This document shows positions 1 through 64,000 of a DNA stretch of 64,000 nt, one piece after another (within the stretch, counting starts at the first letter, position 1; each line of letters starts with the position of its first letter). The translations under genes were made by a program, and so were the position numbers. Source of the DNA: Verrucomicrobiota bacterium. Lineage in GTDB: Bacteria > Verrucomicrobiota > Verrucomicrobiia > CAIQCK01. The notes below the pieces were generated by a model, which was not told the DNA's origin, made no database searches, and worked only from the letters and a program-made list of their open reading frames with translations. Location of the stretch: contig JAPLTX010000045.1 in NCBI GenBank assembly GCA_026397915.1, positions 152,561-216,560 of the forward strand, in the 5' to 3' direction.

Positions 1-1373
1 TGCTTCAGGCATACAAGGCGGGCAAGACGCCCGAGTATATCCGCGTCAGCGAGCAGATCGCCGCACACTACGGCATCCCAAGTTTGAACCTCGCCCAATA
101 CGCCGCCGAAAAGATTATCGCCGGAGAGATTTCCTTTGCAGCGTTCTCAGCCGATGGCGTCAACCCGACCGATGCGGGCGCCAAGATCTACGCCGAAGCC
201 GTCGCGAAGTTCGTAGACGCGCTGATGACCGCCAATCCGATTCCCGACAAACCCAAGCAACACAAACTGCCACCGCCCTTGTTCCCGCAAACGGACGACA
301 ACGGCCGCATCGTCGCCTACGAGGACCAGCAGGTGAAACGGTCTGGCAACTGGAAGCCGGGACAGGCCAGCCCGATCGGCCCGTTCCGCCACGTCCTCGT
401 CGCCGACCAAGCCGGCGCGGCGCTGACGCTGAAGTTCAAAGGCTCCGAGATCGGCATCATTGATGTCGTGGACAAGGACAGCGCGAACTACGAATACGCC
501 GTGGACGGCGCGCCGTTCCGCAAGCTCGCCGCGCCAAAAGACGTGACCGGTCCGACCATGTGCCCAGTGTCGCTTGCCAAGGGCCTCGACCGGAAAGCCG
601 ACCATGAACTTATTCTCAAGGTCGCCTCGCCCGGCACCGCGCGGATGGGTGGCTTCCTGCTCAACGGAACCGTCGCCGACGCCTTTGCTGGCATGAGCAC
701 GCTGGAGCGGATTGACGCGATCTATGCTGCGATGGACCCGATCAAGTATCAGCCGCCGGCCGGCCGCTTCGCCAACATTCCGAAGACCATGAGCAAGCTG
801 CGCGACGGCGGCGAACTCCGCATGGTGCTGCTGGGCGACAGCATCATGGGCAACACCTCCGGCTCGTCGTTCGAGCTGCTGCTCATGCGCGACTATCCGA
901 AGTGCAAGATCATCAAGATCGCCTCGCTGAGAAGTAGCACCGGCTGCAAATACTATCGGGAGGACAATCGCGTCCAAGACTACGTGTTGAAGCACAACCC
1001 CGATCTGCTAGTCATCGGCGGCATTTCCAACGGCGGCGACGCCGAGGCCGTCCGTTCGGTAATCCAACAGGTCCGCGCCAAGAAACCGGACACCGAGGTG
1101 CTGCTGCTCACGCCCGTCTTCGGCGCGATACGCGACGAGCACATCCGGATGTTCACGCGTGAGATTGACACGACGACGAGCAACTTCCGCTGGAACATGC
1201 AGAAGGTCGCGGCGGAAGAGAAATGCGCTTTTTTCGACATGACCGGTCCGTGGTGGGCGTATATCCAGGACAGCGGCAAGACCTACGGCTGGTTCATGGG
1301 TGACGCCGTCCACGCCAACCACCGCGGCTGCCAGATCATCGGTCGTCTGTTGGAAATCTGGTTCAGAGAATAG
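1..1373 (+). CDS. SGNH/GDSL-family hydrolase (carbohydrate esterase-like), 5'-partial at window edge
   Basis: Frame of ORF 84..1373 remains open back to nt 3 (no stop), so the N-terminus lies upstream of the window. The C-terminal half has GDSL block LLGDSIMGN and catalytic-type block DAVHANHRG; the N-terminal part ends with another SGNH-like DGV(N)PTDAG block. Confidence 0.7.
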   Translation, partial: LQAYKAGKTPEYIRVSEQIAAHYGIPSLNLAQYAAEKIIAGEISFAAFSADGVNPTDAGAKIYAEAVAKFVDALMTANPIPDKPKQHKLPPPLFPQTDDNGRIVAYEDQQVKRSGNWKPGQASPIGPFRHVLVADQAGAALTLKFKGSEIGIIDVVDKDSANYEYAVDGAPFRKLAAPKDVTGPTMCPVSLAKGLDRKADHELILKVASPGTARMGGFLLNGTVADAFAGMSTLERIDAIYAAMDPIKYQPPAGRFANIPKTMSKLRDGGELRMVLLGDSIMGNTSGSSFELLLMRDYPKCKIIKIASLRSSTGCKYYREDNRVQDYVLKHNPDLLVIGGISNGGDAEAVRSVIQQVRAKKPDTEVLLLTPVFGAIRDEHIRMFTREIDTTTSNFRWNMQKVAAEEKCAFFDMTGPWWAYIQDSGKTYGWFMGDAVHANHRGCQIIGRLLEIWFRE

Positions 1374-1395
1374 TCAAATAGAGCTAGGTTTCCAC

Positions 1396-1463
1396 ATTCC
1401 CGCTAACCGCATCCACACGGTTGCGATTCTTGTCCATTTACCAGCGGGCATCGGTGCGCCACA
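1396..1463 (+). promoter_or_regulatory. Conserved upstream element copy A (CCCGCTAACCGCATCCACACGG..GCGATTCTTGTCCATTTACC..GCATCGG) ending at start codon of 1464 gene
   Basis: About 60 nt are near-identical to 7145-7212 and related to 14466-14521; all three sit immediately 5' of plus-strand genes in the CAZyme cluster. Confidence 0.45.
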
Positions 1464-3542
1464 ATGGCCGCGACAATGAACAATGAACTTGCTGGCAGAA
1501 TCGGACGAACCGTCGCGCTGATCCTTGCGACAATCATTGCGCGGCCGGGATTGGTAGTCGCCACCTCCACTGACAAGGACTCGCCTCACCAGATGACCGC
1601 GAGCGGCAAGGCGAGTTCGATCCCACAGGGATATGTTCCGCCGCTGGTGAGCAACGGGAGCCTCTCAATGCTGGTTGACTACCATGGAGGCCAGTCTCAG
1701 CGCGCGTATAGCCGCATGACGCCAGGCATCTGGTGGGCAGGTCGCCGATACGGGCCGCCCAATGACCAACTTATCCCGTTCGGACATTTCGAGTCGGAAC
1801 TGAGCGTTGACGGGAAACGGTGCGCGACGCCGGCGACATGGACGCAGACGCTGGACACAAAAGCAGCGGTTGTAACCTGCCGCAACGATTACGACAACGG
1901 TCTGACGGTTGAGACGGCCGTGCTCACACCGCTCGCCCACGACTTGGTTGTGGTGAAGAAGCGGTTTTACGCGACGAACGCCAGCGTCCGTTCGGTTCGC
2001 ATGGCTTTCAAATACCAATTCACGCCGCCGGGAGACGAGAACCGTCCGCCGAGACGCGTCACCGGTGCCTGCGCGTGGAGCGAGGTGTCCAAGAGCGCGG
2101 AGTTCCGTTATCAGGCGGACGGACATCGGCCTTGCGACGGCATTATCTCGATCTTCTCTGACAAGCCGGTGACCGCAGCCATCAACAAGCAGGCGGTCGG
2201 ATTGACTTCCGAGATCACACTCGATGGGGCCAAACCAGTGGAGGTGACGACCTGTCTGTTGTTCGCGGATTCGCTGGACGGCAAAGACTATCTGGAGCGG
2301 GCGGCGAAGCTGCGCGAGTTGGCGCGGCAGGAGGGCTTTGACGGCTTGTTCGCCGCGCACCGGAAAGCGTGGGCGGCGTATTGGAACGAGTCGTATGTGC
2401 ATGTCCCCGACGAGCGGCTGGAGAAAGCCTACTGCACGGCGCAATATCACCTGCGGGCCAACGCGACGAAGTGGTCGTTTCCGGTCGGGATATTCAACAC
2501 GCACTGGGCGGGCCGGTTTTTCGGCTGGGACGAGCTGTTCTGCTATCAGGCGCTGGTCAGCAGCAATCATCGCGACATTGCGCGGCGTTGTCCGGAGTTC
2601 AGGTTTGCGGGACTGCAAAAGGCGCTCGACCGGGCCAGTCATTACGGCAAGCCGGGGACGTATGGCGCGCGTTATCCGTGGGAGGCGATGGAGGACGGCT
2701 CCGAGGCGGCACCGCCCGGTTTTTGGATGGAGCACGTGTTTCACATCTCGAACATCGCGCTCTCGGCGTGGCTCCAGCACCTCTACACCGAGGACGCGGC
2801 CTATCTCAAGAACACGGGCTACCCGGTGATCAGGGAGTGCGCGCGGTTCTTTCTGACAAACATGGTTTACGAAGCGCCCGACGGCGGCATGTTCATCGGC
2901 AAATGCACCGACTTGGAGCGGCTGGGGCCGGCGCGGCAGAATCCGTTCATGACCTCCTGCGGCGCGATCTACACGCTGGAGGCGTCAGCGCAGGCGGCTG
3001 CGCTGCTCAAGACCGACGACGCCGAAGCCGCGGCATGGAAACACGCCGCCGCGAAGCTGCGCGAGTCACTGCCACACGATGGCAACCGTTACGTCCCCTA
3101 CACAGACTGCAAGGAGGAGAGCGTGGCTTCGCTCGGCGGGCTGTTCCCGTATCCGCTGTTCGATGCGACCGATGCGCGCCAACGGAACGCCGTCTATCAT
3201 TTCGTCGCCAACGGCCGGGCGTCCGGCAACATGTATCCGGTGGGCCAATCGGTCTGCGCGTGGTATGCGGGCTGGATGGCGGCGGCGCTGGCGGCGCTGG
3301 GTGACAAGACTGAGCCGATCAAGCTGCTGGATGAAGCGGCGGCAGGCGCGGGCTGCTTCGGGGAGATGTTCGAGATCAACGAAGCGAAAGTCTCCATGCA
3401 CCCGTGGTTCTCGACCGCGTCGGGGAATGTCGTCTATGCGCTGAACCAGATGCTCGTGCAGAGCCCGCCGTTCCTGAAGCGTGGAAGGACTACTCGTTCA
3501 AACTCGCGTGCCACGGCAATCTCGTGGCGGAGGTCGTGGTGA
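1464..3542 (+). CDS. Glycoside hydrolase, N-terminal beta-sandwich plus (alpha/alpha)6 six-hairpin body (GH65/GH95-like architecture; family not assignable); frame breaks near 3470
   Basis: 692-aa ORF. The FFGWDELFCYQALVSS and WMEHVFHISNIA regions look like a toroid glycosidase core. The last ~20 aa (KRGRTTRSNSRATAISWRRSW) are low-complexity and out of character. The +2 frame ORF 3404..3745 continues with a plausible GH C-terminal beta-sandwich. Confidence 0.6.
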   Translation: MAATMNNELAGRIGRTVALILATIIARPGLVVATSTDKDSPHQMTASGKASSIPQGYVPPLVSNGSLSMLVDYHGGQSQRAYSRMTPGIWWAGRRYGPPNDQLIPFGHFESELSVDGKRCATPATWTQTLDTKAAVVTCRNDYDNGLTVETAVLTPLAHDLVVVKKRFYATNASVRSVRMAFKYQFTPPGDENRPPRRVTGACAWSEVSKSAEFRYQADGHRPCDGIISIFSDKPVTAAINKQAVGLTSEITLDGAKPVEVTTCLLFADSLDGKDYLERAAKLRELARQEGFDGLFAAHRKAWAAYWNESYVHVPDERLEKAYCTAQYHLRANATKWSFPVGIFNTHWAGRFFGWDELFCYQALVSSNHRDIARRCPEFRFAGLQKALDRASHYGKPGTYGARYPWEAMEDGSEAAPPGFWMEHVFHISNIALSAWLQHLYTEDAAYLKNTGYPVIRECARFFLTNMVYEAPDGGMFIGKCTDLERLGPARQNPFMTSCGAIYTLEASAQAAALLKTDDAEAAAWKHAAAKLRESLPHDGNRYVPYTDCKEESVASLGGLFPYPLFDATDARQRNAVYHFVANGRASGNMYPVGQSVCAWYAGWMAAALAALGDKTEPIKLLDEAAAGAGCFGEMFEINEAKVSMHPWFSTASGNVVYALNQMLVQSPPFLKRGRTTRSNSRATAISWRRSW

Positions 3543-3745
3543 AAGGTGGACGGATCGAGAAGCTGATGCTCTTGCCGAACGACGCCAACGCCACGCACCG
3601 GCGAACGCTGGTGCTGCCATCGAGACTGGTCGGCAAAGGCTCGCTCAACGGCCCCGCCGTCAAGGCGACAACGAGCAAGGGAAGCAACTCGCTCATCGCT
3701 GTTGAGTTCAAAGGTCCAACAAACTTGATCGGAGACACGAAATGA
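3404..3745 (+). CDS. C-terminal beta-sandwich segment of the same glycoside hydrolase in the +2 frame (frameshifted continuation; real portion about 3475-3745)
   Basis: Translation ...EAWKDYSFKLACHGNLVAEVVVKGGRIEKLMLLPNDANATHRRTLVLP... is typical of a GH C-terminal domain. It overlaps the upstream ORF by ~140 nt in a different frame and ends 4 nt into the next gene. Confidence 0.45.
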   Translation: MVLDRVGECRLCAEPDARAEPAVPEAWKDYSFKLACHGNLVAEVVVKGGRIEKLMLLPNDANATHRRTLVLPSRLVGKGSLNGPAVKATTSKGSNSLIAVEFKGPTNLIGDTK

Positions 3746-6700
3746 AGCCTCTGTGGATTTGCATCGTCGCGTTGTCGTCGCTTGGGGTCGCCGTCCACGC
3801 GGAGGTTTACACGCTGAAAGACCGGCAGGTCGAGGTGGCGATTGACGAGAAAGGCGACCTGGTTTCGCTGAAGAACCCGCAAACCAATCACGACTACGCC
3901 GGCGGGCGGCCGCTGTGGCGGCTCTATTTCGACCGTAAGGACGGGCAAAAGGAAAACGAGGTCACCGCGTCCGAGAATCGGCCCGCGATCCAGCGCCAAG
4001 ACAATCGCATCGTGTTCCGCTATGACTCGCTGGAGGCTCGCGGCGCGAACCTCCGGATGAAGCTGGTTCTGAGCATCCGGCTGGAGGACGGACTGGTTCG
4101 TTTCGGCTCGGAGCTTTCGAACGATGAACCTCACACAATCATCCGCGAGTTGCACTATCCGCTGGTCGGCGGTTGCCAGTTGCCGGCCGACTGCAAGTTG
4201 CTGACGACGCAGCGCGGCGGCCAGCTCATCGCGAACCCGACGGCCCACATCCTCGGCGTCGGCAACAGTCCGCCCTACATGGCGCCGTCGCAGTTCTACC
4301 GCCAGATGGACCTGAAGTATCCGGGCCACACCTCGGCGAACTGCTTTGCGCTCGTGGGCGGCGGACAGGGGTTGTATCTCGCCAGCCACGACCCGACGTT
4401 CCAAGACACGTGGCACGGGCTGCGCGTTTATCCCGATGCGGCGGGTGCGTGGACTGCGCTGGAGGCCGGCCTCTACAAATACCCGAACTGCGTGAAGGGC
4501 AAGTCGTGGTCATGCGACGCCAACGTGATCGCGCCCTACTCCGGCAGTTGGCACCAGACGTCGAAGCTCTACCGGAAATGGGCCGACACCTGGTGGCGCC
4601 AGCGCGAGGTGCCGCTGTGGGTCCGCAAGATGAAAGGCTGGCAGCGGCTGATTTTCGTTCACCAGTATGGCGAGCAGTTCTTCTCGTTCAGCGACCTGAG
4701 CGGGCGCATCCGCAAGGCAGGCCAGAGCGTCGGCTGCGAAAACGTGCTGGCGTTCGGCTGGTGGAAGGCCGGCATGGACAACGGTTATCCTGACTCGTAT
4801 TGGGTGACCGACGCCGCGCAGGGCGGCGACAAGGCGTGGGCGCAGGAGATCGCCGATTTTCGAAAACAGGGCGGCCGGTTGATGCTCTACTTCAACGGGA
4901 AGCTGATTGATAGCGCGAGCGCGTTCTACCGCAACGGCGACGGCAAGAACGTCTGCTACCACGACAACACCGGCGCGCACTACACGGAGCAATACCGCTT
5001 CAAGGGACTCGGCACCTTCACCGGTCACTACAACGCGCGGACGTTTGTGGTGGCCGACACGCGCCGCGACGAGTGGCGCAAGCAACTCCTGCGGATGGCC
5101 GACCGCGCGATCAGTTTCGGCGTGGACAGCGTGTTCTACGACCAGTTGGGCTATGCCGAAGCGTCCTCGAACTGGGACCTCAGCGGCGAGTTCGCGATTC
5201 CGAACACGCGCGTCATCGCCGACAAGGCGGAGACGTTGAAGATGATCCACGATTATCTCGACAAGAAGGCCAGCCCTGACTTTGCGCTTGGCACGGAGCA
5301 CTGCACGGACGTGACGGCGCAATACGTGGACTATATCCACAACATCACCGGCGCAACCGGCCCGACGGATTTTACCGAGTGGATTCGCTTCACGTTCCCG
5401 GAGGTCATCCTGTCCGACCGCGAAATCCGCGACGACACCGACGTGCCGCGTCGCGTGAACCACGCCCTGCTCAAGGGCCTGCGCAACGACATCGAGATAT
5501 ATCGTTGCCGCGACCTGATAGACAAAGCGCCGAACTACCAGCGTTATCTGGCCCAGGTCAACCGGCTCAAGGAGAAGTATTGCGATCTGCTGCTACTCGG
5601 CGCCTACAAGGACACCGAGGGATTCGCGAACGACAACCCGAAGGTCAACGCCCGCTGTTTCATCAATGGGAATCGCATGGCAGTCGTGGCGACGCAGAGT
5701 TCCCCCAAACCGGCGACGGCGTGCGTTCGCGTGCCGGGCTACACGTTTCAGGAATCAAGCTGCCTCGGCGAGGCCAAACTGGAAACCATGCCTGATGGCG
5801 GTCAGTCTGTGCGTCTCGGCCAACACGGTCTCGCGGTTCTCATCTTCGAGAAAACCAATGCCGCGTTTGCCGTGGCCGACCAGCAACTGCGCGCGAAAGC
5901 CGAGGAGGCGTGGCGCGCCGCGTGGGACCGGTTCTACGACGACCGCACGCATCTTTTTTACGACTACGTTTGCAGCTACGACCCGGCCAAGCGCCTCGCC
6001 GCCCTGCCGACGGCGAAGGAAGCCCGGCGCCAATATCCCAACCCCAACGGCTGGGGCACCGGCATGGAAGATTGCGCCATCAGCGGCGGCTTGATGATGG
6101 CGATGATATGCGACCGTTTCGTGGCCACCAACGATGCGGCTATGCGTCCCCTTGCCGCAAAAGTCTTCGCGGGTCTGGCATCGCTAGTTACGCTTAGTTC
6201 GACCGAGGGCTTTGTCAGCCGCGGCATCTGTCCCAGCGACGGACATTCCCATTACGCCGAGAGTTCCCGCGACCAATACACGTGGCACGTCTATGGCCTG
6301 TGGCGCTACTACCACAGCCCGCTGTCGCAGCCGGAGGAGAAGGCCGCGATACGGAAGATCATCACCGCCATCTGTCGGCGCATGGAGCGCAACATCGTCC
6401 CCGCGAAGAACTACAGCATCGGCAAGGACACAGGCACCTTCGACGGCATCGTGGACAAGATGTGGGAGAACATGGCGCACGAGATCGCGCGTCTGCCGAT
6501 GATCTATGCCATCGGCGCGGACCTAACAGGCGACAGCCATTGGAAGGAACTCGCCCGCCGCTACAGTCCCGAAGCCGTCGCCAAATCGAAGGAGGAATCC
6601 ACGAAGATTCCTTACGCACTGCTGCAAGAACAGGTTTCGCTGGACGCGCTCTACCAACTGGAAGATTCCCCGGAACTGAAGCGGCAGTGGCTGGAGGCGA

Positions 6701-7068
6701 TGCGGTTGGTGGCGGACCGCGCGCAGGTCTTCTTCGCCAAATGCCTCAAATACCAGCCACCGTCAGGCGCGCCATTCTGGTTCGACTGGCGGACCTGGCC
6801 GCTTCGCAAGTCCTCCATCTACCAAGTTCCCACCCGCCCCGACGTCATCATCACGGAGGACCGCACGATTCGTGAGCCAGCCGAGGCGGCGCTGGTGCAA
6901 CTGCTCTGTCCGGAGCGATCGCTGACCCCGGAGCAACTCGCACTTATGAAGCGGATGATTGCCCAAGTGGATTACGACAAGGTTGTCTTCTACGGGCACT
7001 ACTACACGCAGGCCGTCTATTGGCGTGCGGTGCGACTGGGACTGCTTAAGCTTCCGGTCGCGCCCTGA
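3742..7068 (+). CDS. Large secreted putative glycosidase of an uncharacterised family; paralog of 14552..16708. N-terminal ~700 aa is the paralog-shared domain, C-terminal ~400 aa is an extra helical (toroid-like) domain
   Basis: Signal peptide MKPLWICIVALSSLGVAVHA. Shares motifs with the 14552 ORF: SGSWHQTSKLYRKWADTWW vs TGTWHTAAKFYRAWFDSV, LAFGWWKAGMDNGYPDSY vs LGLFGWAHGGHDHLYPDY, RFTFPEV in both. The C-terminal part carries NPNGWGTGMEDCAISGGLMMA. Confidence 0.7.
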   Translation: MKPLWICIVALSSLGVAVHAEVYTLKDRQVEVAIDEKGDLVSLKNPQTNHDYAGGRPLWRLYFDRKDGQKENEVTASENRPAIQRQDNRIVFRYDSLEARGANLRMKLVLSIRLEDGLVRFGSELSNDEPHTIIRELHYPLVGGCQLPADCKLLTTQRGGQLIANPTAHILGVGNSPPYMAPSQFYRQMDLKYPGHTSANCFALVGGGQGLYLASHDPTFQDTWHGLRVYPDAAGAWTALEAGLYKYPNCVKGKSWSCDANVIAPYSGSWHQTSKLYRKWADTWWRQREVPLWVRKMKGWQRLIFVHQYGEQFFSFSDLSGRIRKAGQSVGCENVLAFGWWKAGMDNGYPDSYWVTDAAQGGDKAWAQEIADFRKQGGRLMLYFNGKLIDSASAFYRNGDGKNVCYHDNTGAHYTEQYRFKGLGTFTGHYNARTFVVADTRRDEWRKQLLRMADRAISFGVDSVFYDQLGYAEASSNWDLSGEFAIPNTRVIADKAETLKMIHDYLDKKASPDFALGTEHCTDVTAQYVDYIHNITGATGPTDFTEWIRFTFPEVILSDREIRDDTDVPRRVNHALLKGLRNDIEIYRCRDLIDKAPNYQRYLAQVNRLKEKYCDLLLLGAYKDTEGFANDNPKVNARCFINGNRMAVVATQSSPKPATACVRVPGYTFQESSCLGEAKLETMPDGGQSVRLGQHGLAVLIFEKTNAAFAVADQQLRAKAEEAWRAAWDRFYDDRTHLFYDYVCSYDPAKRLAALPTAKEARRQYPNPNGWGTGMEDCAISGGLMMAMICDRFVATNDAAMRPLAAKVFAGLASLVTLSSTEGFVSRGICPSDGHSHYAESSRDQYTWHVYGLWRYYHSPLSQPEEKAAIRKIITAICRRMERNIVPAKNYSIGKDTGTFDGIVDKMWENMAHEIARLPMIYAIGADLTGDSHWKELARRYSPEAVAKSKEESTKIPYALLQEQVSLDALYQLEDSPELKRQWLEAMRLVADRAQVFFAKCLKYQPPSGAPFWFDWRTWPLRKSSIYQVPTRPDVIITEDRTIREPAEAALVQLLCPERSLTPEQLALMKRMIAQVDYDKVVFYGHYYTQAVYWRAVRLGLLKLPVAP

Positions 7069-7144
7069 GAGTCGAGCCTGCAACGCCGAAGAAGAAAAGC
7101 AAGAACCCCATGGCAGCCGCTAGCGATTGAAGCTCGCAACAATT

Positions 7145-7212
7145 CCCGCTAACCGCATCCACACGGAAGCGATTCTTGTCCATTTACCGCAAGGCATCGG
7201 GTGCTTCATAAT
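7145..7212 (+). promoter_or_regulatory. Conserved upstream element copy B; ends in a 4-codon mini-ORF (ATGGCCTCGATATGA) overlapping the SDR ATG
   Basis: Near-identical to 1396-1463, including CA(C/T)AATGGCC. Confidence 0.45.
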
Positions 7213-7221
7213 GGCCTCGAT

Positions 7222-7980
7222 ATGAAAACCGAACTGAACGGGAGGATCGCGCTCGTGACGGGCGCGGGACAAGGCATTGGACGGGCCATCGCGCTCGCGC
7301 TCGCGGCGCATGGCGCGACGGTGGCTGTCAACGACGTGAAGCGTGAGAAGAGCGACAAGGTCATCGCGGAGATCGTTCCGGCTGGCGGCAAAGCCGTGGC
7401 GGCCTGCGCGGATGTTTCGCGGCGCGATGAAGTGGAGCGGATGGTTGGCGGCATCGTGAAGCAGTTCGGCCGGCTCGATATCCTCGTCAACGGCGCGCGC
7501 GTCGAACCGCCGCGGCCGGCGGGGATGGCACCGGAGGATTGGTGGGACCGCGTGCTTGACGTGGATCTCAAAGGTGCGTGGCTCTGTTCGATGGGGGCGC
7601 TGGAACCGATGAAACGCCAACAGTTCGGCCGTATCATCAACATCTCTTCGATTCAAGGTTTCACCGGCAACGCCGAGGAAGAATGGATCGCTTACAGTTG
7701 CGCCAAGGCTGGCATGGGCGGGCTGACACGCTCACTGGCGCAGGCCGGCCTGAAGCTCGGCATTACCGCCAACGCCATCGCGCCAGATTACATCGAAACC
7801 GAAGTGATGGAGGCGCGTTGGGGGCGCGAGAAGATGAGCGAGTTTGCCGCCGGCGTGCCGATGGGCCGTGCGGGCCAGCCGGAGGAAGTCGCCGAGGCGG
7901 TCCTGTTCCTCGTAAAGTCAGGCTTTATCACCGGCGAGACAATCTTCATCACAGGAGGGAGATTTGTTATTCCAAAGTAG
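7222..7980 (+). CDS. SDR-family NAD(P)-dependent oxidoreductase (FabG-like; candidate 2-keto-3-deoxy sugar-acid dehydrogenase)
   Basis: Rossmann TGAGQGIGRAIA, NNAG-like motif, catalytic YSCAKAG (YxxxK). The ORF opens at GTG 7201; ATG 7222 (MKTELNGRIALVTGAG) is the more typical start. Confidence 0.85.
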   Translation: MKTELNGRIALVTGAGQGIGRAIALALAAHGATVAVNDVKREKSDKVIAEIVPAGGKAVAACADVSRRDEVERMVGGIVKQFGRLDILVNGARVEPPRPAGMAPEDWWDRVLDVDLKGAWLCSMGALEPMKRQQFGRIINISSIQGFTGNAEEEWIAYSCAKAGMGGLTRSLAQAGLKLGITANAIAPDYIETEVMEARWGREKMSEFAAGVPMGRAGQPEEVAEAVLFLVKSGFITGETIFITGGRFVIPK

Positions 7981-8043
7981 TCGTCACGCTCCGCGTGACG
8001 GCAATCAACACACAACATCACGCGGAGCGTGATGACTACTATG
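7978..8043 (+). promoter_or_regulatory. Intercistronic palindromic hairpin element copy 1: TAG-TCG-[TCACGCTCCGCGTGA]-19 nt loop-[TCACGCGGAGCGTGA]-TGACTACT-ATG
   Basis: Perfect 15-bp inverted repeat 7984-7998/8018-8032. It sits between the SDR stop codon and the dehydratase ATG. The same element recurs at 46131-46202. Confidence 0.6.
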
Positions 8044-9201
8044 AAAATCACCGCAATCAAAACCTTTCTCTGCGACGCCTACCGCACAAATCTGTCGTTC
8101 GTCAAAATCGAGACCGACGCCGGTCACCACGGCTACGGCGAGATGACGCTCGAATTTCACGACCGCGCCGTCCTCGGCTGCATCGAGGACCTGACGCCGT
8201 CGTGGATCGGCCGCGACCCGATGGATATCGAGGCGCTCTGGCACGACTCCTACCGCGATGCTTACTGGCGGGGCGGGCCAGTGCTCTCGACCTCGCTTGC
8301 CGCGTTGGAGATGGCGTGCTGGGACATCAAGGGCAAGGCGCTCGGCCAGCCCGTCTGGCAATTGCTCGGCGGCAAGTGCCGCGACCGCGTGCGTTGTTAC
8401 GCCAACGCGTGGTTCGTGCCGGCAAAGACGCCTGCCGAGTTTGCCGCGAAGGCGAAGGAAGCCATCGCGCGCGGCTGGAAGGCGCTGAAGTGGGACCCGT
8501 TCGGCAGCGCGCATCGCGACATCACGCGCGCGGAGCTGCTCAACGCCGTGCGTTGTGTGGCTGCGGTGCGCGAGGCAGTCGGCGAAACCGACCTGCTCAT
8601 CGAAGGCCACGGCCGGTTCAACATCGAGAGCGCGCTGCGGGTCGGCAACGCGCTTGCCGAATTCGATATCCTGTGGTTTGAGGAACCGCTCTTCCCGGAA
8701 CTGCTCGACGCGCTGGCGGAACTGAAACGCCGCGTGCCGGTGCCCATCGCGGCCGGCGAGCGCATCTACACGCGTTTCCAAGCGCGCGAGTTCATCGAGA
8801 AACGCTGCGGCGATTTCATCCAGCCCGACATCAGCCGCGTCGGCATCAAGGAACTGCGCCTCATCGGCGGCATGGCTGAGGCGGCGGGCATCAGTTTCTG
8901 CCCTCACAATCCCGCCGGCCCGATTACCAACATGGCCACGCTGCACATCGCCGCTTCCACGCCGAACTTCTTCCTGCTGGAGACGATGGCGAACGATGTG
9001 CCGTGGCGCAGCGAATTCAGTGATGAGGACGTGCGCATCGTGGATGGCGAGATGCTTATCCCGACGCGCCCCGGCCTCGGCATCGAGTTGAACGAAGAGG
9101 CGATCGCAAAGCATCCGCCGAAGCGCCACCACCTCCGCCACTACCGCGGCGACCTCACCGCCATCCGGCCCACCAACGCAACGGAGTGGTTCAAGCGTTA
9201 G
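8041..9201 (+). CDS. Enolase-superfamily (mandelate racemase/muconate lactonizing enzyme family) sugar-acid dehydratase (D-galactonate/L-fuconate/rhamnonate dehydratase-like)
   Basis: MKITAIKTF... N-terminus, LAALEMACWDIKGKALGQPVWQLLGG, FEEP metal-ligand region; 387 aa. Confidence 0.85.
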   Translation: MKITAIKTFLCDAYRTNLSFVKIETDAGHHGYGEMTLEFHDRAVLGCIEDLTPSWIGRDPMDIEALWHDSYRDAYWRGGPVLSTSLAALEMACWDIKGKALGQPVWQLLGGKCRDRVRCYANAWFVPAKTPAEFAAKAKEAIARGWKALKWDPFGSAHRDITRAELLNAVRCVAAVREAVGETDLLIEGHGRFNIESALRVGNALAEFDILWFEEPLFPELLDALAELKRRVPVPIAAGERIYTRFQAREFIEKRCGDFIQPDISRVGIKELRLIGGMAEAAGISFCPHNPAGPITNMATLHIAASTPNFFLLETMANDVPWRSEFSDEDVRIVDGEMLIPTRPGLGIELNEEAIAKHPPKRHHLRHYRGDLTAIRPTNATEWFKR

Positions 9202-9222
9202 AACCGCAAGGAAGACGCGAGC

Positions 9223-12096
9223 ATGAGGAAGTTAATTCTCCGTATCGCCTCGCTGCTCGCGCTTGCGACCCTGCTTGCATGGCAGGCGCGCGGCGCGGAA
9301 ACCACGACGTTGTATGTCGCCACCTGCGGCAACGACGTCTGGTCTGGAAAACTGGCCAAGCCGAACGCCAAGAAGACGGATGGACCGTTTGCCACAATTG
9401 AGCGAGCGCGCGACGCTGTTCGTGTAATGAAGCGAAACGGCAAGCTGCCGAAAGGTGGCGTTGTCGTGGAGGTTCTCGCGGGCAGATATGAGATCGCCAA
9501 GCCGGTCGAACTTGTAGCGGAGGATTCCGGGACTGCTGAGTCGCCTGTCATCTATCGCGCGCGGCGGGGCGATACGGTTCACCTCAGCGGCGGACGCGTC
9601 GTGACTGGATGGAAACCAGTGACCGATCCGGTGGCGGTCGGCCGTTTGGATCCCGTTGCACGCGGCAAGGTGTTTCAGGCCGACCTGCGCGTGCTGGGCG
9701 TGACGGAATACGGCGACCTAGGTCTGGACGCGGCGGCGGGGTTGCAGTTGTGGCTGGCAAAGGTTGACAGTCAAGGCGAGGACGTGATTGGCAGCGCACT
9801 CGCCAGCCAGGGCAAGACAGTCAAGCCGCGACTGGAGGTTTTCTTCGACGACCAGCCGATGGAACTGTCGCGCTGGCCTAATGATGACTTCATCAAGATT
9901 CAGGAGGTGCTGGGCAAAACGGAAATCAACGTCCGCGGCACGAAAGGCTGCAAGGAAGGCATCTTCGTTTACGAAGGTGACCGGCCGAAACGTTGGGTGA
10001 ACGAACAAGACGCCTGGGTGGAGGGGTATTGGTTTCGCGACTGGGCCGTGCAGCGTCACAAGATCGCCTCGCTCGAAACGGAGAAACGCATCATCTCGGT
10101 GACGCCACCCTATCACTATTACGGATACCGCAAGGGGCAATGGTTCCGCGGATTCAATCTACTAAACGAGATTGATGAGCCCGGCGAATGGTATATAGAC
10201 CGGCAGGCGGGGATTCTTTACTTCTGGCCACCGGGCGAACTGGAACGTGGGCGCGTGGAGGTATCGATGGCCCCAGGACTGTTCACGTTGACAGAAGCGT
10301 CGCACGTCACCATCCGCGGGTTGTTGTTCGAGGCGGCGCGCAGCACGGCCATCACAATCAAGGGCGGCCAGCAATGCCGTGTTATCGGCTGCACGTTTCG
10401 CAATCTGGGCAATCACGCCATCACGATCTTTGATGGCAAGGAGAATGGCGTCATCGGCTGCGACATGTATGGCATGGGCGGCGGCGGGATTTATCTCGGC
10501 GGCGGCGACCGGAAGCTGCTCACACCGGCCGGGCACTTTGCCGAGAACAACCACATCCACCATTTCGGCCGATGGGACCGCATGTATCGGCCCGGCCTGT
10601 TCCTGAGCGGCGTAGGTCTGCGCGCGTCACACAACCTGATTCACGACGCGCCACACTCGGCGATCTTGTTTGGCGGCAACGACCACCTGATCGAGTTCAA
10701 CGAAATCCACAACGTCTGCTTCGAATCGCATGACTGCGGCGCGATCTATGCCGGCCGGAGTTGGACCCTTCGCGGTCACGTGATCCAACGTAACTACCTC
10801 CACCACATCTACGGAAAATCGGGCGGGCCCTGCAACGGCATCTACCTCGACGACCTGTTCTCGTCGGCCACGGTGCAGGGAAATGTGTTCTTCCAAGTGC
10901 TGCGGCCCGTGTTCCTCGGCGGCGGACGGGACAACATCATCCAGAACAACGTTTTCGTGGATTGTCCCAAGGCGATGCATTTGGACGCCCGCGCGCTCGG
11001 CTGGTGCGCTCCGCACGCCGACGGACGCATCAAGGAAGCCATCGAGAAAGGCACTATCGCTGGCGTCCGTTACAGAGAGCCACCGTTCAGCATGCGCTAT
11101 CCACAACTTGTCGGCCTGCTCGACGACGAGCCGAAGAAGCCAAAGGGAAATATCGTTCGCCGAAACATCTTCTGGCAGGGACGCGGTGAGAACCTCCGCC
11201 GCGTGGCAAACGGCCAACCTATAAAAGAGACGTGGTGGGACGACATTGAGCCGAAGGTCCGAGCGCTGGTGAAGATCGAGGACAATCTCATCAACGAAGA
11301 CCCGAAGTTTGTGAACGAGAGGACCAGCAACTTCCAGCTTCGCGAGGACTCGCCGGCCTGGAAACTCGGATTCGAGCGGATTCCCGTGGAGAACATCGGG
11401 CTATACCGTGACGACTGTCGGACGAGCTGGCCGGTGAAACATCCGGTTCGTGTCGTGACCGCTTCTGCAACGCTGAAACTCCTGTTCCTAGGCAACAGCA
11501 TTACCCGGCACGGACCGAAGCAGGACATCGGCTGGTCTGGCAACTGGGGCATGGCGGCCAGCGCGGAGGAAAAGGATTTCGTGCATCTCGTCGCGAGCGC
11601 CCTCGGCAAGACAGCGGGCGCTGGGCCCGAAGTGATGATTAGGAACATTTCTGAATTCGAGCGGCAATACGCAACCTTTGACGCGGAGGCGAAGTTGAAG
11701 GACACATTCGCGTTCGGTGCTGACATCATCGTTGTCGCGATTGGCGAGAACGTGCCGAGCCTGAATTCTGACGAAGCCAAGGTTCAGTTCGCAGCCAGCC
11801 TGAGAAAACTGTTGCGGGGCTTGAAGACCGACAAACACCCCACCCTCGTCGTGCGAAACTGCTTCTGGCCGAGCCAGGCCAAGGATCAGGTTCTCAAACA
11901 AGTCTGCCAAGAAGCGGGTGGAATCTTTGTGGACATCGGACAGCTCGCCAAAGACGAATCCAACTATGCGCGCTCGGAGCGCAAGTTCGTCCACAGTGGC
12001 GTGGCGGCGCATCCGGGTGACAAGGGCATGGCGGCCATCGCCAATGCGATTCTGGACGCGATCAGCAAACATCAAGGAAAGAACACGAACAAATGA
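9223..12096 (+). CDS. Secreted right-handed beta-helix (pectate-lyase-fold) protein fused to a C-terminal SGNH/GDSL esterase domain
   Basis: Signal peptide, then repeated beta-helix-type segments (NIIQNNVF, NIVRRNIFWQG). C-terminal LKLLFLGNSITRHG ... DKGMAAIANAI is SGNH-like. Confidence 0.7.
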   Translation: MRKLILRIASLLALATLLAWQARGAETTTLYVATCGNDVWSGKLAKPNAKKTDGPFATIERARDAVRVMKRNGKLPKGGVVVEVLAGRYEIAKPVELVAEDSGTAESPVIYRARRGDTVHLSGGRVVTGWKPVTDPVAVGRLDPVARGKVFQADLRVLGVTEYGDLGLDAAAGLQLWLAKVDSQGEDVIGSALASQGKTVKPRLEVFFDDQPMELSRWPNDDFIKIQEVLGKTEINVRGTKGCKEGIFVYEGDRPKRWVNEQDAWVEGYWFRDWAVQRHKIASLETEKRIISVTPPYHYYGYRKGQWFRGFNLLNEIDEPGEWYIDRQAGILYFWPPGELERGRVEVSMAPGLFTLTEASHVTIRGLLFEAARSTAITIKGGQQCRVIGCTFRNLGNHAITIFDGKENGVIGCDMYGMGGGGIYLGGGDRKLLTPAGHFAENNHIHHFGRWDRMYRPGLFLSGVGLRASHNLIHDAPHSAILFGGNDHLIEFNEIHNVCFESHDCGAIYAGRSWTLRGHVIQRNYLHHIYGKSGGPCNGIYLDDLFSSATVQGNVFFQVLRPVFLGGGRDNIIQNNVFVDCPKAMHLDARALGWCAPHADGRIKEAIEKGTIAGVRYREPPFSMRYPQLVGLLDDEPKKPKGNIVRRNIFWQGRGENLRRVANGQPIKETWWDDIEPKVRALVKIEDNLINEDPKFVNERTSNFQLREDSPAWKLGFERIPVENIGLYRDDCRTSWPVKHPVRVVTASATLKLLFLGNSITRHGPKQDIGWSGNWGMAASAEEKDFVHLVASALGKTAGAGPEVMIRNISEFERQYATFDAEAKLKDTFAFGADIIVVAIGENVPSLNSDEAKVQFAASLRKLLRGLKTDKHPTLVVRNCFWPSQAKDQVLKQVCQEAGGIFVDIGQLAKDESNYARSERKFVHSGVAAHPGDKGMAAIANAILDAISKHQGKNTNK

Positions 12097-13220
12097 GAAG
12101 AGTGAATGTGCGTGCAACGATGATTCTGGCGGTCAGCTTGCTGACTCTGGCCGGGTGGGTATGGGACGCGGAAGCTCAGGACACAAAGCCCCGCATGAAG
12201 CTCGGCGCGTATTACTTCGCGGGATGGGCGGGCAAGTGCGCCTTCGACGACGGCACGGCAGAGAACGCTTGGGCCAAAGGAATGCCGACACACTACACCA
12301 AGAAGCTGGCCACCGAGTTCGCGGGTCGCACGCCGCTCTGGGGCTGGCGCGACGACACGCCGGAGTTGATGGAGCGGCAGATCGCCCTCGCGGCCGACCA
12401 CGGCGTGGCGTTCTTCTCGTTCTGCTGGTATTGGCACGACAACAAAGGCCCGATCAACACCAAGTCCATCGAGGACGACCCGAAGCATGTGCCCATGCGG
12501 CTGTTCATGCAGGCGAAGAACAACAAGCGGATGGAGTTCTGCCTGCTGGTGGCAAATCACGGCGGGTTTGAGATTGTTGGGCTGGAGGCGTGGAAACAGG
12601 CAGCCGACTATTGGTTGACGCTGTTCAAACATCCGAGCTATCTGCGCGTGGATGGCAAACCGTTGTTGGTGATCTTCTCGCCGCGAGGCGCCAACAAGGA
12701 GGGTCTGACCTATCTACAAGAGGCTGCGCGCAAGGCGGGCTTCCCGGGCGTGGCAGTCACAGGTTGCGCCAGCGGCAAATCCGAAGACGGGTTTTCGCTG
12801 CGGACGAACTACAACGTGACGCCGAAGGGGACGTGGGCCAGCAAGAACTCCGAAAGACACCCCTACCAGGAATTGGTCGAGGCGAACCTCCAAGCATGGC
12901 AGGGCACGCCCAGCCAACAGTTCATTCCTGTGGCGACGCAGGGTTGGGATCGCCGGCCGTGGGAAGGAATCGGCGGTCTGGGACCGAAAGGCTCGACGGT
13001 CTCGTGGTATTACGACAAAGGCACACCCGAAGCGTTTGGCGGGATGCTGACGAAGATGGCGCAGTGGATGGACGCGAACCCGGCACTGGCGACCAAGGAC
13101 CGGCTGGCGCTGATCTACGCGTGGAACGAAATTGGCGAGGGCGGTTGGCTGGTGCCGTGTAAGGACGACCCGGACGGCGCGTATCTGAAGACCATCCGCC
13201 GCATCGTTCTGGGCAAGTGA
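12093..13220 (+). CDS. GH99-like / WbsX-domain protein (endo-alpha-mannosidase-like family)
   Basis: Signal peptide; LGAYYFAGW, FCWYWHD, ATQGWDRRPW, AWNEIGEGGW motifs typical of the GH99-like/WbsX fold. ATGA overlap with the upstream gene. Confidence 0.7.
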   Translation: MRRVNVRATMILAVSLLTLAGWVWDAEAQDTKPRMKLGAYYFAGWAGKCAFDDGTAENAWAKGMPTHYTKKLATEFAGRTPLWGWRDDTPELMERQIALAADHGVAFFSFCWYWHDNKGPINTKSIEDDPKHVPMRLFMQAKNNKRMEFCLLVANHGGFEIVGLEAWKQAADYWLTLFKHPSYLRVDGKPLLVIFSPRGANKEGLTYLQEAARKAGFPGVAVTGCASGKSEDGFSLRTNYNVTPKGTWASKNSERHPYQELVEANLQAWQGTPSQQFIPVATQGWDRRPWEGIGGLGPKGSTVSWYYDKGTPEAFGGMLTKMAQWMDANPALATKDRLALIYAWNEIGEGGWLVPCKDDPDGAYLKTIRRIVLGK

Positions 13221-13246
13221 GAAGAACCGGTAGGAAGCATTCTGCA

Positions 13247-14443
13247 ATGAAGACCAAACACACGTTGACGTCATTTTGCGTGATGGGCGTGATGGGCATG
13301 CTCACGCTTTGCGCTGGAGAACAATCCGGCCAGAGTCGCCCACTGGTCGGAGCAATTCGATGGGACGCGTGGTATGGAGATCTTCCCGCGTCGGCGCGAC
13401 CGCCGACCTCGGTCGAGTTCCCGGGATTCGACGCCACGCGCAACCGAAAGGTAAGCCAGGATCCCGGCAAGGAGACGCGGCGCTCGCTCGCCGCGGAACA
13501 GTGGCGTTACCGCTGGCCATTTTTCACGGTGCTCGCGCCGGACGGGAGCGCGAACGACTTCAACGAGAACAAGACGAACGTGATCGAACAGGAGATCGAG
13601 TATGCCCTCCACGCTGGCTTGGACTACTGGGCGTTCACGGCGTATCCCGAAAACTGCCCGCTGAGCTACACGCTCAAAACGTTCCTGACCTGCAAGAACC
13701 GCGACAAGCTCAAGTTCTGCCTGTTCCTGCCGATGTGGCCGGCTTACGGGCGCATCGCGAACGCCGAGGCGGAAGAGGCGTATTGGGCGCACGTATTGCG
13801 GCTGGTCCGACAACCCAATTACCTGAAGGTTGAGGGAAACCGGCCGGTGTTTTATCTGGGGTTCCTGAATGACCAACTGGTCGAGAAGCTCCTCGCCGGG
13901 CCGTGGCCGAAGTTCTGCGCCGAGTTGGCGAAGCGTGGTTTCGGGAAACCGTGGGTGGCGATCTGTCACGGCGGCGCGAAAGCGGCCAAACGGTATTGCG
14001 ACATGCTGCAAGGCGACGCGCTGAGCCAATACGCCGTCGGCGGCAGCGCGAAGGCGGGGTCGTTTTCCGAGCTGGCCGCGCGCGCGGAGAAATTCTGGGA
14101 GGACTGCGCAGCCACGGGAGCGCCGGTCGCTCCGATTTGCATGGCCGGTTGGGATCGCCGCCCGCGCGTGACGAACCCGGTCTCGTGGGAGGACTTTCAC
14201 CTGAAACCGGACGCCTTCGAGCTTTACTACAAGCCCGGCACTCCCAACGAGATTGCCGCCCACGTCGGGCGCGGCACCTCGTGGTTTAAGAAGCATCCCA
14301 CCAAGAACGGCGTCGAGCTGGTGCTCATCTACGCGTGGAACGAATTCGACGAAGGCGGCTGGCTCGCTCCGGCGCTTCCTCCGCCGCACGGTGAAGGCAC
14401 GGCCCGCGTTGACGCGCTCCGCAAGGTTCTCGTGTCGCACTGA
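13247..14443 (+). CDS. GH99-like / WbsX-domain protein, tandem paralog
   Basis: MAGWDRRPR, YAWNEFDEGGWL; signal peptide after ATG 13247 (the ORF opens at GTG 13217, overlapping the previous stop). Confidence 0.7.
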   Translation: MKTKHTLTSFCVMGVMGMLTLCAGEQSGQSRPLVGAIRWDAWYGDLPASARPPTSVEFPGFDATRNRKVSQDPGKETRRSLAAEQWRYRWPFFTVLAPDGSANDFNENKTNVIEQEIEYALHAGLDYWAFTAYPENCPLSYTLKTFLTCKNRDKLKFCLFLPMWPAYGRIANAEAEEAYWAHVLRLVRQPNYLKVEGNRPVFYLGFLNDQLVEKLLAGPWPKFCAELAKRGFGKPWVAICHGGAKAAKRYCDMLQGDALSQYAVGGSAKAGSFSELAARAEKFWEDCAATGAPVAPICMAGWDRRPRVTNPVSWEDFHLKPDAFELYYKPGTPNEIAAHVGRGTSWFKKHPTKNGVELVLIYAWNEFDEGGWLAPALPPPHGEGTARVDALRKVLVSH

Positions 14444-14465
14444 GGTCGTCGGGACTGGCTCGGGC

Positions 14466-14521
14466 AAACCGCTAACCGCATCCACACACACGCGATTTTC
14501 ATCCCTTTACCGACGAGCAGC
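14466..14521 (+). promoter_or_regulatory. Conserved upstream element copy C (divergent variant: CCGCTAACCGCATCCACACACACGCGATTTTCATCCCTTTACC)
   Basis: Shares the CCGCTAACCGCATCCACAC ... GCGATT ... TCC.TTTACC blocks with copies A and B. Confidence 0.4.
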
Positions 14522-14551
14522 GTGTCGCACATACTGCGGCGCATGAACTCG

Positions 14552-16708
14552 ACACGCGCTCCGCAGCCTCGGCGTTTCCCTCTTCGCATCCTTCTCCTGG
14601 CAACGGCCACACTTCTGACAGGCTCGTTGGCGACGGCGGCCAGCTTAAAGACTCCGAGCGGGACGCTGACAGTGGACGAGCGCGGGCTGAGCCTCGCGCC
14701 GCGTGACCCGGCGTGTCCGGCCATCGTCGCCCAAGGCGGGCCGATGTGGTCGCTCAGGCTTCAGACCCCGGCACGACAGATTCTGCTGCTGTCCACAGGC
14801 CAAAAACCACGACACGAAACATCCGCCGATAGCTTGCGGCTGGTCTACGAGAGCCTCACCGACGGCACGAACACCTGGAAGGTTGGCCTGACGCTGAACT
14901 TCCGCCGCAAGCAGGACGCGTTTGAGATCAGCGGCGAGCTGCGCAACAACAGCGAAGGAGTCATGGTCAGCGACCTGGCCTGCGTCGCACTCTCAGGCAT
15001 CGCGGCTCCGCCGGAGACGCATCCGTTGCTCTGGCCGAACGGTCTGGGCCAACGATTCGGCGCGGGCAGCAAGCCCGCCGAGCGCACGTTCCCCTACCCC
15101 AGCCGGACCGGCACGATGCAATGGTGCGCGTTCGCAGGCGAGCGCGGTGGCCTCTATGTCGGCTGCCACGACGCCACTCACAGCGCGAAGACTTTCGCGT
15201 CGCGATTCAATCCAAAGACGCGGCAGTCAACGTTGGCGATCCGTCATCAACTGTTCTGCGCCAGCGGCGGGCGCTGGACGTTACCTCCGACCGTGCTGCT
15301 GCCATACACCGGCACGTGGCATACGGCGGCGAAGTTCTACCGGGCGTGGTTCGATTCGGTCGCGAAGGTGCGTCCGCAACTCGATTGGGTGCGCGACGCG
15401 TCGGGCTGGCTGCTGTGCATCCTCAAGCAGCAGAACGGCTCGGTGATGTGGGATTACCCGTCGCTTGAACAACTCGCCGACATCGCGGACCAGCGCGGGC
15501 TGGACATCCTCGGCTTGTTCGGTTGGGCGCACGGCGGGCACGACCATCTTTACCCCGATTACATCCCCGACCCGCAGATGGGCGGTCCGGAGGTGTTGCG
15601 CCGCGCGTTGAAGGAAGTCCGACGCCGCGGCAAACGCTCCATCATCTACGCCAACGGCCAGCTGATGGACATCGCCACGGAGTATTACCGCACGCAAGGC
15701 AAAGATCAGGCGGTGCTGCGCGAGGACGGCACGCCCGTGCGCCAGAATTGGCAGAAGTTCAGGAGCTTCCCGCCGGTGAAATGCGCGCTCGCGTGTCAGG
15801 CGGCCGAGGGCTGGCGCAAGCGGATGTTCGAGCTGGCGCAGCAGGCACAGGAACTCGGCGCAGACGGCATCCTCTTCGACCAACTCGGCGTGACAGGGCC
15901 GATGCCGTGTTGGGCCAAGAATCACGGCCACCCGTCGCCAGCGGTGGTCTATGCGGGCGAACGCGCTGCTTGGCTGCGCCGCGTGGCCGACGAGATGAAA
16001 CGCATCGCGCCGGAGTTTATCGTGATGACGGAGGGCATCCACGACAGCGTGCTCGATTCGGTTCCGCTGTTCCACGGTTGCATGGTCGGTGTCTTCACCC
16101 CCACCGAGAAGGAGATGGCGTCGCATCTGGATGGAACCGGCACCGACCCGACATTCCCGGAAATGTTCCGCTTCACGTTCCCCGAAGTGCTGATGACCCA
16201 GCGCCACCCGACGCCGATGCTGGACCGGTTGGGCGCCAACTACGCGTGCGTCTATGGCCTGCGCTACGAGATCGAAAGCCGCTACGCTCCCGACGTTCGG
16301 TATCTGAAGGAAGGCGCAATCCCCACGCGCGCCGATTACGCGGACGTTCTGAATCCACCAAACATCCCGATGATGGCCGCCACGCCGCCCGCCGAGGCGA
16401 CGCGCTACCTCAAGCAACTGATCGAGTTCCAGCGGCGTCACACTGCGTTGTTGTGGCGCGGACGGTTTGTGGATGATCGCGGCTTCCAGTTCAAAGGCGA
16501 GCGACTCATCGCCAAAGCCTATGCCGCCGGCAACCAACTCGGCGTGCTCGTCTGGAACCCGACCGACACACCTGCGACATTCTCGCTGACCGTCCCGAAA
16601 GCTCGACTCACGGCCGTCGCCGAACCGGAGCGCGATCAAGTCAAAGCCTTCAGTCCTCTGCCCGCCCAGACGATCCGGCTGTTGGTCTGGCAGGAACAGA
16701 AACACTGA
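14552..16708 (+). CDS. Secreted putative glycosidase of the same uncharacterised family as 3742..7068 (paralog, single-domain form)
   Basis: Signal peptide MNSTRAPQPRRFPLRILLLATATLLTGSLATAAS; shared motifs listed under 3742..7068; 718 aa from ATG 14552. Confidence 0.7.
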   Translation, partial: TRAPQPRRFPLRILLLATATLLTGSLATAASLKTPSGTLTVDERGLSLAPRDPACPAIVAQGGPMWSLRLQTPARQILLLSTGQKPRHETSADSLRLVYESLTDGTNTWKVGLTLNFRRKQDAFEISGELRNNSEGVMVSDLACVALSGIAAPPETHPLLWPNGLGQRFGAGSKPAERTFPYPSRTGTMQWCAFAGERGGLYVGCHDATHSAKTFASRFNPKTRQSTLAIRHQLFCASGGRWTLPPTVLLPYTGTWHTAAKFYRAWFDSVAKVRPQLDWVRDASGWLLCILKQQNGSVMWDYPSLEQLADIADQRGLDILGLFGWAHGGHDHLYPDYIPDPQMGGPEVLRRALKEVRRRGKRSIIYANGQLMDIATEYYRTQGKDQAVLREDGTPVRQNWQKFRSFPPVKCALACQAAEGWRKRMFELAQQAQELGADGILFDQLGVTGPMPCWAKNHGHPSPAVVYAGERAAWLRRVADEMKRIAPEFIVMTEGIHDSVLDSVPLFHGCMVGVFTPTEKEMASHLDGTGTDPTFPEMFRFTFPEVLMTQRHPTPMLDRLGANYACVYGLRYEIESRYAPDVRYLKEGAIPTRADYADVLNPPNIPMMAATPPAEATRYLKQLIEFQRRHTALLWRGRFVDDRGFQFKGERLIAKAYAAGNQLGVLVWNPTDTPATFSLTVPKARLTAVAEPERDQVKAFSPLPAQTIRLLVWQEQKH

Positions 16709-16740
16709 CCGGCGCACCGGCGTTTGTTATACTCCCCACC

Positions 16741-17448
16741 ATGAAATCATCCATCGTCCTTCTCGCATCCCTCGTCGCTGTTGCCGCGTTTGCTGCCGAA
16801 CCGGCCGGCTACTACAGCCGCACCATCTTCTCCGATGACTTCAGCAGCAACAGCTTCGGCCCGCGCTGGGGTCACTACAAGAGCGGCAGCATCGTCAAGG
16901 ACGGCGTGCTCATCGGCATCACGCCGGAGAAATCCGACCACTCTGCGGTGGATAACATCCGGTTTCCGGGCGAGCGCGACCTGGAGGTGTCGGTGAAGTT
17001 CCGGTTCGTCAGCGAAAAGGCGAAGAGCTTCAACGTCTGGTTCGACGACAAGGACTACAAAGGTTCCCACGCCGGCCACATTTGCAGCGTCAGCGTCAGC
17101 CCGGCGGCCGTGAACATCGCCGATGCGAAGACGGGCAACTTTTGCAATAGCATCTACGAAAAGCGAAAATCCCCCGCGGGACTGAGCGATGCGGACAAGG
17201 CGTTTCTGCAAACCAAGTCCAAGAGCCAGCCCGTGAAGCTGACGTTGCAGGACTGGCATACGCTGGTGGCCCGCACGAGGGCCGACAGCGTCGAAGTCTG
17301 CCTCGATGGGAAAGTAGTAGGGACATTCCAGTCCGAAGGCATCGGCCACGACCATAAGACACTGGTGAGTCTGACGACCAATCCCGTGGACGTCCATTAC
17401 GACGACTTCAGCATCAAGGCTGGCGGCAACGCTGCGGCCAAGCCCTGA
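16741..17448 (+). CDS. Secreted ConA-like lectin/glucanase-fold protein (DUF1080-like)
   Basis: Signal peptide, 235 aa, beta-rich; assignment by general resemblance only. Confidence 0.45.
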   Translation: MKSSIVLLASLVAVAAFAAEPAGYYSRTIFSDDFSSNSFGPRWGHYKSGSIVKDGVLIGITPEKSDHSAVDNIRFPGERDLEVSVKFRFVSEKAKSFNVWFDDKDYKGSHAGHICSVSVSPAAVNIADAKTGNFCNSIYEKRKSPAGLSDADKAFLQTKSKSQPVKLTLQDWHTLVARTRADSVEVCLDGKVVGTFQSEGIGHDHKTLVSLTTNPVDVHYDDFSIKAGGNAAAKP

Positions 17449-17465
17449 ACCCGGATTCTCTCATC

Positions 17466-19319
17466 ATGAGCACGCTCCACAAACTCCGTTTTCCCATCGT
17501 TTCGCTCTTGCTTGCCGCCGTCGCAGTCGTGACTGCTGCCGCCGCGACACCGAAGCGGCTCAAGCGCGCGGACAGTTTCTTCGGCATCCACTTCGACTTC
17601 CACGCAAACAAGGATTGCACCAACGTCGGCGCGAACACGACGCCCGCGATGGTCGAGAACATCATCAACCTCGTTCATCCCGACTACCTCCAGATTGACT
17701 GCAAAGGCCATCCAGGCATATCGAGTTATCCGACGAAGGTCGGCTATCAAGCGCCGCGTATCGTCGGCGATCCGCTACGCGTCTGGCGCGAAGTCACGGC
17801 CACACATGGCGTCGGCCTCTACATGCACTACTCCGGCGTGTGGGACTCAAAAGCCGTCAAGGAGCATCCCGACTGGGCCGCCATCAACGCCAACGGCAAA
17901 CCCAGCGAACGCGCCACATCGTTCTTTGGTCCTTACGCCGAGAAGCTGCTCATCCCGCAACTCCGCGAACTGGCCGGCGACTACGGCGTGGACGGCGCGT
18001 GGGTGGACGGCGAGTGCTGGGCGTCGGTGCAGGATTACGGCGCGGCGGCGCTGGCGGCGTTCCGCAAAGCTACCGGCATCACCAACGTGCCACGCAAGCC
18101 GGCGGATCCGCATTGGTTCGAGTTCCTCCAGTTCCACCGCGAGATGTTCCGCAAGTATCTGCGCCACTACATCGCCGAGGTGAAGAAGACGAACCCGAAC
18201 TTCCAAATATGTAGCAACTGGGCCTTCACCGACCACATGGCCGAGCCGGTGAGCGCGCCGGTGGATTTTCTGTCGGGCGATTATTCGCCGCAGGACAGCG
18301 TCAACTCCGCACGTCTCTCGGCGCGCTATCTCGCGCGGCAGGGCACGCCGTGGGACTTGATGGCATGGAGCTTCAGCACCAAGCCCACGCGCGCCCAGAA
18401 GACCGCCGCGCAGTTGCAACGCGAGGCCGCCGTGGTTCTCGCGATGGGAGGCGGCTTTCAGGCTTACTTCACCCAGAACCGCGACGGCTCGGTGCGCTTG
18501 AACGAGATGCCCGTGATGGCCGAGGTGGCGACGTTCTGCCGCGCCCGGCAGGCGATCTCTCATCACGCGCAGACCGTGCCGCAGGTGGGCCTGCTGCTCT
18601 CGACCACCGACCAGTATCGCCGGGCGAACGGACTCTTCTCGCGCGACCTGACGCGGATCAACGGCGCGCTCCATGCGCTGCTGGAAGGCCAGTGGTCCGT
18701 CGAAGTGCTCGGCGAACATCAACTCGCCGGCCGGCTGCGCGACTATCCGCTCATCGTCGTGCCAGAGTGCGAATACCTCGACGCGAAATTCCGCAATAGC
18801 CTTGCCGCCTACGTCAAAGCCGGTGGCAACCTGCTCCTCATCGGACCGAGTGCTGCAAAGCTGTTTGAACGAGAGCTTGGCGGCAAGCTGGAAGGTGAAA
18901 CCAAGATCGCCACGTATGGCCAGGGCAAGGTCGCTTGTTCGAGCTTCAGCGGGCAGACGTATCTGCGAGAGCGGCCGGAGCCGTTGCGGCGGTCGCTAAA
19001 CGACCTCGCACGCCAACTGTTCCCGAAGCCGATGGTCGAAGTGAAAGGCTCCAACGAGGTGGATGTCTGCCTCGCGCGCAATCACGGCAAGCTCCTCGTC
19101 AACCTCGTCAACGCGGGCGGCCCACACAAGACGCAGTCCATCATCGAGACCATCCCGCCCATCGGCCCGCTCGACATCACCCTCCGCCTGCCTCGCAACC
19201 CCGCCGCCGTCACACTCGAACCTGGCGCCCGCCCGCTGGCAACCGACTACCGCGATGGCCAACTGCGCCTGAACGTCCCGAAGGTGGAGATCCACGAAAT
19301 CATCGCCGTGCAACCGTAG
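17466..19319 (+). CDS. Secreted putative glycoside hydrolase: TIM-barrel-like N-domain (GHL6-like) plus GATase1-like / beta-galactosidase-trimerisation-type domain
   Basis: Signal peptide; FFGIHFDFHAN, DGAWVDGECWA, CSNWAFTD; C-terminal DYPLIVVPECEYLDAKFRNSLAAYVKAGGNLLLIG resembles the GH42 domain-B fold. Confidence 0.55.
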   Translation: MSTLHKLRFPIVSLLLAAVAVVTAAAATPKRLKRADSFFGIHFDFHANKDCTNVGANTTPAMVENIINLVHPDYLQIDCKGHPGISSYPTKVGYQAPRIVGDPLRVWREVTATHGVGLYMHYSGVWDSKAVKEHPDWAAINANGKPSERATSFFGPYAEKLLIPQLRELAGDYGVDGAWVDGECWASVQDYGAAALAAFRKATGITNVPRKPADPHWFEFLQFHREMFRKYLRHYIAEVKKTNPNFQICSNWAFTDHMAEPVSAPVDFLSGDYSPQDSVNSARLSARYLARQGTPWDLMAWSFSTKPTRAQKTAAQLQREAAVVLAMGGGFQAYFTQNRDGSVRLNEMPVMAEVATFCRARQAISHHAQTVPQVGLLLSTTDQYRRANGLFSRDLTRINGALHALLEGQWSVEVLGEHQLAGRLRDYPLIVVPECEYLDAKFRNSLAAYVKAGGNLLLIGPSAAKLFERELGGKLEGETKIATYGQGKVACSSFSGQTYLRERPEPLRRSLNDLARQLFPKPMVEVKGSNEVDVCLARNHGKLLVNLVNAGGPHKTQSIIETIPPIGPLDITLRLPRNPAAVTLEPGARPLATDYRDGQLRLNVPKVEIHEIIAVQP

Positions 19320-19340
19320 GCCAGACACTCTTGTCTGGCT
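19320..19340. terminator. Hairpin GCCAGACA-CTCT-TGTCTGGC in convergent intergenic region (gene 17466 / accD); no U-tract
   Basis: 8-bp stem and 4-nt loop directly after stop codon TAG 19317-19319. The same palindrome type recurs at ~39535 and ~39572. Confidence 0.35.
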
Positions 19341-19454
19341 CCAGAACGACGACAGGTGAATAGAACAACGGGCAACAAAAACAACTCCGAGCGTGATAGT
19401 TTTCTTCCCTGGTTCTTCTGCCCCCTGCTTTTCGCCTACCAATCCGCCGGTTCG

Positions 19455-20318
19455 CTAACCCGTCACTGCCGGCTGAACTGCAGGCAAGAGGTAATCAATC
19501 ACTTTCGCCAGCGTCGCCTTGAGTTGCTTGCGGTGAACCACCAGGTCAATCAGCCCGCGCTCCAACAGAAACTCCGCCGTCTGGAAACCTCGCGGTAATT
19601 CCGACTGCGTCGTATCCTTGATCACCCGCGGCCCGGCAAATCCAATCAGCGCGCTCGGCTCCGCCACAATGATGTCGCCGAGGCTGGCGAAGCTCGCCAT
19701 CACGCCAGCGTAGGTCGGATTCGTCAGCACGCTCACGTAAGGCAGCCGCGCTTGCGCGTGCCGCGTCAACGCCGCCGACGTCTTGGCCATCTGCATCAGC
19801 GACAGCATTCCTTCATACATTCGCGCGCCACCGGAGGCGCTCACGACGACGCACGCCATCCGCTCGCTGGTGCTGCGCTCAATAAGCCGTGTAATCTTCT
19901 CGCCAACCACCGATCCCATGCTCGCGCCGAGGAACCGGAAATCCATCACTGCCAACCCCACGCGATGCGGCCCCATCAGGCCCAGACCGGTGATTACGGC
20001 GTCCTTCAGGCCGGTTTCCTCGCGGTTCTGCTTGAGCTTGTCGGCGTAGGCTGAGACGCCGGTAAACTTCAGCGCGTCCACCGAGATCATTTCGCTGTCC
20101 ATCTCCTGAAAACTCCCCTGCTCCACCAGCGACGCAATACGCTGCCATGCGCCCAGCGGGAAATGGAAGCCGCACTTCAGGCAAATCCGCAGGTTCTGGT
20201 CCAATTCCCGCGTGTAGATCGCCTCGCCACAACTCTTGCACTTCGTCCAAAGTCCTTCCGGTATCTCCACACGCTTCGCCGGCGTCTTGGGCACTTTTGA
20301 TTTTTTTGCTTCGACCAT
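19455..20318 (-). CDS. accD: Acetyl-CoA carboxylase carboxyltransferase subunit beta
   Basis: N-terminal C4 zinc ribbon CKSCGEAIY...CLKCGFHF, then carboxyltransferase domain GASMGSVVGEKI. Confidence 0.92.
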   Translation of the reverse strand: MVEAKKSKVPKTPAKRVEIPEGLWTKCKSCGEAIYTRELDQNLRICLKCGFHFPLGAWQRIASLVEQGSFQEMDSEMISVDALKFTGVSAYADKLKQNREETGLKDAVITGLGLMGPHRVGLAVMDFRFLGASMGSVVGEKITRLIERSTSERMACVVVSASGGARMYEGMLSLMQMAKTSAALTRHAQARLPYVSVLTNPTYAGVMASFASLGDIIVAEPSALIGFAGPRVIKDTTQSELPRGFQTAEFLLERGLIDLVVHRKQLKATLAKVIDYLLPAVQPAVTG

Positions 20319-20333
20319 AAACTTCGTGTCTTA

Positions 20334-21065
20334 TTAACCGCGGCTCACCGTCAGCACCATCACCGATGCGGCGCCCGCAGTGCGCAGCACCCTAGCACAC
20401 TCGTTCGTCGTCGCTCCAGTGGTAAATACGTCGTCCACCACCACCACGCGCCGTTTCATGAATTCCGCAGGCCGGCGGAGCGCGAACGCACCACGCACGT
20501 TCTCCACGCGCTCCGACGCGTTGAGAAACGCCTGTGTCGCCGTGTCGCGCGTCCGTCGCAGGTTCCCAACGCTCAACGCCGCTGGCAAGGCGCGCACCAG
20601 CCGCCGCGCAAACCACTCCGCCTGGTTGAAATGCCGCTGCCGTTCCCGCGGTGGAAACAACGGCACCGGTGTCACACAATCCACCTTGTCCCATTCGATC
20701 CGGTCCCGCGCCACCGCGATGAGTAACTCCGCCAGCTCCGGCCCCAGCCAAAGCGCGCCGTTGTATTTGAACCGGTGGATGCATTCCCGCGCCACGCCCA
20801 TCAGGCGGCAGGCGCAGACGGCGCACTCAAAGTGAAATACCTTGTCCGCGCAGTGCGAACACCTGAAGCCCTCGCCGGCCAAGCCTTCAAACGGCAAACT
20901 GCACCGCTCGCAGAACGGCCGCCGCAACGGCTGCAAGTCCTTGGCACACTTGCCGCAAAGCATGCTGCGGCCACCAGCCTCGCGCGTTCCTTTGCAGACG
21001 GCGCAATCAGCCGGATAAAACAGTTCCAGCGCGACGTTTACCCATTCCTTGATCACTCCGATCAT
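20334..21065 (-). CDS. ComF-family / phosphoribosyltransferase-domain protein
   Basis: N-terminal Cys pairs (CAVC...CGKC, CERC...CSHC) and C-terminal PRTase motif VVVVDDVFTTGAT. Likely start is the internal Met 21065; the ORF extends to 21137, overlapping the CPBP gene. Confidence 0.7.
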   Translation of the reverse strand: MIGVIKEWVNVALELFYPADCAVCKGTREAGGRSMLCGKCAKDLQPLRRPFCERCSLPFEGLAGEGFRCSHCADKVFHFECAVCACRLMGVARECIHRFKYNGALWLGPELAELLIAVARDRIEWDKVDCVTPVPLFPPRERQRHFNQAEWFARRLVRALPAALSVGNLRRTRDTATQAFLNASERVENVRGAFALRRPAEFMKRRVVVVDDVFTTGATTNECARVLRTAGAASVMVLTVSRG

Positions 21066-21990
21066 AGAACCTCGTAATGAGCCGCTCGAAACCCGCCAGC
21101 GCCAGCCACAACAAAGCAAGCGCCGGCCACGCGGCAAGCCCGTTCACCAACTCGAACGCTCCCGACCCAAATAGCCAGCCCAAGTTCTCCCCGCCATCTT
21201 CCGTCACTGCCAGCAGTATCCGCAACGCCGCCACCGCGCCCGCGTGGACGCCGATGGACAGGAACAGGGAACCTGACCGCACGTAACACCACGCCAGCAA
21301 CGCTCCCAATGCCGTCAGCGACACCATTGCCGGCAATACACCCGCCATTTGTGCGGGCGGCGCGCTCCAAAAATGCAGACCCGCATAGAGCAAACTGCTC
21401 ACCCACAACGCCTGCGCCACGCCCCAATCACGCCGTAGCGCGCCAAAGAGGACTCCCCGAAAAAAGAACTCCTCAAAAACACCCACTCCCACGCCAACCG
21501 CCAATGGCTTCATTGCATCCAGCCACGCAAAGCCATCCCACACCCGATGCCCCGCAAACAGCGCCGCGCATCCGAGCAACATCATCGCTCCAAACGCCAA
21601 CGCCCATCCGGTAACCGCTCGAAGCACGGCCAGCACCACCTTTGATCGCAGTCCCAGTTGTGCCAGATTCGCCATGCCCAACTCCCGCAACAACGGCCAC
21701 AGAGCCGCCACCGCAGTGACCATTGTGCAACGCTTGAAGAATTTTCCCCAAGGCTTCCCTGCAAACCAACCGAAGTGTTCGCAAACCCATTGCGTCGGGA
21801 ACGACAACACCAGCGCCACCGCCAGCACTGCCACCGAATAGATTCCGAGCACACGCAGGGTCTTCACGCGCCCCGATTCTCCGGTCGCAGTCCGAGAAAG
21901 CAAGCGAGAAACCGATCCCAAACCGAGCCGCATTCCAATACCGGTCGCTGGCGGGTATTGCGAATCTTTCACTACTTCCGCTAGACTCAT
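21007..21990 (-). CDS. CPBP-family (CAAX-type) intramembrane metalloprotease
   Basis: Multi-pass membrane protein with EEFFFRG and downstream His motifs. The ORF extends to 22218, but Met at 21990 is 4 nt from the divergent DUF554 start. Confidence 0.65.
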   Translation of the reverse strand: MSLAEVVKDSQYPPATGIGMRLGLGSVSRLLSRTATGESGRVKTLRVLGIYSVAVLAVALVLSFPTQWVCEHFGWFAGKPWGKFFKRCTMVTAVAALWPLLRELGMANLAQLGLRSKVVLAVLRAVTGWALAFGAMMLLGCAALFAGHRVWDGFAWLDAMKPLAVGVGVGVFEEFFFRGVLFGALRRDWGVAQALWVSSLLYAGLHFWSAPPAQMAGVLPAMVSLTALGALLAWCYVRSGSLFLSIGVHAGAVAALRILLAVTEDGGENLGWLFGSGAFELVNGLAAWPALALLWLALAGFERLITRFYDRSDQGMGKRRAGTVLSG

Positions 21991-21993
21991 CTC

Positions 21994-22671
21994 ATGGTTG
22001 GCACCCTGATTAACGTCGGCACCGTTCTCGTGGGCGGCTGCGTCGGGCTTTTTCTGCACCGCGCGCTTCCGGAACGGTTCCAACGCATCGTGCTGCAAGG
22101 GCTGGGACTGATAACGCTTCTGCTCGGCTTCCAGATGGCGCTCAAGACCGCCAACATCTTCATCGTGCTCGCCAGTCTGCTCATCGGCGCGTTGCTCGGC
22201 GAATGGTGGCGGTTGCAAGACCGGCTGGACGCGCTGGGTCGCTGGCTGGAATCGAAGTTCAAGCGCGGCGACAACGACCGCTTCACCGAAGGCTTCGTGA
22301 CGACGAGCCTGCTGTTCTGCGTCGGCCCGCTGGCGCTGCTCGGCTCCATCCAGGACGGCGTCAGCGGCGATTACAAAACCCTCGCCATCAAGTCGTTCAT
22401 GGACGGCTTTGCTGCGATGGTGTTTGCGGCTGAACTGGGCTGGGGCGTTCTGTTCTCCGCCGTGTCAGTGCTGGTTTACCAAGGCGGCATCACGCTCGCC
22501 GCCGCCCCGCTGCAACGCGTGCTGACCGACCCGATGATCAACGAAATGACCGCCGTCGGCGGCCTCATGATTGTCGGCATCGGCCTGATGCTGCTGGAGA
22601 TCAAGCGGCTGCCGCTCGCGAACTTCCTGCCCGCACTCGCCATCGCGCCGCTGCTGGCGAAGTTCTGCTGA
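21994..22671 (+). CDS. DUF554-family inner membrane protein
   Basis: MVGTLINVGTVLVGGCVGLF N-terminus and hydrophobic profile typical of DUF554. Confidence 0.7.
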   Translation: MVGTLINVGTVLVGGCVGLFLHRALPERFQRIVLQGLGLITLLLGFQMALKTANIFIVLASLLIGALLGEWWRLQDRLDALGRWLESKFKRGDNDRFTEGFVTTSLLFCVGPLALLGSIQDGVSGDYKTLAIKSFMDGFAAMVFAAELGWGVLFSAVSVLVYQGGITLAAAPLQRVLTDPMINEMTAVGGLMIVGIGLMLLEIKRLPLANFLPALAIAPLLAKFC

Positions 22672-22698
22672 GCGCGCCCACAACCGCTCCCAGCCTGC

Positions 22699-23490
22699 TT
22701 ACTGCGCAGCCCAGAACAACAACACCGCGCCCGCAAGAATGCGATACCAGCCGAAGCCTATGAACGTGTGTGTCTGGATGTAGCGCAGCAGCCACTTCAC
22801 GGCAATGAACGACACCACCGCCGAGACCACCGTGCACCAAAGCAGCAACAGCCAGTTCTCCGGCTCGGTTCCCGGCGGAGGATGATGCAGCGCCTTGAAT
22901 ATCTTCAGTCCGCCCGCCGCCAACATCGTGGGAATGCCGACGAGAAACGAAAACTCTGTTGCTGCCGGCCGGCTCATGCCCAGCGCCAGCATCAACAGGA
23001 TGGTCGAACCCGAACGCGACGTGCCGGGGAACACTGCGGCGATCAACTGTCCAACGCCCACCGCGACCACCACTGCCCACGTCAGGTTGCCCAATGGCTC
23101 CTTGTTCTCGAGCCACCACTCGATCACCAGAAAGAGCACGCCGCCGATCATCAACGCCATTGCGACTGGCACGGTTTCCTCGGGCAACTTGAAATGGAGC
23201 TTCTCCAGAATGACGCCACCGATGCCGGTGATCACAAACGCCGCAGCCAGCTTGATGATGAAGTCGCGCGCCTCCGGTTCACGCCAGCGGAAGAAAACCT
23301 GCCGCAGCCGGTCCGGAAACAACGGCAACACTGCCACGACCGCGCCGCACTGGATGACGACGTTAAAGAGGTCACTTTTCCGGACGTCCAGCGCGTGCTC
23401 CAGGATGAGCAGGTGACCGGTGGACGAGATCGGCAGAAACTCCGTGATGCCTTCGACAACGCCAATGATAAACGCGTAAAACCAATCCAT
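22699..23490 (-). CDS. uppP: Undecaprenyl-diphosphate phosphatase
   Basis: EGITEFLPISSTGHL motif; 8 TM segments; start at internal Met (MDWFYAFIIG). Confidence 0.88.
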   Translation of the reverse strand: MDWFYAFIIGVVEGITEFLPISSTGHLLILEHALDVRKSDLFNVVIQCGAVVAVLPLFPDRLRQVFFRWREPEARDFIIKLAAAFVITGIGGVILEKLHFKLPEETVPVAMALMIGGVLFLVIEWWLENKEPLGNLTWAVVVAVGVGQLIAAVFPGTSRSGSTILLMLALGMSRPAATEFSFLVGIPTMLAAGGLKIFKALHHPPPGTEPENWLLLLWCTVVSAVVSFIAVKWLLRYIQTHTFIGFGWYRILAGAVLLFWAAQ

Positions 23491-23497
23491 AAACGGT

Positions 23498-23710
23498 TCA
23501 GCCTCCGGCCACGATGCGGACAACTTCCAACTTATCGCCCTCTTTCAGTTCCACATTTACGAACTGGTCGCGGCGCAGCGGTTCGCCGTTGTGTTCGACG
23601 ATGACGATGCGTGGGTCCAGGCCCTGCCGCTGGATGAAATCCGTGATCCGGCACGGCAACTCGATGGTCGCCGGCTTGCCGTTGGCAGTGATGATGGCAG
23701 TCGCTTTCAT
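23498..23710 (-). CDS. thiS: Thiamine biosynthesis sulfur-carrier protein ThiS
   Basis: 70 aa ending in ...VVRIVAGG (C-terminal GG); overlaps the thiH stop by 4 nt. Confidence 0.85.
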   Translation of the reverse strand: MKATAIITANGKPATIELPCRITDFIQRQGLDPRIVIVEHNGEPLRRDQFVNVELKEGDKLEVVRIVAGG

Positions 23711-24912
23711 GGCACCGTGCTTTCAGATAACGCCGGATCCCAGTCCTTCCAGACTGGCTCGTAACCCAGCGAACGAAGCTTGGCAGCTACCTCCGCCGCC
23801 GAGCGCATGTCCGCTATCACAAATTGCTCCGTCGCGCAACAATGCTCGCCTTCGGACGAGATCGCCGCAACCTCGACGATTTTACCATGCTCCGTCCGGT
23901 GCAGTGTTTCGCTGCCGGCTCCCGTGTAACCGCCCGGTTCCGTGTGGCTGCCCGCACTCATCTGTGTGACGCCAAGCGGAATCAACCCGTCACGCAACCA
24001 CGGCGACTCGCGCGTGCTCAGCACGAGGCCGACGTGCGGAAACGTCAACCGCAACGCGCACACGAACTGCGCCATCTCGCGGTCGGTCATTGGATGCCGT
24101 GGCTCAAACTCGCCCGCTGCGGGCCGCAGCCGCGGCAGAGACACTGTGAGCTGCGCACGCCAGCATTTCTTCAGCAGATACTCCGCGTGCGCCGCCACCG
24201 CGATGGCCTCCTCACGCCACTTCCAGAGGCCAATCAACGCGCCAATGCCGAGCCGCCGGAAGCCCGCAGCGCAGCCGCGCTCCGGCGTCTCCAACCGCCA
24301 ATCAAAATCCTTCTTCGGCCCCGCTGTGTGCATCTCGCGATAGACATCGCGGTTGTAGGTCTCCTGATAAACCACCAGCCCTTCGCAACCCGCCGCGACC
24401 ATGGGCCGGTAATCGTCCGTTTCCAGCGGACCAACCTCAATGCTGATCGAAGGCACGCCCGCCGCGTGTAACGCCGCCACGCAATCGCACAGGTAGCTGT
24501 TCGAGACAAACTTCGGATGCTCACCCGCCACGAGCAGGATGTTGCGGAAGCCTTCCGCCACGAGATGCCGCGTCTCCGTCATCGCCTGCTCCACGGTCAG
24601 CGTCGTGCGCAGGACCGAGTTGTCCCGTGAGAAGCCGCAGTATTTACAGTTGTTGATGCACTCGTTGGAAAGATACACCGGCGCGAAAAGACGCATCGCC
24701 TTGCCGAAATGCTTCACTGTCAGCGCGTGGCTCTCCCGCGCCATCACCTCCAGGAACGGCGTCGCCGCCGGCGAGATCAGCGCCGCAAAATCGGACAGCG
24801 AGCGATGCGCTCCACGAGCAAGCGCACGCTCTACGTCAACCGCCGTTGCGCGCTCAGCAAGTTTCGCGAGGTCAGCAAGCGGGAGCTCGTTGAAGACACT
24901 GACAAAACTCAT
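23707..24912 (-). CDS. thiH: 2-iminoacetate synthase ThiH (radical SAM)
   Basis: CINNCKYCGF radical-SAM Cx3Cx2C motif; adjacent to thiS and thiG. Confidence 0.85.
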   Translation of the reverse strand: MSFVSVFNELPLADLAKLAERATAVDVERALARGAHRSLSDFAALISPAATPFLEVMARESHALTVKHFGKAMRLFAPVYLSNECINNCKYCGFSRDNSVLRTTLTVEQAMTETRHLVAEGFRNILLVAGEHPKFVSNSYLCDCVAALHAAGVPSISIEVGPLETDDYRPMVAAGCEGLVVYQETYNRDVYREMHTAGPKKDFDWRLETPERGCAAGFRRLGIGALIGLWKWREEAIAVAAHAEYLLKKCWRAQLTVSLPRLRPAAGEFEPRHPMTDREMAQFVCALRLTFPHVGLVLSTRESPWLRDGLIPLGVTQMSAGSHTEPGGYTGAGSETLHRTEHGKIVEVAAISSEGEHCCATEQFVIADMRSAAEVAAKLRSLGYEPVWKDWDPALSESTVP

Positions 24913-25045
24913 TTGCTTACAAAAACGCTGTCATCCGCCTAACCACAGCGGGGTTCGTCAAGATGCTCAGTTGGTGCATGAGGAAACGTTAGCCCGAACC
25001 CACCCCGTTGCGCAAGTTTGCCTGACATCGCGGTGCAGCGGCAAA

Positions 25046-25582
25046 TCAGTGACGGTTCACTGGTTTGTCGGGAGGATCTGAATCACTGCATGAATCTTCT
25101 TCCGCTTCCCGCGATTTCTTCTCTCCCTCGTGGCACACGTGCATGACCGCGCCTCCTACGCCACCGATGACAAACAACAGCAGTAAATCGCCGATGGTCG
25201 GCGCACGCATCCCACCGCCGACCACGGCGGCCAAGCCAGGCAGGCCGACCGTAATCAGCGTCAGGATGCCGCCCTTGATAAAGGCAGAGCCGACTTCCTT
25301 GGCCGTGACTTTCGGAAAATTGCCCTCAACCACCTCTGTCCCCTCCGGCGGAACGAAATCATCTGCCAGCGGTCTGGCCCCTTCCTCGCCTCGCAAGATA
25401 CGGCCGGCCTTTTCGGCATCTTCGTCAGATACTTCCAACCGGATCGGGATGGCAGTCGTGCCCGCTCCGACCACGGCAAGGCTGATCTCATCAAATAGAA
25501 ATCCCTCGATTCCTGCCGCCTGCAACCGTGATAACGCCAATGACGCCTCGGCTTGGTGGATGAACTTGCCGACGGTCGTCAT
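25046..25582 (-). CDS. DUF2007-like small membrane protein (N-terminal putative signalling fold, C-terminal TM and acidic tail)
   Basis: KFIHQAEASLALSRLQAAGIEGFLFDE N-terminus; GGILTLITVGLPGLAAVVGG TM segment; sits between thiG and thiH. Confidence 0.5.
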   Translation of the reverse strand: MTTVGKFIHQAEASLALSRLQAAGIEGFLFDEISLAVVGAGTTAIPIRLEVSDEDAEKAGRILRGEEGARPLADDFVPPEGTEVVEGNFPKVTAKEVGSAFIKGGILTLITVGLPGLAAVVGGGMRAPTIGDLLLLFVIGGVGGAVMHVCHEGEKKSREAEEDSCSDSDPPDKPVNRH

Positions 25583-25594
25583 ACAAAGCTCCGT

Positions 25595-26386
25595 TCACCG
25601 CTCCAAGAATCCCGTTAATGGGCTGGTCGGCTGCGCTTCCTGCGAGCGCGGCGCAAGGCCGATCTCGTAGGCGTCGCGGCCGGCTTCGACGGCGGCTTTG
25701 AAAGCGCGGGCCATGCGAATCGGGTCGGCGGCGACGGCAATGGCGGTGTTGATAAGGACGGCACCGGCACCAAGTTCCATTGCCTCTGCGGCGTGGCTGG
25801 GCGCGCCCAATCCGGCATCCACCACAACGGGAACGGTGGTTTGTGCCAAGATAATCTCGATCTGCGCGCGCGTCTCAATGCCGCGAGCGCTGCCGATGGG
25901 CGAGCCAAGCGGCATGACCGTGGCGCAACCGGCGTCGGCCAGACGCTTCGCCAACACCGGGTCAGCGTTGATGTAGGGCAGCACGATGAAACCCTCCTTC
26001 ACCAACACCTCGGCGGCCTTCAACGTCTCGATCGGATCAGGCAGCAGGTAGTGCGGGTCGGGATGAATCTCCAGTTTCACCCAGTTGCCGAGGCCGGCAG
26101 CGAGGGCGAGTCTGGCAAGGCGAACAGCTTCGTCGGCATTCATCGCGCCGCTGGTATTCGGCAGGAGTTGCACGCGTTTGGCGTCAATGAACTCGAGGAT
26201 ATTCGCGAAACGGTCGTGCTGACCGCTGAGATCGGCGCGCCGCAAGGCGACGGTGACGATCTCGCTGCCGCTGGCGACGATGGCATCGCGCATCTGCTCG
26301 TTGGACGCGAACTTGCCCGTGCCGAGCAGCAGACGCGAGGTGAATTCGCGGCCGGCAATTTTCAACTTGGAAGGTTTGTCGGTCAT
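25595..26386 (-). CDS. thiG: Thiazole synthase ThiG
   Basis: Full-length match to the ThiG pattern ([18 protein letters not shown]...[10 protein letters not shown]...). Confidence 0.92.
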
Positions 26387-26456
26387 TTGAGCAAGTGATC
26401 AATAAGTCGTAATCAGTGAAGCTGCTATGAGGTTTACGCGCACTGAATGCTGGTCA

Positions 26457-27308
26457 CTAATTACCGGTTTCTGCCGGCTTCAGCACCTCGTTGGCACTGC
26501 CGCGGCGGTAGCCTTGAAGATCGAGCGCGACGTAGGCATAGCCAATCTCTTTGAGGCGGTTGACGATCGTTTCGCGGACGTTGTCCCCCGTCAGCCGCGC
26601 GATCTGGTCAGGCGCAACCTCGATGCGCGCAAACGGCACTGCACCGTTCGCCCCGCCGCGATGGTGTCGCACTCTCACGTCATGGAAGCCGAGGTCCCAG
26701 AGCGCATTCTCGGCAGCCTCGATCATCGCCAACGCTTGCGGTGTCACCGGCTCACCGTAAGGCACGCGGGAACTGAGGCACGCCATCTGCGGCTTCTGGG
26801 CCGTGGGCAGGCCAAGCGCAGCGGACAAGGCGCGGATGTCGGCCTTCGTGAGACCGGCTTCCTTGAGCGGCGCGCGAGCCTCAAACTTCACCGCCGCCTC
26901 CGCGCCGGGCCGAAAGTCGCCGATGTCGCTCGCGTTTTCGCCGTAAACGATCACCGCCATCCCCTCGGCTTTTGCGACGGGCACCAGTTTGTCAAACAGC
27001 TCGTGCTTGCAAAAGTAGCAACGGTTCGGCGGGTTGGCGACATAGTCAGCGTTGTCGAACTCGTCCGTCTTCACGACTCGAACCGGGAAACCAAACTCCT
27101 TGCCAAGTTGAAGCGCCTCGGCCAGTTCGCGCCGCGGCAGGCTGGGCGTATCGGCAATCACCGAGAGCGCCTTCGCCCCGAGCGTGTCGTGCGCCACGCG
27201 CGCCAGAAAAGCCGAATCCACCCCACCGCTATAGGCCACAAGCACACTGCCATAACCTCGCAGCAGATCGCGCAGGCGGTCGAACTTGGTTTGTAGTTGA
27301 GCGTCCAC
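26457..27308 (-). CDS. PP-loop ATP pyrophosphatase, LarE-like (TIGR00268-type sulfur transferase)
   Basis: SGGVDS PP-loop, CYFCK cysteine motif. The ORF runs to 27350 (TTG); the GTG at 27308 (VDAQLQTKFDRL...) fits family N-termini better. Confidence 0.7.
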   Translation of the reverse strand: MDAQLQTKFDRLRDLLRGYGSVLVAYSGGVDSAFLARVAHDTLGAKALSVIADTPSLPRRELAEALQLGKEFGFPVRVVKTDEFDNADYVANPPNRCYFCKHELFDKLVPVAKAEGMAVIVYGENASDIGDFRPGAEAAVKFEARAPLKEAGLTKADIRALSAALGLPTAQKPQMACLSSRVPYGEPVTPQALAMIEAAENALWDLGFHDVRVRHHRGGANGAVPFARIEVAPDQIARLTGDNVRETIVNRLKEIGYAYVALDLQGYRRGSANEVLKPAETGN

Positions 27309-27406
27309 GGAACGACTGTAGCGAGGTTGACAGAGGGTGTCAAAAAGCAATCAGCCCCGACGGGATGCGTCGAGGCTGGTCGCGGCGGGGAATTGTCATC
27401 AAGCCG

Positions 27407-28024
27407 CTAAGACGTATCCTCGCCAAGTTCCACGTTCCAGTAGGCGATATCGAGGAAGTGTTTCCAGCTTTCGTCGGGCTTGGGAATGGTCACCTGCACG
27501 AATGGGCGCCACTTCGGCCGCTTGGGCTTGCGGATGAGCCGCATGCCCGCCTCGGCCGGCGTGCGATTGGCCTTGCGGGTGTTGCACGGGATGCAGGAGC
27601 AAACGACGTTGTCCCAGACGGTGGTGCCGCCGCGGTCACGTGGGACGACGTGGTCAATGTTCAAGTCTCGCCGCTCGAACACCTTGCCGCAATACTGGCA
27701 GGTGTTGGCGTCGCGCTCAAAAATGTTGTGCCGGGTGAACTTCACCTCTTTGTGCGGGAGCCGGTCGAAAAACAGCAGCAACACCACCTTCGGGATGCGG
27801 ATGCGAAACCGGATCGTGTGGATGCTCTCCTCTTCGTGAGGAAACCGCTCGGAGAAACTGCGCCACTCGCCGAAGTCGAACGTATTGAACGCGCCGTTCT
27901 CCGCACACACGACCTCCGCATGGCCCTCGAAGAGCAGCGTCAACGCCCGCTTTACCGAGCAGATATTGACCGCCTGCCAGAGCCTGTTCAGCACCAACAC
28001 ATTGCTGTTGAGCAACGTTTCCAT
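27407..28024 (-). CDS. HNH endonuclease-domain protein
   Basis: CQYCG...NIDHVVPRDRGG...CIPCNTRK HNH/zinc motif. Confidence 0.75.
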   Translation of the reverse strand: METLLNSNVLVLNRLWQAVNICSVKRALTLLFEGHAEVVCAENGAFNTFDFGEWRSFSERFPHEEESIHTIRFRIRIPKVVLLLFFDRLPHKEVKFTRHNIFERDANTCQYCGKVFERRDLNIDHVVPRDRGGTTVWDNVVCSCIPCNTRKANRTPAEAGMRLIRKPKRPKWRPFVQVTIPKPDESWKHFLDIAYWNVELGEDTS

Positions 28025-28184
28025 AGCTCGCTATATCTTTGTTTGCCGAATCGAAATCACTCGGAAACGCCGTGGACATTAGCACTTCCCCGCGAAAAGT
28101 GTCAACGCCCGCGCTGTTACGGAACGAAAGAAGCCGCTGGAGCAAGCAACCCCACCGAAGCGGCGTTCCGCCTACGCGATCTCA

Positions 28185-28685
28185 TCAACCCTTCTTCTTG
28201 ATCGTCTTCAGCAACCTCAACGCTTGTAGCCAGTTTTCCGATTGACCGGTAAACTGTCCGTTCCAAATCTGGCCGTCCACGTTCAGCATGAATATCCCCT
28301 GCACCTGATCGTCCGTCCCGCTCTTAAACCAGAACGCGGCGTGGTTTCCCGTGCAGTGTTCGCCCTCCAACCGTTCAACTTCATATTGTTTGCTGGTCAG
28401 CTTATATTTGCCCGTCCTCGCCGCCGCCTTCACGAACCCGTCGGCCAGTTTCCTCACCAAGGCCGGAATCTCTTCGGGTCTTGCCGGAGGCGGCCATTTG
28501 AAAAACATCAGAAGTCCGTTGCTGGCTATCGCCGGCGTCACCGAGTAGAAATCCACTCCATTGTCCCCCTTGTATTCCAACCTCCATCCTTCGGGAAGCG
28601 TCATCGCCAGCGGGCCCTCAGCAGCGACCGCAAGATGGCAACCCGTCACCACCATGAGCATCATTGCAAACAGTATGTAACGCAT
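28185..28685 (-). CDS. Hypothetical secreted/lipoprotein-like protein
   Basis: N-terminal signal with LVVTGC lipobox-like segment; no recognisable domain. Confidence 0.45.
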   Translation of the reverse strand: MRYILFAMMLMVVTGCHLAVAAEGPLAMTLPEGWRLEYKGDNGVDFYSVTPAIASNGLLMFFKWPPPARPEEIPALVRKLADGFVKAAARTGKYKLTSKQYEVERLEGEHCTGNHAAFWFKSGTDDQVQGIFMLNVDGQIWNGQFTGQSENWLQALRLLKTIKKKG

Positions 28686-28876
28686 AGTCTCTTTTTCACC
28701 GACAGTTACTTAGCGGACTGTTTCGGATATTTAATTCGATATGTCGGACTTTGCAACGCTGCTTTTGGGAGGGGCCTGCGGATCAACAACCCCACCTCCT
28801 CACAGAATGACGTCTTGCGCGGCCCAAGACGACTCTCACTCGGCAACTCACCGCGCTATGTGCTAGAAGTAACGCA

Positions 28877-30880
28877 ATGATTGCACCTGCGAACTTTGTC
28901 CCGAACGGCGCGCTGGCCGCGAAGATGAGCGACTACTTTGGCCCCGGCGGTCTGCTGGCGACGTCCGGCGGCGCGGGACAGGCGTTCGAGTTCCGCCCGC
29001 AGCAACTCCGCATGGCCGAGGCCGTCGCCAACGCGCTCTCCAACCGCCGCCATCTCGCCGTTGAGGCCGGCACCGGCGTCGGCAAGAGCTTCGCCTACCT
29101 CGCGCCCGCCATCCTCCACGCCGTCGAGAACAAGCGCCGCGCCGTCATCTCCACCTACACGATCAATCTTCAAGAGCAGATCATGGGCAAAGACATCCCC
29201 GCGCTGGCGAAGATCCTGCCCGTTCAGTTCAGCGCCACACTCGTCAAAGGCCGCGCCAACTATCTCTGTCCCTGCCGGCTGAAGAAAGCCATGCGCTCCG
29301 CCGATGGGTTGTTCCTGTCCACCGAACAGGCAGAGTTGCACCGCATTGCCAAATGGGCCGCCACCACGCAGGACGGCAGCCGCTCCGACTTCGACCTCGA
29401 GCCGGACCCGAACGTCTGGGCGCAGGTTTGCTCGGAACGCGGCCTTTGCTCGGCGCAGAAGTGCGAGAAGGAGTGCAAGTGTTTCTATCAGGAAGCGCGC
29501 AGGCGGATGCGCACCGCCGACGTGCTCGTGGTCAACCACCACCTCTTCTTCTCGGAAATCGCGTTGCGTGCCGAGAGCGAGGAAAGCGAGGGCGTGTTGT
29601 TGCCGGAATTTGAGTTCGTCATCCTCGACGAAGCCCACACCGTCGAGTCCGTCGCCGCCGACCACATTGGGATCGGCCTCTCCGAAAGCGGCCTGCGCTG
29701 GCTGCTGCACCGCCTCTGGAACCCAAAAACGGAAAAAGGACTGCTATCTCTTTTCAAGAACGCCGGCGAAGCCGTTCGCGCAGTGGATGACGTGCTCCAT
29801 CGCAGCGACGACTTCTTCCGCAGCGTGGACGACGCTGCGCACTGGAAGCCGAACGCGAGCACTCTCCGCGTGCGCCAGCCGGACATCGTGTTGAACTCCC
29901 TCGACACGCCGCTGGCCACGTTGCGCGACCGGCTCGTGGACATCGGCAAGTCCCTCAGCGACGATAACGAAGACCGTGATGAATTGCGCGAGATGGTCCG
30001 CCGTGTCAACGACACACGGAAGCAACTCGGAGCATTTCTCGGCCAGGCGGACCCAGAGTTCGTTTACTGGGTCGAGCGAAGCGGCCGCCGCCAGCCGCAG
30101 GTGGAGCTTCGCGCCGCGCCGGTGGATGTCAGCGAGGAGTTGCGCGAACTGCTTTTCGCGTCGTTTCCATCGGTCGTCATGACCAGTGCGACGCTCGCCG
30201 TCCAAAACCGGCTCGATTACTTCCTCAAGCGCGTCGGCGCGGACGAAACGGAGGCGATCGCCGTCGGCTCGCCGTTCGACTACGAGCAGCAGATGAAGCT
30301 CTACGTCCCGAAAGAAATGCCCGACCCGAACTCACCCGATTACCGCGCAGCCGTCGGCAAGTGGGTGCGGCACTTCGTGAAGCTGACGCACGGCAAGGCG
30401 TTCGTGCTCTTCACCAGTTACAAGTTGATGCGCGACGTCGCCGAGGATTTGGAGATGTTCTTCACGTCATCGGGCTTCCAATGCCTCGTGCAAGGCAGCG
30501 GCATGCCGCGTTCGACGATGCTGAAGAAGTTCAAGGAGGATGTGGACTCGGTCCTGTTCGGCACCGACAGTTTCTGGCAAGGCGTGGACGTGCCCGGCGA
30601 GGCGCTCTCCAACGTCATCATCACCCGGCTGCCGTTCGCCGTGCCGGACCATCCACTAACCGAGGCGCGGCTCGAAGCCATCGAAGCCCGCGGTGGTAAC
30701 GCGTTCATGGAGTATTCGCTGCCGGAAGCGGTCCTGAAACTGCGTCAAGGCGTTGGCCGTCTCATTCGCAGCAAGACCGACACCGGCATCGTCGCCATCC
30801 TCGACAACCGCGTCCTCACCAAGCGATACGGCCGCGCGTTCATCGAGAGCCTGCCCCAGTGTCCGGTGGAGATTGTGTAG
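28877..30880 (+). CDS. dinG: ATP-dependent DNA helicase DinG (XPD/Rad3-like, Fe-S)
   Basis: Walker A AGTGVGKS, DEAH box ILDEAH, Fe-S cysteine cluster (CPC...CEKECKC), C-terminal helicase motifs. Confidence 0.88.
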   Translation: MIAPANFVPNGALAAKMSDYFGPGGLLATSGGAGQAFEFRPQQLRMAEAVANALSNRRHLAVEAGTGVGKSFAYLAPAILHAVENKRRAVISTYTINLQEQIMGKDIPALAKILPVQFSATLVKGRANYLCPCRLKKAMRSADGLFLSTEQAELHRIAKWAATTQDGSRSDFDLEPDPNVWAQVCSERGLCSAQKCEKECKCFYQEARRRMRTADVLVVNHHLFFSEIALRAESEESEGVLLPEFEFVILDEAHTVESVAADHIGIGLSESGLRWLLHRLWNPKTEKGLLSLFKNAGEAVRAVDDVLHRSDDFFRSVDDAAHWKPNASTLRVRQPDIVLNSLDTPLATLRDRLVDIGKSLSDDNEDRDELREMVRRVNDTRKQLGAFLGQADPEFVYWVERSGRRQPQVELRAAPVDVSEELRELLFASFPSVVMTSATLAVQNRLDYFLKRVGADETEAIAVGSPFDYEQQMKLYVPKEMPDPNSPDYRAAVGKWVRHFVKLTHGKAFVLFTSYKLMRDVAEDLEMFFTSSGFQCLVQGSGMPRSTMLKKFKEDVDSVLFGTDSFWQGVDVPGEALSNVIITRLPFAVPDHPLTEARLEAIEARGGNAFMEYSLPEAVLKLRQGVGRLIRSKTDTGIVAILDNRVLTKRYGRAFIESLPQCPVEIV

Positions 30881-30897
30881 CGCCAGCGCGACGGCGC

Positions 30898-33000
30898 TTA
30901 CTTCACCACTGCCTTTGCCGCGCCAACGTTGCCGACTTCATCCCGAGCGCGCAGCAATACGGATTTCGCGCCGGGCAAACGGACAGTGAATTCCTGTTCC
31001 CGCGCTCCGGTCTCAGCGGCGGGCGGCAAGGCAGGGAACCAGTCGCGACCATCGGCAGAGACTTCCACCAAGGTAATTGGAGTAAGGGCGTCGGCGACAG
31101 TAAACTTCACCGTCAACACGCCCCCAGCCACCCGCGCGCTGCGCACGGTGATCGCAGGTGGCGTGTTGTCCACGGCGAACGCGGCGCCCTCAATGCTTGC
31201 GGTCAACCCTTTGCCTGCTGGGTTTCCCGGCGCGTCGGTGGCGACGACCTTCATGCGATAGTAACCGTCGGGGAATGAGCGCGTGTCAAACGTGAAAAAC
31301 AAGTCGCTCGTTTTGTCCGCCAGCAGTTTCCACGCGGGATCACCCTCGGCGCGGAGGTAAACATCGAAGGTCATCGGGTCGAGGTTGTAATCAGCAACGG
31401 TCCACGCTGCGGTGCGCAGTCCCGGTTGGTTCACGACTTGGACACGCTGTTTGCGCGCCGAGTCCATCGGATCACGCCGCGCGCTCGAAGAGACCATCAT
31501 GTCGAGCGTGCCCATCACCGGAGGGTCCGGCTGCGACACCTTCTGCAAACCGGAGCCAGCGTCGTGGATCGTCAGCTTGCCGAAGACCGGCCGCACGTTG
31601 CGCGCCGTGTAGAAAACCGTTACGCGATCCAACACCGCCGCGCGCGCCGCATCCTGGCCTGCGAGCTTCACTCGCAGTTGCAAGTAACGCGCCGCCGGAC
31701 TCTTCAACGCGAAGTTGTCACCTCGCCGCGTCGCGTCGCTCCAGTCGCTCCATGTTTTCTCCGGCTTCTCCGTGTTGCCGCTGCGGCTGCCGACGGACAT
31801 GCGCGCGCCGGCGGGAATATCGCCCGCTACGGACACAAGCCCCCACGTCGAGAGCATTCTGGCGTCGAGCGCCTCGCTTTCCCACGTTCCTTCGGTGGCG
31901 CGATTCGGCGCGATGCTCCAGACTGCGCCGAGGTTGCTGGTCACCGCCACCCAACTCCCCTGCCCCGTCGCCAGCAGCGATGTCACCTGCTGGCCTTCGA
32001 GTTTGGCGAGCGTTGCGATCTCATGACGGCTGCGAACGCCATAGATAACGCCCTTCTCGCCAGTGCCAACCAACGCCGCGCCATCCGCCGCGACCGCCAG
32101 CGAGAACGCGGTTGCGTCCCTGCCCGCCCACAGCAACTCCGTGAAGCCGTCGGGATGCACTCGATACAACTCGCTCTTGCGCGTGACTTTCTTTTCCTCC
32201 GGTTTCGCCGCGGCAGCACCCGGCGATGTTACGACCGCAGCCACCGCCTCAGTTTCGCCAAGCGCCAAAGCATACACGCAACCCTTCGCGTCGGTCGCGA
32301 CAGCCTTCATCTCCTTCAACGACGAGGCGAAAACAACAAAGCCTTTGTCCGGTCCGTCGAAACGATAGAGGTAAGCGCCGGGATGCGACCCCGCGAGCAA
32401 TCGGCCGTTCTTGTCGAAGCCGAGCGAGACGACGTTCGTTTCGTCGCTCGCGAAATACTTCTCCGCGACGCCGGCGGGCGTGACCTTGTAGATCGCCGCC
32501 TTGCTGCCGCACGCGACGAACAGATTTCCCGCGCCGTCGAACGCCAGCGCCCAGATATACTTGTCCGGCGGATCGTAAAATACCGATGATTTGCCGTCAG
32601 GCGCGATGCGATAGACCTTCCCGTCCGGCGAACTGGCCGCATAGACGTTGTCCTTCGCGTCCACAGCAAGCGCGTGAATCTCCAGTTCCTTCGCAGTAAA
32701 GAACGCCACCGCCTTGCCATCACTCCCAACGCGCAGCACCTTGCCCTCTCCGCCACCAAGATAGACGTTGCCCTTCGAGTCGCGCACCGCCGCCCAGACG
32801 ATCGGCAGCGGCACGTCGCAGGTTTTCTTCACCGCCGGCGCGAGGCGAAGCTGGCCTTTCTCAGTGATCGAGATGCCCCGTGCGTCGCCTTTCGCGAAAT
32901 CTTCATAGGTGTCCTTGGTAAACCTCTGCATTTCCACTGCCAGCGCAACGCTGACGACCATGACCGGAAGGCATGTGATGACAAACAATTTCATGGGCAT
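30898..33000 (-). CDS. Secreted beta-propeller repeat protein (NHL/SMP-30-like blades) with C-terminal Ig-like domains
   Basis: Signal peptide; repeated ...GNVY/DGKVYRI/NLFVA... blade-like units; last gene of the nadE-hemL operon (6-nt gap to the upstream gene). Confidence 0.55.
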   Translation of the reverse strand: MPMKLFVITCLPVMVVSVALAVEMQRFTKDTYEDFAKGDARGISITEKGQLRLAPAVKKTCDVPLPIVWAAVRDSKGNVYLGGGEGKVLRVGSDGKAVAFFTAKELEIHALAVDAKDNVYAASSPDGKVYRIAPDGKSSVFYDPPDKYIWALAFDGAGNLFVACGSKAAIYKVTPAGVAEKYFASDETNVVSLGFDKNGRLLAGSHPGAYLYRFDGPDKGFVVFASSLKEMKAVATDAKGCVYALALGETEAVAAVVTSPGAAAAKPEEKKVTRKSELYRVHPDGFTELLWAGRDATAFSLAVAADGAALVGTGEKGVIYGVRSRHEIATLAKLEGQQVTSLLATGQGSWVAVTSNLGAVWSIAPNRATEGTWESEALDARMLSTWGLVSVAGDIPAGARMSVGSRSGNTEKPEKTWSDWSDATRRGDNFALKSPAARYLQLRVKLAGQDAARAAVLDRVTVFYTARNVRPVFGKLTIHDAGSGLQKVSQPDPPVMGTLDMMVSSSARRDPMDSARKQRVQVVNQPGLRTAAWTVADYNLDPMTFDVYLRAEGDPAWKLLADKTSDLFFTFDTRSFPDGYYRMKVVATDAPGNPAGKGLTASIEGAAFAVDNTPPAITVRSARVAGGVLTVKFTVADALTPITLVEVSADGRDWFPALPPAAETGAREQEFTVRLPGAKSVLLRARDEVGNVGAAKAVVK

Positions 33001-33006
33001 CTCGGT

Positions 33007-34803
33007 TTACTCTACTTTCACCTTCAACACCTGGCTGCCGCGAACCACCGCGTTTTGCGGCAGGCGCTTCTCGACAACATCCACGCGCTCGATCCGCGCA
33101 GCCTCCAGCATCGTGCGATTTGAATCGTATAGCTGCATCGCCGACGGCGGCAGCGCGGGCATCCGCTGGTCCGCCACTACTATGCCGTCGGCCTTGCGTG
33201 TCACGCGCAGGTAGAGCGCGTTTTGCGGTCGCCGCTGGTTTAGCACACTTACGAGCTGGCCGAGGTTTTGCGGACGCTCCACGCGGACTCGGCCGCTCTT
33301 TCCGTCAAGGGCGTCAGCTGCGGTCGCGTCTCCAACAAAGATATCGAGTTCACCAGAGCGGACGTTCTCCGGGACAACAAACTCCAACGTCGCCACACGC
33401 CGCTCGCCACGCCACGGCTTCAACACGGCGCGCACTGTAACAGTTTCACCCGGCTTCGCCTTGTCGCGGTCCACAACCACCTCGCCAAGCAGCACCGTCT
33501 GCCGCTCGTCGTTGAGATTCAATTCCAGCGCAATACGCTCGATCTGCGGCAACTCGAACCGGTTGTCAAACAGTTCGCCCAACACGCTGGCAACCTCTCT
33601 CATCGGACCCAGGTGGTCGGACGACTCGCTGCCGGAATAGAAATTCTCCACGTGAATCTTGCCGTGATTCTTCAATTCGATGTCGCCCCGCAGCGCCAGC
33701 GCGAACTCACGAGAGTAATCCAGCGTGTCCGTCAAGGCCTGACCTACGCACGAGGCCGCGATCGCCGGCGTCACGGATTCGTGCTGGTAGAGCCGGCTAT
33801 GAAAGCTGCGTTCGCCGCGCGGAGTCCTAAGGCGGATGTTCAGCTCACACATCGGCGGCACGGGACCGATCTCGCCCGCGATGGCCGTGAGGCGATCCTG
33901 ATAAATCGTGCCGACGACCTGACGCGTATTGGAAAGTTTGTGCGGCATCAAGTAGCTGCTGATGGTGGCGACGATCTCCGCGCGCGCCATTGGAACCGCC
34001 ACCTTGCCGCTTCCAAACATCGGATGGCCGAAAGCCAGCACCCGGTTACCGCGACGCCATGTGAGCGTGCCGGTGCCCGCCATGTGCACGTCGCCTGTCG
34101 CGAGCACCGCCGCCACCGGCGTGCCCGGCTCGAACGGCGTCTTCAGCAGCTTGCTCTCCTGGCCGCCGCCACCCATCGTTGGCAACAGCCGCCCGTCGAA
34201 ACCGTGCGCCGCAAATTCCGACCGCAACCACTCAAACATCCTCGGGCCGAGTCCGCCGATCGTCACCGGCCCCGTCAGCGGCCGGAAACCGCCCGAATCG
34301 CCCGGCAGAAGTGGAATCCCCGTGTTACCGCCACTCGCAAAATGCTGTCCACCAAGGCTCGACTCCAGCCGACCAGCCTTCCTTGAAGTCTCGCCACCCG
34401 GCTCGCCGGCCTCGATCATGTCCGCAATGGGCGTGAAACCGCACCAGCCTTCCTTTTCAAACTGCGTGAGACGGTAACTAAGCGCGCCGGCGACTTTATC
34501 TTCGATGTAAAGCGGGCTGCCGCTCATGCCGTGGACGGCACCGGTGAGCTTCGTCCGCTCATCCACGAGCTTGCCGATGATCAGATCTTTCTTCGGTCCG
34601 ATAAAATCGTGCAGCACGCCGTAAATCTCCACGTCGAGAGGAACGACCTCCGTGCCCAGCATCACCGTGTAGGCTTTGCCGCGCATGCCGGGTTGAACGC
34701 GGCTCAGCGGAAAGACCTCACCCTGCGGCGGCACCTGCCCTGCCACATCCAACGCCGCACCGAGCAGTGCGACGAGAGCAACGATGGCAGTTCCAAAACT
34801 CAT
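33007..34803 (-). CDS. Secreted SpoIVB-type (S55-like) serine peptidase domain protein
   Basis: Signal peptide; HGMSGSPLY serine-protease-like motif; family call tentative; 4-nt overlap with hemL stop. Confidence 0.5.
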   Translation of the reverse strand: MSFGTAIVALVALLGAALDVAGQVPPQGEVFPLSRVQPGMRGKAYTVMLGTEVVPLDVEIYGVLHDFIGPKKDLIIGKLVDERTKLTGAVHGMSGSPLYIEDKVAGALSYRLTQFEKEGWCGFTPIADMIEAGEPGGETSRKAGRLESSLGGQHFASGGNTGIPLLPGDSGGFRPLTGPVTIGGLGPRMFEWLRSEFAAHGFDGRLLPTMGGGGQESKLLKTPFEPGTPVAAVLATGDVHMAGTGTLTWRRGNRVLAFGHPMFGSGKVAVPMARAEIVATISSYLMPHKLSNTRQVVGTIYQDRLTAIAGEIGPVPPMCELNIRLRTPRGERSFHSRLYQHESVTPAIAASCVGQALTDTLDYSREFALALRGDIELKNHGKIHVENFYSGSESSDHLGPMREVASVLGELFDNRFELPQIERIALELNLNDERQTVLLGEVVVDRDKAKPGETVTVRAVLKPWRGERRVATLEFVVPENVRSGELDIFVGDATAADALDGKSGRVRVERPQNLGQLVSVLNQRRPQNALYLRVTRKADGIVVADQRMPALPPSAMQLYDSNRTMLEAARIERVDVVEKRLPQNAVVRGSQVLKVKVE

Positions 34804-36086
34804 ACCATCCGGAAAGCTTCCTTGGCTGTGCGAATCGTCTGCTCGATGTCGGCGGCTGTGTGCGCTGTTGAGACGAAACCGACCTCGAACTGCGACGGCG
34901 CAAGATAAACGCCGCGCTCCAGCATCGCGTGGAAGAACTTCGCGTATCGCTTCGTGTCGCTGCGCTTCGCGGAGGCATAGTCGGTTACCGGCTCTTCACA
35001 AAAGAAGTTGCAGAAAATCGAGCCGATGCGGTTCTGCGCGATCCCAACGCCAACTTCCTTGGCCGCAGCCGCGACGCCAACCGCCAACTCGGCCGTGATG
35101 GTATTGAGCTTCTTGTAGAGGTCCGCATCCCCGAACAACGCCTCCAGCGTCGCCACGCCGGCGGCCATCGCCAATGGATTCCCGCTGAGCGTGCCGGCTT
35201 GATAAACCGGCCCCAGCGGCGCGAGCTGGTCCATGATGTGCGCATGACCGCCGAACGCGCCGACCGGCAGGCCGCCGCCGATGATCTTGCCGAGACACGT
35301 CAGGTCGGGTCGCACGCCGCAGAGTTCCTGCACGCCGCCCTTGGCGACGCGGAAACCGCTGATGACTTCGTCGAAGATGAGCACGATGTTGTGCGCCGCA
35401 GTGATCTTCCGGAGAAATTCCAGAAAGCCCGGCTTCGGCAGGTATAGACCCGCATTGGCTGGGATTGGTTCAACAATAACGGCGGCGATTTCGTTCCTGT
35501 GAACCGCAATCATGGATTCCACTGCCACGCGGTCGTTGAAAGGCACGGTCAGCGTCAGCTTCGCAAGGTCCGCTGGCACACCGGCGCTGTCAGGCTGCCC
35601 AAGTGTGAGCGCACCGCTGCCGGCCTTCACCAGCATCGAGTCGCCGTGGCCGTGATAGCAGCCCTCGAACTTCAGGATCATGTCGCGGCCCGTAAACCCA
35701 CGCGCCAGACGTATCGCGCTCATCACCGCTTCCGTGCCACTGCTGACGAATCGCACTTTCTGGATGGAGGGAAACGCCTCGCGCACGAGTTTCGCCAGCC
35801 GGATCTCGTGCGGATTGGGAATGCCGAAGCTCATGCCGTCGCGCGCCGTTTCCGTCACCGCCTTCACCACCGACGCCGGCGCGTGGCCTAGGATGAGCGG
35901 TCCCCACGAGCCGACGTAGTCTATGTATTCGTTCTCGTCCACGTCCCAGATGCGAGAGCCTTTGCCGCGCAGGACAAAAAACGGCTCGCCACCGACACCG
36001 CGAAACGCCCGCACCGGCGAGTTCACTCCGCCCGGAATCAGCTTCTGAGCCTCGGCAAAAAGTTTCTGTGAGAGATCGTGTTTCAT
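34800..36086 (-). CDS. hemL: Glutamate-1-semialdehyde 2,1-aminomutase
   Basis: [13 protein letters not shown]...[15 protein letters not shown] and PLP-lysine region; full length 428 aa. Confidence 0.93.
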
Positions 36087-37747
36087 CGCGTTTGCTCAAC
36101 GTAACGCTGCGCGATCGGCATCCGGCGGCCAATGCCAAAGGCTTTGCCGCTGACCTTCAGGCCGGGCGGCGCTTGTTTCCGTTTGTATTCGTTCACGTCT
36201 ATCCGCCGGGCCACATCGCGGACGATGCGCTCGTTCTCGCCGCTGGCAACGATGTCCGCAACCGAGCGATGTTCCTCGACGTAAGCTTTCAAAACCCGGT
36301 CCAGATCTTCGTAAGGTGGCAGGCTGTCCTGGTCGGTCTGGTTCGGGCGCAGCTCCGCGCTCGGCGGCTTCGTGATGCTGCCAGACGGGATGATCTCGTG
36401 GTCGCGGTTGATCCAACGCGCAAGCCGGTAGATCAACATCTTCGGCACGTCACTGATGACCGCGAGACCGCCGCACATGTCGCCGTAGAGCGTGCAGTAG
36501 CCGGTTGCCATCTCACTCTTGTTGCCGGTCGTGATGAGCATGTTGCCAAACTTGTTCGATAGCGCCATCAGGATGACGCCGCGGACGCGCGCCTGGATGT
36601 TCTCCTCCGCCGCGTCCGGCTTCGTCCCAGCGAAAACGTGACCCATCATTTCCAGGAATGCCTTGTGCGCCGGCTCGATGGGAATCGTCATGTAGCGGAT
36701 GCCGAGGTTATGTGCCAGCAGTTCGGCATCGCTCTTGCTGTGGTCGCTGGAAAACCGCGACGGCATCGAGACGCCAACGACGTTTCGCGGCCCGACCGCC
36801 GCCGCCGCGAGCGCGCCAACGACCGCCGAGTCAATCCCACCGCTGAGGCCAAGCACCAAGCCCTTGAAACCGCATTTGCCGGTGTAGTCGCGCAGACCGA
36901 GGACCAGCGCGTGATAGAGCGATTCCTCCTCGCACGGCGCATGAAAATGGACAGGCTGGCCCGCGTTCGTGTCCACAATGACGAGGTCTTCTTCAAACGC
37001 GCGGCTCTGGGCGAGCAACTGCCCCTGCGCGTCGAGCGCCATCGAGTTGCCGTCGAAGATCAACTCGTCGTTGCCGCCGACCTGGTTCACATACACCAAC
37101 GGCCGCTGGTAATGTCCCACCGCCGCCGTCATCAGATCGTGTCGCAGCCGTTCCTTGCCGAGCACGAACGGCGACGCCGAGATGTTCACGATGATCTCCG
37201 CGCCCGCCTCGCACAATTCCCCCACCGGATCGCGCTGATAGAGCGGCTGCCCGCTGCGCTCCTGCTTGCCGCGCCAGAACGCCTCCTGGTTCCAGATGTC
37301 CTCGCAGATCGTCACCGCCAGCCGCGTCGCGCCACACTGCACCGGCTCCACGCTCGCCGCCGGCTCGAAGTAGCGGTCCTCATCGAACACATCATAAGTC
37401 GGCAGCAACGTCTTCCAGATGCGCTGCCGCACCTGTCCGCCCTCGATGAATGCCGCCGCGTTGCGGAACGGCCGGCCGGCTTTCTCCTCGTTGAAATCCA
37501 CGTAACCGACAACTGCCGGTGCCGCGCTCATTCCCCGCGCGATATTCTCCAGCGTCGCCTTCGTGTCCGAAACGAAACTTTGTTTCAGCAGCAAATCCCG
37601 CGGTGGATACCCACAAACTGCCAGTTCGCTGAACACGACCAGCTCCGCGCCGCGCCCGCAAGCGTGGCGGTAGGCGTCGAGAATCTTCACAGCATTCCCG
37701 TCAAGGTCGCCGACGGTGTAGTCGAGTTGGGCCAGCGCTATTTTCAT
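36083..37747 (-). CDS. nadE: Glutamine-dependent NAD+ synthetase
   Basis: N-terminal CN-hydrolase domain (MKIALAQL...), C-terminal NAD-synthase PP-loop SGGIDS; 4-nt overlap with hemL. Confidence 0.92.
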   Translation of the reverse strand: MKIALAQLDYTVGDLDGNAVKILDAYRHACGRGAELVVFSELAVCGYPPRDLLLKQSFVSDTKATLENIARGMSAAPAVVGYVDFNEEKAGRPFRNAAAFIEGGQVRQRIWKTLLPTYDVFDEDRYFEPAASVEPVQCGATRLAVTICEDIWNQEAFWRGKQERSGQPLYQRDPVGELCEAGAEIIVNISASPFVLGKERLRHDLMTAAVGHYQRPLVYVNQVGGNDELIFDGNSMALDAQGQLLAQSRAFEEDLVIVDTNAGQPVHFHAPCEEESLYHALVLGLRDYTGKCGFKGLVLGLSGGIDSAVVGALAAAAVGPRNVVGVSMPSRFSSDHSKSDAELLAHNLGIRYMTIPIEPAHKAFLEMMGHVFAGTKPDAAEENIQARVRGVILMALSNKFGNMLITTGNKSEMATGYCTLYGDMCGGLAVISDVPKMLIYRLARWINRDHEIIPSGSITKPPSAELRPNQTDQDSLPPYEDLDRVLKAYVEEHRSVADIVASGENERIVRDVARRIDVNEYKRKQAPPGLKVSGKAFGIGRRMPIAQRYVEQTR

Positions 37748-37861
37748 CAACAGGTCGGCACTTTATCGTGCCTGCATCAACAATGCAATCGCCTGCAACA
37801 CAAGGCCGGAGCGGAATCAGGCTGCACACGACTGCAAGGAATGACAGGCGGGACGCCCGTC

Positions 37862-39478
37862 CTACAGTGCGAGGTCCAGAAACGCCAGTTTCAACGCTTT
37901 GCCTTGCGCCATCGTGATCTCGATCCGGTTCAGGCCGTCCTTCAACACGCCCGCCGGCACGCTCCACGCCCGCAGTTCCTCCGGTCTGCCCAGCATCGGC
38001 GGATACGGGTTTGGATACGGCTCCGATAGGTCGTCGGTCGCCGCGAACTCCTGGCCGTTGAGCCGCGCGGTCCAGCGACTCTCGCCGAGCGAGTCCTCAC
38101 CCTGGATGCGCAACCGTCCGTCGCGTTTCCAACCGCCCGTCGGCGGCGCAAGATCAAGCGTGAACGTCTCGGTCTGGCCCGCCGCCATCTTTCGCGGCAG
38201 CAGAGGCGGTTTCGCGAACGGGTTGCCCCACCCCGACGCGAGGAAGTAATGCTGCGGTTGTCGCGCAAGCCACTTGCGGTCGCCGAGATGCTTGAAGACG
38301 TGGAACGGCGGCTCCGTGAACGGCCCGCGTCCTGGCCCGCCGTGTTCGCGGTAATAAACGAAGTTGAACGCGCTCACGCCGTCGCCGCCGCGCGCGTAGG
38401 CCAGATGGGCCGCGGTGTAGAACTGTTCTGGTGTCGCGCGGCGGAATGGGAACGTGTCGTAACCCTTTCCCACTGGTTTGCGGCCGTTCCAAGTCGAGTG
38501 GCACATCTCCAGATAGACCGCTGCTTGTGGCACGCTGCGTCGGATGGCGGCCAGATCGGTCTGCTGCACGGTGAAGTAACTTGCCGAGAGGTTGACCATG
38601 TCCAACCCCGCCTCCACCATCGCCGGCAGGTCCAGCCCCAGCGGGTCATGAGCCGACGTGTAGGCCGGCACACGCGCGCAGAGCCAGCGCCGCTTGCCGT
38701 CGCGCGCCGTGCGGTCGAGCAACTCGCGCACCTGACGGACGAACGCAGTCATGATGCCGCACCGCTGCTCGCTTGTCGTCTTGTCGAGTTGGAAGTAACT
38801 GTAGTGCCGCATGAAATCCATCTCGAAACCGTCGAGATCGTAGTTCTCGCAAAGCTCCCGGATGAACGCGAACTTGTGTGCCCGCACCTCCGGTATGGCC
38901 CAGTTGAGCACGTGCTGCTCCCACTTCGCTGGATCCGGCCCCAGCCGGTATTCCGGGTGCTCGACGTAGAACTTGCTGGCCCAGACGGCCCGGCGGTCTT
39001 TCGCATTGGCATTTTCCAAATGATGGCCGTCGTTCATCCGCAGCGAGATGAATGGGGCCTGCCCGCGCTTCCGGCAACGCTCCACAAACACCTTCACCAT
39101 GTCGCCGCCCGCGAGCATGTATTTGCCAAAACTGTCCGCATCGAACCCGGTGCGTTCCTTGAACCAACGGTAATGCTCCTCGGCTGGATAAACCTTGCTC
39201 TGCCACCACGGTATCCAGCCCACGCCCGGCTGAAGCAAATGTGCGTCCACGCCCGTGCCTGCCACTTCGTCCACCGTTGCCTCCAACATCTCCTTACGGA
39301 ACGGCTCGCCCTTCTTGTGCCACGGGCTGGCGCATGAAACGATGTTCGTCGTGTCGTTGCTGTAGAGGACGTGGAACGGCGCTTTGCGTCGCGCTACAGC
39401 GGCGGAGATTCCCCTCGGCCAGCCAGATGCCAGCGCCGCGGCCGTCGTCGTCTGAAGAAACTGTCGGCGATTCATCAT
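37862..39478 (-). CDS. Tat-secreted putative glycoside hydrolase-like TIM-barrel protein (GHL10-like; family uncertain)
   Basis: Twin-arginine signal MMNRRQFLQTTTAAALA; LYSNDTTNIVSCASPWH, DLDGFEMDFMRHYSYF motifs. Confidence 0.5.
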   Translation of the reverse strand: MMNRRQFLQTTTAAALASGWPRGISAAVARRKAPFHVLYSNDTTNIVSCASPWHKKGEPFRKEMLEATVDEVAGTGVDAHLLQPGVGWIPWWQSKVYPAEEHYRWFKERTGFDADSFGKYMLAGGDMVKVFVERCRKRGQAPFISLRMNDGHHLENANAKDRRAVWASKFYVEHPEYRLGPDPAKWEQHVLNWAIPEVRAHKFAFIRELCENYDLDGFEMDFMRHYSYFQLDKTTSEQRCGIMTAFVRQVRELLDRTARDGKRRWLCARVPAYTSAHDPLGLDLPAMVEAGLDMVNLSASYFTVQQTDLAAIRRSVPQAAVYLEMCHSTWNGRKPVGKGYDTFPFRRATPEQFYTAAHLAYARGGDGVSAFNFVYYREHGGPGRGPFTEPPFHVFKHLGDRKWLARQPQHYFLASGWGNPFAKPPLLPRKMAAGQTETFTLDLAPPTGGWKRDGRLRIQGEDSLGESRWTARLNGQEFAATDDLSEPYPNPYPPMLGRPEELRAWSVPAGVLKDGLNRIEITMAQGKALKLAFLDLAL

Positions 39479-39534
39479 CCCTCACTTGTAATCATCCCCC
39501 GCCCAAAATGCACCCAGAAGTTGCTTCCCACGTA

Positions 39535-39593
39535 GGACAGACACTCCTGTCTGTCCTTCTATGGATTCACTGGCCAGACAAGAGTGTCTGCCC
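39535..39593. repeat. Two palindromes GGACAGACA-CTCC-TGTCTGTCC and GGCCAGACA-AGAG-TGTCTGCC, 37 nt apart, upstream of the 37862..39478 gene
   Basis: Same CAGACA-N4-TGTCTG core as the hairpin at 19320; loops of the 19320 and 39572 copies are reverse complements (opposite orientation). Confidence 0.6.
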
Positions 39594-39843
39594 TACATAA
39601 CTTCCCCTTTACCGCCCTTTCGCGTGTTTCGCGGACCAACTCAACTCCTCAAGCCTGCGCCCCACCAGCCCAACCCGCTTCCGAATGCGCGACGATATCC
39701 AGCCGCTTCGGATGAATGCATAGCGTGCCCGTGCCGGTGGGTGCCGCGAAATCACAACCTTCCGCAGGAGGGGCGAGACATTCCACATGAGTCCCCTTTC
39801 CATAACGCCGCGCGCGGCAGCTCGGCGATCCTGGGAAAACCTT

Positions 39844-40041
39844 CACCGCCGGCAGTCCCACACGGCTTTTACCGCGTCCTGCGTTTGAGTCAGCCGCCTG
39901 CGTTGCTCCCACTGCCGGCAGTCCCACCCGGCTCTTGCCTCGTGCCGGGTTCATGCCAGCCATCGGTGCTGCTCCCACCGCCGGCAATCCTATCTTGCTC
40001 TTGCCACGTCCTGGATTTGTCTCAGCCATCTGTTTAGCTCC
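39844..40041. repeat. Three tandem 66-nt imperfect direct repeats (about 75% identity) in the 720-bp divergent intergenic region
   Basis: CACCGCCGGCAGTCCCAC...GCTCC units at 39844, 39910, 39976. The minus-strand ORF 39649..40059 reads through them as 22-aa repeats (NPxRGKSRVGLPAVG...). Confidence 0.8.
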
Positions 40042-40198
40042 TGACACGTCCTTGTTCAACCGCGTCTCAAAACTGCCGCTCCTCTGTTTCTATCACGCTG
40101 CAAAATAAAAACACCAGCTTTTCGTTTCAGTTGCGTCGCGCGACCGTTGTTGCTAAACACCCATCGCCGTTTCGCAGACCAAACTTCGGAACCACATC

Positions 40199-41317
40199 AT
40201 GAACAAAACCGTTTGCGCACTACTCGCCACGCTCTTGCTCGCGCCGGCCTTATCCAATCTTCCTGCCGCCACCGCCGCGGAACCCGCCCGCCGCAACATC
40301 GTCTCGCCGGAAGTCCGCGCCGACCGCACCGTCACGTTCCGGCTTCTCGCGCCAAAGGTCGCGCAGGTCGTCCTCAACGCCGAGTTCGGACGCCAGCCGA
40401 TGACCAAGGACGACAGCGGCCTCTGGAGCGTCACCGTCGGCCCGCTGGATCCCGACATCTACGCCTACACCTTCAGCGTGGACGGCGTCACCACCGTGGA
40501 CCCGCTCAACGGCCTCGTGAAGACCGGCCGCTCCACGCAGAACCTCGTCGAGGTGCCCGCCGCGTCGCCCGCGTTCTACGCCCCGCGCAACGTCCCCCAC
40601 GGCGCCGTCACCGTCCAGTGGTATCACTCCAAGTCCCTCGGCAAGCTGCGCCGCATGCACGTCTATACGCCGCCCGGTTACGACCAGACTCGCAGCACAG
40701 AATTCCCCGTCCTCTATCTCCTGCACGGCTCTGGCGACGATGACAGCGGCTGGACATGGATCGGCCGCGCCAACTTCATCGCCGACAACCTCATAGCTGA
40801 ACACAAATCCAAGCCCATGATCATCGTCATGCCGGCGGGCCACGCCCTCCCGCCGCCCGCTCCCGGCGAAGGCAAGGAGCACTACGGGCGCAACACCGTG
40901 GCGTTTCAGGACGACCTGCTCAAGGACATCACCCCCTTCGTCGAGCTACACTACCGCGTAGCATCCGGCCGCGAGCGTTGCGCACTCACCGGCCTCTCCA
41001 TGGGCGGCGGCCAATCCCTCGCCATCGGCCTGACCCACCTCGACCGGTTCGCGTGGATCGGCGCATTCAGCTCCGGCGGCGGCAGTCTCGGCGGCGACCC
41101 GGACAAACTGCTCGCAGACGCCAAAGAGATGAACAGCAAACTCCGCCTCCTCTGGATCGCCTGCGGCAAACAGGACTTCCTCTACAAGATCAACCAGGAG
41201 TTCGACGCCCTGCTCACCAGCCGTCAGATCACCCACGAGTTTCACGCCACCGAAGGCACCCACACCTGGCGGCTCTGGCGTCCCCACCTCCGCGACTTCC
41301 TCCAACGGCTCTTCTGA
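40199..41317 (+). CDS. Secreted CE1-family esterase (feruloyl/acetyl-xylan-esterase-like) with N-terminal Ig-like/CBM48-like domain
   Basis: Signal peptide; GLSMGG nucleophile elbow, VLYLLHGSGDDD, C-terminal His region; 372 aa. Confidence 0.8.
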   Translation: MNKTVCALLATLLLAPALSNLPAATAAEPARRNIVSPEVRADRTVTFRLLAPKVAQVVLNAEFGRQPMTKDDSGLWSVTVGPLDPDIYAYTFSVDGVTTVDPLNGLVKTGRSTQNLVEVPAASPAFYAPRNVPHGAVTVQWYHSKSLGKLRRMHVYTPPGYDQTRSTEFPVLYLLHGSGDDDSGWTWIGRANFIADNLIAEHKSKPMIIVMPAGHALPPPAPGEGKEHYGRNTVAFQDDLLKDITPFVELHYRVASGRERCALTGLSMGGGQSLAIGLTHLDRFAWIGAFSSGGGSLGGDPDKLLADAKEMNSKLRLLWIACGKQDFLYKINQEFDALLTSRQITHEFHATEGTHTWRLWRPHLRDFLQRLF

Positions 41318-41324
41318 GAATTCC

Positions 41325-41400
41325 CCTGTAGGCCGCGTGCCCTCACGCGGCGAACCCATCTTCAACAAACCGCCGCGTCGGGGACGCGACCTACAATCCA
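41325..41400. repeat. TGTAGG-hairpin (GCCGCGTG-CCCT-CACGCGGC) plus left copy of a ~58-nt direct repeat; terminator-like position after the esterase
   Basis: 41343-41400 aligns with 42013-42072 (TCACGCGGC.AA.CC...GTC.GGGACGCG.CCTACA.TCC). Motif GGGACGCNNNCTACA also at 37838-37858. Confidence 0.55.
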
Positions 41401-41548
41401 TTGCCACAGGTAAGCTGTCCCCCAAGCGAAAATGAGTCCGGTCCGAGGCATCTGCCGGCTTGGACATGGTTTTGCCCCCCCTCTGACAAGCCAAGGTCAG
41501 CCTTGGACAAGCCATCTTTCGTCCCGCCAATAACCAAATCCGCGAAGG

Positions 41549-41805
41549 AAAAGGTTAATGGAGAGCTTCATAAAACTAAATCCCTCAATGAAAAGGTAAA
41601 TGAAGCGCCTCCTAAAACATCTTTCCTCAACAAAAAGGTAAATGGAAGGCGTCCTAAAACTAAATGATTGAAGGAAAAGGTTAATGGAGAGCGTTCTAAA
41701 ACATCTTTATTGAGGGAAAAGGTAAGAGAAACGACCAACAAAACTAAATCATTCAAGGAAAAGGTTAATGGAAAGGCTTCAAAAGGAAGAGAAAAGCCTC
41801 CAAAA
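41549..41805. repeat. AT-rich periodic array: six copies of core GAAAAGGTWAATGGARRGC at exactly 42-nt spacing, spacers alternating between two types (84-nt super-period)
   Basis: GGT of core at ~41553, 41595, 41637, 41679, 41721, 41763. Local GC is far below the genome background. The minus-strand ORF 41568..41822 is open through the array (14-aa repeats, TTG start); the plus strand has one TGA. Confidence 0.85.
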
Positions 41806-42012
41806 GCATGTTTTTGGCCCAAAAACCGCTTGGACGAGCCGGACTAGGCATTCCCCTGTGCAAAAATAGCCACTTCCAGCCCGGATTGCCCCTGTTCCGC
41901 GCCGCCGATGAGTCATTGTCTGAGGCAGATTCCCCACCGCCGCCCACATCGGAACCGCCGCCGAAAACCCCTCCTTTGCGCCTCTGCGCCTTTGCGTGAG
42001 ACTCCGTCATCT

Positions 42013-42072
42013 CCTTCACGCGGCAAAACCAACCTCACTCACCCATCCTGTCAGGGACGCGGCCTACATGCC
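42013..42072. repeat. Right copy of the ~58-nt direct repeat flanking the AT-rich array
   Basis: See 41325-41400. Confidence 0.5.
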
Positions 42073-42332
42073 ATGTGTTCCGTCATCTGGCCGCTAAAGG
42101 AAAGACAAAGGCGATGATTGCTTTCGATACCGTTTTCAATTTGACGAACCACGCTGATGAAAAATAGTATGCGCACAGGTGATATGACTGTGGGAGACTC
42201 AACGCAGGAGGCATGATGACCAGTGGTCCGAATAACACAGCAAACTCCTCTTCGCCTCTTGTCCCACAAAGTCCTCTAACCGTCGAACACCAGCAAACGT
42301 GCCTCAACCGCTCATGCTAGAAAGACGACCAC

Positions 42333-43169
42333 ATGCCACTGCCACCAGACTTCAAAGAAACACTCCGCCACAAGACGGATGAACAGCTTTACGATATGCT
42401 AGTTCACAAAGCTGATTATCTTCCTGAAACCCTTGATGCCACGAGAACAGAGCTAAACCGCCGAAACTTACCCGTCGAAGAACAAACCGAACCCGCGGTT
42501 CCCGTCGAGACCACAGAAGCCAAACCGCAAACGACAAAATTCCAAACAACTCTGACATTCATCGGCATCCTCTGCGCTATCCTCTTTGTCTCTGCAGTCT
42601 GTAGGGGAATTGTTAGAGATCTTATGAAGGGCTGGTTGCAATCAAGAAACACCGCAGAACAGGCTCCGCAAAGATACGAAGACCAAGATTGGCAAGGCAG
42701 GACTTGCAGCGGTCTAACTTTGCAGGCTCCATTCCCCTTGTTATCTCGCGGGGACAAATCGGCTGATTTCTCTCCAGGATTGCGAGCAACCATTGAACGC
42801 GCTGATGGGTTTGAGGCAAATACGCGATCCATCAAGGTCACCGTCGATTGCACCGTCTACAAAGAAAGTGCCAAACTAGATCCGAATGTTGACCGCGCCC
42901 TCGACCGCTCTATAAACGCTGTATTGAATGTCGCCGCCAAACAAGCAGGCATAAACAACCCAGATTGGAAAGTTGACAGGATCGAGGTCAGCGGTCTGAA
43001 CGCAAGGCGTGCAAACTGGGTGGTAAAACGAACTCCTCAGTATATCTACTGCGCAGTCGTTGTAATCCAAAAAGGAAAGCGATCATGGATGGTTGTAGCC
43101 TTTTCCGAATCCGAAGACGCGGCAGTGATTGTCAATCGGATGCTGGATTCAATTCAGATCAGCCACTGA
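42333..43169 (+). CDS. Hypothetical single-pass membrane protein, lower GC than surroundings
   Basis: 278 aa, one TM (FIGILCAILFVSAVC), no recognisable domain; composition distinct from neighbouring genes. Confidence 0.5.
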   Translation: MPLPPDFKETLRHKTDEQLYDMLVHKADYLPETLDATRTELNRRNLPVEEQTEPAVPVETTEAKPQTTKFQTTLTFIGILCAILFVSAVCRGIVRDLMKGWLQSRNTAEQAPQRYEDQDWQGRTCSGLTLQAPFPLLSRGDKSADFSPGLRATIERADGFEANTRSIKVTVDCTVYKESAKLDPNVDRALDRSINAVLNVAAKQAGINNPDWKVDRIEVSGLNARRANWVVKRTPQYIYCAVVVIQKGKRSWMVVAFSESEDAAVIVNRMLDSIQISH

Positions 43170-43242
43170 ATATGTTCATCCGCGAAGTGGATCGCACCGA
43201 CTTGGGCGCACGGTCATACTACGTCGCAATAAGTGAGCACGC

Positions 43243-43360
43243 TAAATCCCAAACCCGTCCCGATACTGCTTGCGGATGAGGGCGTCGGCTTCGGGGACAT
43301 TCTTGGCGCGCATCTTGGCGGCGTCCCATTCGATCCGCTTCTGCAGGCGCGTGGCAAGGC
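43243..43360 (-). pseudogene. 3'-terminal remnant (about 38 codons) of a Gfo/Idh/MocA oxidoreductase paralog
   Basis: Translates to LATRLQKRIEWDAAKMRAKNVPEADALIRKQYRDGFGI*, matching the C-terminus of 44736..46133 (…LATRLQKRIEWDAAKMRAKNCPEADALIRKHYRDGFGI*). Nucleotide identity is about 90% over ~115 nt; no upstream body. Confidence 0.7.
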
Positions 43361-43400
43361 TCTGCCAGCCGGCATTCCATCCATGAATTGAGGGCTTGCC

Positions 43401-44543
43401 TCAATAGGTGATCAGCGCGGGAACCATGTCATTGGCGAGCGGGCTGCCAAGGCCGGTGACTTCGTCGTAGCCCAAGGTGTCGGAATAGCCGCCATTGCTG
43501 CCGGAGATAACGTCACGATAGTAAAGGTTGAAGTTCAACGGGCTGCCCAAAGTGTAAAGCGCCGGGTCGGCCAAGCCGAGCGGGGAGGTGCGGGAAGCGT
43601 TGGCCAACGCAATGAGCGCGGCCCACTGGGGCGCGCCAGCGCTGGTGCCGCCAACTTGGAACCAACCCTTTCTGCCGTAGTAGCTGGTGCTGTCGTAAAC
43701 CGGGAAGCCGGTGCTTGGGTCGGCGTCGTAGCTCACGTCGGGAACCATGCGTTTGCCGGAGCTTTGCCAAGCTTGCTGGAACGCCGGCTCGGGGGTGTAG
43801 GCGCTGGTGCCGCCGCCGCTGCCGGACCAACCGATTTCGGAAAGCACATTGCCGGTGCTGCCCAGCTTAAGCGTGGTTCCGCCGACGGCCACCACGTAGG
43901 GCGAAACCGCCGGCCACAGCACGCCCGCACCGTTGTCACCCGAGGATGCGGTAAAGGTAACGCCCGCCCGGTTGAAGTGGAAGTCGTAGGCGGATTGGCC
44001 CGAAAACTCCGACGCGCCCCAGCTCATGGAAACCTGGGAAGCACCGAGTTTGACCGCGTAATCCACAGCGCCGAGGAGGTTGTTGAGGCTGGCGGTCTTT
44101 GCCACAACAAGCAGGATGGTGGCTTTCGGCGCGATCGCATGCGCCCACTCCACATCGAGCGCGGTTTCCAATGCCCACCCGCTATCGCCCTTGGAGGGCT
44201 TCCCTTGGGGATAGTAAATCAGGACGCTGGTCGTCGGCAAACCGAACTGTTTGCAAAAGACGTTGAGGTCGTTCTGGATCGTCGTGCTGCCGTAAGCGTC
44301 CACAATCGCGATCTTCTGGCCCGCTCCGTTGCTCGTGAACTGGTCGAACCCATAAGCGTGCCGAATCTGTGCCGGTGTGTAACCGGCGGGACCCGCCGTC
44401 GCTGCAAAGCGGATGTGAAAAGGCGGCAGGGCCTCGTCTTCCATCGAACGGTGGCGCCGGTAAACCCGTTCTTCACCAAACGTGGTGGAACCAACAACGC
44501 CACAAAGCAACAACACGCAGGCGGCAAAATGACTTCTGTTCAT
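43401..44543 (-). CDS. Secreted S53 (sedolisin/kumamolisin-like) or S8-type serine peptidase
   Basis: Signal peptide; catalytic-serine region GGTSAGAPQWAALIALA, SGDNG; the ORF extends to 44564. Confidence 0.7.
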   Translation of the reverse strand: MNRSHFAACVLLLCGVVGSTTFGEERVYRRHRSMEDEALPPFHIRFAATAGPAGYTPAQIRHAYGFDQFTSNGAGQKIAIVDAYGSTTIQNDLNVFCKQFGLPTTSVLIYYPQGKPSKGDSGWALETALDVEWAHAIAPKATILLVVAKTASLNNLLGAVDYAVKLGASQVSMSWGASEFSGQSAYDFHFNRAGVTFTASSGDNGAGVLWPAVSPYVVAVGGTTLKLGSTGNVLSEIGWSGSGGGTSAYTPEPAFQQAWQSSGKRMVPDVSYDADPSTGFPVYDSTSYYGRKGWFQVGGTSAGAPQWAALIALANASRTSPLGLADPALYTLGSPLNFNLYYRDVISGSNGGYSDTLGYDEVTGLGSPLANDMVPALITY

Positions 44544-44735
44544 TTGAGTTCTTCCTTGCAGCACTTTGCTAAATCACACTCTCGGCTACAATGAGGGGAA
44601 CGTTGCACACCACCTCTCTGTTGTCAAAGGCCAACCCTGCACGAGAAATGCCGAGCCAAAGAGAAACACAGGTTGGCGCCGGCCCTAGCCGCCATCGTCA
44701 CCGCTCTGGTTGTGAAAGCCGCCGAAAGTTTCCCG

Positions 44736-46133
44736 CTAGATTCCAAACCCGTCGCGGTAATGTTTGCGGATGAGGGCGTCGGCTTCGGGGCAGTTCTTGG
44801 CGCGCATCTTGGCGGCATCCCATTCGATCCGCTTCTGCAAACGCGTGGCGAGGTTGCCCACCAGCAACGCCTCGGTGTAGGGACCGGAGTAGGCAAAGCC
44901 GGCCTTGGCGTTCTGGGGCTTGCGCGCTTTGCAGGCATCCACCCATTCGGCGCGATGGCCGATGGAGCGCGCGAGGGTCTTGGGCGGACGCTTGAAGTCC
45001 TGCATCCGGCTCTCCGGGAGCAGTCGCGGCGCGCCACACCAGCCGCCGCAGAGCATGGAGCCTTTGTCGCCGATGAAGAGGATGCCGTTGTCGTCCAGCT
45101 CGCGGCCGGCTTCGAGGTCGGCGGGGCGGGCGGGTTTCTTGCCGCCGTCATACCAGTAGAGTTTGAGGGCGGGACGCCCGCCCTTGGCGGCAAACTCGTA
45201 GGTGATGATCTGCCACAAGGGATAGGATTCCTTCTTGAGCGGGCTGCTCTGGCATTCGGTGGCAACGGGCGCGCCGAGGTCGAGGGCGAAGAAGGCGGGG
45301 TCCATGTTGTGGATGGCCATGTCGCCCATCGCGCCAGTGCCGAAGTCGAACCAGCCGCGCCATGTCCTCGGAAGGTAGCAGGGATGATACGGCCGTTCCG
45401 GGGCCGCGCCGAGCCAGAGGTTCCAGTCGAGCTTCTCGGGAACGGGCGGCGTCTCGGTGGGGCGGTCGAGGTCCTGCGTCCAGAACTTGCCGGGACGGTC
45501 GCTCCAGCAATGGACTTCCTTGACGGTGCCGATGGCGCCGGCTTGGATCCATTCCTTGGTGAGGCGCAGGCCCTCGCTGGCGTGGCCGTTGTTGCCCATC
45601 TGGGTGACGAGGCCGGTCTTCTTGGCCATGCGGGTCATGACGCGCGCCTCCTCGATGGAGTGGGCCATCGGTTTCTCGACATAGACGTGTTTGCCGGCGC
45701 GCAACGCGGCCATGGTGATGGGCGCGTGCATGTGGTCCGGCGTGCCGATGACGACGGCGTCCACGTCCTTGAGCTTCTCCAGCATGACGCGGTAATCGGT
45801 GAACTTCTCGGCGTTGGGGAAGGTCTTGGCGGTGCGCTCGGCGTATTTCCAATCCACGTCGCAGAGGGCGACGATGTTCTGGCTGGAGATGGCCGGGTCG
45901 CGCAACACTCCCCCACCCTGCCCGCCGATGCCGATGCCCGCGACGTTGAGCTTCTCGCTCGGCGGAATGACGCCCCGGCCGAGGACGGAGCGCGGCACGA
46001 TCTGAAAGGCGAAGGTCGCGACCGTCGCGCGGCGAAGGAAACTGCGGCGGGAGATGGAGGAAGAGTTCTGTGTATTCATTGGTGGTGAAGTTTCGGGAAG
46101 CATTAGCGGAGCGGCAGGAGGATTCAATCCCAT
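44736..46133 (-). CDS. Tat-signal Gfo/Idh/MocA-family NAD(P)-dependent oxidoreductase
   Basis: RRSFLRRATVATFAF Tat motif; GIGIGGQGGG Rossmann; full-length family resemblance. ATG at 46133 sits in GGACTACTATG directly after the hairpin element. Confidence 0.85.
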   Translation of the reverse strand: MGLNPPAAPLMLPETSPPMNTQNSSSISRRSFLRRATVATFAFQIVPRSVLGRGVIPPSEKLNVAGIGIGGQGGGVLRDPAISSQNIVALCDVDWKYAERTAKTFPNAEKFTDYRVMLEKLKDVDAVVIGTPDHMHAPITMAALRAGKHVYVEKPMAHSIEEARVMTRMAKKTGLVTQMGNNGHASEGLRLTKEWIQAGAIGTVKEVHCWSDRPGKFWTQDLDRPTETPPVPEKLDWNLWLGAAPERPYHPCYLPRTWRGWFDFGTGAMGDMAIHNMDPAFFALDLGAPVATECQSSPLKKESYPLWQIITYEFAAKGGRPALKLYWYDGGKKPARPADLEAGRELDDNGILFIGDKGSMLCGGWCGAPRLLPESRMQDFKRPPKTLARSIGHRAEWVDACKARKPQNAKAGFAYSGPYTEALLVGNLATRLQKRIEWDAAKMRAKNCPEADALIRKHYRDGFGI

Positions 46134-46202
46134 AGTAGTCCTCACGCTCCGCGTGAGGTTTCGTTACAACACCGCATCACGCGGAGCGTGATGACTACTA
46201 TC
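46131..46202 (-). promoter_or_regulatory. Intercistronic palindromic hairpin element copy 2 (minus-strand reading: TAG-TCA-[TCACGCTCCGCGTGA]-20 nt loop-[TCACGCGGAGCGTGA]-GGACTACT-ATG)
   Basis: Perfect 15-bp inverted repeat 46142-46156/46177-46191. Spans from the stop of 46198..47379 to the ATG of 44736..46133. Stems are identical to copy 1, loops unrelated. Confidence 0.6.
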
Positions 46203-47379
46203 CCAGCATTGCCAGCGGGTTCTGTCGCGTCTTCAACGGGAACGTCACGTGCTGGCCGTTCAGCCGGTGCGACTCGAAGACGGCGCAAATCATTTCCACG
46301 ACCACGCGGCCATCGAGCGCGCTGCAAAGCGGCGCGCGGTTCTCGCGCATCGCCGCGATGAGGTCGCGGCCGGCGAACAGATGGCGGTTTCCAGTCTCCT
46401 TCACCTCGGCCAGCGGCTCCGGTTTCCCAAGGCCGGCGGAGCTGATCGGCACCCAGATGCGCGGCCTGCCCGGCAGGAACGGACTGCCTGCCAGAAGCTG
46501 CACCAACGGCTCCTTGTCCGAGCGCACGTCCACGATTCCTTTCGTGCCAACGAGCTGCAAACCGAACCCCGTGCCCTTCTCCCCTGCGCCTTGAACCGAA
46601 TCAAAGAACAACGGCACGCCCCGCTCCATCTCGAAGCGCGCGTGAACTTCGTTGCCCGCCAGCGGCCCGACGCCCTCGTCGCCATCCTTCACGTCGCCGC
46701 GCACGACCGGCCGCCCGCCCTGCAAGAGTGTCGCCGAACAAGCGAGCGGTTTGCCTCCGAAATAAGTCGCGAGATTCAACACATGCGAACCCAGCACCCA
46801 CAAGTCCAGTGCCCCGCCGCGCGAATCTTCCTTCCCCCGGGCGCGCAACTCCAATAACCGACCGATGCCGCCCTCCCTCAACAATCTCTCCACCACCGGC
46901 AACACCGGGTGATAACGCCCCACGTGCGCCAACGCCAGCTTCACCTGCCGTCGTTCGCATGCCGCCACAATCTCGTCCGCTTCCGCCGGCGTGCGGCAGA
47001 ACGGCTTCTCGCTGTAGATACCGCGCGCGCCCGCCTCCACCGCCGCGAGCGCCATGTCCCGATGTTCGTCAACAAATCGCGGCGCAATCGCCACGATGTC
47101 CGGCTTTGTCTCCGCGAGCATCGCGCGGTAGTCGGCACAACCTCTGGCGAGCTTGAGCTTCTTTACTTCCGCCGCCAGCCCCTTCTCGTCGGCGTCCGCA
47201 ACGCCAACAATCTCCGTCTCCGGCAGCCGCAACCACATCGTGTCCAGTCCGTGCCCGTAGTTGCCCCGCCCCGTGTGACCGATGACGGCGACGCGGAGTT
47301 TTCGAGCCGGCTCGGCCGCGCGGGAAGCGAGGGCGGCGCTGGAAGCGATGGAAGCAGCGAGAAATTCACGACGGTTCAT
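46198..47379 (-). CDS. Tat-signal Gfo/Idh/MocA-family oxidoreductase (second, divergent member)
   Basis: MNRREFLAASIASSAALA Tat motif; VAVIGHTGRGNYGH Rossmann. Confidence 0.85.
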   Translation of the reverse strand: MNRREFLAASIASSAALASRAAEPARKLRVAVIGHTGRGNYGHGLDTMWLRLPETEIVGVADADEKGLAAEVKKLKLARGCADYRAMLAETKPDIVAIAPRFVDEHRDMALAAVEAGARGIYSEKPFCRTPAEADEIVAACERRQVKLALAHVGRYHPVLPVVERLLREGGIGRLLELRARGKEDSRGGALDLWVLGSHVLNLATYFGGKPLACSATLLQGGRPVVRGDVKDGDEGVGPLAGNEVHARFEMERGVPLFFDSVQGAGEKGTGFGLQLVGTKGIVDVRSDKEPLVQLLAGSPFLPGRPRIWVPISSAGLGKPEPLAEVKETGNRHLFAGRDLIAAMRENRAPLCSALDGRVVVEMICAVFESHRLNGQHVTFPLKTRQNPLAMLG

Positions 47380-47409
47380 AGCAGGAGTCTCCTTTGCATG
47401 GGCGCGATT

Positions 47410-48609
47410 CTACTTTCCGCCAGTAAGCCATTCGAGATTGAAACGGGCGTAGTGCAGTTCATCCCAATAGTGTGTGCTGTCTTTGTTGCCGCGCTCGTAA
47501 ACAAGAGCCACGGTCCCGTCGTCGAGCACAGCAATGTCGGAGTAGGAAGAGGGATGCGGCCAGACAGTCCTCCCCGCTCCCCACACCGAACCTTCGTCCA
47601 CGCTCACGCGGACAGTGAGGTTAGTGCGGCCGTAGGGATGTTCTTCCCGGCGAAGGTTCGACGCCGGGCTGGAGAACAGCAGCCGCCTCTTGTCGTAGCG
47701 TTCCACCGCCCCGTGGCAGCGCGGTGTAATGAGTTCCTCCGCGCGGCGGAGCGGCCCCCAGGTTTCGCCGCCGTCGCGGCTGATCGCCACGCGATGGCGG
47801 AGGTTGGCCGGCGAGTCTGCGGAGCTTTCATCGCGACTGATGAGCATCACGTCGCCGTTGGCTTGCTCAACCAACTGGCATTCGCTCGTGTTCACGCCCA
47901 CCGTGCCGCCGAGCTTCCACGCCGCGCCATGATCGTCGCTATAGAAGCAATGTGCGAAGCTGCGCAGCCTGCCATTGCCGACGTCCTCGCGATGGCGCGC
48001 CGGCACGATGAGGCGGCCAGCCTTAGCGCCGGAGCGAAGCTGGATCATCGCATTGTCCGGCCCGACACCGTAGCGTTGATGCCAGCCCCGCGCCCACACG
48101 GCCGCGTGGCTTTTGCTGGACGGGCTGGCCCGATCGGGTCTTGCAGAGACGACTTTCTCCCATTCAGGCTTTGTGACCTGCGCGTGAATCGAAACCGGTC
48201 CCTGCCATGTCGCGCCGCTGTCGGCGCTGGTCATGCAGGCGAACTGCTTCTTGTCGCGCACGAAGAAGAGCCAGAGCTTTTTCGTGTCGCGGTCGAGGCC
48301 CACGGTGATGTCGGCACACACACGGTCGCCGTCGTCGAGGACGACTTGCTCAGCGCTCCATGTGCGCCCCTTGTCGCGACTGCGTTTGAGAACGATGTCG
48401 GTGTTGCCAACGTCTCCTGGCCCGTCGTTGCGCTTCTCAGCGAAGATGAGCAGGTCGCCGTTCGGTGCTTGGAGGATCGCCGGGATGCGGTAGTTCGGCT
48501 TGTTCTTCGGCGCGATGGGAAAGACGCATGTCGTTTCAAACAGCGGCTCGGCGGCCTGCAAGCTGCCAGCTAGCAAGAGAACCAAAACAGGGAGCAGCGC
48601 ACGCGTCAT
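47410..48609 (-). CDS. Exo-alpha-sialidase (GH33, BNR/Asp-box)
   Basis: YRIPAI (RIP motif) plus Asp-boxes SRDKGRTW, SADSGATW, SRDGGETW, SVDEGSVW. Signal peptide starts at internal Met 48609; the ORF extends to 48729. Confidence 0.85.
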   Translation of the reverse strand: MTRALLPVLVLLLAGSLQAAEPLFETTCVFPIAPKNKPNYRIPAILQAPNGDLLIFAEKRNDGPGDVGNTDIVLKRSRDKGRTWSAEQVVLDDGDRVCADITVGLDRDTKKLWLFFVRDKKQFACMTSADSGATWQGPVSIHAQVTKPEWEKVVSARPDRASPSSKSHAAVWARGWHQRYGVGPDNAMIQLRSGAKAGRLIVPARHREDVGNGRLRSFAHCFYSDDHGAAWKLGGTVGVNTSECQLVEQANGDVMLISRDESSADSPANLRHRVAISRDGGETWGPLRRAEELITPRCHGAVERYDKRRLLFSSPASNLRREEHPYGRTNLTVRVSVDEGSVWGAGRTVWPHPSSYSDIAVLDDGTVALVYERGNKDSTHYWDELHYARFNLEWLTGGK

Positions 48610-50609
48610 TGGCCCAGTCCGTGTTTCAAGATGAAGGCCAGCATCGCCTCGGACTCGAAGAAAGCCGGGTCGTGCTGATGGCCTTTGCCGGGGACAACGG
48701 TCAGTTCCATCGGCCCGCCGAGTGCGCAATAACGGTCGTAGATGACCTGGCTGTTCCTCTCCAACGGCACCACTTTGTCGGCGTCGCCGTGGATGTGGAA
48801 AACCGGAATCTTTGCCTTCGCAATCGGCGCGAGCCTCTCGATGGGATTGTGCTTCGCAAGCTGTGCGTCGAGGTCAGCCTCGCTCATGTGATACGCCGGC
48901 GCGGCGCGCTTGAAACCGGGGTAGCTCCGCAGGTCGCCAACAGGAAAGATGCCGGCGATGCACCGGACCCAATCCGGGTGGTCAGCGGCAAAGTTGTAGT
49001 GATTCAGCCCACCGCGGCTTTGCGCAAGCAGACACGCCTTCGGCAAGAGGCCGTAGGTTTTGGTGACATGGTGGTAGAATGCCGTGAACTGCTCCCGGCT
49101 CTTGGGATTGGCGAAGGTTTCGCCGACATAGATGCCGGCGACGTAGAAACCGTTCGTCAGCAGCCGCGACAACAGCCACGTGTTCACCGTGCTCGGATGA
49201 TGGCCAATCGTCGGCGCATACCAGACCCACGGCTTCGCGCCGCCGGGTGCGGGTTTGAACGGATGGATAACGAACGCCTCGCAGCCAGCGACCTCGAAGT
49301 TGTCGCGCTGCGCGCCGTAATTGGTGCGCTGGTCGAGCGCCGGCGTGTCTTTGCCATCGGTGAGCCATTCGAGATTGAAACGCGCGAGCGTGAGATAGGC
49401 GTAGCTCGTGGGCTTTTTCCTCTCAGCGTCTGCTTCGCGGCCGCGTTCGTAGAAGCAGAGGATCGTGCCGTCCGCCAGCACGGCAAGGTCGCTGTAGGCG
49501 CTGTAGCCGGGTTCCAGCGCCTTGTTCACCGGCCATGTCTTGCATTCATCGTAGCTGAGCTTGATGGAGAGGTTTCGCCGGTCGCGGCTGACGCCTTCCT
49601 TGGCCTTGCCGTCGCGGCGATCAAGGTTGTGCGGGTTCGCAAAGAGAATCCGGTTCTTGTCGTTGTCGGGCTTGCGACTATAGCGGACGATGCTCCCCAT
49701 GCAGATCGGATCCAGCAACTGGTCGTTGAAGACCGGCCTAGTCCAGCCGGTTGCGCCATCCTTGCTGTTGGTCTGGATGCGCCGGTGCGCGTCGGACTCG
49801 CTGCGGGCGTTGAGAAGCACGTTGCCATTCGTGAGTTGCACCACGACGGTCTCGTTCGGATAGCGATACGGTGCCTTGTCGGGAATGGCGATCTCGCCGC
49901 GCTGCCAGCTCTTGCCGTGATCGTCGCTGTAGATCGTGCTCGTCACCGACGGCCGGTGCGCGTGGTTGCCTGTGCCGAGCGACATCCAGATGGGGACTAC
50001 GAGCCGCCCCTTGTATGGGCCGTGCGTCAGTTGGATGCCGTGGTCGGGGCCGGTTGCGATGACTTTCCAATCGTAGTCCTTGCGGAATTGCTCGAACGTC
50101 GCGGTGATCTCGACCGGCTTTGACCACGTCACGCCCTCGTCGTCGCTGCGCATGTAGAAGCAGCGGCAATATTCGAGGCAGTAAAGAAAATGCACCGCGC
50201 CCGTCTCGCGGTCGGCGATGGCGACGGGATTGTTGGCCGTGTTATCGCCGGGCTTGTCGAGCTTCTGCGCAGCAGCGACGGGGTTGACCGGCAGTTCGCC
50301 CTCAACATGGACGATGCATTGCCGCGGCAACCACGTCTTTCCTCCGTCGGTGCTACGGCGCATCATCGTGTCAATCGGCCCCCAGTCGCCCTTTGCATTT
50401 TTGCGCGCCTCGCACCAAACGAGCACGGCGCCTTTCTTCGTCACCACGACGCCGGGGATACGGTAGAGCGCGTAGTCGTCCTTGCCGGACTCAAAGAGGT
50501 CAGTCTTCTCAACGAATGGCAGCGCCGCCCGGACGGACATAGCAAGCAGCGGAACCAGCGCAGCGGCAATACAAAGAAACAAGCCGCGGTAGAGAGAATT
50601 GATTTTCAT
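48606..50609 (-). CDS. GH33 sialidase fused to a C-terminal alpha/beta-hydrolase esterase domain (candidate sialate O-acetylesterase activity)
   Basis: N-terminal YRIPGV RIP motif and Asp-boxes [25 protein letters not shown]-terminal AQSRGG (GxSxG-like), HGDADKVVP, GKGHQ catalytic-triad-like blocks. Start at Met 50609 (MKINSLYRGLF...). Confidence 0.75.
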   Translation of the reverse strand: MKINSLYRGLFLCIAAALVPLLAMSVRAALPFVEKTDLFESGKDDYALYRIPGVVVTKKGAVLVWCEARKNAKGDWGPIDTMMRRSTDGGKTWLPRQCIVHVEGELPVNPVAAAQKLDKPGDNTANNPVAIADRETGAVHFLYCLEYCRCFYMRSDDEGVTWSKPVEITATFEQFRKDYDWKVIATGPDHGIQLTHGPYKGRLVVPIWMSLGTGNHAHRPSVTSTIYSDDHGKSWQRGEIAIPDKAPYRYPNETVVVQLTNGNVLLNARSESDAHRRIQTNSKDGATGWTRPVFNDQLLDPICMGSIVRYSRKPDNDKNRILFANPHNLDRRDGKAKEGVSRDRRNLSIKLSYDECKTWPVNKALEPGYSAYSDLAVLADGTILCFYERGREADAERKKPTSYAYLTLARFNLEWLTDGKDTPALDQRTNYGAQRDNFEVAGCEAFVIHPFKPAPGGAKPWVWYAPTIGHHPSTVNTWLLSRLLTNGFYVAGIYVGETFANPKSREQFTAFYHHVTKTYGLLPKACLLAQSRGGLNHYNFAADHPDWVRCIAGIFPVGDLRSYPGFKRAAPAYHMSEADLDAQLAKHNPIERLAPIAKAKIPVFHIHGDADKVVPLERNSQVIYDRYCALGGPMELTVVPGKGHQHDPAFFESEAMLAFILKHGLGQ

Positions 50610-50762
50610 AATGGCCTCAATTACTGGAAACGATACCACGCCGACTCAATCGGGAAGAACTGCTAAAGATGGAGCTAATCGCAGCAAGAGTATCCACGCT
50701 CAGCGCGGCAGCGAATGCCGTTGCCATAAACCAATTCGACGTCCGCATAGGATGTTCCTTCT

Positions 50763-52028
50763 TCAGAATCCGAGCGATTGTTTCACGACAGCCATCGTTG
50801 CGGCCTGCCGCTGCTCCACAAACGCCATCGCCTTCTTCACCTTCGCCAGCGCGGCGGGATAGTCGGCGTGGATTGTGAACAGTGTCTCCGCCATCTTCGT
50901 CGCGGGCGTGGAATCGAACTCCAGCAGCCATTCCGGCAGACCAATGTCGCGGAACATCCAGCATTTCGGGCTGTGGAACTCCGAGTAGGTGTGGATGACC
51001 GGCGTGCCGTTGGCCAGAGCGATGATGAGCGAGTGCGGCTCGTGACAAATGGCAGTGTGGGCGCGCGCGAAGACCGATGCGGCTTCATCGGCGTTCCAGA
51101 AGGCGTCAAGGTTGACGACGTGCTTGCGGATGTCCTCCGGCAGCGGGTCGTGGAGGAGCCGCTTGTTGTGCTCCATCTCCTTCTTCACTTCGGGCGCAAT
51201 GAGCACCTTGAAGCCGGTTCGTTTCACCCAACGCGTGATCAGGTCGCGCTACACGGCCGCGCGGCGCTCGTCGTCGGCGATTTGTTGCGGTGAAGGGTGC
51301 AACGGGTTGAGGCTGGGCACTCGTTTGTCGTCCACGCCCGGGAGCTTGGCAGTGTTGGTTCGAAGCTGGATCGTGATAAACTTTCGATCTTCCAATCCGA
51401 GCTTCTTCATCGTGGCCAGCCCGCGTTCGTCGTCGCGCACGTCAATGCCGAAGCAACCGTCGGGACCGAACTCCAGCACCGGCGGTTTCAGTCCGGCGTT
51501 GCGGAGAATGTTGAGGGTCTTGGTTTCCCGACAGTAGATGAACGCCGCGCCGTTGAGCAGCGCCATGCGCTCCGTCGCGCCCTTGCCTTCGACCATGCTG
51601 GGAAAGTAGGACTGGCCATAGAGGCCGTATGGCTTGCCAGCTTTCCGGCAGAACTCCATGAAACTCGTGTCCTGACCCATGCCGGAGTTTCGGATGAACA
51701 GGTCACAGCGGCGGATGGCCTCGCGCAATCGTTCATCCCGTTCGCTCTTGCCGGTCAGACTGCCTTGCAGGAACTCCACCTTGGGGAAACGGCGGCGCAG
51801 CATGGCGGCGACGCGCTCGTCGAGTTTCATCGCCCACACGACGACGCGCACATCCGGCAGATGCTGCTCGATGATCCGTAACGTGCCCGGGGTGTGGCCG
51901 ATGTCGCCAATATTGACGGTGTCCCAAGCGGACTGGAGCAGGATCGTCTTCGGTTTCGCCGACGCGGCAAGAGCGGAGACGCCGAGCGCGGCGCTGAGAG
52001 TTGAAATGAAATGACGTCGAGTAGTCAT
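50763..52028 (-). pseudogene. Polysaccharide pyruvyl-transferase-like protein with Tat-type signal, interrupted by an in-frame TAG (51246-51248)
   Basis: ORFs 51249..52193 (from Met 52028, MTTRRHFIS...) and 50763..51227 are in the same frame, separated only by ...RRAAV*RDLITRWVKRTGFK.... N-terminal ILLQSAWDTVNIGDIGH resembles the pyruvyl-transferase fold. Confidence 0.55.
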
Positions 52029-53215
52029 GGTAGTGGTGGCAATTTTGCACCGCAATAGACGGCGCGGTAGCGGTTGTCGTCGAAGGCGAAGTGGAGCCAT
52101 TGCTTGTCCTTGCTCACAAAACCATCGGGATAGTTCATCCGTCCTTTCGGGCCGTCGCAGGATTCCGGCAGAAGCACGCGGCGGTAAGGCCACGTCTTCA
52201 TGCCGTCAAAGCTGATCCAAAGTGCCATCGGGCTGCGGTGTTTCGGATTCGGATTGTGCAGTAACGCGACGCTATCGCCACCGAGCGGATAGAGCGTCGC
52301 TTTCGATCCGGGGTTCGGGATGTCGGACTTCGTCCCGAACTCCGGCCAAGTGCGACCGCCGTCCTTGGACTCGGCGTAATAGAGCACGCCACCGAGCCGG
52401 TCGCCGCGGATGATCATGGCGATGCGTCCGTCGCTCAGTTCGACGATGTTGTTCTCGGCCCAACCATGATAGCGGTCGTCGGAGGTGAGGCGGATGTTGC
52501 CGTGCTCGGTCCATGTCTTGCCACCATCGCTGCTCATGAGCACGCCGTTGCGCGGGTTGCTAACGTAGTGGGCCAGCGCCTTGTGCCACGGCTTTTCCTC
52601 CGGCGACGGAGGCGGCGTGCCGGCCGGCGGGCCGAGGTAATGCTGGAACGGGATCAGAATGCGTCCATCGCGCGTGACGATGTGGTTGCGGATGAAGGTG
52701 AAGTTCGCCAACCGGCCGGGCATCGGCTGCGGCTTGCTCCACGTGCGGCAACAATCGTCGCTGAACATCATCCATGACCGCCAGTCACGCCCCCACGTCT
52801 GCGAGTGCGTCGAGAAGAACAGCGTGCAGCGGTTGCCACGCACCATCAGTTCCGTCGGGCCTTGGCCGCTGGTCTTGCCTTCGCGCGGAAAGCCGATGTC
52901 CACGGGTTGCAGCGGCGACCATGTCTTGCCGCCGTCGGTGCTGCGCGTCAGGCCGGTGTAGTTCTTCGGCGATGGCTCGAAGTCGTCGCCCGCGAGCATG
53001 AACAACACCCACGAGCCGTCAGACAACTCCCGCAGCGTCGTGTCGCAGACCAGCTTGTTCGGCGTCTTGCCATCATAGGCGATGGTCGTGCGGTCTTGCC
53101 TTGCATCCTCGGCGGCCTGCTTCTCCCAATCGGCTGCGGAGACCGCGACACAAACAAGACCGGTCATGACGCTCTCGGTAAGGTGACTCAGCAAAAGGTT
53201 GTGCCGGATGTTCAT
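52025..53215 (-). CDS. BNR/Asp-box repeat glycosidase (sialidase-like beta-propeller)
   Basis: Asp-boxes [32 protein letters not shown]. Start at Met 53215 (MNIRHNLLL... signal/TM). ATGA overlap with the downstream pyruvyl-transferase-like gene. Confidence 0.75.
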
Positions 53216-53385
53216 GGTCTGACTTGGCGGTGTTTCTCTCCAAAAGTCCGAAGCAATACCACGCCGACTCTGCCGGAAAGAACTGCGAGTAGTAAAGCCC
53301 TTCGTAACGACATGCGCCGTCGTGCTGGTGCGGTCCGCGTTTTTCTCCCTTGCACAACGAATCCGCCGCGTCATCATACGCTCCG

Positions 53386-54933
53386 ATGAAACCTTGCGCC
53401 GCCGCCCTGCTCGCCACGCTCGTATCCTGTCTCATCACCATCGCCGCGGACAACGACACCCCCAACATCAACTCCGCAAACAACGCCATGCGCCTGCTGG
53501 CCGTCGGCCAGTTCGACGAAGCTGTTGCACAACTCGACGCGCCCGAACTGCGCGCCCTGCCCGCGCTCAAAACGCGCGTGCTCGCCGCACTCGGCACCAA
53601 ATCGCCCAACCCCGTCACCCTTTTCCTGCGCAACGGCGTTGTCGTCACAGGCGTCATCTCCGCCGCCAGCCCGGCCGACCTGACCGTGACCAAGCTCGGC
53701 AACGTCACCGCCCGCGTGCCGTGGGGCGATCTCAAGCCCGCCTCGCTCTACGCGGTGCTCGGCAGCGCCGCCGACGCGCGTTCCGCCGATGAACAACTCG
53801 GTCTCGGCATCCTTGCGCGCTCTCTCCGGCTTGAAGCGCAGGCGCAAGCGCACTTCACCGCTGCGTTTGATCTCGACCCTATGCTGGCGCCAAGGATCAC
53901 CTTTTGGAGTGGCCGGCCGCTCAACGCCCGCCAGCAAGCCGTGCTCAACGCCGCTGCGCAAATGGTCTCGATTTTCAAAGGCCGCGTTCGCCCGCTCGCT
54001 GGCGGTCGCATTGAAATCAGCTACGACTTCTCCCGGCCTGAACAACTCAGCGACTGGCGCGGCGTCGGCGGCACCAGCAACGATTGGAAGATCGTCAACG
54101 GCGCGCTCACCACTACCGCGCTCGCCGCCGACCCACTTCTGTGGCGCGCCGTCGTCACCGGCCCCGTAGAAGTCGGTGCACGACTCAACACGCCCGAGCA
54201 AGGCTACACCGCGGTGGGTCTGGCTGCATGGGCCGACGCCGAGCCGCCCAACGGCTTGCGCAGCCAGTTTGCCGCCATCAAGAGCGACCGCAAATTCGCC
54301 TTGCGCGCCGGCACGGATTGGGTTGCTGAGGCCGATCTTGCGTCTGCCGCCGAATTGTCCCCCGTCACCATCTCAGCCGATGGCCGCCAAGTTCGCGCAA
54401 GCGTCAACAACGCAGCGCCGCTCACCGCTTCACTCAACCAACCCCCGTCGCTTATCGCCCTGCGCGGCGGACTCGATACCAAAGCCGTCTTCGACGATAT
54501 CCGCATCACGGTCACGCTCGACCCCGGCTGGCTCGCCACCGAGCGTTGGCTGCGAGGCTCCGCGCCGTTGCCCAAGCCCGCGCGCATGGACAGCGCCAAA
54601 CCGTGGCAGGACAGCGGCCTCGACCTGCAACTAGGCCGCCGCTACCGCGTCGTAGTGCGCGGTGACTGGAACAGCTCGCCGCTCTTCGGTCCGTCCACTG
54701 CTGACGGCTCGCCCTCGCTCGACAACGCTCTCGGTGCATCGCTACGCAACCAGTCGCTCGTCGGCCGCGTTGGCGCCAACGGCCGGCCTTTCCAGCTTGG
54801 CTGCGATCGGATACTTGCCAGCCCTGCCAGCGGCCGACTGTTCATGCAGATCAACTCCGTCAGACTCGACGGATACAAAGGCGTCTTGGAGGTCTGGGTC
54901 CTGCCCGCGGACGGCGCCGTCTCGCCGCGGTAA
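53386..54933 (+). CDS. Hypothetical secreted protein
   Basis: Signal peptide [21 protein letters not shown]; no recognisable domain; codon usage consistent with the genome. Confidence 0.5.
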
Positions 54934-54960
54934 GCCAGCCATACCGCTTGCAGAAACAGC

Positions 54961-57069
54961 GTGCAGATGGATTTCGCGCTTGCTCCTTTGCGGCAAAACC
55001 ATACGCTCGCCGCCGTGACTACCGTCGAAGCCGCCCCTCGCCAATCATCATCTTTGCCGCTCTACGCCGGCACAATCTTTCTAAGCGCGTTCCTGCTCTT
55101 CCTCGTGCAGCCGATCATTGCCAAGCAAATCCTGCCGTGGTTCGGTGGTTCGGCGGCGGTCTGGGCAACGTGCATGGTGTTTTTCCAAATGGCGCTGCTG
55201 GCGGGCTATGCTTACGCGGACTGGACGACGCGCCACCTCGCGCCGCGGCGGCAGGTGATGCTTCATGCCTGCTTGCTCGTCCTAAGTCTGCTGCTGCTGC
55301 CAATCGTCCCCACCGCCGCGTGGAAGCCGACGGGCGCGGAAAACCCAAGCTGGCTGATTCTCGGTCTGCTCGCGGCGACGATCGGCCTGCCGTATCTGCT
55401 GCTCTCAACAACCACGCCGCTGGCGCAAGCGTGGTTTGCTCGGCGGCATCGTCATGTGATGCCCTATCGGCTTTTCGCACTCTCCAACCTCGCGTCGCTG
55501 CTGGCGCTCTTGGCGTATCCGTTTGTCATCGAGCCGTGGGTGAGCGCACGCGTGCAGTCGCTCGCATGGTCGGCGTGCTACGTGATCTTCGCCGCGCTAT
55601 GTGTCTGGGCCGCCGTGGCCAGCGCGCGCGTCACCGGCGGGACGCCCACCGTGGAGCCTGCGAACGACGCGCCCGCAGCCGCAAAGCCCGGCCTCGGTCT
55701 GCAACTCGAATGGCTGGCGCTGGCAGCGATGGGGTCGTTCATGCTGCTGGCGGTCACCAACCACCTCTGCCAGAACGTCGCCTCGGTGCCGTTCCTGTGG
55801 ATCGCACCGCTCGCGATCTACCTGGCGAGCTTCATCTTCTGCTTCGACCATCCGCGCTGGTATCGGCGCATCGTGTTCCTGCCGCTGGTGGCCGTGGCGC
55901 TGCCGCTGATGGCGCATCACGCAAGCTCGCTGGAACTACGACAGGTTGTGACACTCTTCGCCGGCGGGCTGTTCGTTTGCTGCATGTGCTGCCACGGCGA
56001 ACTGGCGCGGAGCAAACCGGTGCCGCAGTTCCTGACCACGTTCTACCTCATGATCAGCATCGGCGGCGCGCTCGGCGGGTTGCTGGTTGGAATGGTCGCG
56101 CCGTATTTGCTGCGGGGCTTTTTCGAGGTCAGCATCGGCCTGGTGGCTTGCGCCGCGCTGCTCGCGTTTTGCGCGCGCCGCGTCGGCTGGTGGGCCGTTG
56201 TTCTCGGCGTCGTGGTGGTCGGCGTGACGGCCCGTGACGCCGCCAAGGCGGTGAAGGAACAGATCGCCGACGCGCGTGTCATGCGGCGCAATTTCTACGG
56301 CGCGATCCGGACGACCGACTCCGATCCGCCGCAGTCGTTCCGGTCGCTCATGCACGGCGACATTCTGCACGGCGGGCAGTTTCTCGATCTCGAGGAGCGG
56401 TTTTCGGCAAACACCTACTTCGCGCCGACGAGCGGCTTTGGGCGAATGTTTGCGAGCCTGCCGAGCGCGCCGCGCAAGGTCGGTGTCGTCGGCCTGGGTG
56501 CCGGCTCCATTATCGCGTATGCCCGCAAGGGCGACCTCTTCCGATTCTACGAGATCAACCCACAAGTGGTGGAACTGGCGCGCACCGAGTTCACCTTCCT
56601 GACGCAAGGACCGGCGAAGACCGAGGTGGTGCTGGGCGACGGCCGGTTGAGCCTCGAACGCGAACCGTCCCAGCAGTTCGACGCGCTGGTGCTCGATGCG
56701 TTCTCCGGCGACGCCATCCCGCTCCATCTCCTCACGCGCGAGGCGATGGCGATCTACCTCAAACATCTCAAGCCCGGCGGCGCGCTCATCTTTCAGGCGA
56801 CAAACCGCTACGTGGACATCGCCCCCGTCGTCGCGACGCTGGCGGCGAGAGTGGGCATGACCGCCGTGATGGTTACCGACGACGTGGACGCCGAAGGCGA
56901 CGGTTCGGAAACGTGGTTCTACAACACCGATCAGATCATCGTCACCTCGAACAAGGCGTTGCTGGCAGCCCCCCAAATCCGCGAGGGAGGCAAGGTGATC
57001 AAACCGCAGCCCGATTTCCCCCTCTGGACCGACGACTACAACAACCTCTTCCGTGTTCTCAAACGCTGA
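54961..57069 (+). CDS. Multi-pass membrane domain fused to spermidine-synthase-like (polyamine aminopropyltransferase fold) domain
   Basis: About 12 TM segments N-terminally; C-terminal VGVVGLGAGSII...VLDAFSGDAIPLHLLTREA resembles a spermidine synthase catalytic domain. Confidence 0.65.
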   Translation: MQMDFALAPLRQNHTLAAVTTVEAAPRQSSSLPLYAGTIFLSAFLLFLVQPIIAKQILPWFGGSAAVWATCMVFFQMALLAGYAYADWTTRHLAPRRQVMLHACLLVLSLLLLPIVPTAAWKPTGAENPSWLILGLLAATIGLPYLLLSTTTPLAQAWFARRHRHVMPYRLFALSNLASLLALLAYPFVIEPWVSARVQSLAWSACYVIFAALCVWAAVASARVTGGTPTVEPANDAPAAAKPGLGLQLEWLALAAMGSFMLLAVTNHLCQNVASVPFLWIAPLAIYLASFIFCFDHPRWYRRIVFLPLVAVALPLMAHHASSLELRQVVTLFAGGLFVCCMCCHGELARSKPVPQFLTTFYLMISIGGALGGLLVGMVAPYLLRGFFEVSIGLVACAALLAFCARRVGWWAVVLGVVVVGVTARDAAKAVKEQIADARVMRRNFYGAIRTTDSDPPQSFRSLMHGDILHGGQFLDLEERFSANTYFAPTSGFGRMFASLPSAPRKVGVVGLGAGSIIAYARKGDLFRFYEINPQVVELARTEFTFLTQGPAKTEVVLGDGRLSLEREPSQQFDALVLDAFSGDAIPLHLLTREAMAIYLKHLKPGGALIFQATNRYVDIAPVVATLAARVGMTAVMVTDDVDAEGDGSETWFYNTDQIIVTSNKALLAAPQIREGGKVIKPQPDFPLWTDDYNNLFRVLKR

Positions 57070-57086
57070 TTAGTTCCACCTTGGGG

Positions 57087-57890
57087 TTACGGGCCAATCT
57101 TGTAGTGACGACGGATGGAGCGATCCACGAGGCCGGGGCAGACCGCACACAGCCAGCTCATACAGCGTAGCCACCACGGGACATAAACCTCGACAGGCTT
57201 CTCACGAACCGCACGGACGATGGCTTGCGCCACACGCGTGACCGGCAACCGTGAGGAACCGTGATCGGGATAATCAGCGGGCAGACGGGAACGGTCCAGG
57301 TTGCGCGGCATGTCCGTATCAATCACGCCGGGATAGACCGTGGTGAAATGGATATTCTCCGCGGCGAGTTCGATCCGCAAACTCTCCGTCAGGCCGGTGA
57401 CTGCCCACTTCGTCGCGGCATAAACCGCCATGTAAGGCAGACCCCGTCGGCTCACGCCGGAGGCGACATTGATGATGTGTCCCCCGCCCTGCCGAGCCAT
57501 GAGCGGCGCGGCAGCACGGATGGAGTGGACGACCGCCCAGAAGTTCGTGTCCATCAGATGCTCCATGTCATCCAACGGCATCGCAAGCAATGGCGCCATC
57601 CGCAACAAGCCGGCGTTATTGATGAGCACGTCAAGGCGTCCGAAGTGTCGGGCCACCGACTCCACCATCGCGCGCACCTGCTCCGAATCCTCCACATCAG
57701 CCACGTGAATGAAAGCGTCCGTGTTGTGGCGCGTCTTCAGCTCCAGCGCCAATCCCTCCAGACGATCCTTCCGCCGTGCAACCAGCGCGAGCCGGCATCC
57801 CGCTCGGGCCAGTTCGTGCGCCGTGGCCGCGCCAATCCCCGCCGAAGCGCCGGTGATGAGAACGACAAGAGAAGAGAGTTTCGCCTGCAT
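57087..57890 (-). CDS. SDR-family oxidoreductase
   Basis: ITGASAGIGAATA Rossmann, NNAG, YAATKWAV (YxxxK). Confidence 0.88.
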   Translation of the reverse strand: MQAKLSSLVVLITGASAGIGAATAHELARAGCRLALVARRKDRLEGLALELKTRHNTDAFIHVADVEDSEQVRAMVESVARHFGRLDVLINNAGLLRMAPLLAMPLDDMEHLMDTNFWAVVHSIRAAAPLMARQGGGHIINVASGVSRRGLPYMAVYAATKWAVTGLTESLRIELAAENIHFTTVYPGVIDTDMPRNLDRSRLPADYPDHGSSRLPVTRVAQAIVRAVREKPVEVYVPWWLRCMSWLCAVCPGLVDRSIRRHYKIGP

Positions 57891-58126
57891 CCCTCACACT
57901 CCATCACAACACCCGCCCGACCTCAAGGGCGCGTTGATACTGCCAATCCCTTTGCCTACACTGCGCGCACATTCAACTCGTTGTCGTGCCTCTGCATCAC
58001 GCTTGCAACGTCCAAGCGGGTTTTGACTTTCTGCTGAACTGTGGTTTGTTTGCACAACATTGTTCAGACTACGACTCATTCGACCACACGAGTTAGTAAA
58101 CGGCGCACTGACGGGAACATAACCAT

Positions 58127-59552
58127 GAGAACCCGAATTGCGTCGCTCTGGCCGTTGATCATTTGTTTCGCTCTTGTCTGGCCGCTGGTTTTCTGTCTCG
58201 CCGATCCGTGTTCTACCTGTCGAGGCACGGGCACCATTACATGCCCGCAATGCGGAGGAAGCGGGATTTCCCGCTGGACAACCATTCGCGGCCAGCGCGC
58301 GGCCTACGGCTGCGAGAATTGCGGCGGCATCAGCGGCGATCCAATGAGAGGCACGGGACGGCAAGGTCGTGGGCGCGTTCGTTGTCCAACTTGCGGTGGT
58401 TCGGGACAAACGCAGTCACAGTCATCCCCAGTCAACAATCCCTATCCGTCGCCCGACATGGAAGCGGAGCGACAGAGACAGTTGGAGGAACAGCAGAAGA
58501 AGGAACAAGAGGAGGCGAAGCGCAAGCGCGAGGAGTTCGAGAAGACGAAGCAGGAAGTCTTAAAGAGCATGAAGGGGATCGCGGAGAACGGCCTCGGCCT
58601 CAAAGATGTCCGCACCACGGACGCCCTTGGACTGAAGGGAATCGGAGACGCAAAGGTCGGCACCGCGGGGTTGAAGGGGATGGACGACAGCGGGTCGCGA
58701 CCGTCCGTTGGTTCCTCAACGGTTGATCTCCGGCACTTGGACCCAAACAAACCCATCACAGTTGATCCGAACGTCGTGAAAGGTCAGGAACGGGTCTTCC
58801 CGGTTCAAACCGACCCGGGGACGTTCAAGAACGCCAATTACAACAAAGGCTTTGACGCCATCCTGCGTGGCGATCCTGATTCTGCCGTGCTGTGTTTCGA
58901 GCAGGCGAGCAAAGAGCGCCCTGGTGATCCTCTGATTCGTAACGCGCTGCTGCTGGCCAAAGGCCTTGTCAACGTGCACCGACAACGGGAAGAGGACAAC
59001 CGGAAGAAGGCGGCGGCGCAGCCCGCCTCGAATGACGACAGCGCCTTGAAGTTGGCCATTGATGCAACCCCTGCCATGGAGCAGGGCGACTACGACACCG
59101 CCCTTCGCATGCTGAAACAAGCGCAAGCCATCAGCCCGAACAACCCCAACATCGCCAACATGCTGCGCTTTGTTCAAGGAGTGAAAGCGAAAGACGACAG
59201 CGCCATGAGCTATGCCGCTGATGCATGCAACTTCGTCAAACCAGGCCAATACAACACCGCCCTTCGCATCCTGAAACAGGCGCAAGCCATCAGCCCGAAC
59301 AACACCAACATCGCCGACACGATTCGCTACGTCGAAGGACAGAAGGCCAAAGACGACAGCGCCCTGAAGCTGTCCAGAGAGGCATATTATGCACTTGGGG
59401 AAGGCGACCTCGACAGGGCGTTTCGCGCATTGAAACAGGCACACGACATTTTGCCGAACGATCGGGGTTTTGCCGATGCACTCAACTTTGTTGAAGGGGC
59501 GGCAATGGAACGCGCGAATGCGGCCAAGAAGACGCCACCCGACAGAAAATAA
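58127..59552 (+). CDS. Signal/anchor + DnaJ-type CxxCxGxG zinc-finger domain + coiled coil + three ~38-aa helical repeats (ALRxLKQAQAISPNNxNIA...KAKDDSA)
   Basis: CSTCRGTGTITCPQCGGSG, CENCGG, CPTCGGSG = four CxxC(x)G motifs as in the DnaJ central domain; EQQKKEQEEAKRKREEFEK coiled coil. The ORF opens at 58041; Met 58127 precedes the hydrophobic segment. Confidence 0.6.
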
Positions 59553-59555
59553 GCC

Positions 59556-60446
59556 ATGAAGACATCCCGCAAAGCCGCAGCATTGTTTGTTCTAGCCTTG
59601 GTAATCGCAGCAGCGACAACACCGCGAGCCACCGCACAATCAGCCAATGACGCTTTCCGACAGGCGGTGGCTGAGCATCAGAAATCGCCGTTGGCCGATA
59701 CAACGGCGAGAATCATCAAGCTGGCGTCGGCGATGGAACAGTTGCCGCCGATTCCGGAGGAGGCGCGGCGACATTTCGTGATGGGCGGGACGATCTTCAA
59801 GGAAGCCAAGAGTGCGGAGAATTTCTCGCTGGCCACGCGCGAGTTCCTGGAAGCCGCAAAGCTGGCTCCGTGGTGGGCTGAGGCACGCTATAATCTGGCA
59901 CTCACCGAGGAAGCGGCGGGAAATTATTCTGGCGCGATGGCTGACTTGAAACTCTACCAGTTATTCAAGCTTCCCGACGCCGAGGCGAGAGCCGCTCAGG
60001 ACAAGATCTACGCGCTCGAGGCCAAGCAGCAGATGAAAGCTTCGGGTGATGCGGCCAAAGCAACGGAAGAAGGGCAAGCCAAAGATTGGATCGCAAAGCT
60101 GAACGGAGCGAGATTCTCGTTCACAAAACGTTTTGGCGCGAACCCCCCAGAATTTACACTTTTATACACCATCGGCGTGAACAATGGGGAAGTTGTCTTT
60201 GGTGCAACGCCGATCCAGTATTCACCTGAGATGATGAGAAATAACCGGGCAAGATTCAGGAAATACAACGAATCGGGCCGTGGCGTCATCCGTGGGCATA
60301 GCTTCACCATAAGGCCGTCGGGTGACGCATCAGAACTCTTTTGGGAGTTCGAGATTGATGATGATGGCCAAGCAGTGAGGGTTGTTCGAACTTCGAATCC
60401 ACCTTTGCAATTTGGCACGGAAGCAATCTTCCACCGTGAAAAATGA
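59556..60446 (+). CDS. Secreted TPR-like helical-domain protein, paralog 1 of 3
   Basis: Signal peptide; shared N-domain (AFRQAVAEHQKSP...IKLASAMEQLPPIPEEARRHFV...APWWAEARYNLAL...LKLYQLFKLPDAEARAAQDKIYALEAKQ); unique beta-rich C-terminus. Confidence 0.65.
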   Translation: MKTSRKAAALFVLALVIAAATTPRATAQSANDAFRQAVAEHQKSPLADTTARIIKLASAMEQLPPIPEEARRHFVMGGTIFKEAKSAENFSLATREFLEAAKLAPWWAEARYNLALTEEAAGNYSGAMADLKLYQLFKLPDAEARAAQDKIYALEAKQQMKASGDAAKATEEGQAKDWIAKLNGARFSFTKRFGANPPEFTLLYTIGVNNGEVVFGATPIQYSPEMMRNNRARFRKYNESGRGVIRGHSFTIRPSGDASELFWEFEIDDDGQAVRVVRTSNPPLQFGTEAIFHREK

Positions 60447-60490
60447 GTCTCCCGATTTTATCGGCGTTAGCAGCTTGGTTTTTTCGCAAT

Positions 60491-61390
60491 ATGATGAAAA
60501 CACTGCCATCACTCACCGCTCTCGGATCGCTCGTTCTCACCGTTTCGTTATCGGCGCAAGACCCCAGCACCAAAGCCGCCTCACCATTCCAGCAAGTGGT
60601 CGCAGACTATCAAAAGTCGCCATCGGATGAAGCGGTGGCAAAGGTCATTAAGCTGGCGGCGGCGATGGAACAGTTGCCGCCAATTCCGGAGGAGGCGCGA
60701 CGACACTTCGTGCGCGGCGGCGCGTTGTTCAAGGACGCGAAGAATGCCGACGACCTTTCGCAGGTCGTGGATGAATTCAAGGAGGCGGTTCGTCTAGCTC
60801 CGTGGTGGCCGGAGGCGCGTTACAACTACGCTTTGGCACAGGAGGCCGCTGGCCAATATCCCGGTGCTGTCGCCAATCTGAAGCTGTATCAACTGTTCAA
60901 GCTTCCCGACGCCGAAGCGAGAGCCGCTCAGGACAAGATCTATGCGCTCGAAGCCAAACAGGAAAAGATGCTGAAGGATGTAGGAGTGAAGGAAGCGGCG
61001 CGTCGATCGGTTCAAGGGTTGGCGGGCCGCTGGACGTGGCACAGCGACAAATGGCTAGCCAACGTGTATTTTGGCTACCAAATTACGGCGGACGGAAATC
61101 AAATCGCTGTTACTTGGACGGAATACTCGGGTGAATCTGTGGCGAATATGTCGGGGAAGCACTCGTTCAAGGGGACGATGAACGGCCGCGAAATCAACGG
61201 GGCATATTCGATTGACCGCTCCATGTGGCAGGGAGGCAAGGTTTTCACCTATCCGTTTCGCGGGACCATTAGCGAGGACGGAAACGAAATTCGTCTGAGG
61301 TATAAGACCATTGACATCACCGGCGCGACTGGGCTCAGACCCGATGGTTGGCGGGAATGGGACGAAGAAGCGGTGTTGAAGCGACAATAA
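60491..61390 (+). CDS. Secreted TPR-like helical-domain protein, paralog 2 of 3
   Basis: Same N-domain; a 66-nt stretch (60895-60960) is nearly identical to 59950-60015. The ORF opens at 60443, overlapping the previous gene; MMKTLPSL at 60491 gives a clean signal peptide. Confidence 0.65.
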   Translation: MMKTLPSLTALGSLVLTVSLSAQDPSTKAASPFQQVVADYQKSPSDEAVAKVIKLAAAMEQLPPIPEEARRHFVRGGALFKDAKNADDLSQVVDEFKEAVRLAPWWPEARYNYALAQEAAGQYPGAVANLKLYQLFKLPDAEARAAQDKIYALEAKQEKMLKDVGVKEAARRSVQGLAGRWTWHSDKWLANVYFGYQITADGNQIAVTWTEYSGESVANMSGKHSFKGTMNGREINGAYSIDRSMWQGGKVFTYPFRGTISEDGNEIRLRYKTIDITGATGLRPDGWREWDEEAVLKRQ

Positions 61391-61393
61391 GCA

Positions 61394-62248
61394 ATGAAAA
61401 GGAAAGCTCAGGACGCAATCGTCAGGGTGTTCCTGTCATTAACCTTCGCCTTGGCTGTGACGGCGACAGCACAGTCAACCAACGACGTCTTCAAACAGGC
61501 AGTGACAGAGTATCAGCAACGCCCCACTGACGAAAATGCTGCGAAGGTCATCAAGCTGGCTTTGGGCATGAAGCCAGCTCCCGCTATTCCGGAGGAAGCT
61601 GAGAAGTTCATTGCGCGCGGGCAGGCGGCGGTTGAAGCAGCCAAAGAACCCGCCGACTTCAAAGCGGCTGCCGCCGAGTTTGAGAAGGCCGTGCTGGCGG
61701 CCCCGTGGGTTGCAAACGTGTATTACAACCTGGGCGTGGTGCAAGACAAAGCTGGGGACTACACCGGCGCGATCCGCAGTCTGAACCTCTACCTGCTGGC
61801 TGCCCCGAATGCTGACGACACGCGGGCGGTCAAGTCGCTCATCTATAAGATCGAATTCAAACAGGAGAAAGCGGCGAAGGATGCAAGAGCGAAGGAAGCG
61901 GCGGCCGCCCAAGAGGCCAGCAAGCCAAAGACCGGCGAAGAACTCATCCGAAGCCTGAACGGGGTCAGATACATTGGAAACCATGTGCAAGACCGGCTCG
62001 CTGGCGAGTGGGATAACGCCTTGGAAATCCGCGGCAATCAAATGATCTCGAGCGTGATTTCCAACGGTGAATTCAAGGAGAGCTTCAACGGAACGATGCC
62101 GGAAAAAAGCCGCACGCCATTGAATGGCCGCGAATTCAACCACTGGATGGGGGTTGGGACGATCAGCGAGGACGGTGCCACCATAACTCTTCGCATGATC
62201 AATCCGAGCAACAAGCTCGTCGTTGAAACATACCGGCGTATCCGATAA
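61394..62248 (+). CDS. Secreted TPR-like helical-domain protein, paralog 3 of 3 (more divergent)
   Basis: Signal peptide; N-domain alignable (VFKQAVTEYQQRP...VIKLALGMKPAPAIPEEAEKFI...APWVANVYYNLGV); C-terminal GTISEDGATITLR motif shared with paralog 2. Confidence 0.6.
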   Translation: MKRKAQDAIVRVFLSLTFALAVTATAQSTNDVFKQAVTEYQQRPTDENAAKVIKLALGMKPAPAIPEEAEKFIARGQAAVEAAKEPADFKAAAAEFEKAVLAAPWVANVYYNLGVVQDKAGDYTGAIRSLNLYLLAAPNADDTRAVKSLIYKIEFKQEKAAKDARAKEAAAAQEASKPKTGEELIRSLNGVRYIGNHVQDRLAGEWDNALEIRGNQMISSVISNGEFKESFNGTMPEKSRTPLNGREFNHWMGVGTISEDGATITLRMINPSNKLVVETYRRIR

Positions 62249-62307
62249 CGAAACCAAGTTTTGAACGATCCCTCCGACCCGCTTAAGGAAGGACGGCTCG
62301 TCGCACT

Positions 62308-63003
62308 TCAAATGTCGGTTGACCCGGCTCGGAGATGGGTGGACGGGTTAATGTTTGACGGAGTTCTCGCCGTGCTGACGATGGTGTCGCTGAGTTGTTG
62401 AGTTGGAACATCTCCCAGCGGGCCTTTGAAGCAGGAGACGAGAATTGGAAGATGGCAGTTAGCAGTTTGGAGTGGGGGCGGGACGGACGCGGCTCGGATG
62501 ATAATGTGAGCGGGAGCGGGCAGAACGGGCAGAACAGCGAGAATATGCGAAAATAGGCCATTTTCTTCGACTTGGAGGGTTTCCACGCCGTCGCAAGAGA
62601 TCTTCTCGCCGCTGCAAGGGTCAGCCGCGCCGCCGTAAGATTCCGCTGCGCCGCCGCACGCGTCCGCCGGGCCGTTGCAAGGGGTGCTCGTGCCGTCGCA
62701 AGGGTCGTCCGGGCGGATGCAACGGGTGTCTGACCCGCTGTAAGAGTCAGCCGCGCCGATGTAATGGTCCGGCGGACGGGTGTAAGCTATCTCCGGGCGG
62801 ATGCAAATACTCTCCGGGGCAATGTAAGCATCCTTCGGGCGGATGTAAGGGTTGTCCGGGCCGATGTCACAAACCTCCGGGCGCGAGTGCCTATTTCCAT
62901 CCGTAGCAACAGTCGCTGGCGGGTGGTTGCGAGGTCTATGGCCGCGAAACCGCCGTTCAGACGGATCGTGAGACGGGCGCGGCGCGCCTGTCGGATCATT
63001 CAC
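62308..63003 (-). CDS. Cys/Tyr-rich heptad-repeat protein (13 tandem [Y/C]-[I/T]-[R/G]-[P/A]-x-[D/E]-x units) encoded by a 21-nt tandem DNA repeat
   Basis: YIRPKDA YIAPESI CIRPEIA YTRPPDH YIGAADS YSGSDTR CIRPDDP CDGTSTP CNGPADA CGGAAES YGGAADP CSGEKIS CDGVETL. Minus-strand third-codon positions are GC-rich (genome-like), whereas the overlapping plus ORF 62764..63069 has mixed third positions. 29 nt downstream of the SIAE stop. Confidence 0.5.
   Translation of the reverse strand: MNDPTGAPRPSHDPSERRFRGHRPRNHPPATVATDGNRHSRPEVCDIGPDNPYIRPKDAYIAPESICIRPEIAYTRPPDHYIGAADSYSGSDTRCIRPDDPCDGTSTPCNGPADACGGAAESYGGAADPCSGEKISCDGVETLQVEENGLFSHILAVLPVLPAPAHIIIRAASVPPPLQTANCHLPILVSCFKGPLGDVPTQQLSDTIVSTARTPSNINPSTHLRAGSTDI
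62584..62895. repeat. About 15 tandem copies of a degenerate 21-nt repeat (consensus CCGGGCGGATGTAAGNNTNNTC)
   Basis: Visible periodic CGGGCGGATGCAA / CGGGCGGATGTAA units; lies inside the 62308..63003 CDS. Confidence 0.8.
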
Positions 63004-63031
63004 GGCCCAAACGAAACGATACGGGCTGGCC

Positions 63032-64000
63032 TTATTTCTTCAGCCGCACGAGCACTTTCAGTTGCTTGACGACGTATTGGGAGGCGTTGTGGTTGAAGGT
63101 CCAGTCGAGAGTGCGTTGGCCGCTTGCGCGGCCGTCGCTGTTGCCGATGCCGAGGTCGGCGTTCTGGCCGGACTTCCAGTTGTTGAAGGCGAAGATGGTT
63201 TGCTTGGCGTTGAAGTTGTGGACCTGCATGGAACCGTAGCCATCCTCGGGGTCCGAGATCTGGTCGCCGAGATCCCAGACGGCGTCGGAGGCGTTGGGAA
63301 CCTTGGCGGTGTTGAGCGGGCCGTAGTTGTGCGGGAAGAACTCGATGTTGCCGGCGAGGTCGTTGCCGGTCTTGATGCGAGGGTCGCTGGAGAGGACGTT
63401 CATGTGGCTGACCTGGGTCTGGAACTTCGCCTTGGAGGCGACGGTGGGCACGCCGAGCTTGGCGAGGTCGGGAGTGAAAGCGTCCATCGAGACATAGACC
63501 CACTGCGTCGGCTCGCCTCGCTTGCGCAGCTCCAGGAAATAAGCGACGCGGTCAATCGGCCCGGCGATCTGCGCGCGGCGGTCCACGTCGTAGGTGATGT
63601 CGCGCTTGGCTTTGGCGAGGTCGAGGGCGTAAAGCAGTTGGTAGTCCTTCGCCTCGGAAACCTTCAGGGAGAGGATGTCCATCTGCGGCACTTTGCCGCT
63701 GCGGAACGCGGAGGCTGGCAGGCCTTCCTTGTTCATCAGGTTCGGGACGGCGGATTTGTCCCATGCGAAGCGCATCGCCGCCGGCTCTTTGATCTTGTCG
63801 GACGAAAGCACGACCGAGTCGCCTTCGATGGCCGCGTCGGCCTTGGTCCAGTCGGTTTCCTTGCCGATGATCTCGAACCAGTTGAGCGGCTTGGCGTCGC
63901 GGGAAACGAGGCCGCTGCCGATGTTGTCGAACCGGATGCGAATCTTGTCGCCCTCGATGGCCATCGCCTTGAAGGTCGGGCCGGAAGCGACAAGGTCGCT
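63032..64000 (-). CDS. Sialate O-acetylesterase (SIAE family), C-terminal part; 5' end beyond window
   Basis: Reading frame is open to nt 64000. ...SDLVASGPTFKAMAIEGDKIRIRFDNIGSGL...MRFAWDKSAVPNLMNKEGLPASAFRSG matches the conserved SIAE C-terminal region, followed by an extra ~200-aa domain. Confidence 0.7.
   Translation of the reverse strand, partial: SDLVASGPTFKAMAIEGDKIRIRFDNIGSGLVSRDAKPLNWFEIIGKETDWTKADAAIEGDSVVLSSDKIKEPAAMRFAWDKSAVPNLMNKEGLPASAFRSGKVPQMDILSLKVSEAKDYQLLYALDLAKAKRDITYDVDRRAQIAGPIDRVAYFLELRKRGEPTQWVYVSMDAFTPDLAKLGVPTVASKAKFQTQVSHMNVLSSDPRIKTGNDLAGNIEFFPHNYGPLNTAKVPNASDAVWDLGDQISDPEDGYGSMQVHNFNAKQTIFAFNNWKSGQNADLGIGNSDGRASGQRTLDWTFNHNASQYVVKQLKVLVRLKK

Follow-up and report, generated by a model that had tools for sequence, protein, structure and literature searches.

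A 64,000-nt stretch of a Verrucomicrobiota genome (hereafter, the window) carries three copies of a conserved element, each close to the start of a gene in a carbohydrate-degradation cluster. The question is what these copies do: whether they serve as promoters with a shared operator, as leader RNAs, or as neither.

Copies of the element in the window

The invariant 19-mer CCGCTAACCGCATCCACAC occurs exactly at positions 1400, 7146 and 14469, always on the plus strand and just 5′ of a gene, whereas none was expected from 100 dinucleotide-preserving shuffles. Each copy is followed at identical spacing by GCGATTYTNNTCCMTTTACC (0.06 expected), and a repeat finder recovered the same family at 1396-1454, 7142-7200 (90%) and 14465-14523 (71%). 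These matches confirm the element in the three places where the first-pass annotation had seen it. A profile built from 57 copies and run over the window revealed no additional copy, weak ones included. Some boundaries had to be moved: copy B begins at 7142 or 7146 rather than at 7145, and copy C extends past 14521, through a CATACT hexamer to the ATG of the next gene (Table 1).

An ATGGCC had been described as conserved at equal spacing. It is so placed in copies A and B, but its AT is the last two bases of a -10-like hexamer that happens to be followed by G, and the motif is missing in most copies of the family. The four-codon ORF noted in copy B is present (MASI*; ATG GCC TCG ATA TGA, 7211-7225); it begins within the -10-like hexamer, and its stop overlaps the start of the dehydrogenase gene. 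A generic promoter scan listed TTTACC-18-CATAAT at this copy. In copy C, the start codon opens with the eighth nucleotide past the hexamer, an A.

Table 1. Features of the three element copies and of the genes behind them (window coordinates).
Feature	Position	Strand	Basis or detail
Copy A, 43-nt conserved block CCGCTAACCGCATCCACACGGTTGCGATTCTTGTCCATTTACC	1400..1442	+	exact 19-mer and second block; per-position conservation, 61 copies
Copy A, putative distal box	1401-1415	+	
Copy A, putative proximal box	1422-1436	+	
Copy A, -35-like TTTACC	1437-1442	+	
Copy A, -10-like CACAAT	1460..1465	+	17 nt past TTTACC
Copy A, conserved A, likely transcription start	1473	+	
g2, six-hairpin glycoside hydrolase (GH65/GH95-like)	1476..3542	+	Pfam
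g3, DUF6259	3742-7068	+	own GGAG Shine-Dalgarno
Copy B, 43-nt conserved block	7146..7188	+	-35-like TTTACC 7183-7188
Copy B, -10-like CATAAT	7207..7212	+	18 nt past TTTACC; conserved A 7220
Transcription unit behind copy B (g4-g8)	7222..14443	+	Pfam, start contexts, L001 gene order
g4, short-chain dehydrogenase	7222-7980	+	starts 9 nt past -10 hexamer
g5, enolase-superfamily dehydratase	8032-9201	+	
g6, beta-helix + GDSL	9223-12096	+	
g7, WbsX-like	12093-13220	+	
g8	13247-14443	+	
Copy C, 43-nt conserved block, "type 2" proximal variant (GCGATTTTCATCCCTTTACC)	14469..14511	+	-35-like TTTACC 14506-14511
Copy C, -10-like CATACT	14530..14535	+	18 nt past TTTACC
g9, DUF6259 with signal peptide (MNSTRAPQ...)	14543..16708	+	

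The glycoside hydrolase gene behind copy A most likely starts at ATG 1476 (MNNELAGR...) rather than at 1464, because its orthologues begin MNN... at the matching ATG and the codon at 1464 sits within the -10 hexamer. ATG 1476 lies 10 nt past that hexamer and lacks a Shine-Dalgarno sequence; exact-sequence look-ups of the products from 1464 and from 1476 found no record. This gene and the DUF6259 gene after it probably form a single transcription unit. The gene order of the copy B unit recurs at locus L001, and the internal genes of the window clusters have AGGA or GGAG Shine-Dalgarno sequences. The start of the gene behind copy C is also that of an identical public protein (P0001, 721 aa).

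Layout and distribution of the element family

Species-representative genomes were scanned, and further loci were fetched through proteins. The first survey returned 64 distinct pattern sites, 4 of them chance hits, and relaxed patterns gave 71 copies. About 70 distinct copies were found in at least 12 Verrucomicrobia MAGs, with up to 10-11 per genome. The carriers are a group of uncultured Verrucomicrobia whose proteins are 77-95% identical to those of the window. Copies at random places relative to genes would, by the first-pass annotation, have counted against its proposal; instead, each of the ~70 copies lies just upstream of a co-oriented gene, which supports the proposal that the window holds three co-regulated transcription units with one promoter/operator. 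Behind the copies stand genes for glycoside hydrolases and esterases, the types represented being GH65/95-like, DUF6259, GH39/42-like, alpha-galactosidase, GDSL and alpha/beta hydrolase; a dehydrogenase/dehydratase pair and an MFS transporter also occur. On the best reading, the copies head glycan-degradation operons of one regulon that is spread over several loci.

Across 61 copies, information content is ~0 bits until 3 nt before the element. It then rises at a sharp 5′ edge, and 43 contiguous positions hold 0.4-2.4 bits, mostly >0.8, including positions that the search pattern did not force. This block is conserved more evenly than typical regulon operators, in part through ascertainment, since the scan pattern fixed 18 positions. 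The element is under purifying selection.

The layout is fixed: the 43-nt block ends in TTTACC and is followed by a non-conserved spacer, a CATACT or CAYAAT hexamer and, 8 nt on, an A, where conservation stops. In 68 of 71 copies a hexamer of the form NA[TCA][AG]NT lies 17 nt (31 copies) or 18 nt (37 copies) past TTTACC, for which we estimate a chance rate of ~5% per site. CATACT is the commonest form (43 copies), followed by CATAAT (9), CACAAT (5) and CACACT (4). The spacer and discriminator carry 0.1-0.5 bits, and the eighth nucleotide past the hexamer is A in 53 of the 68 copies. Sigma-70-type promoters are marked by a separation of 17 ± 1 nt between such hexamers and by a -10 whose second base is A and sixth base T, and these 68 copies fit the pattern; TTTACC agrees with TTGACA at 4 of 6 positions. 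Upstream, the conserved block extends from about -73 to this weak -35, in the place that a 35-40-bp activator site takes in AraC/XylS-type promoters. Two putative boxes occupy about -73 to -59 and -52 to -38, counted from the presumed start. Aligned with itself, the block scores best at an offset of 21 bp, where CGCnAnnCnnnTCCA appears two times, but this repeat is not statistically significant (shuffle p of 0.2 there and of 0.87 over all offsets).

Between the -10 and the start codon, the distance ranges across copies between 6 and >30 nt. It is 7 nt in about half of 59 copies and 9 nt in about ten, without a Shine-Dalgarno sequence, and three quarters of the copies have an ATG 7-10 nt past the -10 that likewise lacks one. 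The conserved A doubles as the first base of the ATG in most copies, copy C included; copies A and B have their start codon 2-3 nt downstream. Because of this coincidence, the mRNAs from most copies are probably leaderless or nearly so. Copies with a 20-45-nt leader retain the conserved A, and the leadered L008, L016, L018 and L030 have a clear GGAG 8-9 nt before the ATG. To our knowledge, leaderless starts in Verrucomicrobia have no experimental documentation. The window genes starting at 16741 and 21994 have TATACT or TAGACT 6-7 nt before the ATG.

A candidate activator and the alternatives

A 321-aa AraC-family protein (AraC-V; AraC_binding/cupin and HTH_18 domains) is encoded directly upstream of the element, on the same strand, in five lineages, and the downstream gene differs in each. 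In L048/L062, L020/L066, L040/L065, L067 and L068 the stop codon of the regulator is the TAA of GCTAAC in the element. Two members of a diverged AraC-V branch (one of them P0146; 49-57% identical) are each followed by a diverged element (L059, L071), and both of these elements carry the distal box GGATCGTCCAT instead of AACCGCATCCAC. Such linkage, in five abutting lineages and two variant regulator/site pairs, is expected of an AraC/XylS-activated promoter, and AraC-V is probably the activator of the promoter family.

We favour, with a probability of roughly 0.62, the reading that the copies are ~85-nt sigma-70-type promoter modules of a glycan-degradation regulon, with the upstream block bound by an activator, most likely an AraC-V dimer. 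Each module would switch on one transcription unit of the regulon. RNA polymerase with a housekeeping (sigma-70-type) sigma factor would recognize the weak -35 TTTACC and the good -10 CATACT/CAYAAT, 17-18 nt apart, and transcription would begin at the conserved A ~8 nt past the -10. The block from about -73 to -38, abutting the -35, would be the site of a dedicated activator. An AraC-V dimer (AraC/XylS family; the protein has two helix-turn-helix motifs besides its cupin sensor domain) may occupy it, with one monomer on the nearly invariant distal box CGCTAACCGCATCCA and the other on the more variable proximal box CGCGATTCTTGTCCA beside the -35, as in AraC/araI, XylS/Pm and MtlR/PmtlE.

The same sigma-70-type module could instead be bound by another protein (an XylR-like regulator, a repressor, or some unlinked regulator from a different family), AraC-V being only a frequent neighbour. 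This is the strongest competitor, though a rather unlikely one. Most copies have no AraC-V gene in the immediate neighbourhood, and in 3 of 9 lineages (L063, L064, L070) it adjoins no element, nor does the more diverged P0147. No regulator gene was found within the 64-kb window, nor did a canonical AraC-V orthologue turn up for the genome to which the window belongs. In L005 and L042 the 702-aa target gene is followed, in convergent orientation, by a second AraC-type gene (XylR-like, with a sugar-binding domain and an AraC helix-turn-helix), and the half-site arrangement is not established statistically. Against this, AraC-V and the element remain partners through five changes of downstream gene, a diverged regulator branch goes with a diverged box sequence, and only one target family has linkage to the XylR-like gene. 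A site at -73 to -38 by a weak -35 is the usual place of an activator, not of a repressor, and we infer activation rather than repression.

It is less probable still that the block is itself a promoter of an ECF-type sigma factor, a motif comparison that the first-pass annotation had suggested. The block does contain AAC-N16-CGA, which would make GCTAAC the -35 and GCGATT the -10 and place the start ~50 nt before the ATG; TCCATTTACC...CATACT would then be a piece of the 5′ leader or a second, tandem promoter. ECF promoters have an AAC-containing -35 and a CGT-like -10 that are 16-17 nt apart, with a spacer that is not conserved and a sigma/anti-sigma gene linked to the promoter, and the AAC-N16-CG spacing matches. 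The phylum Verrucomicrobia is also rich in ECF sigma factors, which counts for this reading. However, the 15-nt "spacer" is almost invariant, also in copies found through protein, unlike the spacers of ECF promoters, and both AAC and CGA are replaced in the variant elements (L059, L071). The TTTACC-17/18-CATACT-A geometry would go unexplained, and RNA structure is absent. A crude, low-sensitivity signature screen of ~60 loci, which is weak evidence, showed no ECF sigma gene. What is left of the suggestion is a minor rival.

Very improbable is an action of the element as RNA, as a 5′ leader, attenuator, riboswitch or regulatory uORF, which the first-pass annotation had thought as plausible as a promoter. 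The idea drew on copies A and B, where the element reaches the start codon, and on the four-codon ORF of copy B with its stop overlapping the dehydrogenase start. Yet conservation follows the upstream block and not the start codon: the block keeps its distance to the -10, while the distance from the -10 to the ATG varies. The hexamer yields an ATG only when it reads CAYAAT and the next base is G; as CATACT stands in 43 of 68 copies, these have no ATG at that place. Among copy B orthologues the small ORF is altered in length or gone, so a uORF is not kept. A structured leader or riboswitch is ruled against by the lack of an Rfam match (none at gathering thresholds, and over the elements none at E ≤ 1), of a stable fold and of covariation. 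Single-sequence folds have a mean z of -0.7, not unusually stable relative to shuffles, and the consensus fold of 20 copies has -1.35 kcal/mol, 3 pairs and 0 compensatory changes.

Just as improbable is a repeat without regulatory function, be it a REP/MITE-like mobile element or the remnant of a recombination. Genomes carry the element many times over, and coding sequence common to the flanks of some copies shows spread by duplication or recombination. The copy sequences on inspection nevertheless lack terminal inverted repeats and target duplications, are strict in how they face the following gene and how far they stand from its start, and retain orthologous positions between genomes though the flanks have wholly diverged.

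Comparison with known regulatory systems

The favoured promoter module most resembles the sites of AraC/XylS-family activators. In AraC the distal half-site is the better conserved of the two, as in the present element. Like AraC/araI1-I2 (pBAD) and XylS/Pm, the system here combines a candidate regulator that pairs a cupin-type sensor domain with two helix-turn-helix motifs and a putative proximal half-site in contact or overlap with a weak -35. The site of XylS comprises two 15-bp direct repeats, each with the arrangement box A-N6-box B, and in both systems a half-site is made up of two short boxes spaced by about one helical turn (PMC5481539), a build that the putative half-sites here may share. 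In contrast to these systems, the 21-bp direct repeat here is not statistically demonstrable, a looping site is not evident, and in several lineages the regulator gene, rather than being divergent, runs in the direction of the element and has its end within the site. At PmtlE, the mannitol promoter of Pseudomonas fluorescens, the site of the MtlR activator covers 37 bp or more immediately upstream of the -35, with two similar 15-bp blocks at -72 to -58 and -50 to -36 (PMC4514859). The predicted boxes here (~-73 to -59 and -52 to -38) have nearly equal positions, and both systems serve sugar catabolism; binding in the present case is a prediction. The box sequences are unrelated, however, and the boxes here are only weakly alike. 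The module also recurs ~10 times per genome and, judging from start-codon positions, gives mostly leaderless mRNAs.

As in the polysaccharide-utilisation loci of Bacteroidota (hybrid two-component systems), AraC-type DNA-binding domains would switch on glycan-degradation clusters, and a hybrid two-component protein of the Bacteroidota type is one of the PDB matches to AraC-V's DNA-binding domain. Here, however, there is no SusC/SusD pair, sensor kinase or receiver domain, and the regulon is scattered over several loci. Bacteroidota promoters are of the -33/-7 type, whereas those described here are sigma-70-like with -35/-10 hexamers. The leaderless-mRNA promoters of Actinobacteria and Deinococcus, in which the -10 hexamer precedes the start codon by about 7 nt, likewise have a TANNNT-like hexamer 6-10 nt before the ATG, without a Shine-Dalgarno sequence, and leadered and leaderless genes mixed within one genome, although the start is here a predicted one. 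In some surface-protein gene families, as with the upstream homology box of Borrelia and the vlp 5′ regions of Mycoplasma, a promoter and the first codons or signal peptide are common to genes with differing mature parts. There the cassette belongs to families of related lipoproteins that undergo antigenic variation, in contrast to the unrelated enzymes of one catabolic regulon here. The element would be a new example of regulation of an already familiar kind, and not an RNA switch.

Element copies in the window and in related genomes

The 19-mer CCGCTAACCGCATCCACAC occurs three times in the window, which has a G+C content of 61.5%, and no occurrence is expected by chance. All three copies (A, B and C in the table) are on the plus strand and are followed, at constant spacing, by GCGATT-YTNN-TCCMTTTACC. 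A repeat finder and a three-way alignment recovered the same three copies. The plus-strand cluster has four larger intergenic gaps, and the copies occupy three of them. The first-pass annotation, which described a conserved element of about 60 nt immediately ahead of three genes, holds overall; its coordinates were slightly shifted and its end of copy C was too short, as the copy runs on through the hexamer (14530-14535) to the ATG (14543). The “conserved ATGGCC” of that description is simply the AAT of a -10-like hexamer plus GGCC. This hexamer lies 17 or 18 nt past TTTACC, and copy B is also among the matches of a generic sigma-70 scan. The in-frame ATG that follows is without a Shine-Dalgarno sequence in all three copies; AGGA or GGAG is present ahead of internal genes in the same clusters. 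The start of g9, the gene behind copy C, is also that of an identical database protein (P0001). For g2, the hydrolase gene behind copy A, the start at 1476 (MNN...) agrees with the N-termini of orthologues, and the gene probably starts there rather than at 1464. A profile search detected no additional copies within the window.

The orthologous locus L001, with proteins ~87% identical, has five element copies, three of which precede genes that in the window lack a copy or do not occur. A DNA scan with the pattern GCTAACNNNNTCCACACNNNNGCGNTT against one genome per species, a set that leaves out the window's own genome, returned 55 loci. Four matches in non-Verrucomicrobia, in which the remainder of the element is absent, were discarded as chance. 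All other matches carry the proximal block, TTTACC and the -10-like hexamer at positions that the pattern does not force. Relaxed patterns brought the number of distinct copies to 71, spread over at least 12 metagenome-assembled genomes (MAGs), with a maximum of 10-11 per genome. The nearest relative of the window in this set (L021, g1 orthologue 94.7% identical) has an extra copy two genes upstream of the copy A position, and on this basis a fourth copy probably lies ~2.6 kb to the left of the window.

Some loci have “half” copies, consisting of just the proximal part, the -35 and -10 and a leaderless ATG, and one copy is decayed, with the distal part kept and TTTACC lost (see the table). Four canonical copies are on DYDC01 contigs labelled “Methylacidiphilum sp.” (L022, L050 and L056). 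These contigs share MFS and dehydrogenase genes with other Verrucomicrobia MAGs, and their taxonomic label or binning may be wrong.

The window also has other repeats. A palindromic hairpin of ~80 nt occurs twice in short gaps between co-directional genes, with its 3′ arm reaching the start codon, and its arm core TCACGCGGAGCGTGA has four exact occurrences versus 0.5 expected. Its Rfam matches are sub-threshold miRNA-precursor look-alikes only, on both strands. It could be a REP/MITE-like element or act between cistrons as a processing or stability hairpin. Two non-coding tandem arrays and the internal repeats within and between TPR-repeat protein genes are listed in the table.

Coordinates of the element copies and other features (window positions, or positions within the related locus named)
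Feature	Position	Strand	Description
Copy A	1400	+	ahead of g2, GH65/95-like six-hairpin hydrolase; hexamer CACAAT; ATG 10 nt after hexamer (1476)
Copy B	7146	+	ahead of g4 short-chain dehydrogenase, then enolase-superfamily dehydratase, beta-helix/GDSL protein, two WbsX-like proteins; hexamer CATAAT; ATG 9 nt after hexamer (7222)
Copy C	14469	+	ahead of g9, DUF6259 protein; hexamer CATACT; ATG 7 nt after hexamer (14543)
Half copies	L025 2376; L001 20806; L014 6666; L016 7730		
Decayed copy	L029 4102		
AraC-family gene ending in element	L048 1036; L020 3697; L062; L065-L068		stop codon is TAA of GCTAAC
AraC-family gene ending in element	L040 1246	-	stop codon is TAA of GCTAAC
XylR-like gene	L005 6367-7548	-	
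XylR-like gene	L042 65-1267		
Shared element-plus-coding stretch	L001 15096-15230; L028 2883-3020		signal peptide MNSIR.A.LA.LASLM
Sigma-70-like sequence, g10	16705-16743		CTGACC-17-TATACT-7-ATG
Sigma-70-like sequence, DUF554 gene	21960-21996		TTGCGA-18-TAGACT-6-ATG
Hairpin repeat	7967-8047; about 46130-46205		
Tandem array	39844-40041		three 66-nt units just upstream of esterase gene at 40199
Tandem array	41507-41758		42-nt period, at least six A-rich units AAAAGGTWAATGGAG...
Internal repeats	58.0-62.3 kb		159 nt and about 900-930 nt

Promoter anatomy and alternative readings

Information content is about zero up to 3 nt ahead of GCTAAC and is then high over 43 contiguous positions through TTTACC. 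The 17/18-nt spacer has 0.1-0.5 bits, the hexamer 0.9-2.4 bits and the seven positions past it 0.2-0.5 bits, followed by an A in 53 of 68 copies, where conservation stops. The distance from hexamer to start codon is most commonly 7 nt and next 9 nt, and one copy in four has 12 to >30 nt; four of the longer leaders (in loci L008, L016, L018 and L030) have GGAG 8-9 nt ahead of the ATG. Given the fixed spacing between block and hexamer and the variable distance to the start codon, the position of the hexamer is tied to the upstream block and not to the gene, as expected of a promoter and not of a leader. Around orthologous copies the flanking sequence is randomised although the encoded proteins are 77-95% identical, so the element is under purifying selection.

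Counted from the conserved A (+1), the block extends from about -73 to -32. It includes a nearly invariant putative distal box, CGCTAACCGCATCCA, at -73 to -59, and a putative proximal box, CGCGATTCTTGTCCA, at -52 to -38 that abuts TTTACC and occurs in three types (CTTGTCCA, TTYRTCCC and TTTDGCYA). The boxes have CGCnAnnCnnnTCCA in common at an offset of 21, the best offset, which is not significant against shuffles. An imperfect inverted repeat in the block (AACCGC...GCGATT) is not kept across copies and was rejected.

The layout, with two putative boxes ahead of the -35, is like that of two characterised AraC/XylS-family promoters. The MtlR site spans -72 to -58 and -50 to -36 (PMC4514859), and the XylS site consists of two 15-bp direct repeats arranged as box A-N6-box B (PMC5481539). 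In contrast to XylS, direct repeats are not claimed for the element, given the shuffle result. We conclude that this is a real regulatory element, a promoter module with a putative activator site and not an RNA element, and put the probability that the promoter is of the sigma-70 type and has a regulator site upstream at roughly 80%. We expect most of its transcripts to be leaderless. The element belongs to a familiar class; what sets it apart is how long and uniform it is, the probable lack of leaders on its transcripts and its cassette-like spread.

The block itself could be read as an ECF-type promoter, as AAC-N16-CGA within it has ECF-like spacing. However, the 15 nt between AAC and CGA are almost invariant, AAC and CGA are both replaced in variant elements, and the TTTACC-17/18-CATACT-A geometry downstream is left without an account, making this reading improbable. 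The RNA roles proposed in the first-pass annotation (leader, uORF or attenuator) were rejected. The whole window has no Rfam match at gathering thresholds, and at E <= 1 has only sub-threshold matches to the unrelated long hairpin at 7967-8047. Single-sequence folding gave ordinary energies relative to shuffles (mean z -0.7), and folding 20 copies together gave a consensus with three pairs, -1.35 kcal/mol and zero compensatory changes. The ATG and the mini-ORF are not conserved: 43 CATACT copies have no ATG in the hexamer, and the mini-ORF of copy B has another length or is gone in orthologues. A sigma-54 promoter was rejected, GG-N10-GC not being conserved within the spacer.

Two other genes of the window, g10 and a DUF554 gene, have sigma-70-like sequences close to their ATG without the upstream block (see the table), and this organism may often use leaderless starts. 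A full-text literature search found no relevant described Verrucomicrobia promoter or AraC regulon, nor leaderless transcription in the phylum.

A candidate AraC-family regulator

Neither Pfam annotation of ~40 window proteins nor a signature screen detected a regulator gene within the window. Across all loci, the signature screen identified, in three MAGs, a 321-aa AraC-family gene that directly precedes a copy of the element. The 5′ edge of the block doubles as the last codons of this gene (..P-R-x-R), and RGPFFTI.P is an invariant C-terminal tail of the protein family. Precomputed Pfam domains of this protein (AraC-V) are AraC_binding/cupin and two helix-turn-helix motifs, and its DNA-binding domain resembles ordinary AraC-family structures.

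Homologues of AraC-V were fetched by protein and are thus free of DNA-pattern bias. In five lineages (77-99% identical) the element is at the stop codon, and the downstream gene is different each time; four of these genes encode the GDSL orthologue of window g1 and proteins of 311, 1137 and 1706 aa. Three lineages have AraC-V without an adjoining element (L063, L064 and L070), and the genomes of two of them have 9-10 copies elsewhere. A metagenome scan with the regulator gave eight loci, too few for statistics. In a diverged branch (49-57% identical), two members, including P0146, are followed by a diverged element that retains the TCCA cores, the T-rich proximal part and a -10; in both, GGATCGTCCAT replaces the canonical AACCGCATCCAC. 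A third member (P0147, locus L072) has no element behind it. A search for the variant box GGATCGTCCAT elsewhere returned only window matches at chance level and a single match, within coding sequence, in L009. Because the linkage outlasts turnover of the downstream gene, and regulator and box differ in step, we infer that the AraC-family protein recognises the block, and lean towards AraC-V as the regulator of the element.

In two MAGs, a XylR-like gene (394-401 aa, with a periplasmic-binding-protein-like domain and an AraC helix-turn-helix) is convergent behind a 702-aa element-driven gene, and its product would be a second candidate regulator.

Regulon membership and spread of the module

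The genes behind element copies encode GH65/95-like, GH39/42-like (with or without a LamG domain) and GHL6-like hydrolases, an alpha-galactosidase, GDSL and alpha/beta hydrolases, and DUF6259 proteins. Others encode an MFS transporter, a dehydrogenase/dehydratase pair and several proteins without a Pfam match. We take the pair to be of the type serving non-phosphorylative sugar-acid catabolism. The element-driven genes are a glycan-degradation and sugar-catabolism regulon.

Similarity between copies extends beyond the block. Copies A and B have a common spacer, GGCATCGG(G)TGC, and discriminator, and g2 and g4 are unrelated. Copies with the type 2 proximal-box variant, such as copy C, precede five or six unrelated proteins and have a GC-rich discriminator and the N-terminus M-[NST]-S-[TI]-[RS]. 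Moreover, the element and ~57-60 nt of coding sequence are common to the g11 orthologue of L001 (a GHL6-like hydrolase) and an alpha-galactosidase of L028. In counterpart genomes both genes are operon-internal, without the element and with other signal peptides; window g11 (17466) likewise lacks the element and has another signal peptide. Thus, duplication or recombination seems to have spread the module together with the start codon and part of a signal peptide. Tentatively, it could be a portable expression cassette in which activator site and promoter travel with a leaderless start and the first codons or signal peptide. Such a cassette would be duplicated or recombined within and between genomes and, whenever operons break or rearrange, would bring unrelated secreted enzymes into one regulon, as opposed to each promoter evolving its own site. 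A promoter-plus-signal-peptide cassette hints at regulon growth by copy-and-paste.

None of the implications overturns current understanding. As the motif is long, easily searched and marks the operons of one glycan-degradation regulon, co-regulated genes, including those for DUF6259 and several Pfam-less proteins, are predictable directly from genome sequences of this group of uncultured, CAZyme-rich Verrucomicrobia from groundwater and lake metagenomes. The findings also suggest leaderless mRNAs for operon-first genes in these bacteria, which, if used, bear on start-codon calling, as for g2 (1476 versus 1464). Finally, for a phylum in which genetic tools are scarce, the regulator-promoter pair is a candidate for inducible expression.

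Follow-up and report, generated by a model that had tools for sequence, protein, structure and literature searches.

We propose, tentatively, that an exactly phased tandem array in the genome of an uncultured Verrucomicrobium is a non-coding minisatellite residing on a 1.8-kb, low-GC, horizontally acquired cassette, and that its function, if it has any, most likely lies at the level of DNA. The array was located in a 64-kb stretch of DNA, hereafter the window. It has a regular anatomy, occurs on DNA specific to this strain, is flanked by REP-type palindromes, and displays neither coding nor RNA-structure signals. All coordinates are those of the window.

41528-41800, plus strand: tandem array, 6.5 units of 42 nt (TRF, core matching, unit alignment, and self-match)
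41548-41566, plus strand: core of unit 1, GAAAAGGTTAATGGAGAGC; the later cores start at 41590, 41632, 41674, 41716 (degenerate), and 41758

The 6.5 units of the array follow an exact 42-nt period with an 84-nt super-period. At 41544-41772, TRF reported 4.3 copies at period 42 (72% matches, 0% indels) and 2.7 copies at period 84 (77% matches, 1% indels), and self-match reached 0.63 to 0.67 at lags of 42, 84, and 126 against a background of 0.29, bearing out the phasing and super-period of the original prediction. A hidden 21-nt sub-period was rejected (lag-21 self-match, 0.317 versus the background of 0.29; z = 0.6). The unit consensus, T.AAgGAAAAGGT.AATGgA..Gc.T.ctAAAAC.a.aT.a, contains a conserved 15-nt core, GAAAAGGTWAATGGA, and a second conserved block, TAAAAC. 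Six cores at 42-nt intervals had been predicted; five of them match the 19-nt core GAAAAGGTWAATGGARRGC with at most two mismatches (at 41548, 41590, 41632, 41674, and 41758; shuffles expect 0.03 matches), but that of the fifth unit (41716) is degenerate, just AAAAGGTAA being retained. The unit alignment likewise displays the two alternating spacer types described before (CTAAAAC-TAAAT versus CTAAAAC-ATCTTT), and a left half unit is still discernible at 41528-41548. Units are 55 to 79% identical to one another (21 to 45% point divergence), the fifth and sixth being visibly eroded.

Hints of constraint are limited to the clustering of invariant positions (p ∼0.007) and the near-absence of indels. 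In post hoc statistics on six units, the invariant columns included a run of 7 (p = 0.007) and a best 15-nt window with p = 0.014. Indels are nearly absent at ∼30% substitution divergence; another array in the window, with 21-nt units of similar divergence, has 5% indels.

The array stands out in composition, with a GC content of 0.366 versus 0.615 for the window and a plus strand of 0.44 A, 0.21 G, 0.19 T, and 0.16 C. The claim that the whole interval between the flanking repeats is low in GC stood for the array alone; the 126 nt and 212 nt that separate it from those repeats have a GC content of 0.595, near the window mean. According to a wedge model, the most curved 252-nt tile of the window lies in the array. 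This rank arises from the period alone, because shuffled 42-nt units repeated six times were predicted to be at least as curved (control fraction, 0.44). Phased A-tracts were rejected, as AA dinucleotides show no prominent 10.5-nt periodicity and the curvature equals that of a repeated shuffled unit. Upstream of the array lies one further inverted repeat:

41491-41506: perfect palindrome CCAAGG-TCAG-CCTTGG, flanked by direct GACAAGCC repeats

Its predicted fold is not significant (-8.5 kcal/mol; z = -1.7). A candidate sigma-54 promoter, TGGACATGGTTTTGC at 41461, fits TGG-N8-TTGC and was rejected as evidence because the pattern occurs 14 times in the window versus 11.7 expected.

Comparison with relatives placed the array on a larger variable unit, and its surroundings are as follows:

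41410-43241: strain-specific low-GC cassette of 1,832 nt (GC, 0.50), comprising the array, a decayed REPIN, and a 278-aa ORFan
42141-42170, plus strand: sigma-70-like promoter match (TTGACG, 16-18 nt spacer, AATAGT/TAGTAT), a consensus match only, 160 nt 5' of the ORFan
42333-43169, plus strand: the ORFan (278 aa; NCBI MCX6900248.1, locus tag NT105_16310); a single transmembrane helix is predicted, and the GC content is 0.50
43242-43359, minus strand: second copy of the 3'-terminal 118 nt of the GFO/IDH/MocA gene (90% identity to 44734-44853), at the right edge of the cassette

The closest relative found (L263) is colinear by blastn with window positions 40109-41409 (92.6% nucleotide identity) and again from 44729. 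Its homology stops at 41409 and restarts at 43242 with the duplicate GFO fragment, and the variable unit is therefore 41410-43241, a 1.83-kb segment that replaces the insertion limits of 41343-42072 first suggested. The cassette has a GC content of 0.50 versus about 0.62 for the backbone. In L263, which carries the same GFO/IDH/MocA 3'-end fragment, the slot after the REP doublet is filled by an unrelated 0.8-kb low-GC cassette, and the adjoining slot of a sister strain contains a ParE/Phd toxin-antitoxin pair. The array DNA is strain specific: all six relatives with a readable esterase locus (L263 and five others) lack the array, and relatives have unrelated cassettes there. Together with the low GC, this upholds the view of the segment as foreign looking; an empty site retaining one ∼58-nt copy, which the original prediction had suggested looking for, was not found among the relatives. 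The locus reads REP doublet, low-GC cassette, duplicated gene end, second cassette, intact gene, and the cassette sits in a hypervariable slot between the REP doublet next to the esterase and the duplicated GFO/IDH/MocA 3' end. It thereby provides an example of a compact hot spot for cassette exchange in an uncultured Verrucomicrobium. No tRNA that could indicate tRNA-linked integration was found in the window, and Rep, ParA/ParB, regulator, and integrase genes were not found nearby; the neighboring ORFs encode the esterase, the ORFan, a protease-like protein, the GFO/IDH/MocA protein, and NAD synthase. The accession gap between MCX6900246 and MCX6900248 suggests that NCBI annotates one CDS between them.

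The ORFan has no homologue among 5.8 billion proteins and no Pfam, PADLOC, PHROG, or PDB match, and its AlphaFold2 model, made without an alignment, was unusable (pLDDT 45). It begins 530 nt after the array, and the predicted promoter at 42141-42170 would permit its transcription independently of the array. Pattern scans for related arrays covered genome, metagenome, and viral contig collections and gave at least 120 matches each for genomes and metagenomes, as well as 11 and 2 viral loci. All of the matches listed were unrelated to the array, namely, microsatellites of (GGTAAAA)n or (GTAAAG)n, iterons of 21 nt, coding repeats rich in K and E, and a gene junction in a phage; the patterns were permissive, so absence elsewhere is not proven. 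A blastn search of 41400-42100 against 259 collected loci recovered only the Logan contig of the same genome, and blastn in distant mode against plasmids and phages found no match to the array. The array thus appears to be unique and single copy in everything searched.

Both flanks are palindromic repeats of a familiar kind:

41327-41395: intact REP doublet, REPIN-like, with GTAG ends outward (fold, GTAG motif), 10 nt after the esterase stop
42013-42074: decayed right REPIN copy, in direct orientation relative to 41340-41401; CCTACA is kept, and the hairpin is lost

The left doublet is laid out as TGTAGG-GCCGCGTG-CCCT-CACGCGGC, an 18-nt spacer, and an inverted copy, and the whole folds as a single long hairpin (-40.7 kcal/mol; z = -6.2). 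Segments 41340-41401 and 42013-42074 are 73% identical over 62 nt without gaps, and they extend 6 nt past GTAG at both sides. The right copy does not fold (z = +1.25); the prediction of ∼58-nt direct repeats with a TGTAGG hairpin therefore stands for the pair and for the left hairpin, but not for a right one. Exact copies of GTAGGYCGCGTSCC number three in the window, every one at this locus. REP sequences are defined as short G+C-rich palindromes with GTAG at one end, and GTAG REP families have been reported in the verrucomicrobium Opitutus terrae (PMC3733652). The flanking element has both a GTAG-ended palindrome and an inverted doublet that folds as one long hairpin, and the flanking repeats are GTAG-tagged REP/REPIN-type palindromes. 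L263 keeps the REP doublet, and a distinct doublet of GTAG palindromes occupies this position in two other relatives (L124 and L126), which argues against the earlier view of the flanks as target duplications. Assembly breaks in relatives tend to fall within their GTAG palindromes, a pattern compatible with dispersed repeats.

We infer a binding-site function for the array in the following form. The array would have grown by tandem duplication, of a 42-nt unit first and of an 84-nt double unit next, and the units would later have accumulated their 21 to 45% point divergence with the exact 42-nt register retained. Forty-two nucleotides correspond to four turns of B-DNA. Putative binding sites, each consisting of the 15-nt core and TAAAAC, would lie on the same face of bendable AT-rich DNA and serve some protein, in a row that might be comparable to the centromeres or iteron arrays of plasmids or might provide decoy or architectural sites. 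Counting against such a row, no candidate binding protein or partner gene was found nearby, and the unit has no inverted repeat. The iteron-like binding array of the original prediction may hold, with phasing and core conservation as the whole of its positive support. The value of the array would rise if a protein were found to bind the 15-nt core.

A functionless relic array is almost equally likely. It is a serious possibility that a decaying tandem duplication, brought by or born in foreign AT-rich DNA, has simply been tolerated in a recombination-prone intergenic slot. The array lacks a homologue, a partner gene, and an RNA or coding signal, its units are only 55 to 79% identical with the fifth and sixth eroded, decayed REP copies and a duplicated gene end make the locus a mosaic, and relatives have unrelated cassettes at the same place. 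Such a relic is harder to reconcile with the almost complete lack of indels at ∼30% substitution divergence and with the clustering of invariant positions in the 15-nt core, although both come from a small sample.

It is unlikely that the array acts through a plus-strand repeat RNA, either as a type III-like antitoxin for the 278-aa ORFan or as a Csr/Rsm-like sponge that binds protein through A(N)GGA motifs. Published type III antitoxin repeats are 31 to 62 nt long and occur in 1.9 to 5.6 copies, with toxins of 45 to 288 aa and gaps of up to 340 bp (PMC3401426). The 42-nt unit is inside that length range, and the array and the ORFan share one strand and one mobile low-GC cassette. AAAA is present in each of the two conserved blocks, and A-rich sites are cleaved by type III toxins (PMC5086642). 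The ParE/Phd pair in the adjoining slot of the sister strain also speaks for an RNA of this type. However, functional antitoxin repeats are generally far more alike than units of 55 to 79% identity, the 530-nt gap holds the decayed REPIN and a separate promoter-like site, and Pfam and PADLOC assigned the ORFan, with its transmembrane helix, to none of the ToxN, CptN, and TenpN families. No promoter was found in or before the array and no plus-strand terminator between the array and the ORFan; the palindrome at 41810-41826, just after the array, lacks a U-tract and folds no better than shuffles. Neither a palindromic terminator nor a toxin of the ToxN, CptN, or TenpN families was thus found at the locus. 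With regard to structure, an Rfam search returned no family at gathering score and nothing relevant at an E value of ≤10, and the 84-nt copies have no conserved hairpins (consensus folds of -0.01 and -3.5 kcal/mol); folds of the whole array had z scores of -2.0 and -2.5. The nine A(N)GGA motifs in the 273 nt of the array exceed the 2.3 expected, an excess that arises because the motif lies within the repeated core. A sponge sRNA of this type would be expected to have its own promoter and intrinsic terminator and a CsrA/RsmA protein encoded in the same genome. No csrA-like ORF was found in the window, and the relevant Rfam match and the conserved hairpins for GGA display that characterize a Csr/Rsm-type sponge sRNA were both missing from the array.

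It is quite improbable that the segment 41402-42012 is a small non-autonomous element, MITE-like or REPIN mediated, whose insertion created the flanks by duplicating the REPIN. The 62-nt direct repeats, 73% identical and both ending 6 nt past GTAG, would suit such an event, and so would the end of L263 homology 8 nt after the left repeat. The right repeat, however, lies inside the variable cassette, because strain-specific DNA runs to 43241 and not to 42074. Moreover, the repeats are ordinary GTAG REP sequences that occur independently at this position in relatives, the unique segment has no terminal inverted repeats and no transposase, and searches of the window and of the retrieved loci found no second copy. 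The insertion with flanks as direct repeats, raised in the original prediction, is disfavored accordingly.

We consider it more doubtful still that the array and the ORFan form a new two-part mobile module, for example, a type III-like toxin-antitoxin or abortive infection system, or that the array is a cassette-borne centromere-like or decoy array for some DNA-binding protein. As a two-part module, 42-nt A-rich RNA repeats would neutralize a membrane-anchored toxin whose fold is unrelated to those of ToxN, CptN, and TenpN. To our knowledge, no type III toxin-antitoxin system has been described in the phylum Verrucomicrobiota; if the array proved to be transcribed and processed, it would open such a module in a phylum without a described one.

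Least probable of all is that the array is a repeat-protein gene or pseudogene, read as the plus-frame unit EKVNGxxxKTxSLx, the minus-frame unit PLTFSLNDLVL, or a string of mini-ORFs in plus frame 2. The open frames themselves were confirmed: the minus-strand ORF 41568-41822 encodes 84 aa from a TTG start, its frame being stopped inside unit 1, and the plus frame is open for ∼148 codons with a single TGA at 41665-41667 and TTG as its sole start type. The mini-ORFs each have an SD-like AAGGA and an ATG, two are joined by TAAATG, and the core resembles an SD/stop/start gene junction, as in two phage contigs. The plus ORF gave two weak repeat-versus-repeat matches (E = 7.8e-5 and 5.6e-4), and its unit can be aligned in register with TKVNAVSTKTxFLD, the 14-aa repeat of P0123 (42% identity, ungapped; whole-library E value, 5.6e-4), a significance that is inflated because a repeat was aligned against a repeat. 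Against translation, dN/dS among units is 0.87 in the plus frame, 1.43 in the minus frame, and 0.79 in the mini-ORF frame; heterozygosity by codon position in the two open frames (.19/.31/.28 and.31/.19/.28) has no third-position excess; and GC3 is 0.31 versus 0.75 to 0.87 in native genes. Variation is block-wise and independent of codon phase, and by our calculation a 14-codon unit of this composition would be expected to leave about two of the six frames open. TTG starts are the only ones available, each open frame is broken once, Pro and Gly break the supposed coiled-coil repeat, and the mini-ORFs vary in length (13, 13, 9, 9, none, and 33 aa). The minus ORF has no homologue even at E = 10, and no exact match was found for the array ORFs or for 20 small-ORF variants between the esterase and the ORFan (0 of these 20 in a 15-billion-protein collection). 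The repeat-peptide gene of the original prediction is therefore not retained; its frames are broken, and credible homologues are lacking. As a worked negative, the locus illustrates how exact phasing and two open frames can make an array resemble a gene, an RNA, or iterons even though it fails every specific test.

Among known systems, CRISPR arrays consist of near-identical 23- to 55-nt repeats with unique spacers of similar length. The array was rejected as one on account of its conserved core of ∼15 to 19 nt, its spacers of two alternating related types, and the absence of cas; the spacer alternation implies that the whole 42/84-nt unit is repeated. Neighboring ORFs gave no Pfam or PADLOC match to cas genes, in agreement with the original prediction on this point.

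Plasmid iterons are direct repeats of ∼17 to 22 bp at a spacing of about two turns, with an adjacent rep gene and DnaA boxes or an AT-rich unwinding element. The array resembles Rep3-type iterons in having direct repeats with a common AAAAGGTWA-containing core. True Rep3 iterons were encountered in the collection scan (L010, L030, and L057), and these are near-identical 21-nt arrays directly 5' of Rep3 genes, whereas the array here has 42-nt, diverged units and lacks a rep gene, a DnaA box, and a matching extended core. A Rep3-type iteron origin was rejected on the period of 42, the lag-21 z score of 0.6, and the lack of a Rep family in the flanking ORFs. DnaA boxes (≤1 mismatch) were not found within 2 kb of the array, and a replication origin was thus rejected.

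The sopC centromere of the F plasmid, 12 direct repeats of 43 bp, is similar in its tandem units of about four turns and its short conserved core but differs in that its units have a 16-bp inverted repeat for SopB and adjoin sopAB, neither of which the array has (PMC3177203). Centromeres of this type carry an inverted-repeat ParB/SopB site in every unit or else short direct sites for RHH proteins. Inverted matches in the array fall between different units or just past its end, never within a unit, and parA/parB or parM/parR were not found among the ORFs of the 36- to 48-kb region scanned against Pfam. A partition centromere of the sopC/parS-array type was therefore rejected.

Type III toxin-antitoxin arrays (ToxI, 5.5 × 36 nt; cptI, 40 to 48 nt; tenpI, 39 to 57 nt) are comparable in unit length and copy number, in the position of the array 5' of a same-strand ORF, in mobile-looking DNA, and in A-rich blocks (PMC3401426, PMC5086642). 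They are set apart from the locus by its diverged repeats, missing terminator, 530-nt gap, and membrane ORFan unlike ToxN, CptN, and TenpN. The REP/BIME/REPIN likeness concerns the flanks only: GTAG with a G+C-rich palindrome, two head-to-head copies around an 18-nt spacer, a site just past a gene stop codon, and a decayed singleton copy nearby. Known families are high copy and genome dispersed with an associated RAYT transposase; the count here, within 64 kb, is three copies.

The array shares with MIRU/VNTR loci the direct tandem units of tens of base pairs (40 to 100 bp in mycobacterial MIRUs), the intergenic position between same-strand genes, the imperfection of the repeats, and the lack of mobility genes. 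As Supply et al. reportedly described in 1997, MIRUs hold small ORFs with overlapping stop and start codons, a feature that is similar to the TAAATG-joined mini-ORFs of the array. In contrast to MIRUs, a dispersed multilocus family, the array is single copy in everything searched, strongly AT rich relative to its host, and not translationally linked to the flanking genes. Mycobacterial MIRUs have themselves been described as minisatellites (PMC3635867), and the array is best read as one more orphan minisatellite on acquired DNA, beside ordinary REP elements.

The array lies in an uncultured Verrucomicrobiota MAG (contig of 229,866 bp, locus tags NT105_), between an esterase gene and a 278-aa open reading frame (the ORFan), and the exact 42-nt phasing described in the original prediction was confirmed.

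Features of the array interval, in window positions.
40199-41317, esterase gene (PF00756; MCX6900246.1)
41327-41395, left REP doublet: two inverted copies of GTAG plus a G+C-rich palindrome, with an 18-nt spacer
41528-41800, array proper
42013-42074, right, decayed REPIN copy: a direct copy of the right part of the left doublet (73% identity over 62 nt)
42333-43169, ORFan, 278 aa (MCX6900248.1), downstream of the array

TRF returned periods of 42 nt (72% matches, 0% indels) and 84 nt (2.7 copies, 77% matches, 1% indels), the 19-nt core gave 5 matches at 42-nt steps against 0.03 expected, and the self-match peaked at lags 42, 84, and 126 only, with no peak at 21. The unit consensus is T.AAgGAAAAGGT.AATGgA..Gc.T.ctAAAAC.a.aT.a., pairwise identity between units is 55 to 79%, and in the fifth of the six units the core is reduced to AAAAGGTAA. 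Low GC (0.366, with 44% A on the plus strand) characterizes the array itself; the AT-rich island first proposed does not extend to the flanking 126 nt and 212 nt, where GC is near normal (0.595). A Logan contig from an independent assembly, L001 (SRR20698641), corresponds to window 41846-43329 and reproduces the ORFan and 487 nt upstream of it at 100% identity over the compared stretch; because it begins 46 nt beyond the array's right end, it does not independently confirm the array. Other tandem repeats in the window lie at 62607-62769 (21 nt × 7.8, 65% matches, 5% indels), 59091-59379 (159 nt × 1.8, 82% matches), and 39844-40030 (GC rich, 66 nt, 2.5 copies, 75% matches, no indels), the last within an ORF (39561-40037; 158 aa, without a Pfam match) that ends shortly before the esterase gene.

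The 90% cluster of the esterase has one further member, P0124, on the 5.8-kb contig L263 (JGI 3300013092), the closest relative available. Window and L263 share a 92.6% alignment over 40109-41409, REP doublet included, which resumes from 44729 onward through a GFO/IDH/MocA gene (GFO), and an 87%-identical GFO orthologue is present in the more distant contig L124. Between these esterase and GFO anchors the two are entirely unlike.

Layout of the interval between the anchors.
Window: REP doublet, 1,832-nt cassette (GC 0.50; array, decayed REPIN, ORFan), 118-nt GFO 3'-end duplicate, protease-like gene, GFO
L263: REP doublet, 793-nt cassette (GC 0.49), GFO 3' fragment as in the window, ParE/Phd, GFO

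The L263 cassette holds an unrelated 218-aa orphan gene, more distant relatives have other genes here, such as one for a PQQ propeller, and a search of 5.8 billion proteins returned no homologue of the ORFan. The array is therefore part of a low-GC cassette that is specific to the strain and sits in a hot spot of cassette exchange. The GFO duplicate (43242-43359, 90% identical to 44734-44853) comprises the last ∼118 nt of the gene, beginning exactly at the stop codon, as does that of L263 (2169-2248 versus 2775-2900). What lies between the duplicate and the intact GFO end differs between the strains: the window has a protease-like gene of 387 aa there, and L263 has a ParE/Phd toxin-antitoxin pair. 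The arrangement resembles a second slot for cassettes, delimited by the duplicated end of a gene, and no integrase was seen.

The left doublet folds at -40.7 kcal/mol (z = -6.2) and has the makeup that defines a head-to-head dimer of GTAG-tagged REPs; GTAG REP families have been reported for the verrucomicrobium Opitutus terrae (PMC3733652). The left hairpin originally noted stands; the right-hand repeat has lost its hairpin. Since esterase orthologues (76 to 81% protein identity) have GTAG palindromes of a different sequence shortly after the stop codon, in doublets on contigs L124 to L126, the flanking repeats appear to be ordinary REP/REPIN-type elements and not target-site duplications. 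Several relatives' contigs terminate inside their GTAG palindromes. The motifs GCATTCCCCTGT and GATTGCCCCTGT, located at 41848-41859 and 41884-41895, echo the pre-REP sequence (GAATTCCCCTGT-AGG at 41318) with no REP after them, and they may mark places between array and decayed REPIN from which REP copies have disappeared.

We conclude that this is a real, orphan, noncoding tandem array on acquired DNA, where orphan means without a homologue in the collections searched, since scans of these returned only unrelated repeats among the matches listed. Tentatively, we regard it as a DNA-level array, whether of phased binding sites or as an architectural element, functional now or formerly. Three properties favor such a role. 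The units stay almost free of indels in a 42-nt register, which corresponds to four helical turns, against 5% indels in a window array of similar divergence. The invariant positions show significant clustering within a core of 15 nt (P = 0.007 and 0.014). Under a wedge model, the array holds the most curved tile of the window, although a repeated shuffled unit is equally curved. That the array is a functionless relic is almost as likely.

An RNA-level role, such as that of a type III antitoxin, was taken seriously because the published ranges (repeats of 31 to 62 nt, 1.9 to 5.6 copies, toxins of 45 to 288 aa, gaps up to 340 bp [PMC3401426]) nearly fit the locus. It is nevertheless improbable: the units are far too diverged, the 530-nt gap between array and ORFan contains both the decayed REPIN and, at 42141-42170, a separate site resembling a promoter, and the ORFan has a predicted transmembrane helix and no similarity to ToxN, CptN, or TenpN (its predicted structure was too poor to use). 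Whole-array folds gave z values of -2.0 and -2.5, and the three 84-nt copies have essentially no common structure (consensus, -0.01 and -3.5 kcal/mol). No Rfam family matches the array, no promoter-like site precedes it, and no plus-strand terminator follows it; a sigma-54-like site was discarded as evidence, its frequency being that of chance. The excess of A(N)GGA motifs (9 versus 2.3 expected) is a by-product of the repeated core.

That the array is coding, or a MITE-like insertion, is very improbable. The variable unit (41410-43241) exceeds the small insertion initially delimited, and the two REPIN copies do not form its boundaries. The plus frame is nearly open, with one TGA, as is the minus frame, which yields an 84-aa ORF from a TTG start and meets a stop in unit 1; two open frames of six match chance expectation, because at this base composition the calculated probability of being open is ∼0.35 to 0.54 for any one frame of a 14-codon unit. 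The proposed repeat-peptide gene was rejected given these broken frames, unit-to-unit variation with no concentration at third codon positions, dN/dS values of 0.87 (plus), 1.43 (minus), and 0.79 (mini-ORF frame), and a GC3 of 0.31 (native genes, 0.75 to 0.87; ORFan, 0.50). The minus ORF had no protein match even at E = 10. The plus ORF had two weak ones, including P0123, whose 14-aa repeat TKVNAVSTKTxFLD aligns in phase at 42% identity, a score inflated by repeat-against-repeat alignment; the window units contain Pro, Gly, and a stop codon. There is a small probability that the array is a dead coding remnant. The accession jump from MCX6900246 (esterase) to MCX6900248 (ORFan) suggests one annotated CDS within 41318-42332, and none of 20 candidate ORF products (at least 39 aa) of that interval occurs in the protein collection. 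In plus frame 2 (41562-41700), each unit core has an SD-like AAGGA/AAAGG and then ATG, opening the mini-ORFs MESFIKLNPSMKR, MKRLLKHLSSTKR, MEGVLKLND, and MESVLKHLY, the first two linked to the next by TAAATG. Two phage contigs (L261 and L262) have the same string, AAAAGGTAAATGGA, at a real junction between genes; the array may therefore have arisen and expanded from such a junction, duplicated in foreign AT-rich DNA.

Membership in the iteron or sopC families was rejected because the array region lacks a rep gene, DnaA boxes, an intra-unit inverted repeat, and par genes, and its period and divergence are unlike those of iterons. What appear to be genuine plasmid iterons, with a core common to distant phyla, are the 21-nt arrays that immediately precede Rep3 genes (PF01051 plus PF21205, E ∼1e-41) in Planococcus donghaensis (L030, 3250-3335), Planomicrobium okeanokoites (L010, ∼800-1000), and a Deltaproteobacteria MAG (L057, 3336-3430); their AAAAGGTWATA core extends to AAAAGGTWATA(G/A)TT. 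Similar 21-nt arrays occur in three Flavobacterium loci (L006, L069, and L096) and a Bacillota MAG locus (L032). Long 21-nt arrays in other Verrucomicrobiota, unrelated to the window array bar the bait 9-mer, comprise more than 25 copies of GACAAAAGGTTAGGTGACGAA, switching midway to GTCACACAGGTTAGTGGCCTC, in a Luteolibacter MAG (L065, 860-1400) and 6 copies of GAGTAAAAGGTAAGCTCGNNG at a contig end in an Opitutae MAG (L007, 41-175). In geometry, the array resembles sopC, with its 12 repeats of 43 bp (PMC3177203). In class, it is a bacterial intergenic minisatellite, tied to REP-rich variable regions.

Follow-up and report, generated by a model that had tools for sequence, protein, structure and literature searches.

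A conserved fusion of a GH33 sialidase and an alpha/beta-hydrolase in a Verrucomicrobiota bacterium, a candidate de-acylate-then-cleave enzyme

A fusion enzyme of B. bifidum that unites a sialidase with an O-acetylesterase has been described (Ashida et al. 2018, as cited in section 14 of PMC10017367). O-acetyl removal, the role that we propose for the esterase half of the gene D product studied here, is also that of E. coli NanS, Bacteroides EstA, Phocaeicola vulgatus 7PZG and mammalian SIAE (CE20); these are SGNH-fold enzymes, whereas the D domain is a classical alpha/beta-hydrolase with no homology to them, with its nucleophile in an A-Q-S-R-G elbow and the order Ser-Asp-His. The B. bifidum enzyme, which we take to be SiaBb1, carries an esterase that is reportedly of the SGNH type. 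This enzyme and the predicted D product have in common the union of a GH33 exo-alpha-sialidase and an esterase in one polypeptide; however, the C-terminal domain of D is an S9/DLH-like alpha/beta-hydrolase with no sequence relation to SGNH, and the D hosts are free-living bacteria of the Planctomycetes-Verrucomicrobia (PVC) group, while the SiaBb1 host is a gut actinobacterium.

The window, that is, the whole 64-kb stretch of DNA analysed, belongs to a soil/groundwater-type Verrucomicrobium and contains six minus-strand genes, F-E-D-C-B-A (53212..44736), which run in one direction with tight spacing both here and in the 93%-identical MAG L010. The true starts of A, C and D give shorter products than the longest ORFs, the start of A being taken from a 447-aa orthologue. 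Gene D (48606..50609, minus strand) encodes an exported protein of 667 aa. A Sec signal peptide takes up about aa 1-28 and is followed by the six-bladed GH33 propeller at about aa 30-417; a brief linker of low confidence (about aa 418-434) leads into the alpha/beta-hydrolase domain, which spans about aa 435-667 (48609..49307, minus strand). The AlphaFold model of 48606..50609 gave the same succession of propeller, low-confidence linker and hydrolase, in line with the sialidase-esterase fusion proposed in the first-pass annotation.

Pfam searches with D returned BNR_2 (E=1e-22), BNR_3 and Peptidase_S9 (E=2.6e-6), and the PDB search matched C. perfringens NanI (E=5.6e-37). A YRIP motif and three Asp-boxes are present. 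In the alignment to NanI chain 2BF6, six GH33 catalytic residues were located between 49494 and 50462 on the minus strand: Arg50 of the RIP motif (50462..50460), Asp75 (50387..50385), Glu253 (49853..49851), Arg269 (49805..49803), Arg331 (49619..49617) and Tyr372 (49496..49494). Their NanI counterparts are R266, D291, E539, R555, R615 and Y655, respectively. In an alignment of 27 fusion proteins, all six were invariant or at least 90% conserved. The full-length AF2 model (pLDDT 85, pTM 0.65; linker residues 423-426 below 50) superposed on 1EUS with a TMt of 0.86 and an rmsd of 2.7 Å, and all of the top 50 Foldseek matches were GH33 sialidases or GH33-containing chimeras. The N-terminal propeller of D is thus predicted to be a genuine GH33 sialidase with the full set of catalytic residues. 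It has the fold, the six residues and the Asp-boxes in common with the Micromonospora viridifaciens sialidase (1EUR/1EUS) and NanI (2BF6); however, these are just 23-28% identical to D, which lacks a CBM and any inserted domain and has the esterase domain instead.

When searched by itself against Pfam, the C-terminal domain of D matched Peptidase_S9 (E=4e-7), Hydrolase_4 and Abhydrolase_2. Its triad consists of Ser531 in AQSRGG (49019..49017), Asp611 in HGDADKVVP (48779..48777) and His644 in GKGH (48680..48678), all on the minus strand, and is intact and invariant, both in the 27 fusions and in 45 homologues, most of which are standalone proteins; the alignment therefore gave no sign of the missing triad that would have spoken against a catalytic domain. 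Modelled alone, the domain reached a pLDDT of 95.9 and a pTM of 0.93, and Foldseek placed it among S9 catalytic domains and small esterases (TMq 0.65-0.77, 13-21% identity). It is a canonical alpha/beta-hydrolase and not an SGNH protein, as the first-pass annotation had stated and as both Pfam and Foldseek bear out. The family to which it belongs is large, uncharacterised, found mostly in PVC bacteria, and looks like a family of carbohydrate esterases.

More than 45 protein clusters contain the fusion itself, with identities of 60-89%, and a GTDB MAG has it at 93%; among the carriers are the isolates Prosthecobacter fusiformis and P. debontii as well as Pirellulaceae MAGs. The gene for it lies on its own between housekeeping genes in Prosthecobacter, in Pirellulaceae and in other genomes. 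Judged by this recurrence as a single gene in many independent genomes, cultured isolates included, the GH33-hydrolase fusion in D is genuine and conserved.

Downstream of D, gene C (47410..48609, minus strand; 399 aa) encodes a second exported GH33 sialidase, which matched Pfam BNR_2 (E=6.9e-27) and, over its full length, the M. viridifaciens sialidase in the PDB (E=4e-37). It contains the motifs YRIP (R41), PGD (D66), SECQ (E243), ISRD (R259), YGRT (R328) and SYSD (Y356), together with five Asp-boxes, and its identity to the D propeller is about 30%; the two GH33 sialidases with RIP motif and Asp-boxes that had been noted in this stretch are thus D and C. Both proteins have signal peptides, and the ATG of C and the stop codon TGA of D share bases in the sequence ATGA; C is translationally coupled to D. 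Among 80 species-representative loci with a D-type sialidase, which formed our neighbourhood survey, the D-type/C-type tandem occurs in about 12, and one protein (P0050) has two BNR_2 stretches and appears to be a fusion of both sialidase types. The D-C sialidase pair is the sole part of the neighbourhood that is conserved across genomes.

We hypothesize that D is a Sec-exported, two-headed glycan-trimming enzyme. Its N-terminal head, with the Arg-triad, the Asp and the Glu-Tyr pair complete, would be a retaining exo-alpha-sialidase or a hydrolase for a related nonulosonic acid, and its C-terminal head would be a compact Ser-Asp-His alpha/beta-hydrolase. Taking into consideration that O-acyl groups block sialidases, the esterase head would act first, stripping O-acyl, most probably O-acetyl, groups from a terminal sialic acid or its immediate surroundings, and the tethered sialidase head would then cut the exposed ketosidic bond; this esterase substrate and this order of action are what we infer to be most likely. 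The inter-domain geometry of the model is of low confidence (pTM 0.65, linker pLDDT below 50) and any cooperation between the active sites would be purely hypothetical. Gene C would provide a divergent second sialidase, probably for another linkage or another nonulosonic acid. We consider it somewhat better than an even bet that D is such a de-acylate-then-cleave enzyme and C a second sialidase, with A, B, E, F and the CE20 gene at the window edge not demonstrably in the same pathway.

The fusion partners of the two domains bear on this proposal. A member of the same GH33 orthogroup (P0071, 70% identity) carries an N-terminal SGNH/GDSL esterase, and since the known sialate O-acetylesterases have the SGNH fold, this fusion provides an argument for functional equivalence of the D hydrolase. 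The same GH33 domain is also joined to non-esterase partners, namely FAD_oxidored with Golvesin_C and Peptidase_M14, and the alpha/beta domain to partners with no relation to sialic acid, so that neither domain is the exclusive partner of the other. The alpha/beta family is, moreover, joined time and again to carbohydrate modules, among them SASA, SGNH, GH20-like and GH106 domains. Taken together, the partner patterns support a de-acylate-then-cleave function like that of B. bifidum SiaBb1.

The same patterns sustain a lesser but serious possibility, namely that the D hydrolase is a general carbohydrate O-acyl esterase, which deacetylates other sugars of the polymer and not sialic acid (Gal, GalNAc, Man or uronic acids in microbial or algal exopolysaccharides), the fusion merely tethering two enzymes for one complex substrate. 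Multidomain members of the alpha/beta family (n=68) include fusions to SASA (7), DUF1080 (6), Lipase_GDSL_2 (3; SGNH) and BD-FAE (2), and further partners are GH106 (rhamnosidase), GH123_N, DUF4838/GH20b (GH20-like) and ThuA. Most members are standalone proteins with no sialidase nearby; a conserved sialic-acid context was looked for around these standalone homologues and none was seen. The D domain, moreover, has no special insertion, and most of the standalone forms listed share only about 50-70% identity with it. The family has no characterised member and its nearest solved structures are generic, so the esterase substrate is assigned by guilt of fusion. However, the GH33-alpha/beta unit is tightly kept in two phyla, where both of its domains are 60-93% identical, and the D-type sialidase has also gained an SGNH esterase independently, which suggests a specific functional coupling and favours the de-acylate-then-cleave reading of D.

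A single cluster for sialoglycan catabolism along the entire stretch, with an oxidative periplasmic route in which the sugar freed by the sialidases, or its glycoside, is oxidised by A and B in place of NanA/K/E, is improbable. Both genes, A (44736..46079, 447 aa) and B (46198..47379, 393 aa) on the minus strand, encode Gfo/Idh/MocA oxidoreductases whose translations begin with twin-arginine leaders (SRRSFL and NRREFL), so that the two Tat-exported dehydrogenases of the first-pass annotation were recovered. B matched Pfam GFO_IDH_MocA (E=4.7e-14) and has no close characterised relative, its best PDB match being only E=7e-12. A matched NCBIfam BT_2158_fam (E=8.3e-144; 480 bits, under the equivalog cut-off of 750) and the structures 8TDF (E=3.5e-109) and 8TDH (E=2.6e-107). 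The oxidative reading can draw on the co-directional, tightly spaced gene order shared with L010, on a window free of nan genes, and on NanOx and YjhC, sialic-acid oxidoreductases of the Gfo/Idh/MocA family (PMC10017367); however, A matches NanOx (6Z3B) at just 5e-10 and YjhC (6O15) at 2.8e-9. By these scores A resembles a BT2158/8TDF-type glycoside 3-dehydrogenase, its likeness to NanOx and YjhC being at the level of the Rossmann fold only. BT2158 has been proposed to convert disaccharides into 3-keto-disaccharides by periplasmic oxidation (PMC8121099). With the BT2158-type enzymes of B. thetaiotaomicron (8TDF/8TDH), A has in common the Tat leader, the fold and a strong full-length similarity, but no DUF1080 3-keto-disaccharide hydrolase is adjacent, and neither a DUF1080 nor a lyase partner was found in the cluster of A. 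A hydroxyl at C3 is required for glycoside 3-dehydrogenase chemistry and is missing from sialic acid, so A argues against sialic-acid oxidation.

The gene neighbourhood points the same way. Orthologues of A and B adjoin the sialidase only in the two closest relatives, L010 and L011 (2/80 loci), and in L011/L001 three unrelated genes, for a sensor kinase, a response regulator and a metallo-beta-lactamase, stand between them and the sialidases; in three more loci the only counterpart is a distant A-like gene (27-46% identity), with a B-like gene in none of the three. No nanA, nanK or nanE domain was detected in the approximately 50 ORFs scanned over the whole 64-kb window. PVC genomes generally scatter their pathway genes. 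Sialocatabolic nan genes occur clustered or at separate loci, and nan-linked candidate sialic-acid transporters are known in Planctomycetes and Verrucomicrobia (PMC8461474); the nan genes may thus sit elsewhere, and their absence near D, correctly noted for the window, is uninformative as an argument.

Gene E (50763..52028, minus strand) encodes a pyruvyl-transferase-fold protein (Pfam PS_pyruv_trans) with a Tat-type leader (MTTRRHFIS). An in-frame TAG breaks its coding sequence at 51251..51249, where its orthologues have Tyr; an uninterrupted orthologue matched PS_pyruv_trans at E=7.6e-19 over profile positions 1-275 of 280. By its coordinates, the start of E overlaps the stop of F (ATGA), and F beside E is conserved in L010 and L001. 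Gene F (52025..53212, minus strand; 395 aa), the BNR/Asp-box protein noted earlier, is a propeller protein with a BNR_2 match (E=2.5e-29) and three Asp-boxes. Its PDB matches are weak and partial (1EUR, E=1.2e-10) and a RIP motif was not found in it; F may belong to the sialidase superfamily as a divergent member.

At the window edge, about 12.4 kb from D and separated from it by nine unrelated ORFs, lies a CE20 (SIAE/SASA-family) esterase gene of which the window includes the 3' part (63032..64000, minus strand); its frame continues without a stop as far as the window end, and its catalytic SGNH part lies beyond. The first approximately 100 aa seen form the C-terminal beta-sandwich of CE20/SIAE-family esterases: residues 2-101 matched 9EGA (E=5.2e-20), 9H4U (1.1e-19) and 7KMM (2e-12), all assigned to CE20 (PMC8245568, PMC12313940). 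The Pfam scan of this ORF gave no match. The edge gene shares this homologous beta-sandwich with XacXaeA (7KMM), Fl8CE20_II (9H4U) and PpCE20_II (9EGA), but differs from them in carrying a further domain of about 220 aa at its C-terminus, which matched nothing. The characterised bacterial CE20 members named in these sources are the xyloglucan acetylesterase XacXaeA and two deacetylases, and no sialic-acid action is shown for any of them (PMC8245568, PMC12313940), so the SIAE-family name is no proof of sialate specificity. Of the sialate O-acetylesterase that the first-pass annotation placed here, the family match holds; the gene is not contiguous with the sialidase genes. A, B, E, F and the CE20 gene are not demonstrably in the pathway of D and C, and what was taken for a dedicated sialic-acid cluster with an oxidative route is for the most part a chance association of neighbouring genes.

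That the C-terminal domain of D is an S9-type serine peptidase, with D trimming sialoglycopeptides, is quite unlikely. Peptidase_S9 is its top Pfam match, the best Foldseek matches are an S9 carboxypeptidase and the catalytic domains of DPP4/8/9, and the Peptidase_M14-like segment in another member of the GH33 orthogroup could be read in the same sense. However, the similarity to S9 peptidases and small esterases (8WT1, DPP4/8/9, 1UFO, YjfP 9BD4, LC-Est1C 3WYD) is restricted to the generic alpha/beta catalytic core and the triad topology, and at 13-21% identity inference stops at 'serine hydrolase'. D has no S9-type propeller, its standalone homologues of 260-280 aa are likewise devoid of the 7/8-bladed propeller by which S9 peptidases are defined, equal scores were obtained for 1UFO, YjfP, a cold-active esterase and S-formylglutathione hydrolase, and the fusion partners of the family are carbohydrate modules.

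Very improbable is a role of the D esterase in freeing the sialic-acid carboxylate, by hydrolysis of sialyl lactones or carboxyl esters that bar binding to the Arg-triad: the alpha/beta-hydrolase fold does take in lactone and uronoyl esterases and GH33 enzymes require a free C1 carboxylate, but this is a chemical argument alone, and sequence and structure searches revealed no likeness of the D domain to such enzymes. That two genes were joined artificially, by assembly or by a frameshift, has practically no chance of being correct and was rejected, since the linker is conserved, no stop or frame change lies between the domains, and relatives have the identical single-ORF layout, and not separate genes, in dozens of independent assemblies and isolates.

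Sialidase and de-acetylase in one protein are already known as a combination; the alpha/beta-hydrolase partner makes D a variant of it.

The G+C content of the window is about 62%. Between 53212 and 44736, six co-directional minus-strand genes are packed nearly without gaps: F, a BNR_2 protein (53212..52025); E, a pyruvyl-transferase-like protein (52028..50763); D, the sialidase-esterase fusion (50609..48606); C, a second sialidase (48609..47410); and B and A, two Gfo/Idh/MocA oxidoreductases (47379..46198 and 46079..44736). Sequence and coordinates show ATGA overlaps at both the F/E and the D/C junctions. Upstream of F the genes lie on the other strand or are of unrelated function, and comprise a hypothetical protein, a fused membrane/spermidine-synthase-like protein, an SDR, a TPR protein, three paralogous TPR-like proteins and two unannotated ORFs, followed by an esterase gene that runs off the window edge. 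The three paralogues (59556..62248, plus strand; 296, 315 and 284 aa) are exported, arranged in tandem between the sialidase genes and the edge gene, and share an N-terminal TPR-like half; a 503-aa TPR/zinc-ribbon protein precedes them.

Solved structures of GH33 sialidases align with residues 31-391 of D and with C over its full length (E ~1e-37). The D alignment was mapped onto the NanI chain 2BF6 (chain offset 242, checked at the RIP arginine), and R50, D75, E253, R269, R331 and Y372 align to R266, D291, E539, R555, R615 and Y655 of the published NanI structure. In C, aligned to the M. viridifaciens enzyme, the arginine triad is present (R41, R259, R328), with Y356 as the Tyr nucleophile, E243 as its Glu partner and D66 as the Asp acid/base, the counterparts of Y372, E253 and D75 in D. 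Five of the six catalytic residues of D are invariant in an alignment of 27 fusion sequences, and R331 is at least 90% conserved. The full-length AlphaFold (AF2) model of D has a mean pLDDT of 85 and matches the M. viridifaciens sialidase 1EUS with a TMt of 0.86 and an rmsd of 2.7 Å; its best 50 PDB matches are all GH33 sialidases or chimeras with one. Model and motifs (three Asp-boxes) give the GH33 domain of D as a six-bladed beta-propeller; C has five Asp-boxes and is predicted to share this fold. The translations of both proteins begin with a Sec-type signal peptide, and we take D and C to be exported GH33 enzymes that are predicted to be catalytically competent.

The C-terminal head of D (residues ~435-667) gave weak Pfam matches to Peptidase_S9, Hydrolase_4 and Abhydrolase_2, and none to GDSL or SASA. 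Structure prediction on 48606..50609, proposed in the first-pass annotation, supported the GH33 propeller and was confident for the second domain when this was modelled alone: with 44 homologues it adopts an alpha/beta-hydrolase fold (pLDDT 95.9, pTM 0.93). In the full-length model (pTM 0.65) the pLDDT of the linker is below 50, so that how the two heads are oriented to each other is predicted with low confidence. The same annotation had allowed that the catalytic triad might be missing; instead, Ser531 (AQSRGG), Asp611 (HGDADKVVP) and His644 (GKGH) are invariant in the 27 fusions, and their equivalents are invariant in an alignment of 45 sequences, mostly standalone homologues with 50-83% identity. 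The Ser-Asp-His order is canonical, and S531 sits in an A-Q-S-R-G elbow of the small-x-Ser-x-small type and aligns with the nucleophile motif HSMGG of LC-Est1C. Asp611 is assigned as the triad acid because the adjacent Asp609 varies, and the HGxxD motif of related carboxylesterases agrees with this choice.

Foldseek comparison of the esterase domain with the PDB returned 1631 matches at E<=0.001, the top 50 listed being alpha/beta-hydrolases, and gave no specific family assignment; the relatives are generic, with 13-21% identity, and include S9 peptidase catalytic domains and small esterases (TT1662, YjfP, a cold-active esterase). The best phmmer match in the PDB reached just E=9.5e-4. The classical alpha/beta-hydrolase fold rules out an SGNH-type sialate O-acetylesterase such as NanS, EstA or SIAE, and every sialate O-acetylesterase known to us is SGNH-fold; the earlier description of the esterase partner as atypical is thus borne out by both Pfam and fold comparison. 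An S9 prolyl-oligopeptidase identity is also very unlikely: because the standalone relatives have just 260-280 aa, the domain is without the 7/8-bladed gating propeller that defines S9, and the propeller in D is the GH33 catalytic domain.

A search of 5.8 billion proteins recovered more than 45 clusters of 640-690 aa with hits to both BNR_2 and Peptidase_S9 and with 60-89% identity to D over 95% or more of its length, among them genome records of Prosthecobacter fusiformis and P. debontii and Pirellulaceae MAGs. In a GTDB scan the fused form was found in ten loci (L010-L019), with a partial copy in L020; the closest match, with 93% amino-acid identity to D, comes from a groundwater MAG (L010, JBAYFL01), and the nearest relatives place the window in a Verrucomicrobiia bacterium. 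Linker and both domains are conserved equally across the 27 fusions (70% mean column identity). These results show that the fusion is real, a single gene in dozens of clusters, and the homologue search, the alignment and the locus comparison together rule out the possibility that two genes, separate in relatives, were joined here by an artefact. In public records the fusion proteins are labelled 'exo-alpha-sialidase', 'dipeptidyl aminopeptidase/acylaminoacyl peptidase' or 'alpha/beta hydrolase family protein'; neither a GH33-alpha/beta-hydrolase fusion nor a Prosthecobacter sialidase was the subject of any paper in our literature search, which also yielded no experimental work on these proteins.

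Both domains also occur with other partners. The GH33 orthogroup of D, unusually conserved for its span (58-76% identity across Verrucomicrobiota and Planctomycetota), includes unfused forms and several further architectures: an N-terminal SGNH/GDSL esterase in cluster P0071, a Peptidase_M14-like segment in P0048, FAD_oxidored plus Golvesin_C in P0091, and P0050 (780 aa, two BNR_2 stretches), which appears to be a double sialidase, read as D-type plus C-type. Fusions of GH33 with FAD_oxidored (PF12831, E=7e-99) are present in many Planctomycetota proteins of ~950-1170 aa, often with Golvesin_C (P0091, P0078, P0083, P0102, P0108 and others), and in one locus a separate gene with FAD_oxidored and Golvesin_C lies ~1 kb upstream of the sialidase-esterase gene (L005:7001-9091); we know of no description of what a sialidase-flavoenzyme fusion does.

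For the alpha/beta-hydrolase, a profile search of 1.84 billion representatives, clustered at 50% identity, yielded 1,581 clusters at E<=1e-10 and 628 at E<=1e-30, mostly from PVC bacteria. Among 68 multidomain members the partners were SASA, the 'sialic acid-specific acetylesterase' carbohydrate-esterase domain (seven, e.g. P0244), DUF1080 (six), Laminin_G_3 (four), Lipase_GDSL_2 (three, with another GDSL fusion, P0280, just below the scan threshold), ThuA (three) and BD-FAE (two), and there were single cases of GH106, GH123_N and DUF4838/GH20b (P0256). FGE-sulfatase and others are also found as partners (members of alignment A3, including P0262). Judged by its predicted domains, this partner pattern is the behaviour of a carbohydrate-esterase module, and the family is a candidate for an unrecognised carbohydrate-esterase family.

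Because of these two independent fusion patterns, the best explanation, which we consider somewhat favoured, is that the esterase head of D would act as a carbohydrate O-acyl esterase in cooperation with the tethered sialidase. O-acetylation is the chief natural shield of sialic acids against sialidases; that the head is specifically a sialate O-acetyl esterase is a narrower and less certain claim. Given that P0071 carries an SGNH esterase on the same GH33 orthogroup, the alpha/beta-hydrolase of D would then be a non-homologous replacement. A bolder reading, which we offer tentatively, is that the C-terminal domain represents a new carbohydrate-esterase family of ~1,600 clusters, that its GH33-fused members are sialate-specific de-O-acylases for esters poorly served by SGNH enzymes, and that D would be a self-contained stripper of resistant sialoglycans; such esters would include 4-O- or 7-O-acetyl groups and acyl groups on bacterial nonulosonic acids. 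The main rival to a carbohydrate O-acyl esterase working with the sialidase is that the head is a general glycan deacetylase, and this we regard as rather unlikely.

The first-pass annotation had also read the surrounding genes as a sialoglycan cluster with a possible oxidative route. An exact look-up of D in the assembly index returned no record, and relatives served for the gene context. We compared the window proteins by tblastn with 80 species-representative loci together with as much as 10 kb of flanking sequence each. The exact order F-E-D-C-B-A was found just in L010; L011/L001 (89%) have an extra gene between E and D, and a sensor kinase, a response regulator and a metallo-beta-lactamase-fold gene between C and B-A. 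Beyond these close relatives, A-like genes lie in the flanks of three loci (27-46% identity), B-like genes in none of the flanks (<=10 kb) among the 80 loci, E-like genes in two (L039 and L053) and a CE20-like gene in one (L089). A C-type sialidase directly follows a D-type sialidase in ~12 of the 80 loci, in both phyla and with the esterase fused or not (L010-L013, L019, L023, L025, L028, L029, L036, L056, L089; ~30% mutual identity). Housekeeping genes surround the fusion gene in Prosthecobacter, in a Pirellulaceae MAG and on a further long contig, and the neighbourhoods of three standalone alpha/beta-hydrolase homologues and three distant fusion genes are without conserved partners. A PLDc_2 (phospholipase D-like) gene directly adjoins the fusion gene in Prosthecobacter fusiformis (L002:8330-9781), and another is found beside a standalone homologue in a Gemmataceae MAG (L008:8822-10549), which may be coincidence. 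This 80-locus comparison of neighbours establishes that the conserved unit is the D-C sialidase pair and that the other genes are a lineage-specific neighbourhood, so that neither the cluster reading nor the more ambitious pathway interpretation is supported.

A scan of ~50 window ORFs found no nanA lyase, nanK kinase, nanE epimerase or transporter, and nan genes are likewise absent beside the fusion gene in L001, L002, L004 and L005. Sialocatabolic nan genes may be clustered or scattered over separate loci, and both Planctomycetes and Verrucomicrobia have documented candidate sialic-acid transporters (PMC8461474). Because nan genes can sit at separate loci, their absence from the window says little.

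An oxidative route through A and B is very improbable: tested for homology to known sialic-acid oxidoreductases, A matches RgNanOx (6Z3B, E=5e-10) and YjhC (6O15, 2.8e-9) in the Rossmann region only, and B matches neither. Over its full length A is strongly homologous to the NCBIfam 'glycoside 3-dehydrogenase' BT_2158 model (E=8.3e-144; 480 bits, below the 750-bit equivalog cut-off), and it matches PDB 8TDF with E=3.5e-109. Since sialic acid is deoxy at C3, BT2158-type chemistry would concern the underlying glycan and not sialic acid itself. BT2158 is Tat-exported and proposed to oxidise disaccharides to 3-keto-disaccharides, which the DUF1080 hydrolase BT2157 splits (PMC8121099). The Tat leader of A and its full-length homology resemble BT2158; unlike BT2158, A has no adjacent DUF1080 partner, and no DUF1080 gene was found in the F-E-D-C-B-A cluster. 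A weak DUF1080-like ORF ~28 kb off (16477..17448) lies inside a separate glycan-degradation region (1..19319), which holds SGNH/GDSL proteins, a GH65/GH95-like protein, two large DUF6259 proteins, an SDR, an enolase-superfamily (MR_MLE) enzyme, a beta-helix plus SGNH protein, WbsX-like proteins and a GHL6-like protein.

Downstream of A by 1.4 kb is a 120-bp copy of its 3' end (43242..43361, minus strand), which translates to 40 aa with 90% identity to the L001 orthologue. Between A and this copy lies a 387-aa exported ORF (43401..44564, minus strand) that has no Pfam match and bears a GTSxxAP motif, found by eye and possibly sedolisin-like; the G+C content falls locally to 55%. Because the ORF is absent in L001, the arrangement points to a gene insertion in which the end of A was duplicated.

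Gene E contains an in-frame TAG (51249..51251) where both orthologues (L010, L001) have Tyr, and the 162 codons that follow are still ~89% conserved; the TAG reflects a sequencing error or else a nonsense mutation of very recent origin. The protein has a polysaccharide pyruvyl-transferase fold (PF04230, E=7.6e-19 in the intact orthologue L001:7435-8700) and a twin-arginine export leader, which is odd, as PEP, the donor of pyruvyl transfer, is cytoplasmic. In L039 the D-type sialidase is immediately followed, on its downstream side, by an E-like gene (L039:11240-12355), and in L053 there is one at a distance of 4 kb. Sialosides, like pyruvate ketals, are carboxy-ketals, so that a link of E to the sialidases is conceivable, for example as a putative depyruvylase. 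In F (52025..53212) the RIP motif is replaced by LRE; a weak alignment with 1EUR keeps the ENxxVEL..GR and RS..S.D segments, with a C-terminal NYPDG, and F may be a divergent sialidase-superfamily member rather than a non-catalytic BNR protein.

The edge gene (64000..63032, minus strand) matches the last ~100 residues of CE20/SIAE-family esterases (E=5e-20), and membership of that family is likely; its catalytic domain lies beyond the window end, so that the window holds the non-catalytic tail. Some 220 extra C-terminal residues (63032..63700, minus strand) run past the usual family end, and neither Pfam nor the PDB gave a match for them. The relatives with solved structures (9EGA, 9H4U and 7KMM) are CE20 enzymes; XacXaeA, the bacterial founder of the family, acts as a xyloglucan acetylesterase, and mammalian SIAE belongs to CE20 too but is without the inserted ancillary domain (PMC8245568, PMC12313940). 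The gene lies ~12.4 kb from D, and any sialate specificity or link to the sialidases is putative.

That a sialidase and a de-O-acetylase can share one protein is already known. B. bifidum is reported to have a sialidase/O-acetylesterase in one polypeptide, an architecture shared by P0071, and the sialate O-acetylesterases reviewed there are all SGNH-fold (PMC10017367). Like this enzyme, SiaBb1, D joins GH33 and an esterase in one polypeptide; it differs in its non-homologous esterase fold, and its dual activity is predicted. New here are this fold, its occurrence in free-living PVC bacteria, a different taxonomic and ecological setting, and the recognition that the esterase is one member of a large family, as yet unstudied, that is found fused to carbohydrate modules. 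The fusion is a good candidate for biochemical characterisation, although to a CAZyme specialist it is no surprise, and it could serve glycoanalytics as a single-enzyme reagent that strips modified sialic acids.

The comparison cautions that PVC gene neighbourhoods are not readily read as pathways, since the apparent oxidative cluster dissolves beyond one genus-level lineage. A conserved sialidase on an unrelated esterase fold would mean that the de-acylate-then-cleave strategy arose at least twice, and would indicate a so far unrecognised family of carbohydrate esterases, abundant among environmental Planctomycetes and Verrucomicrobia.
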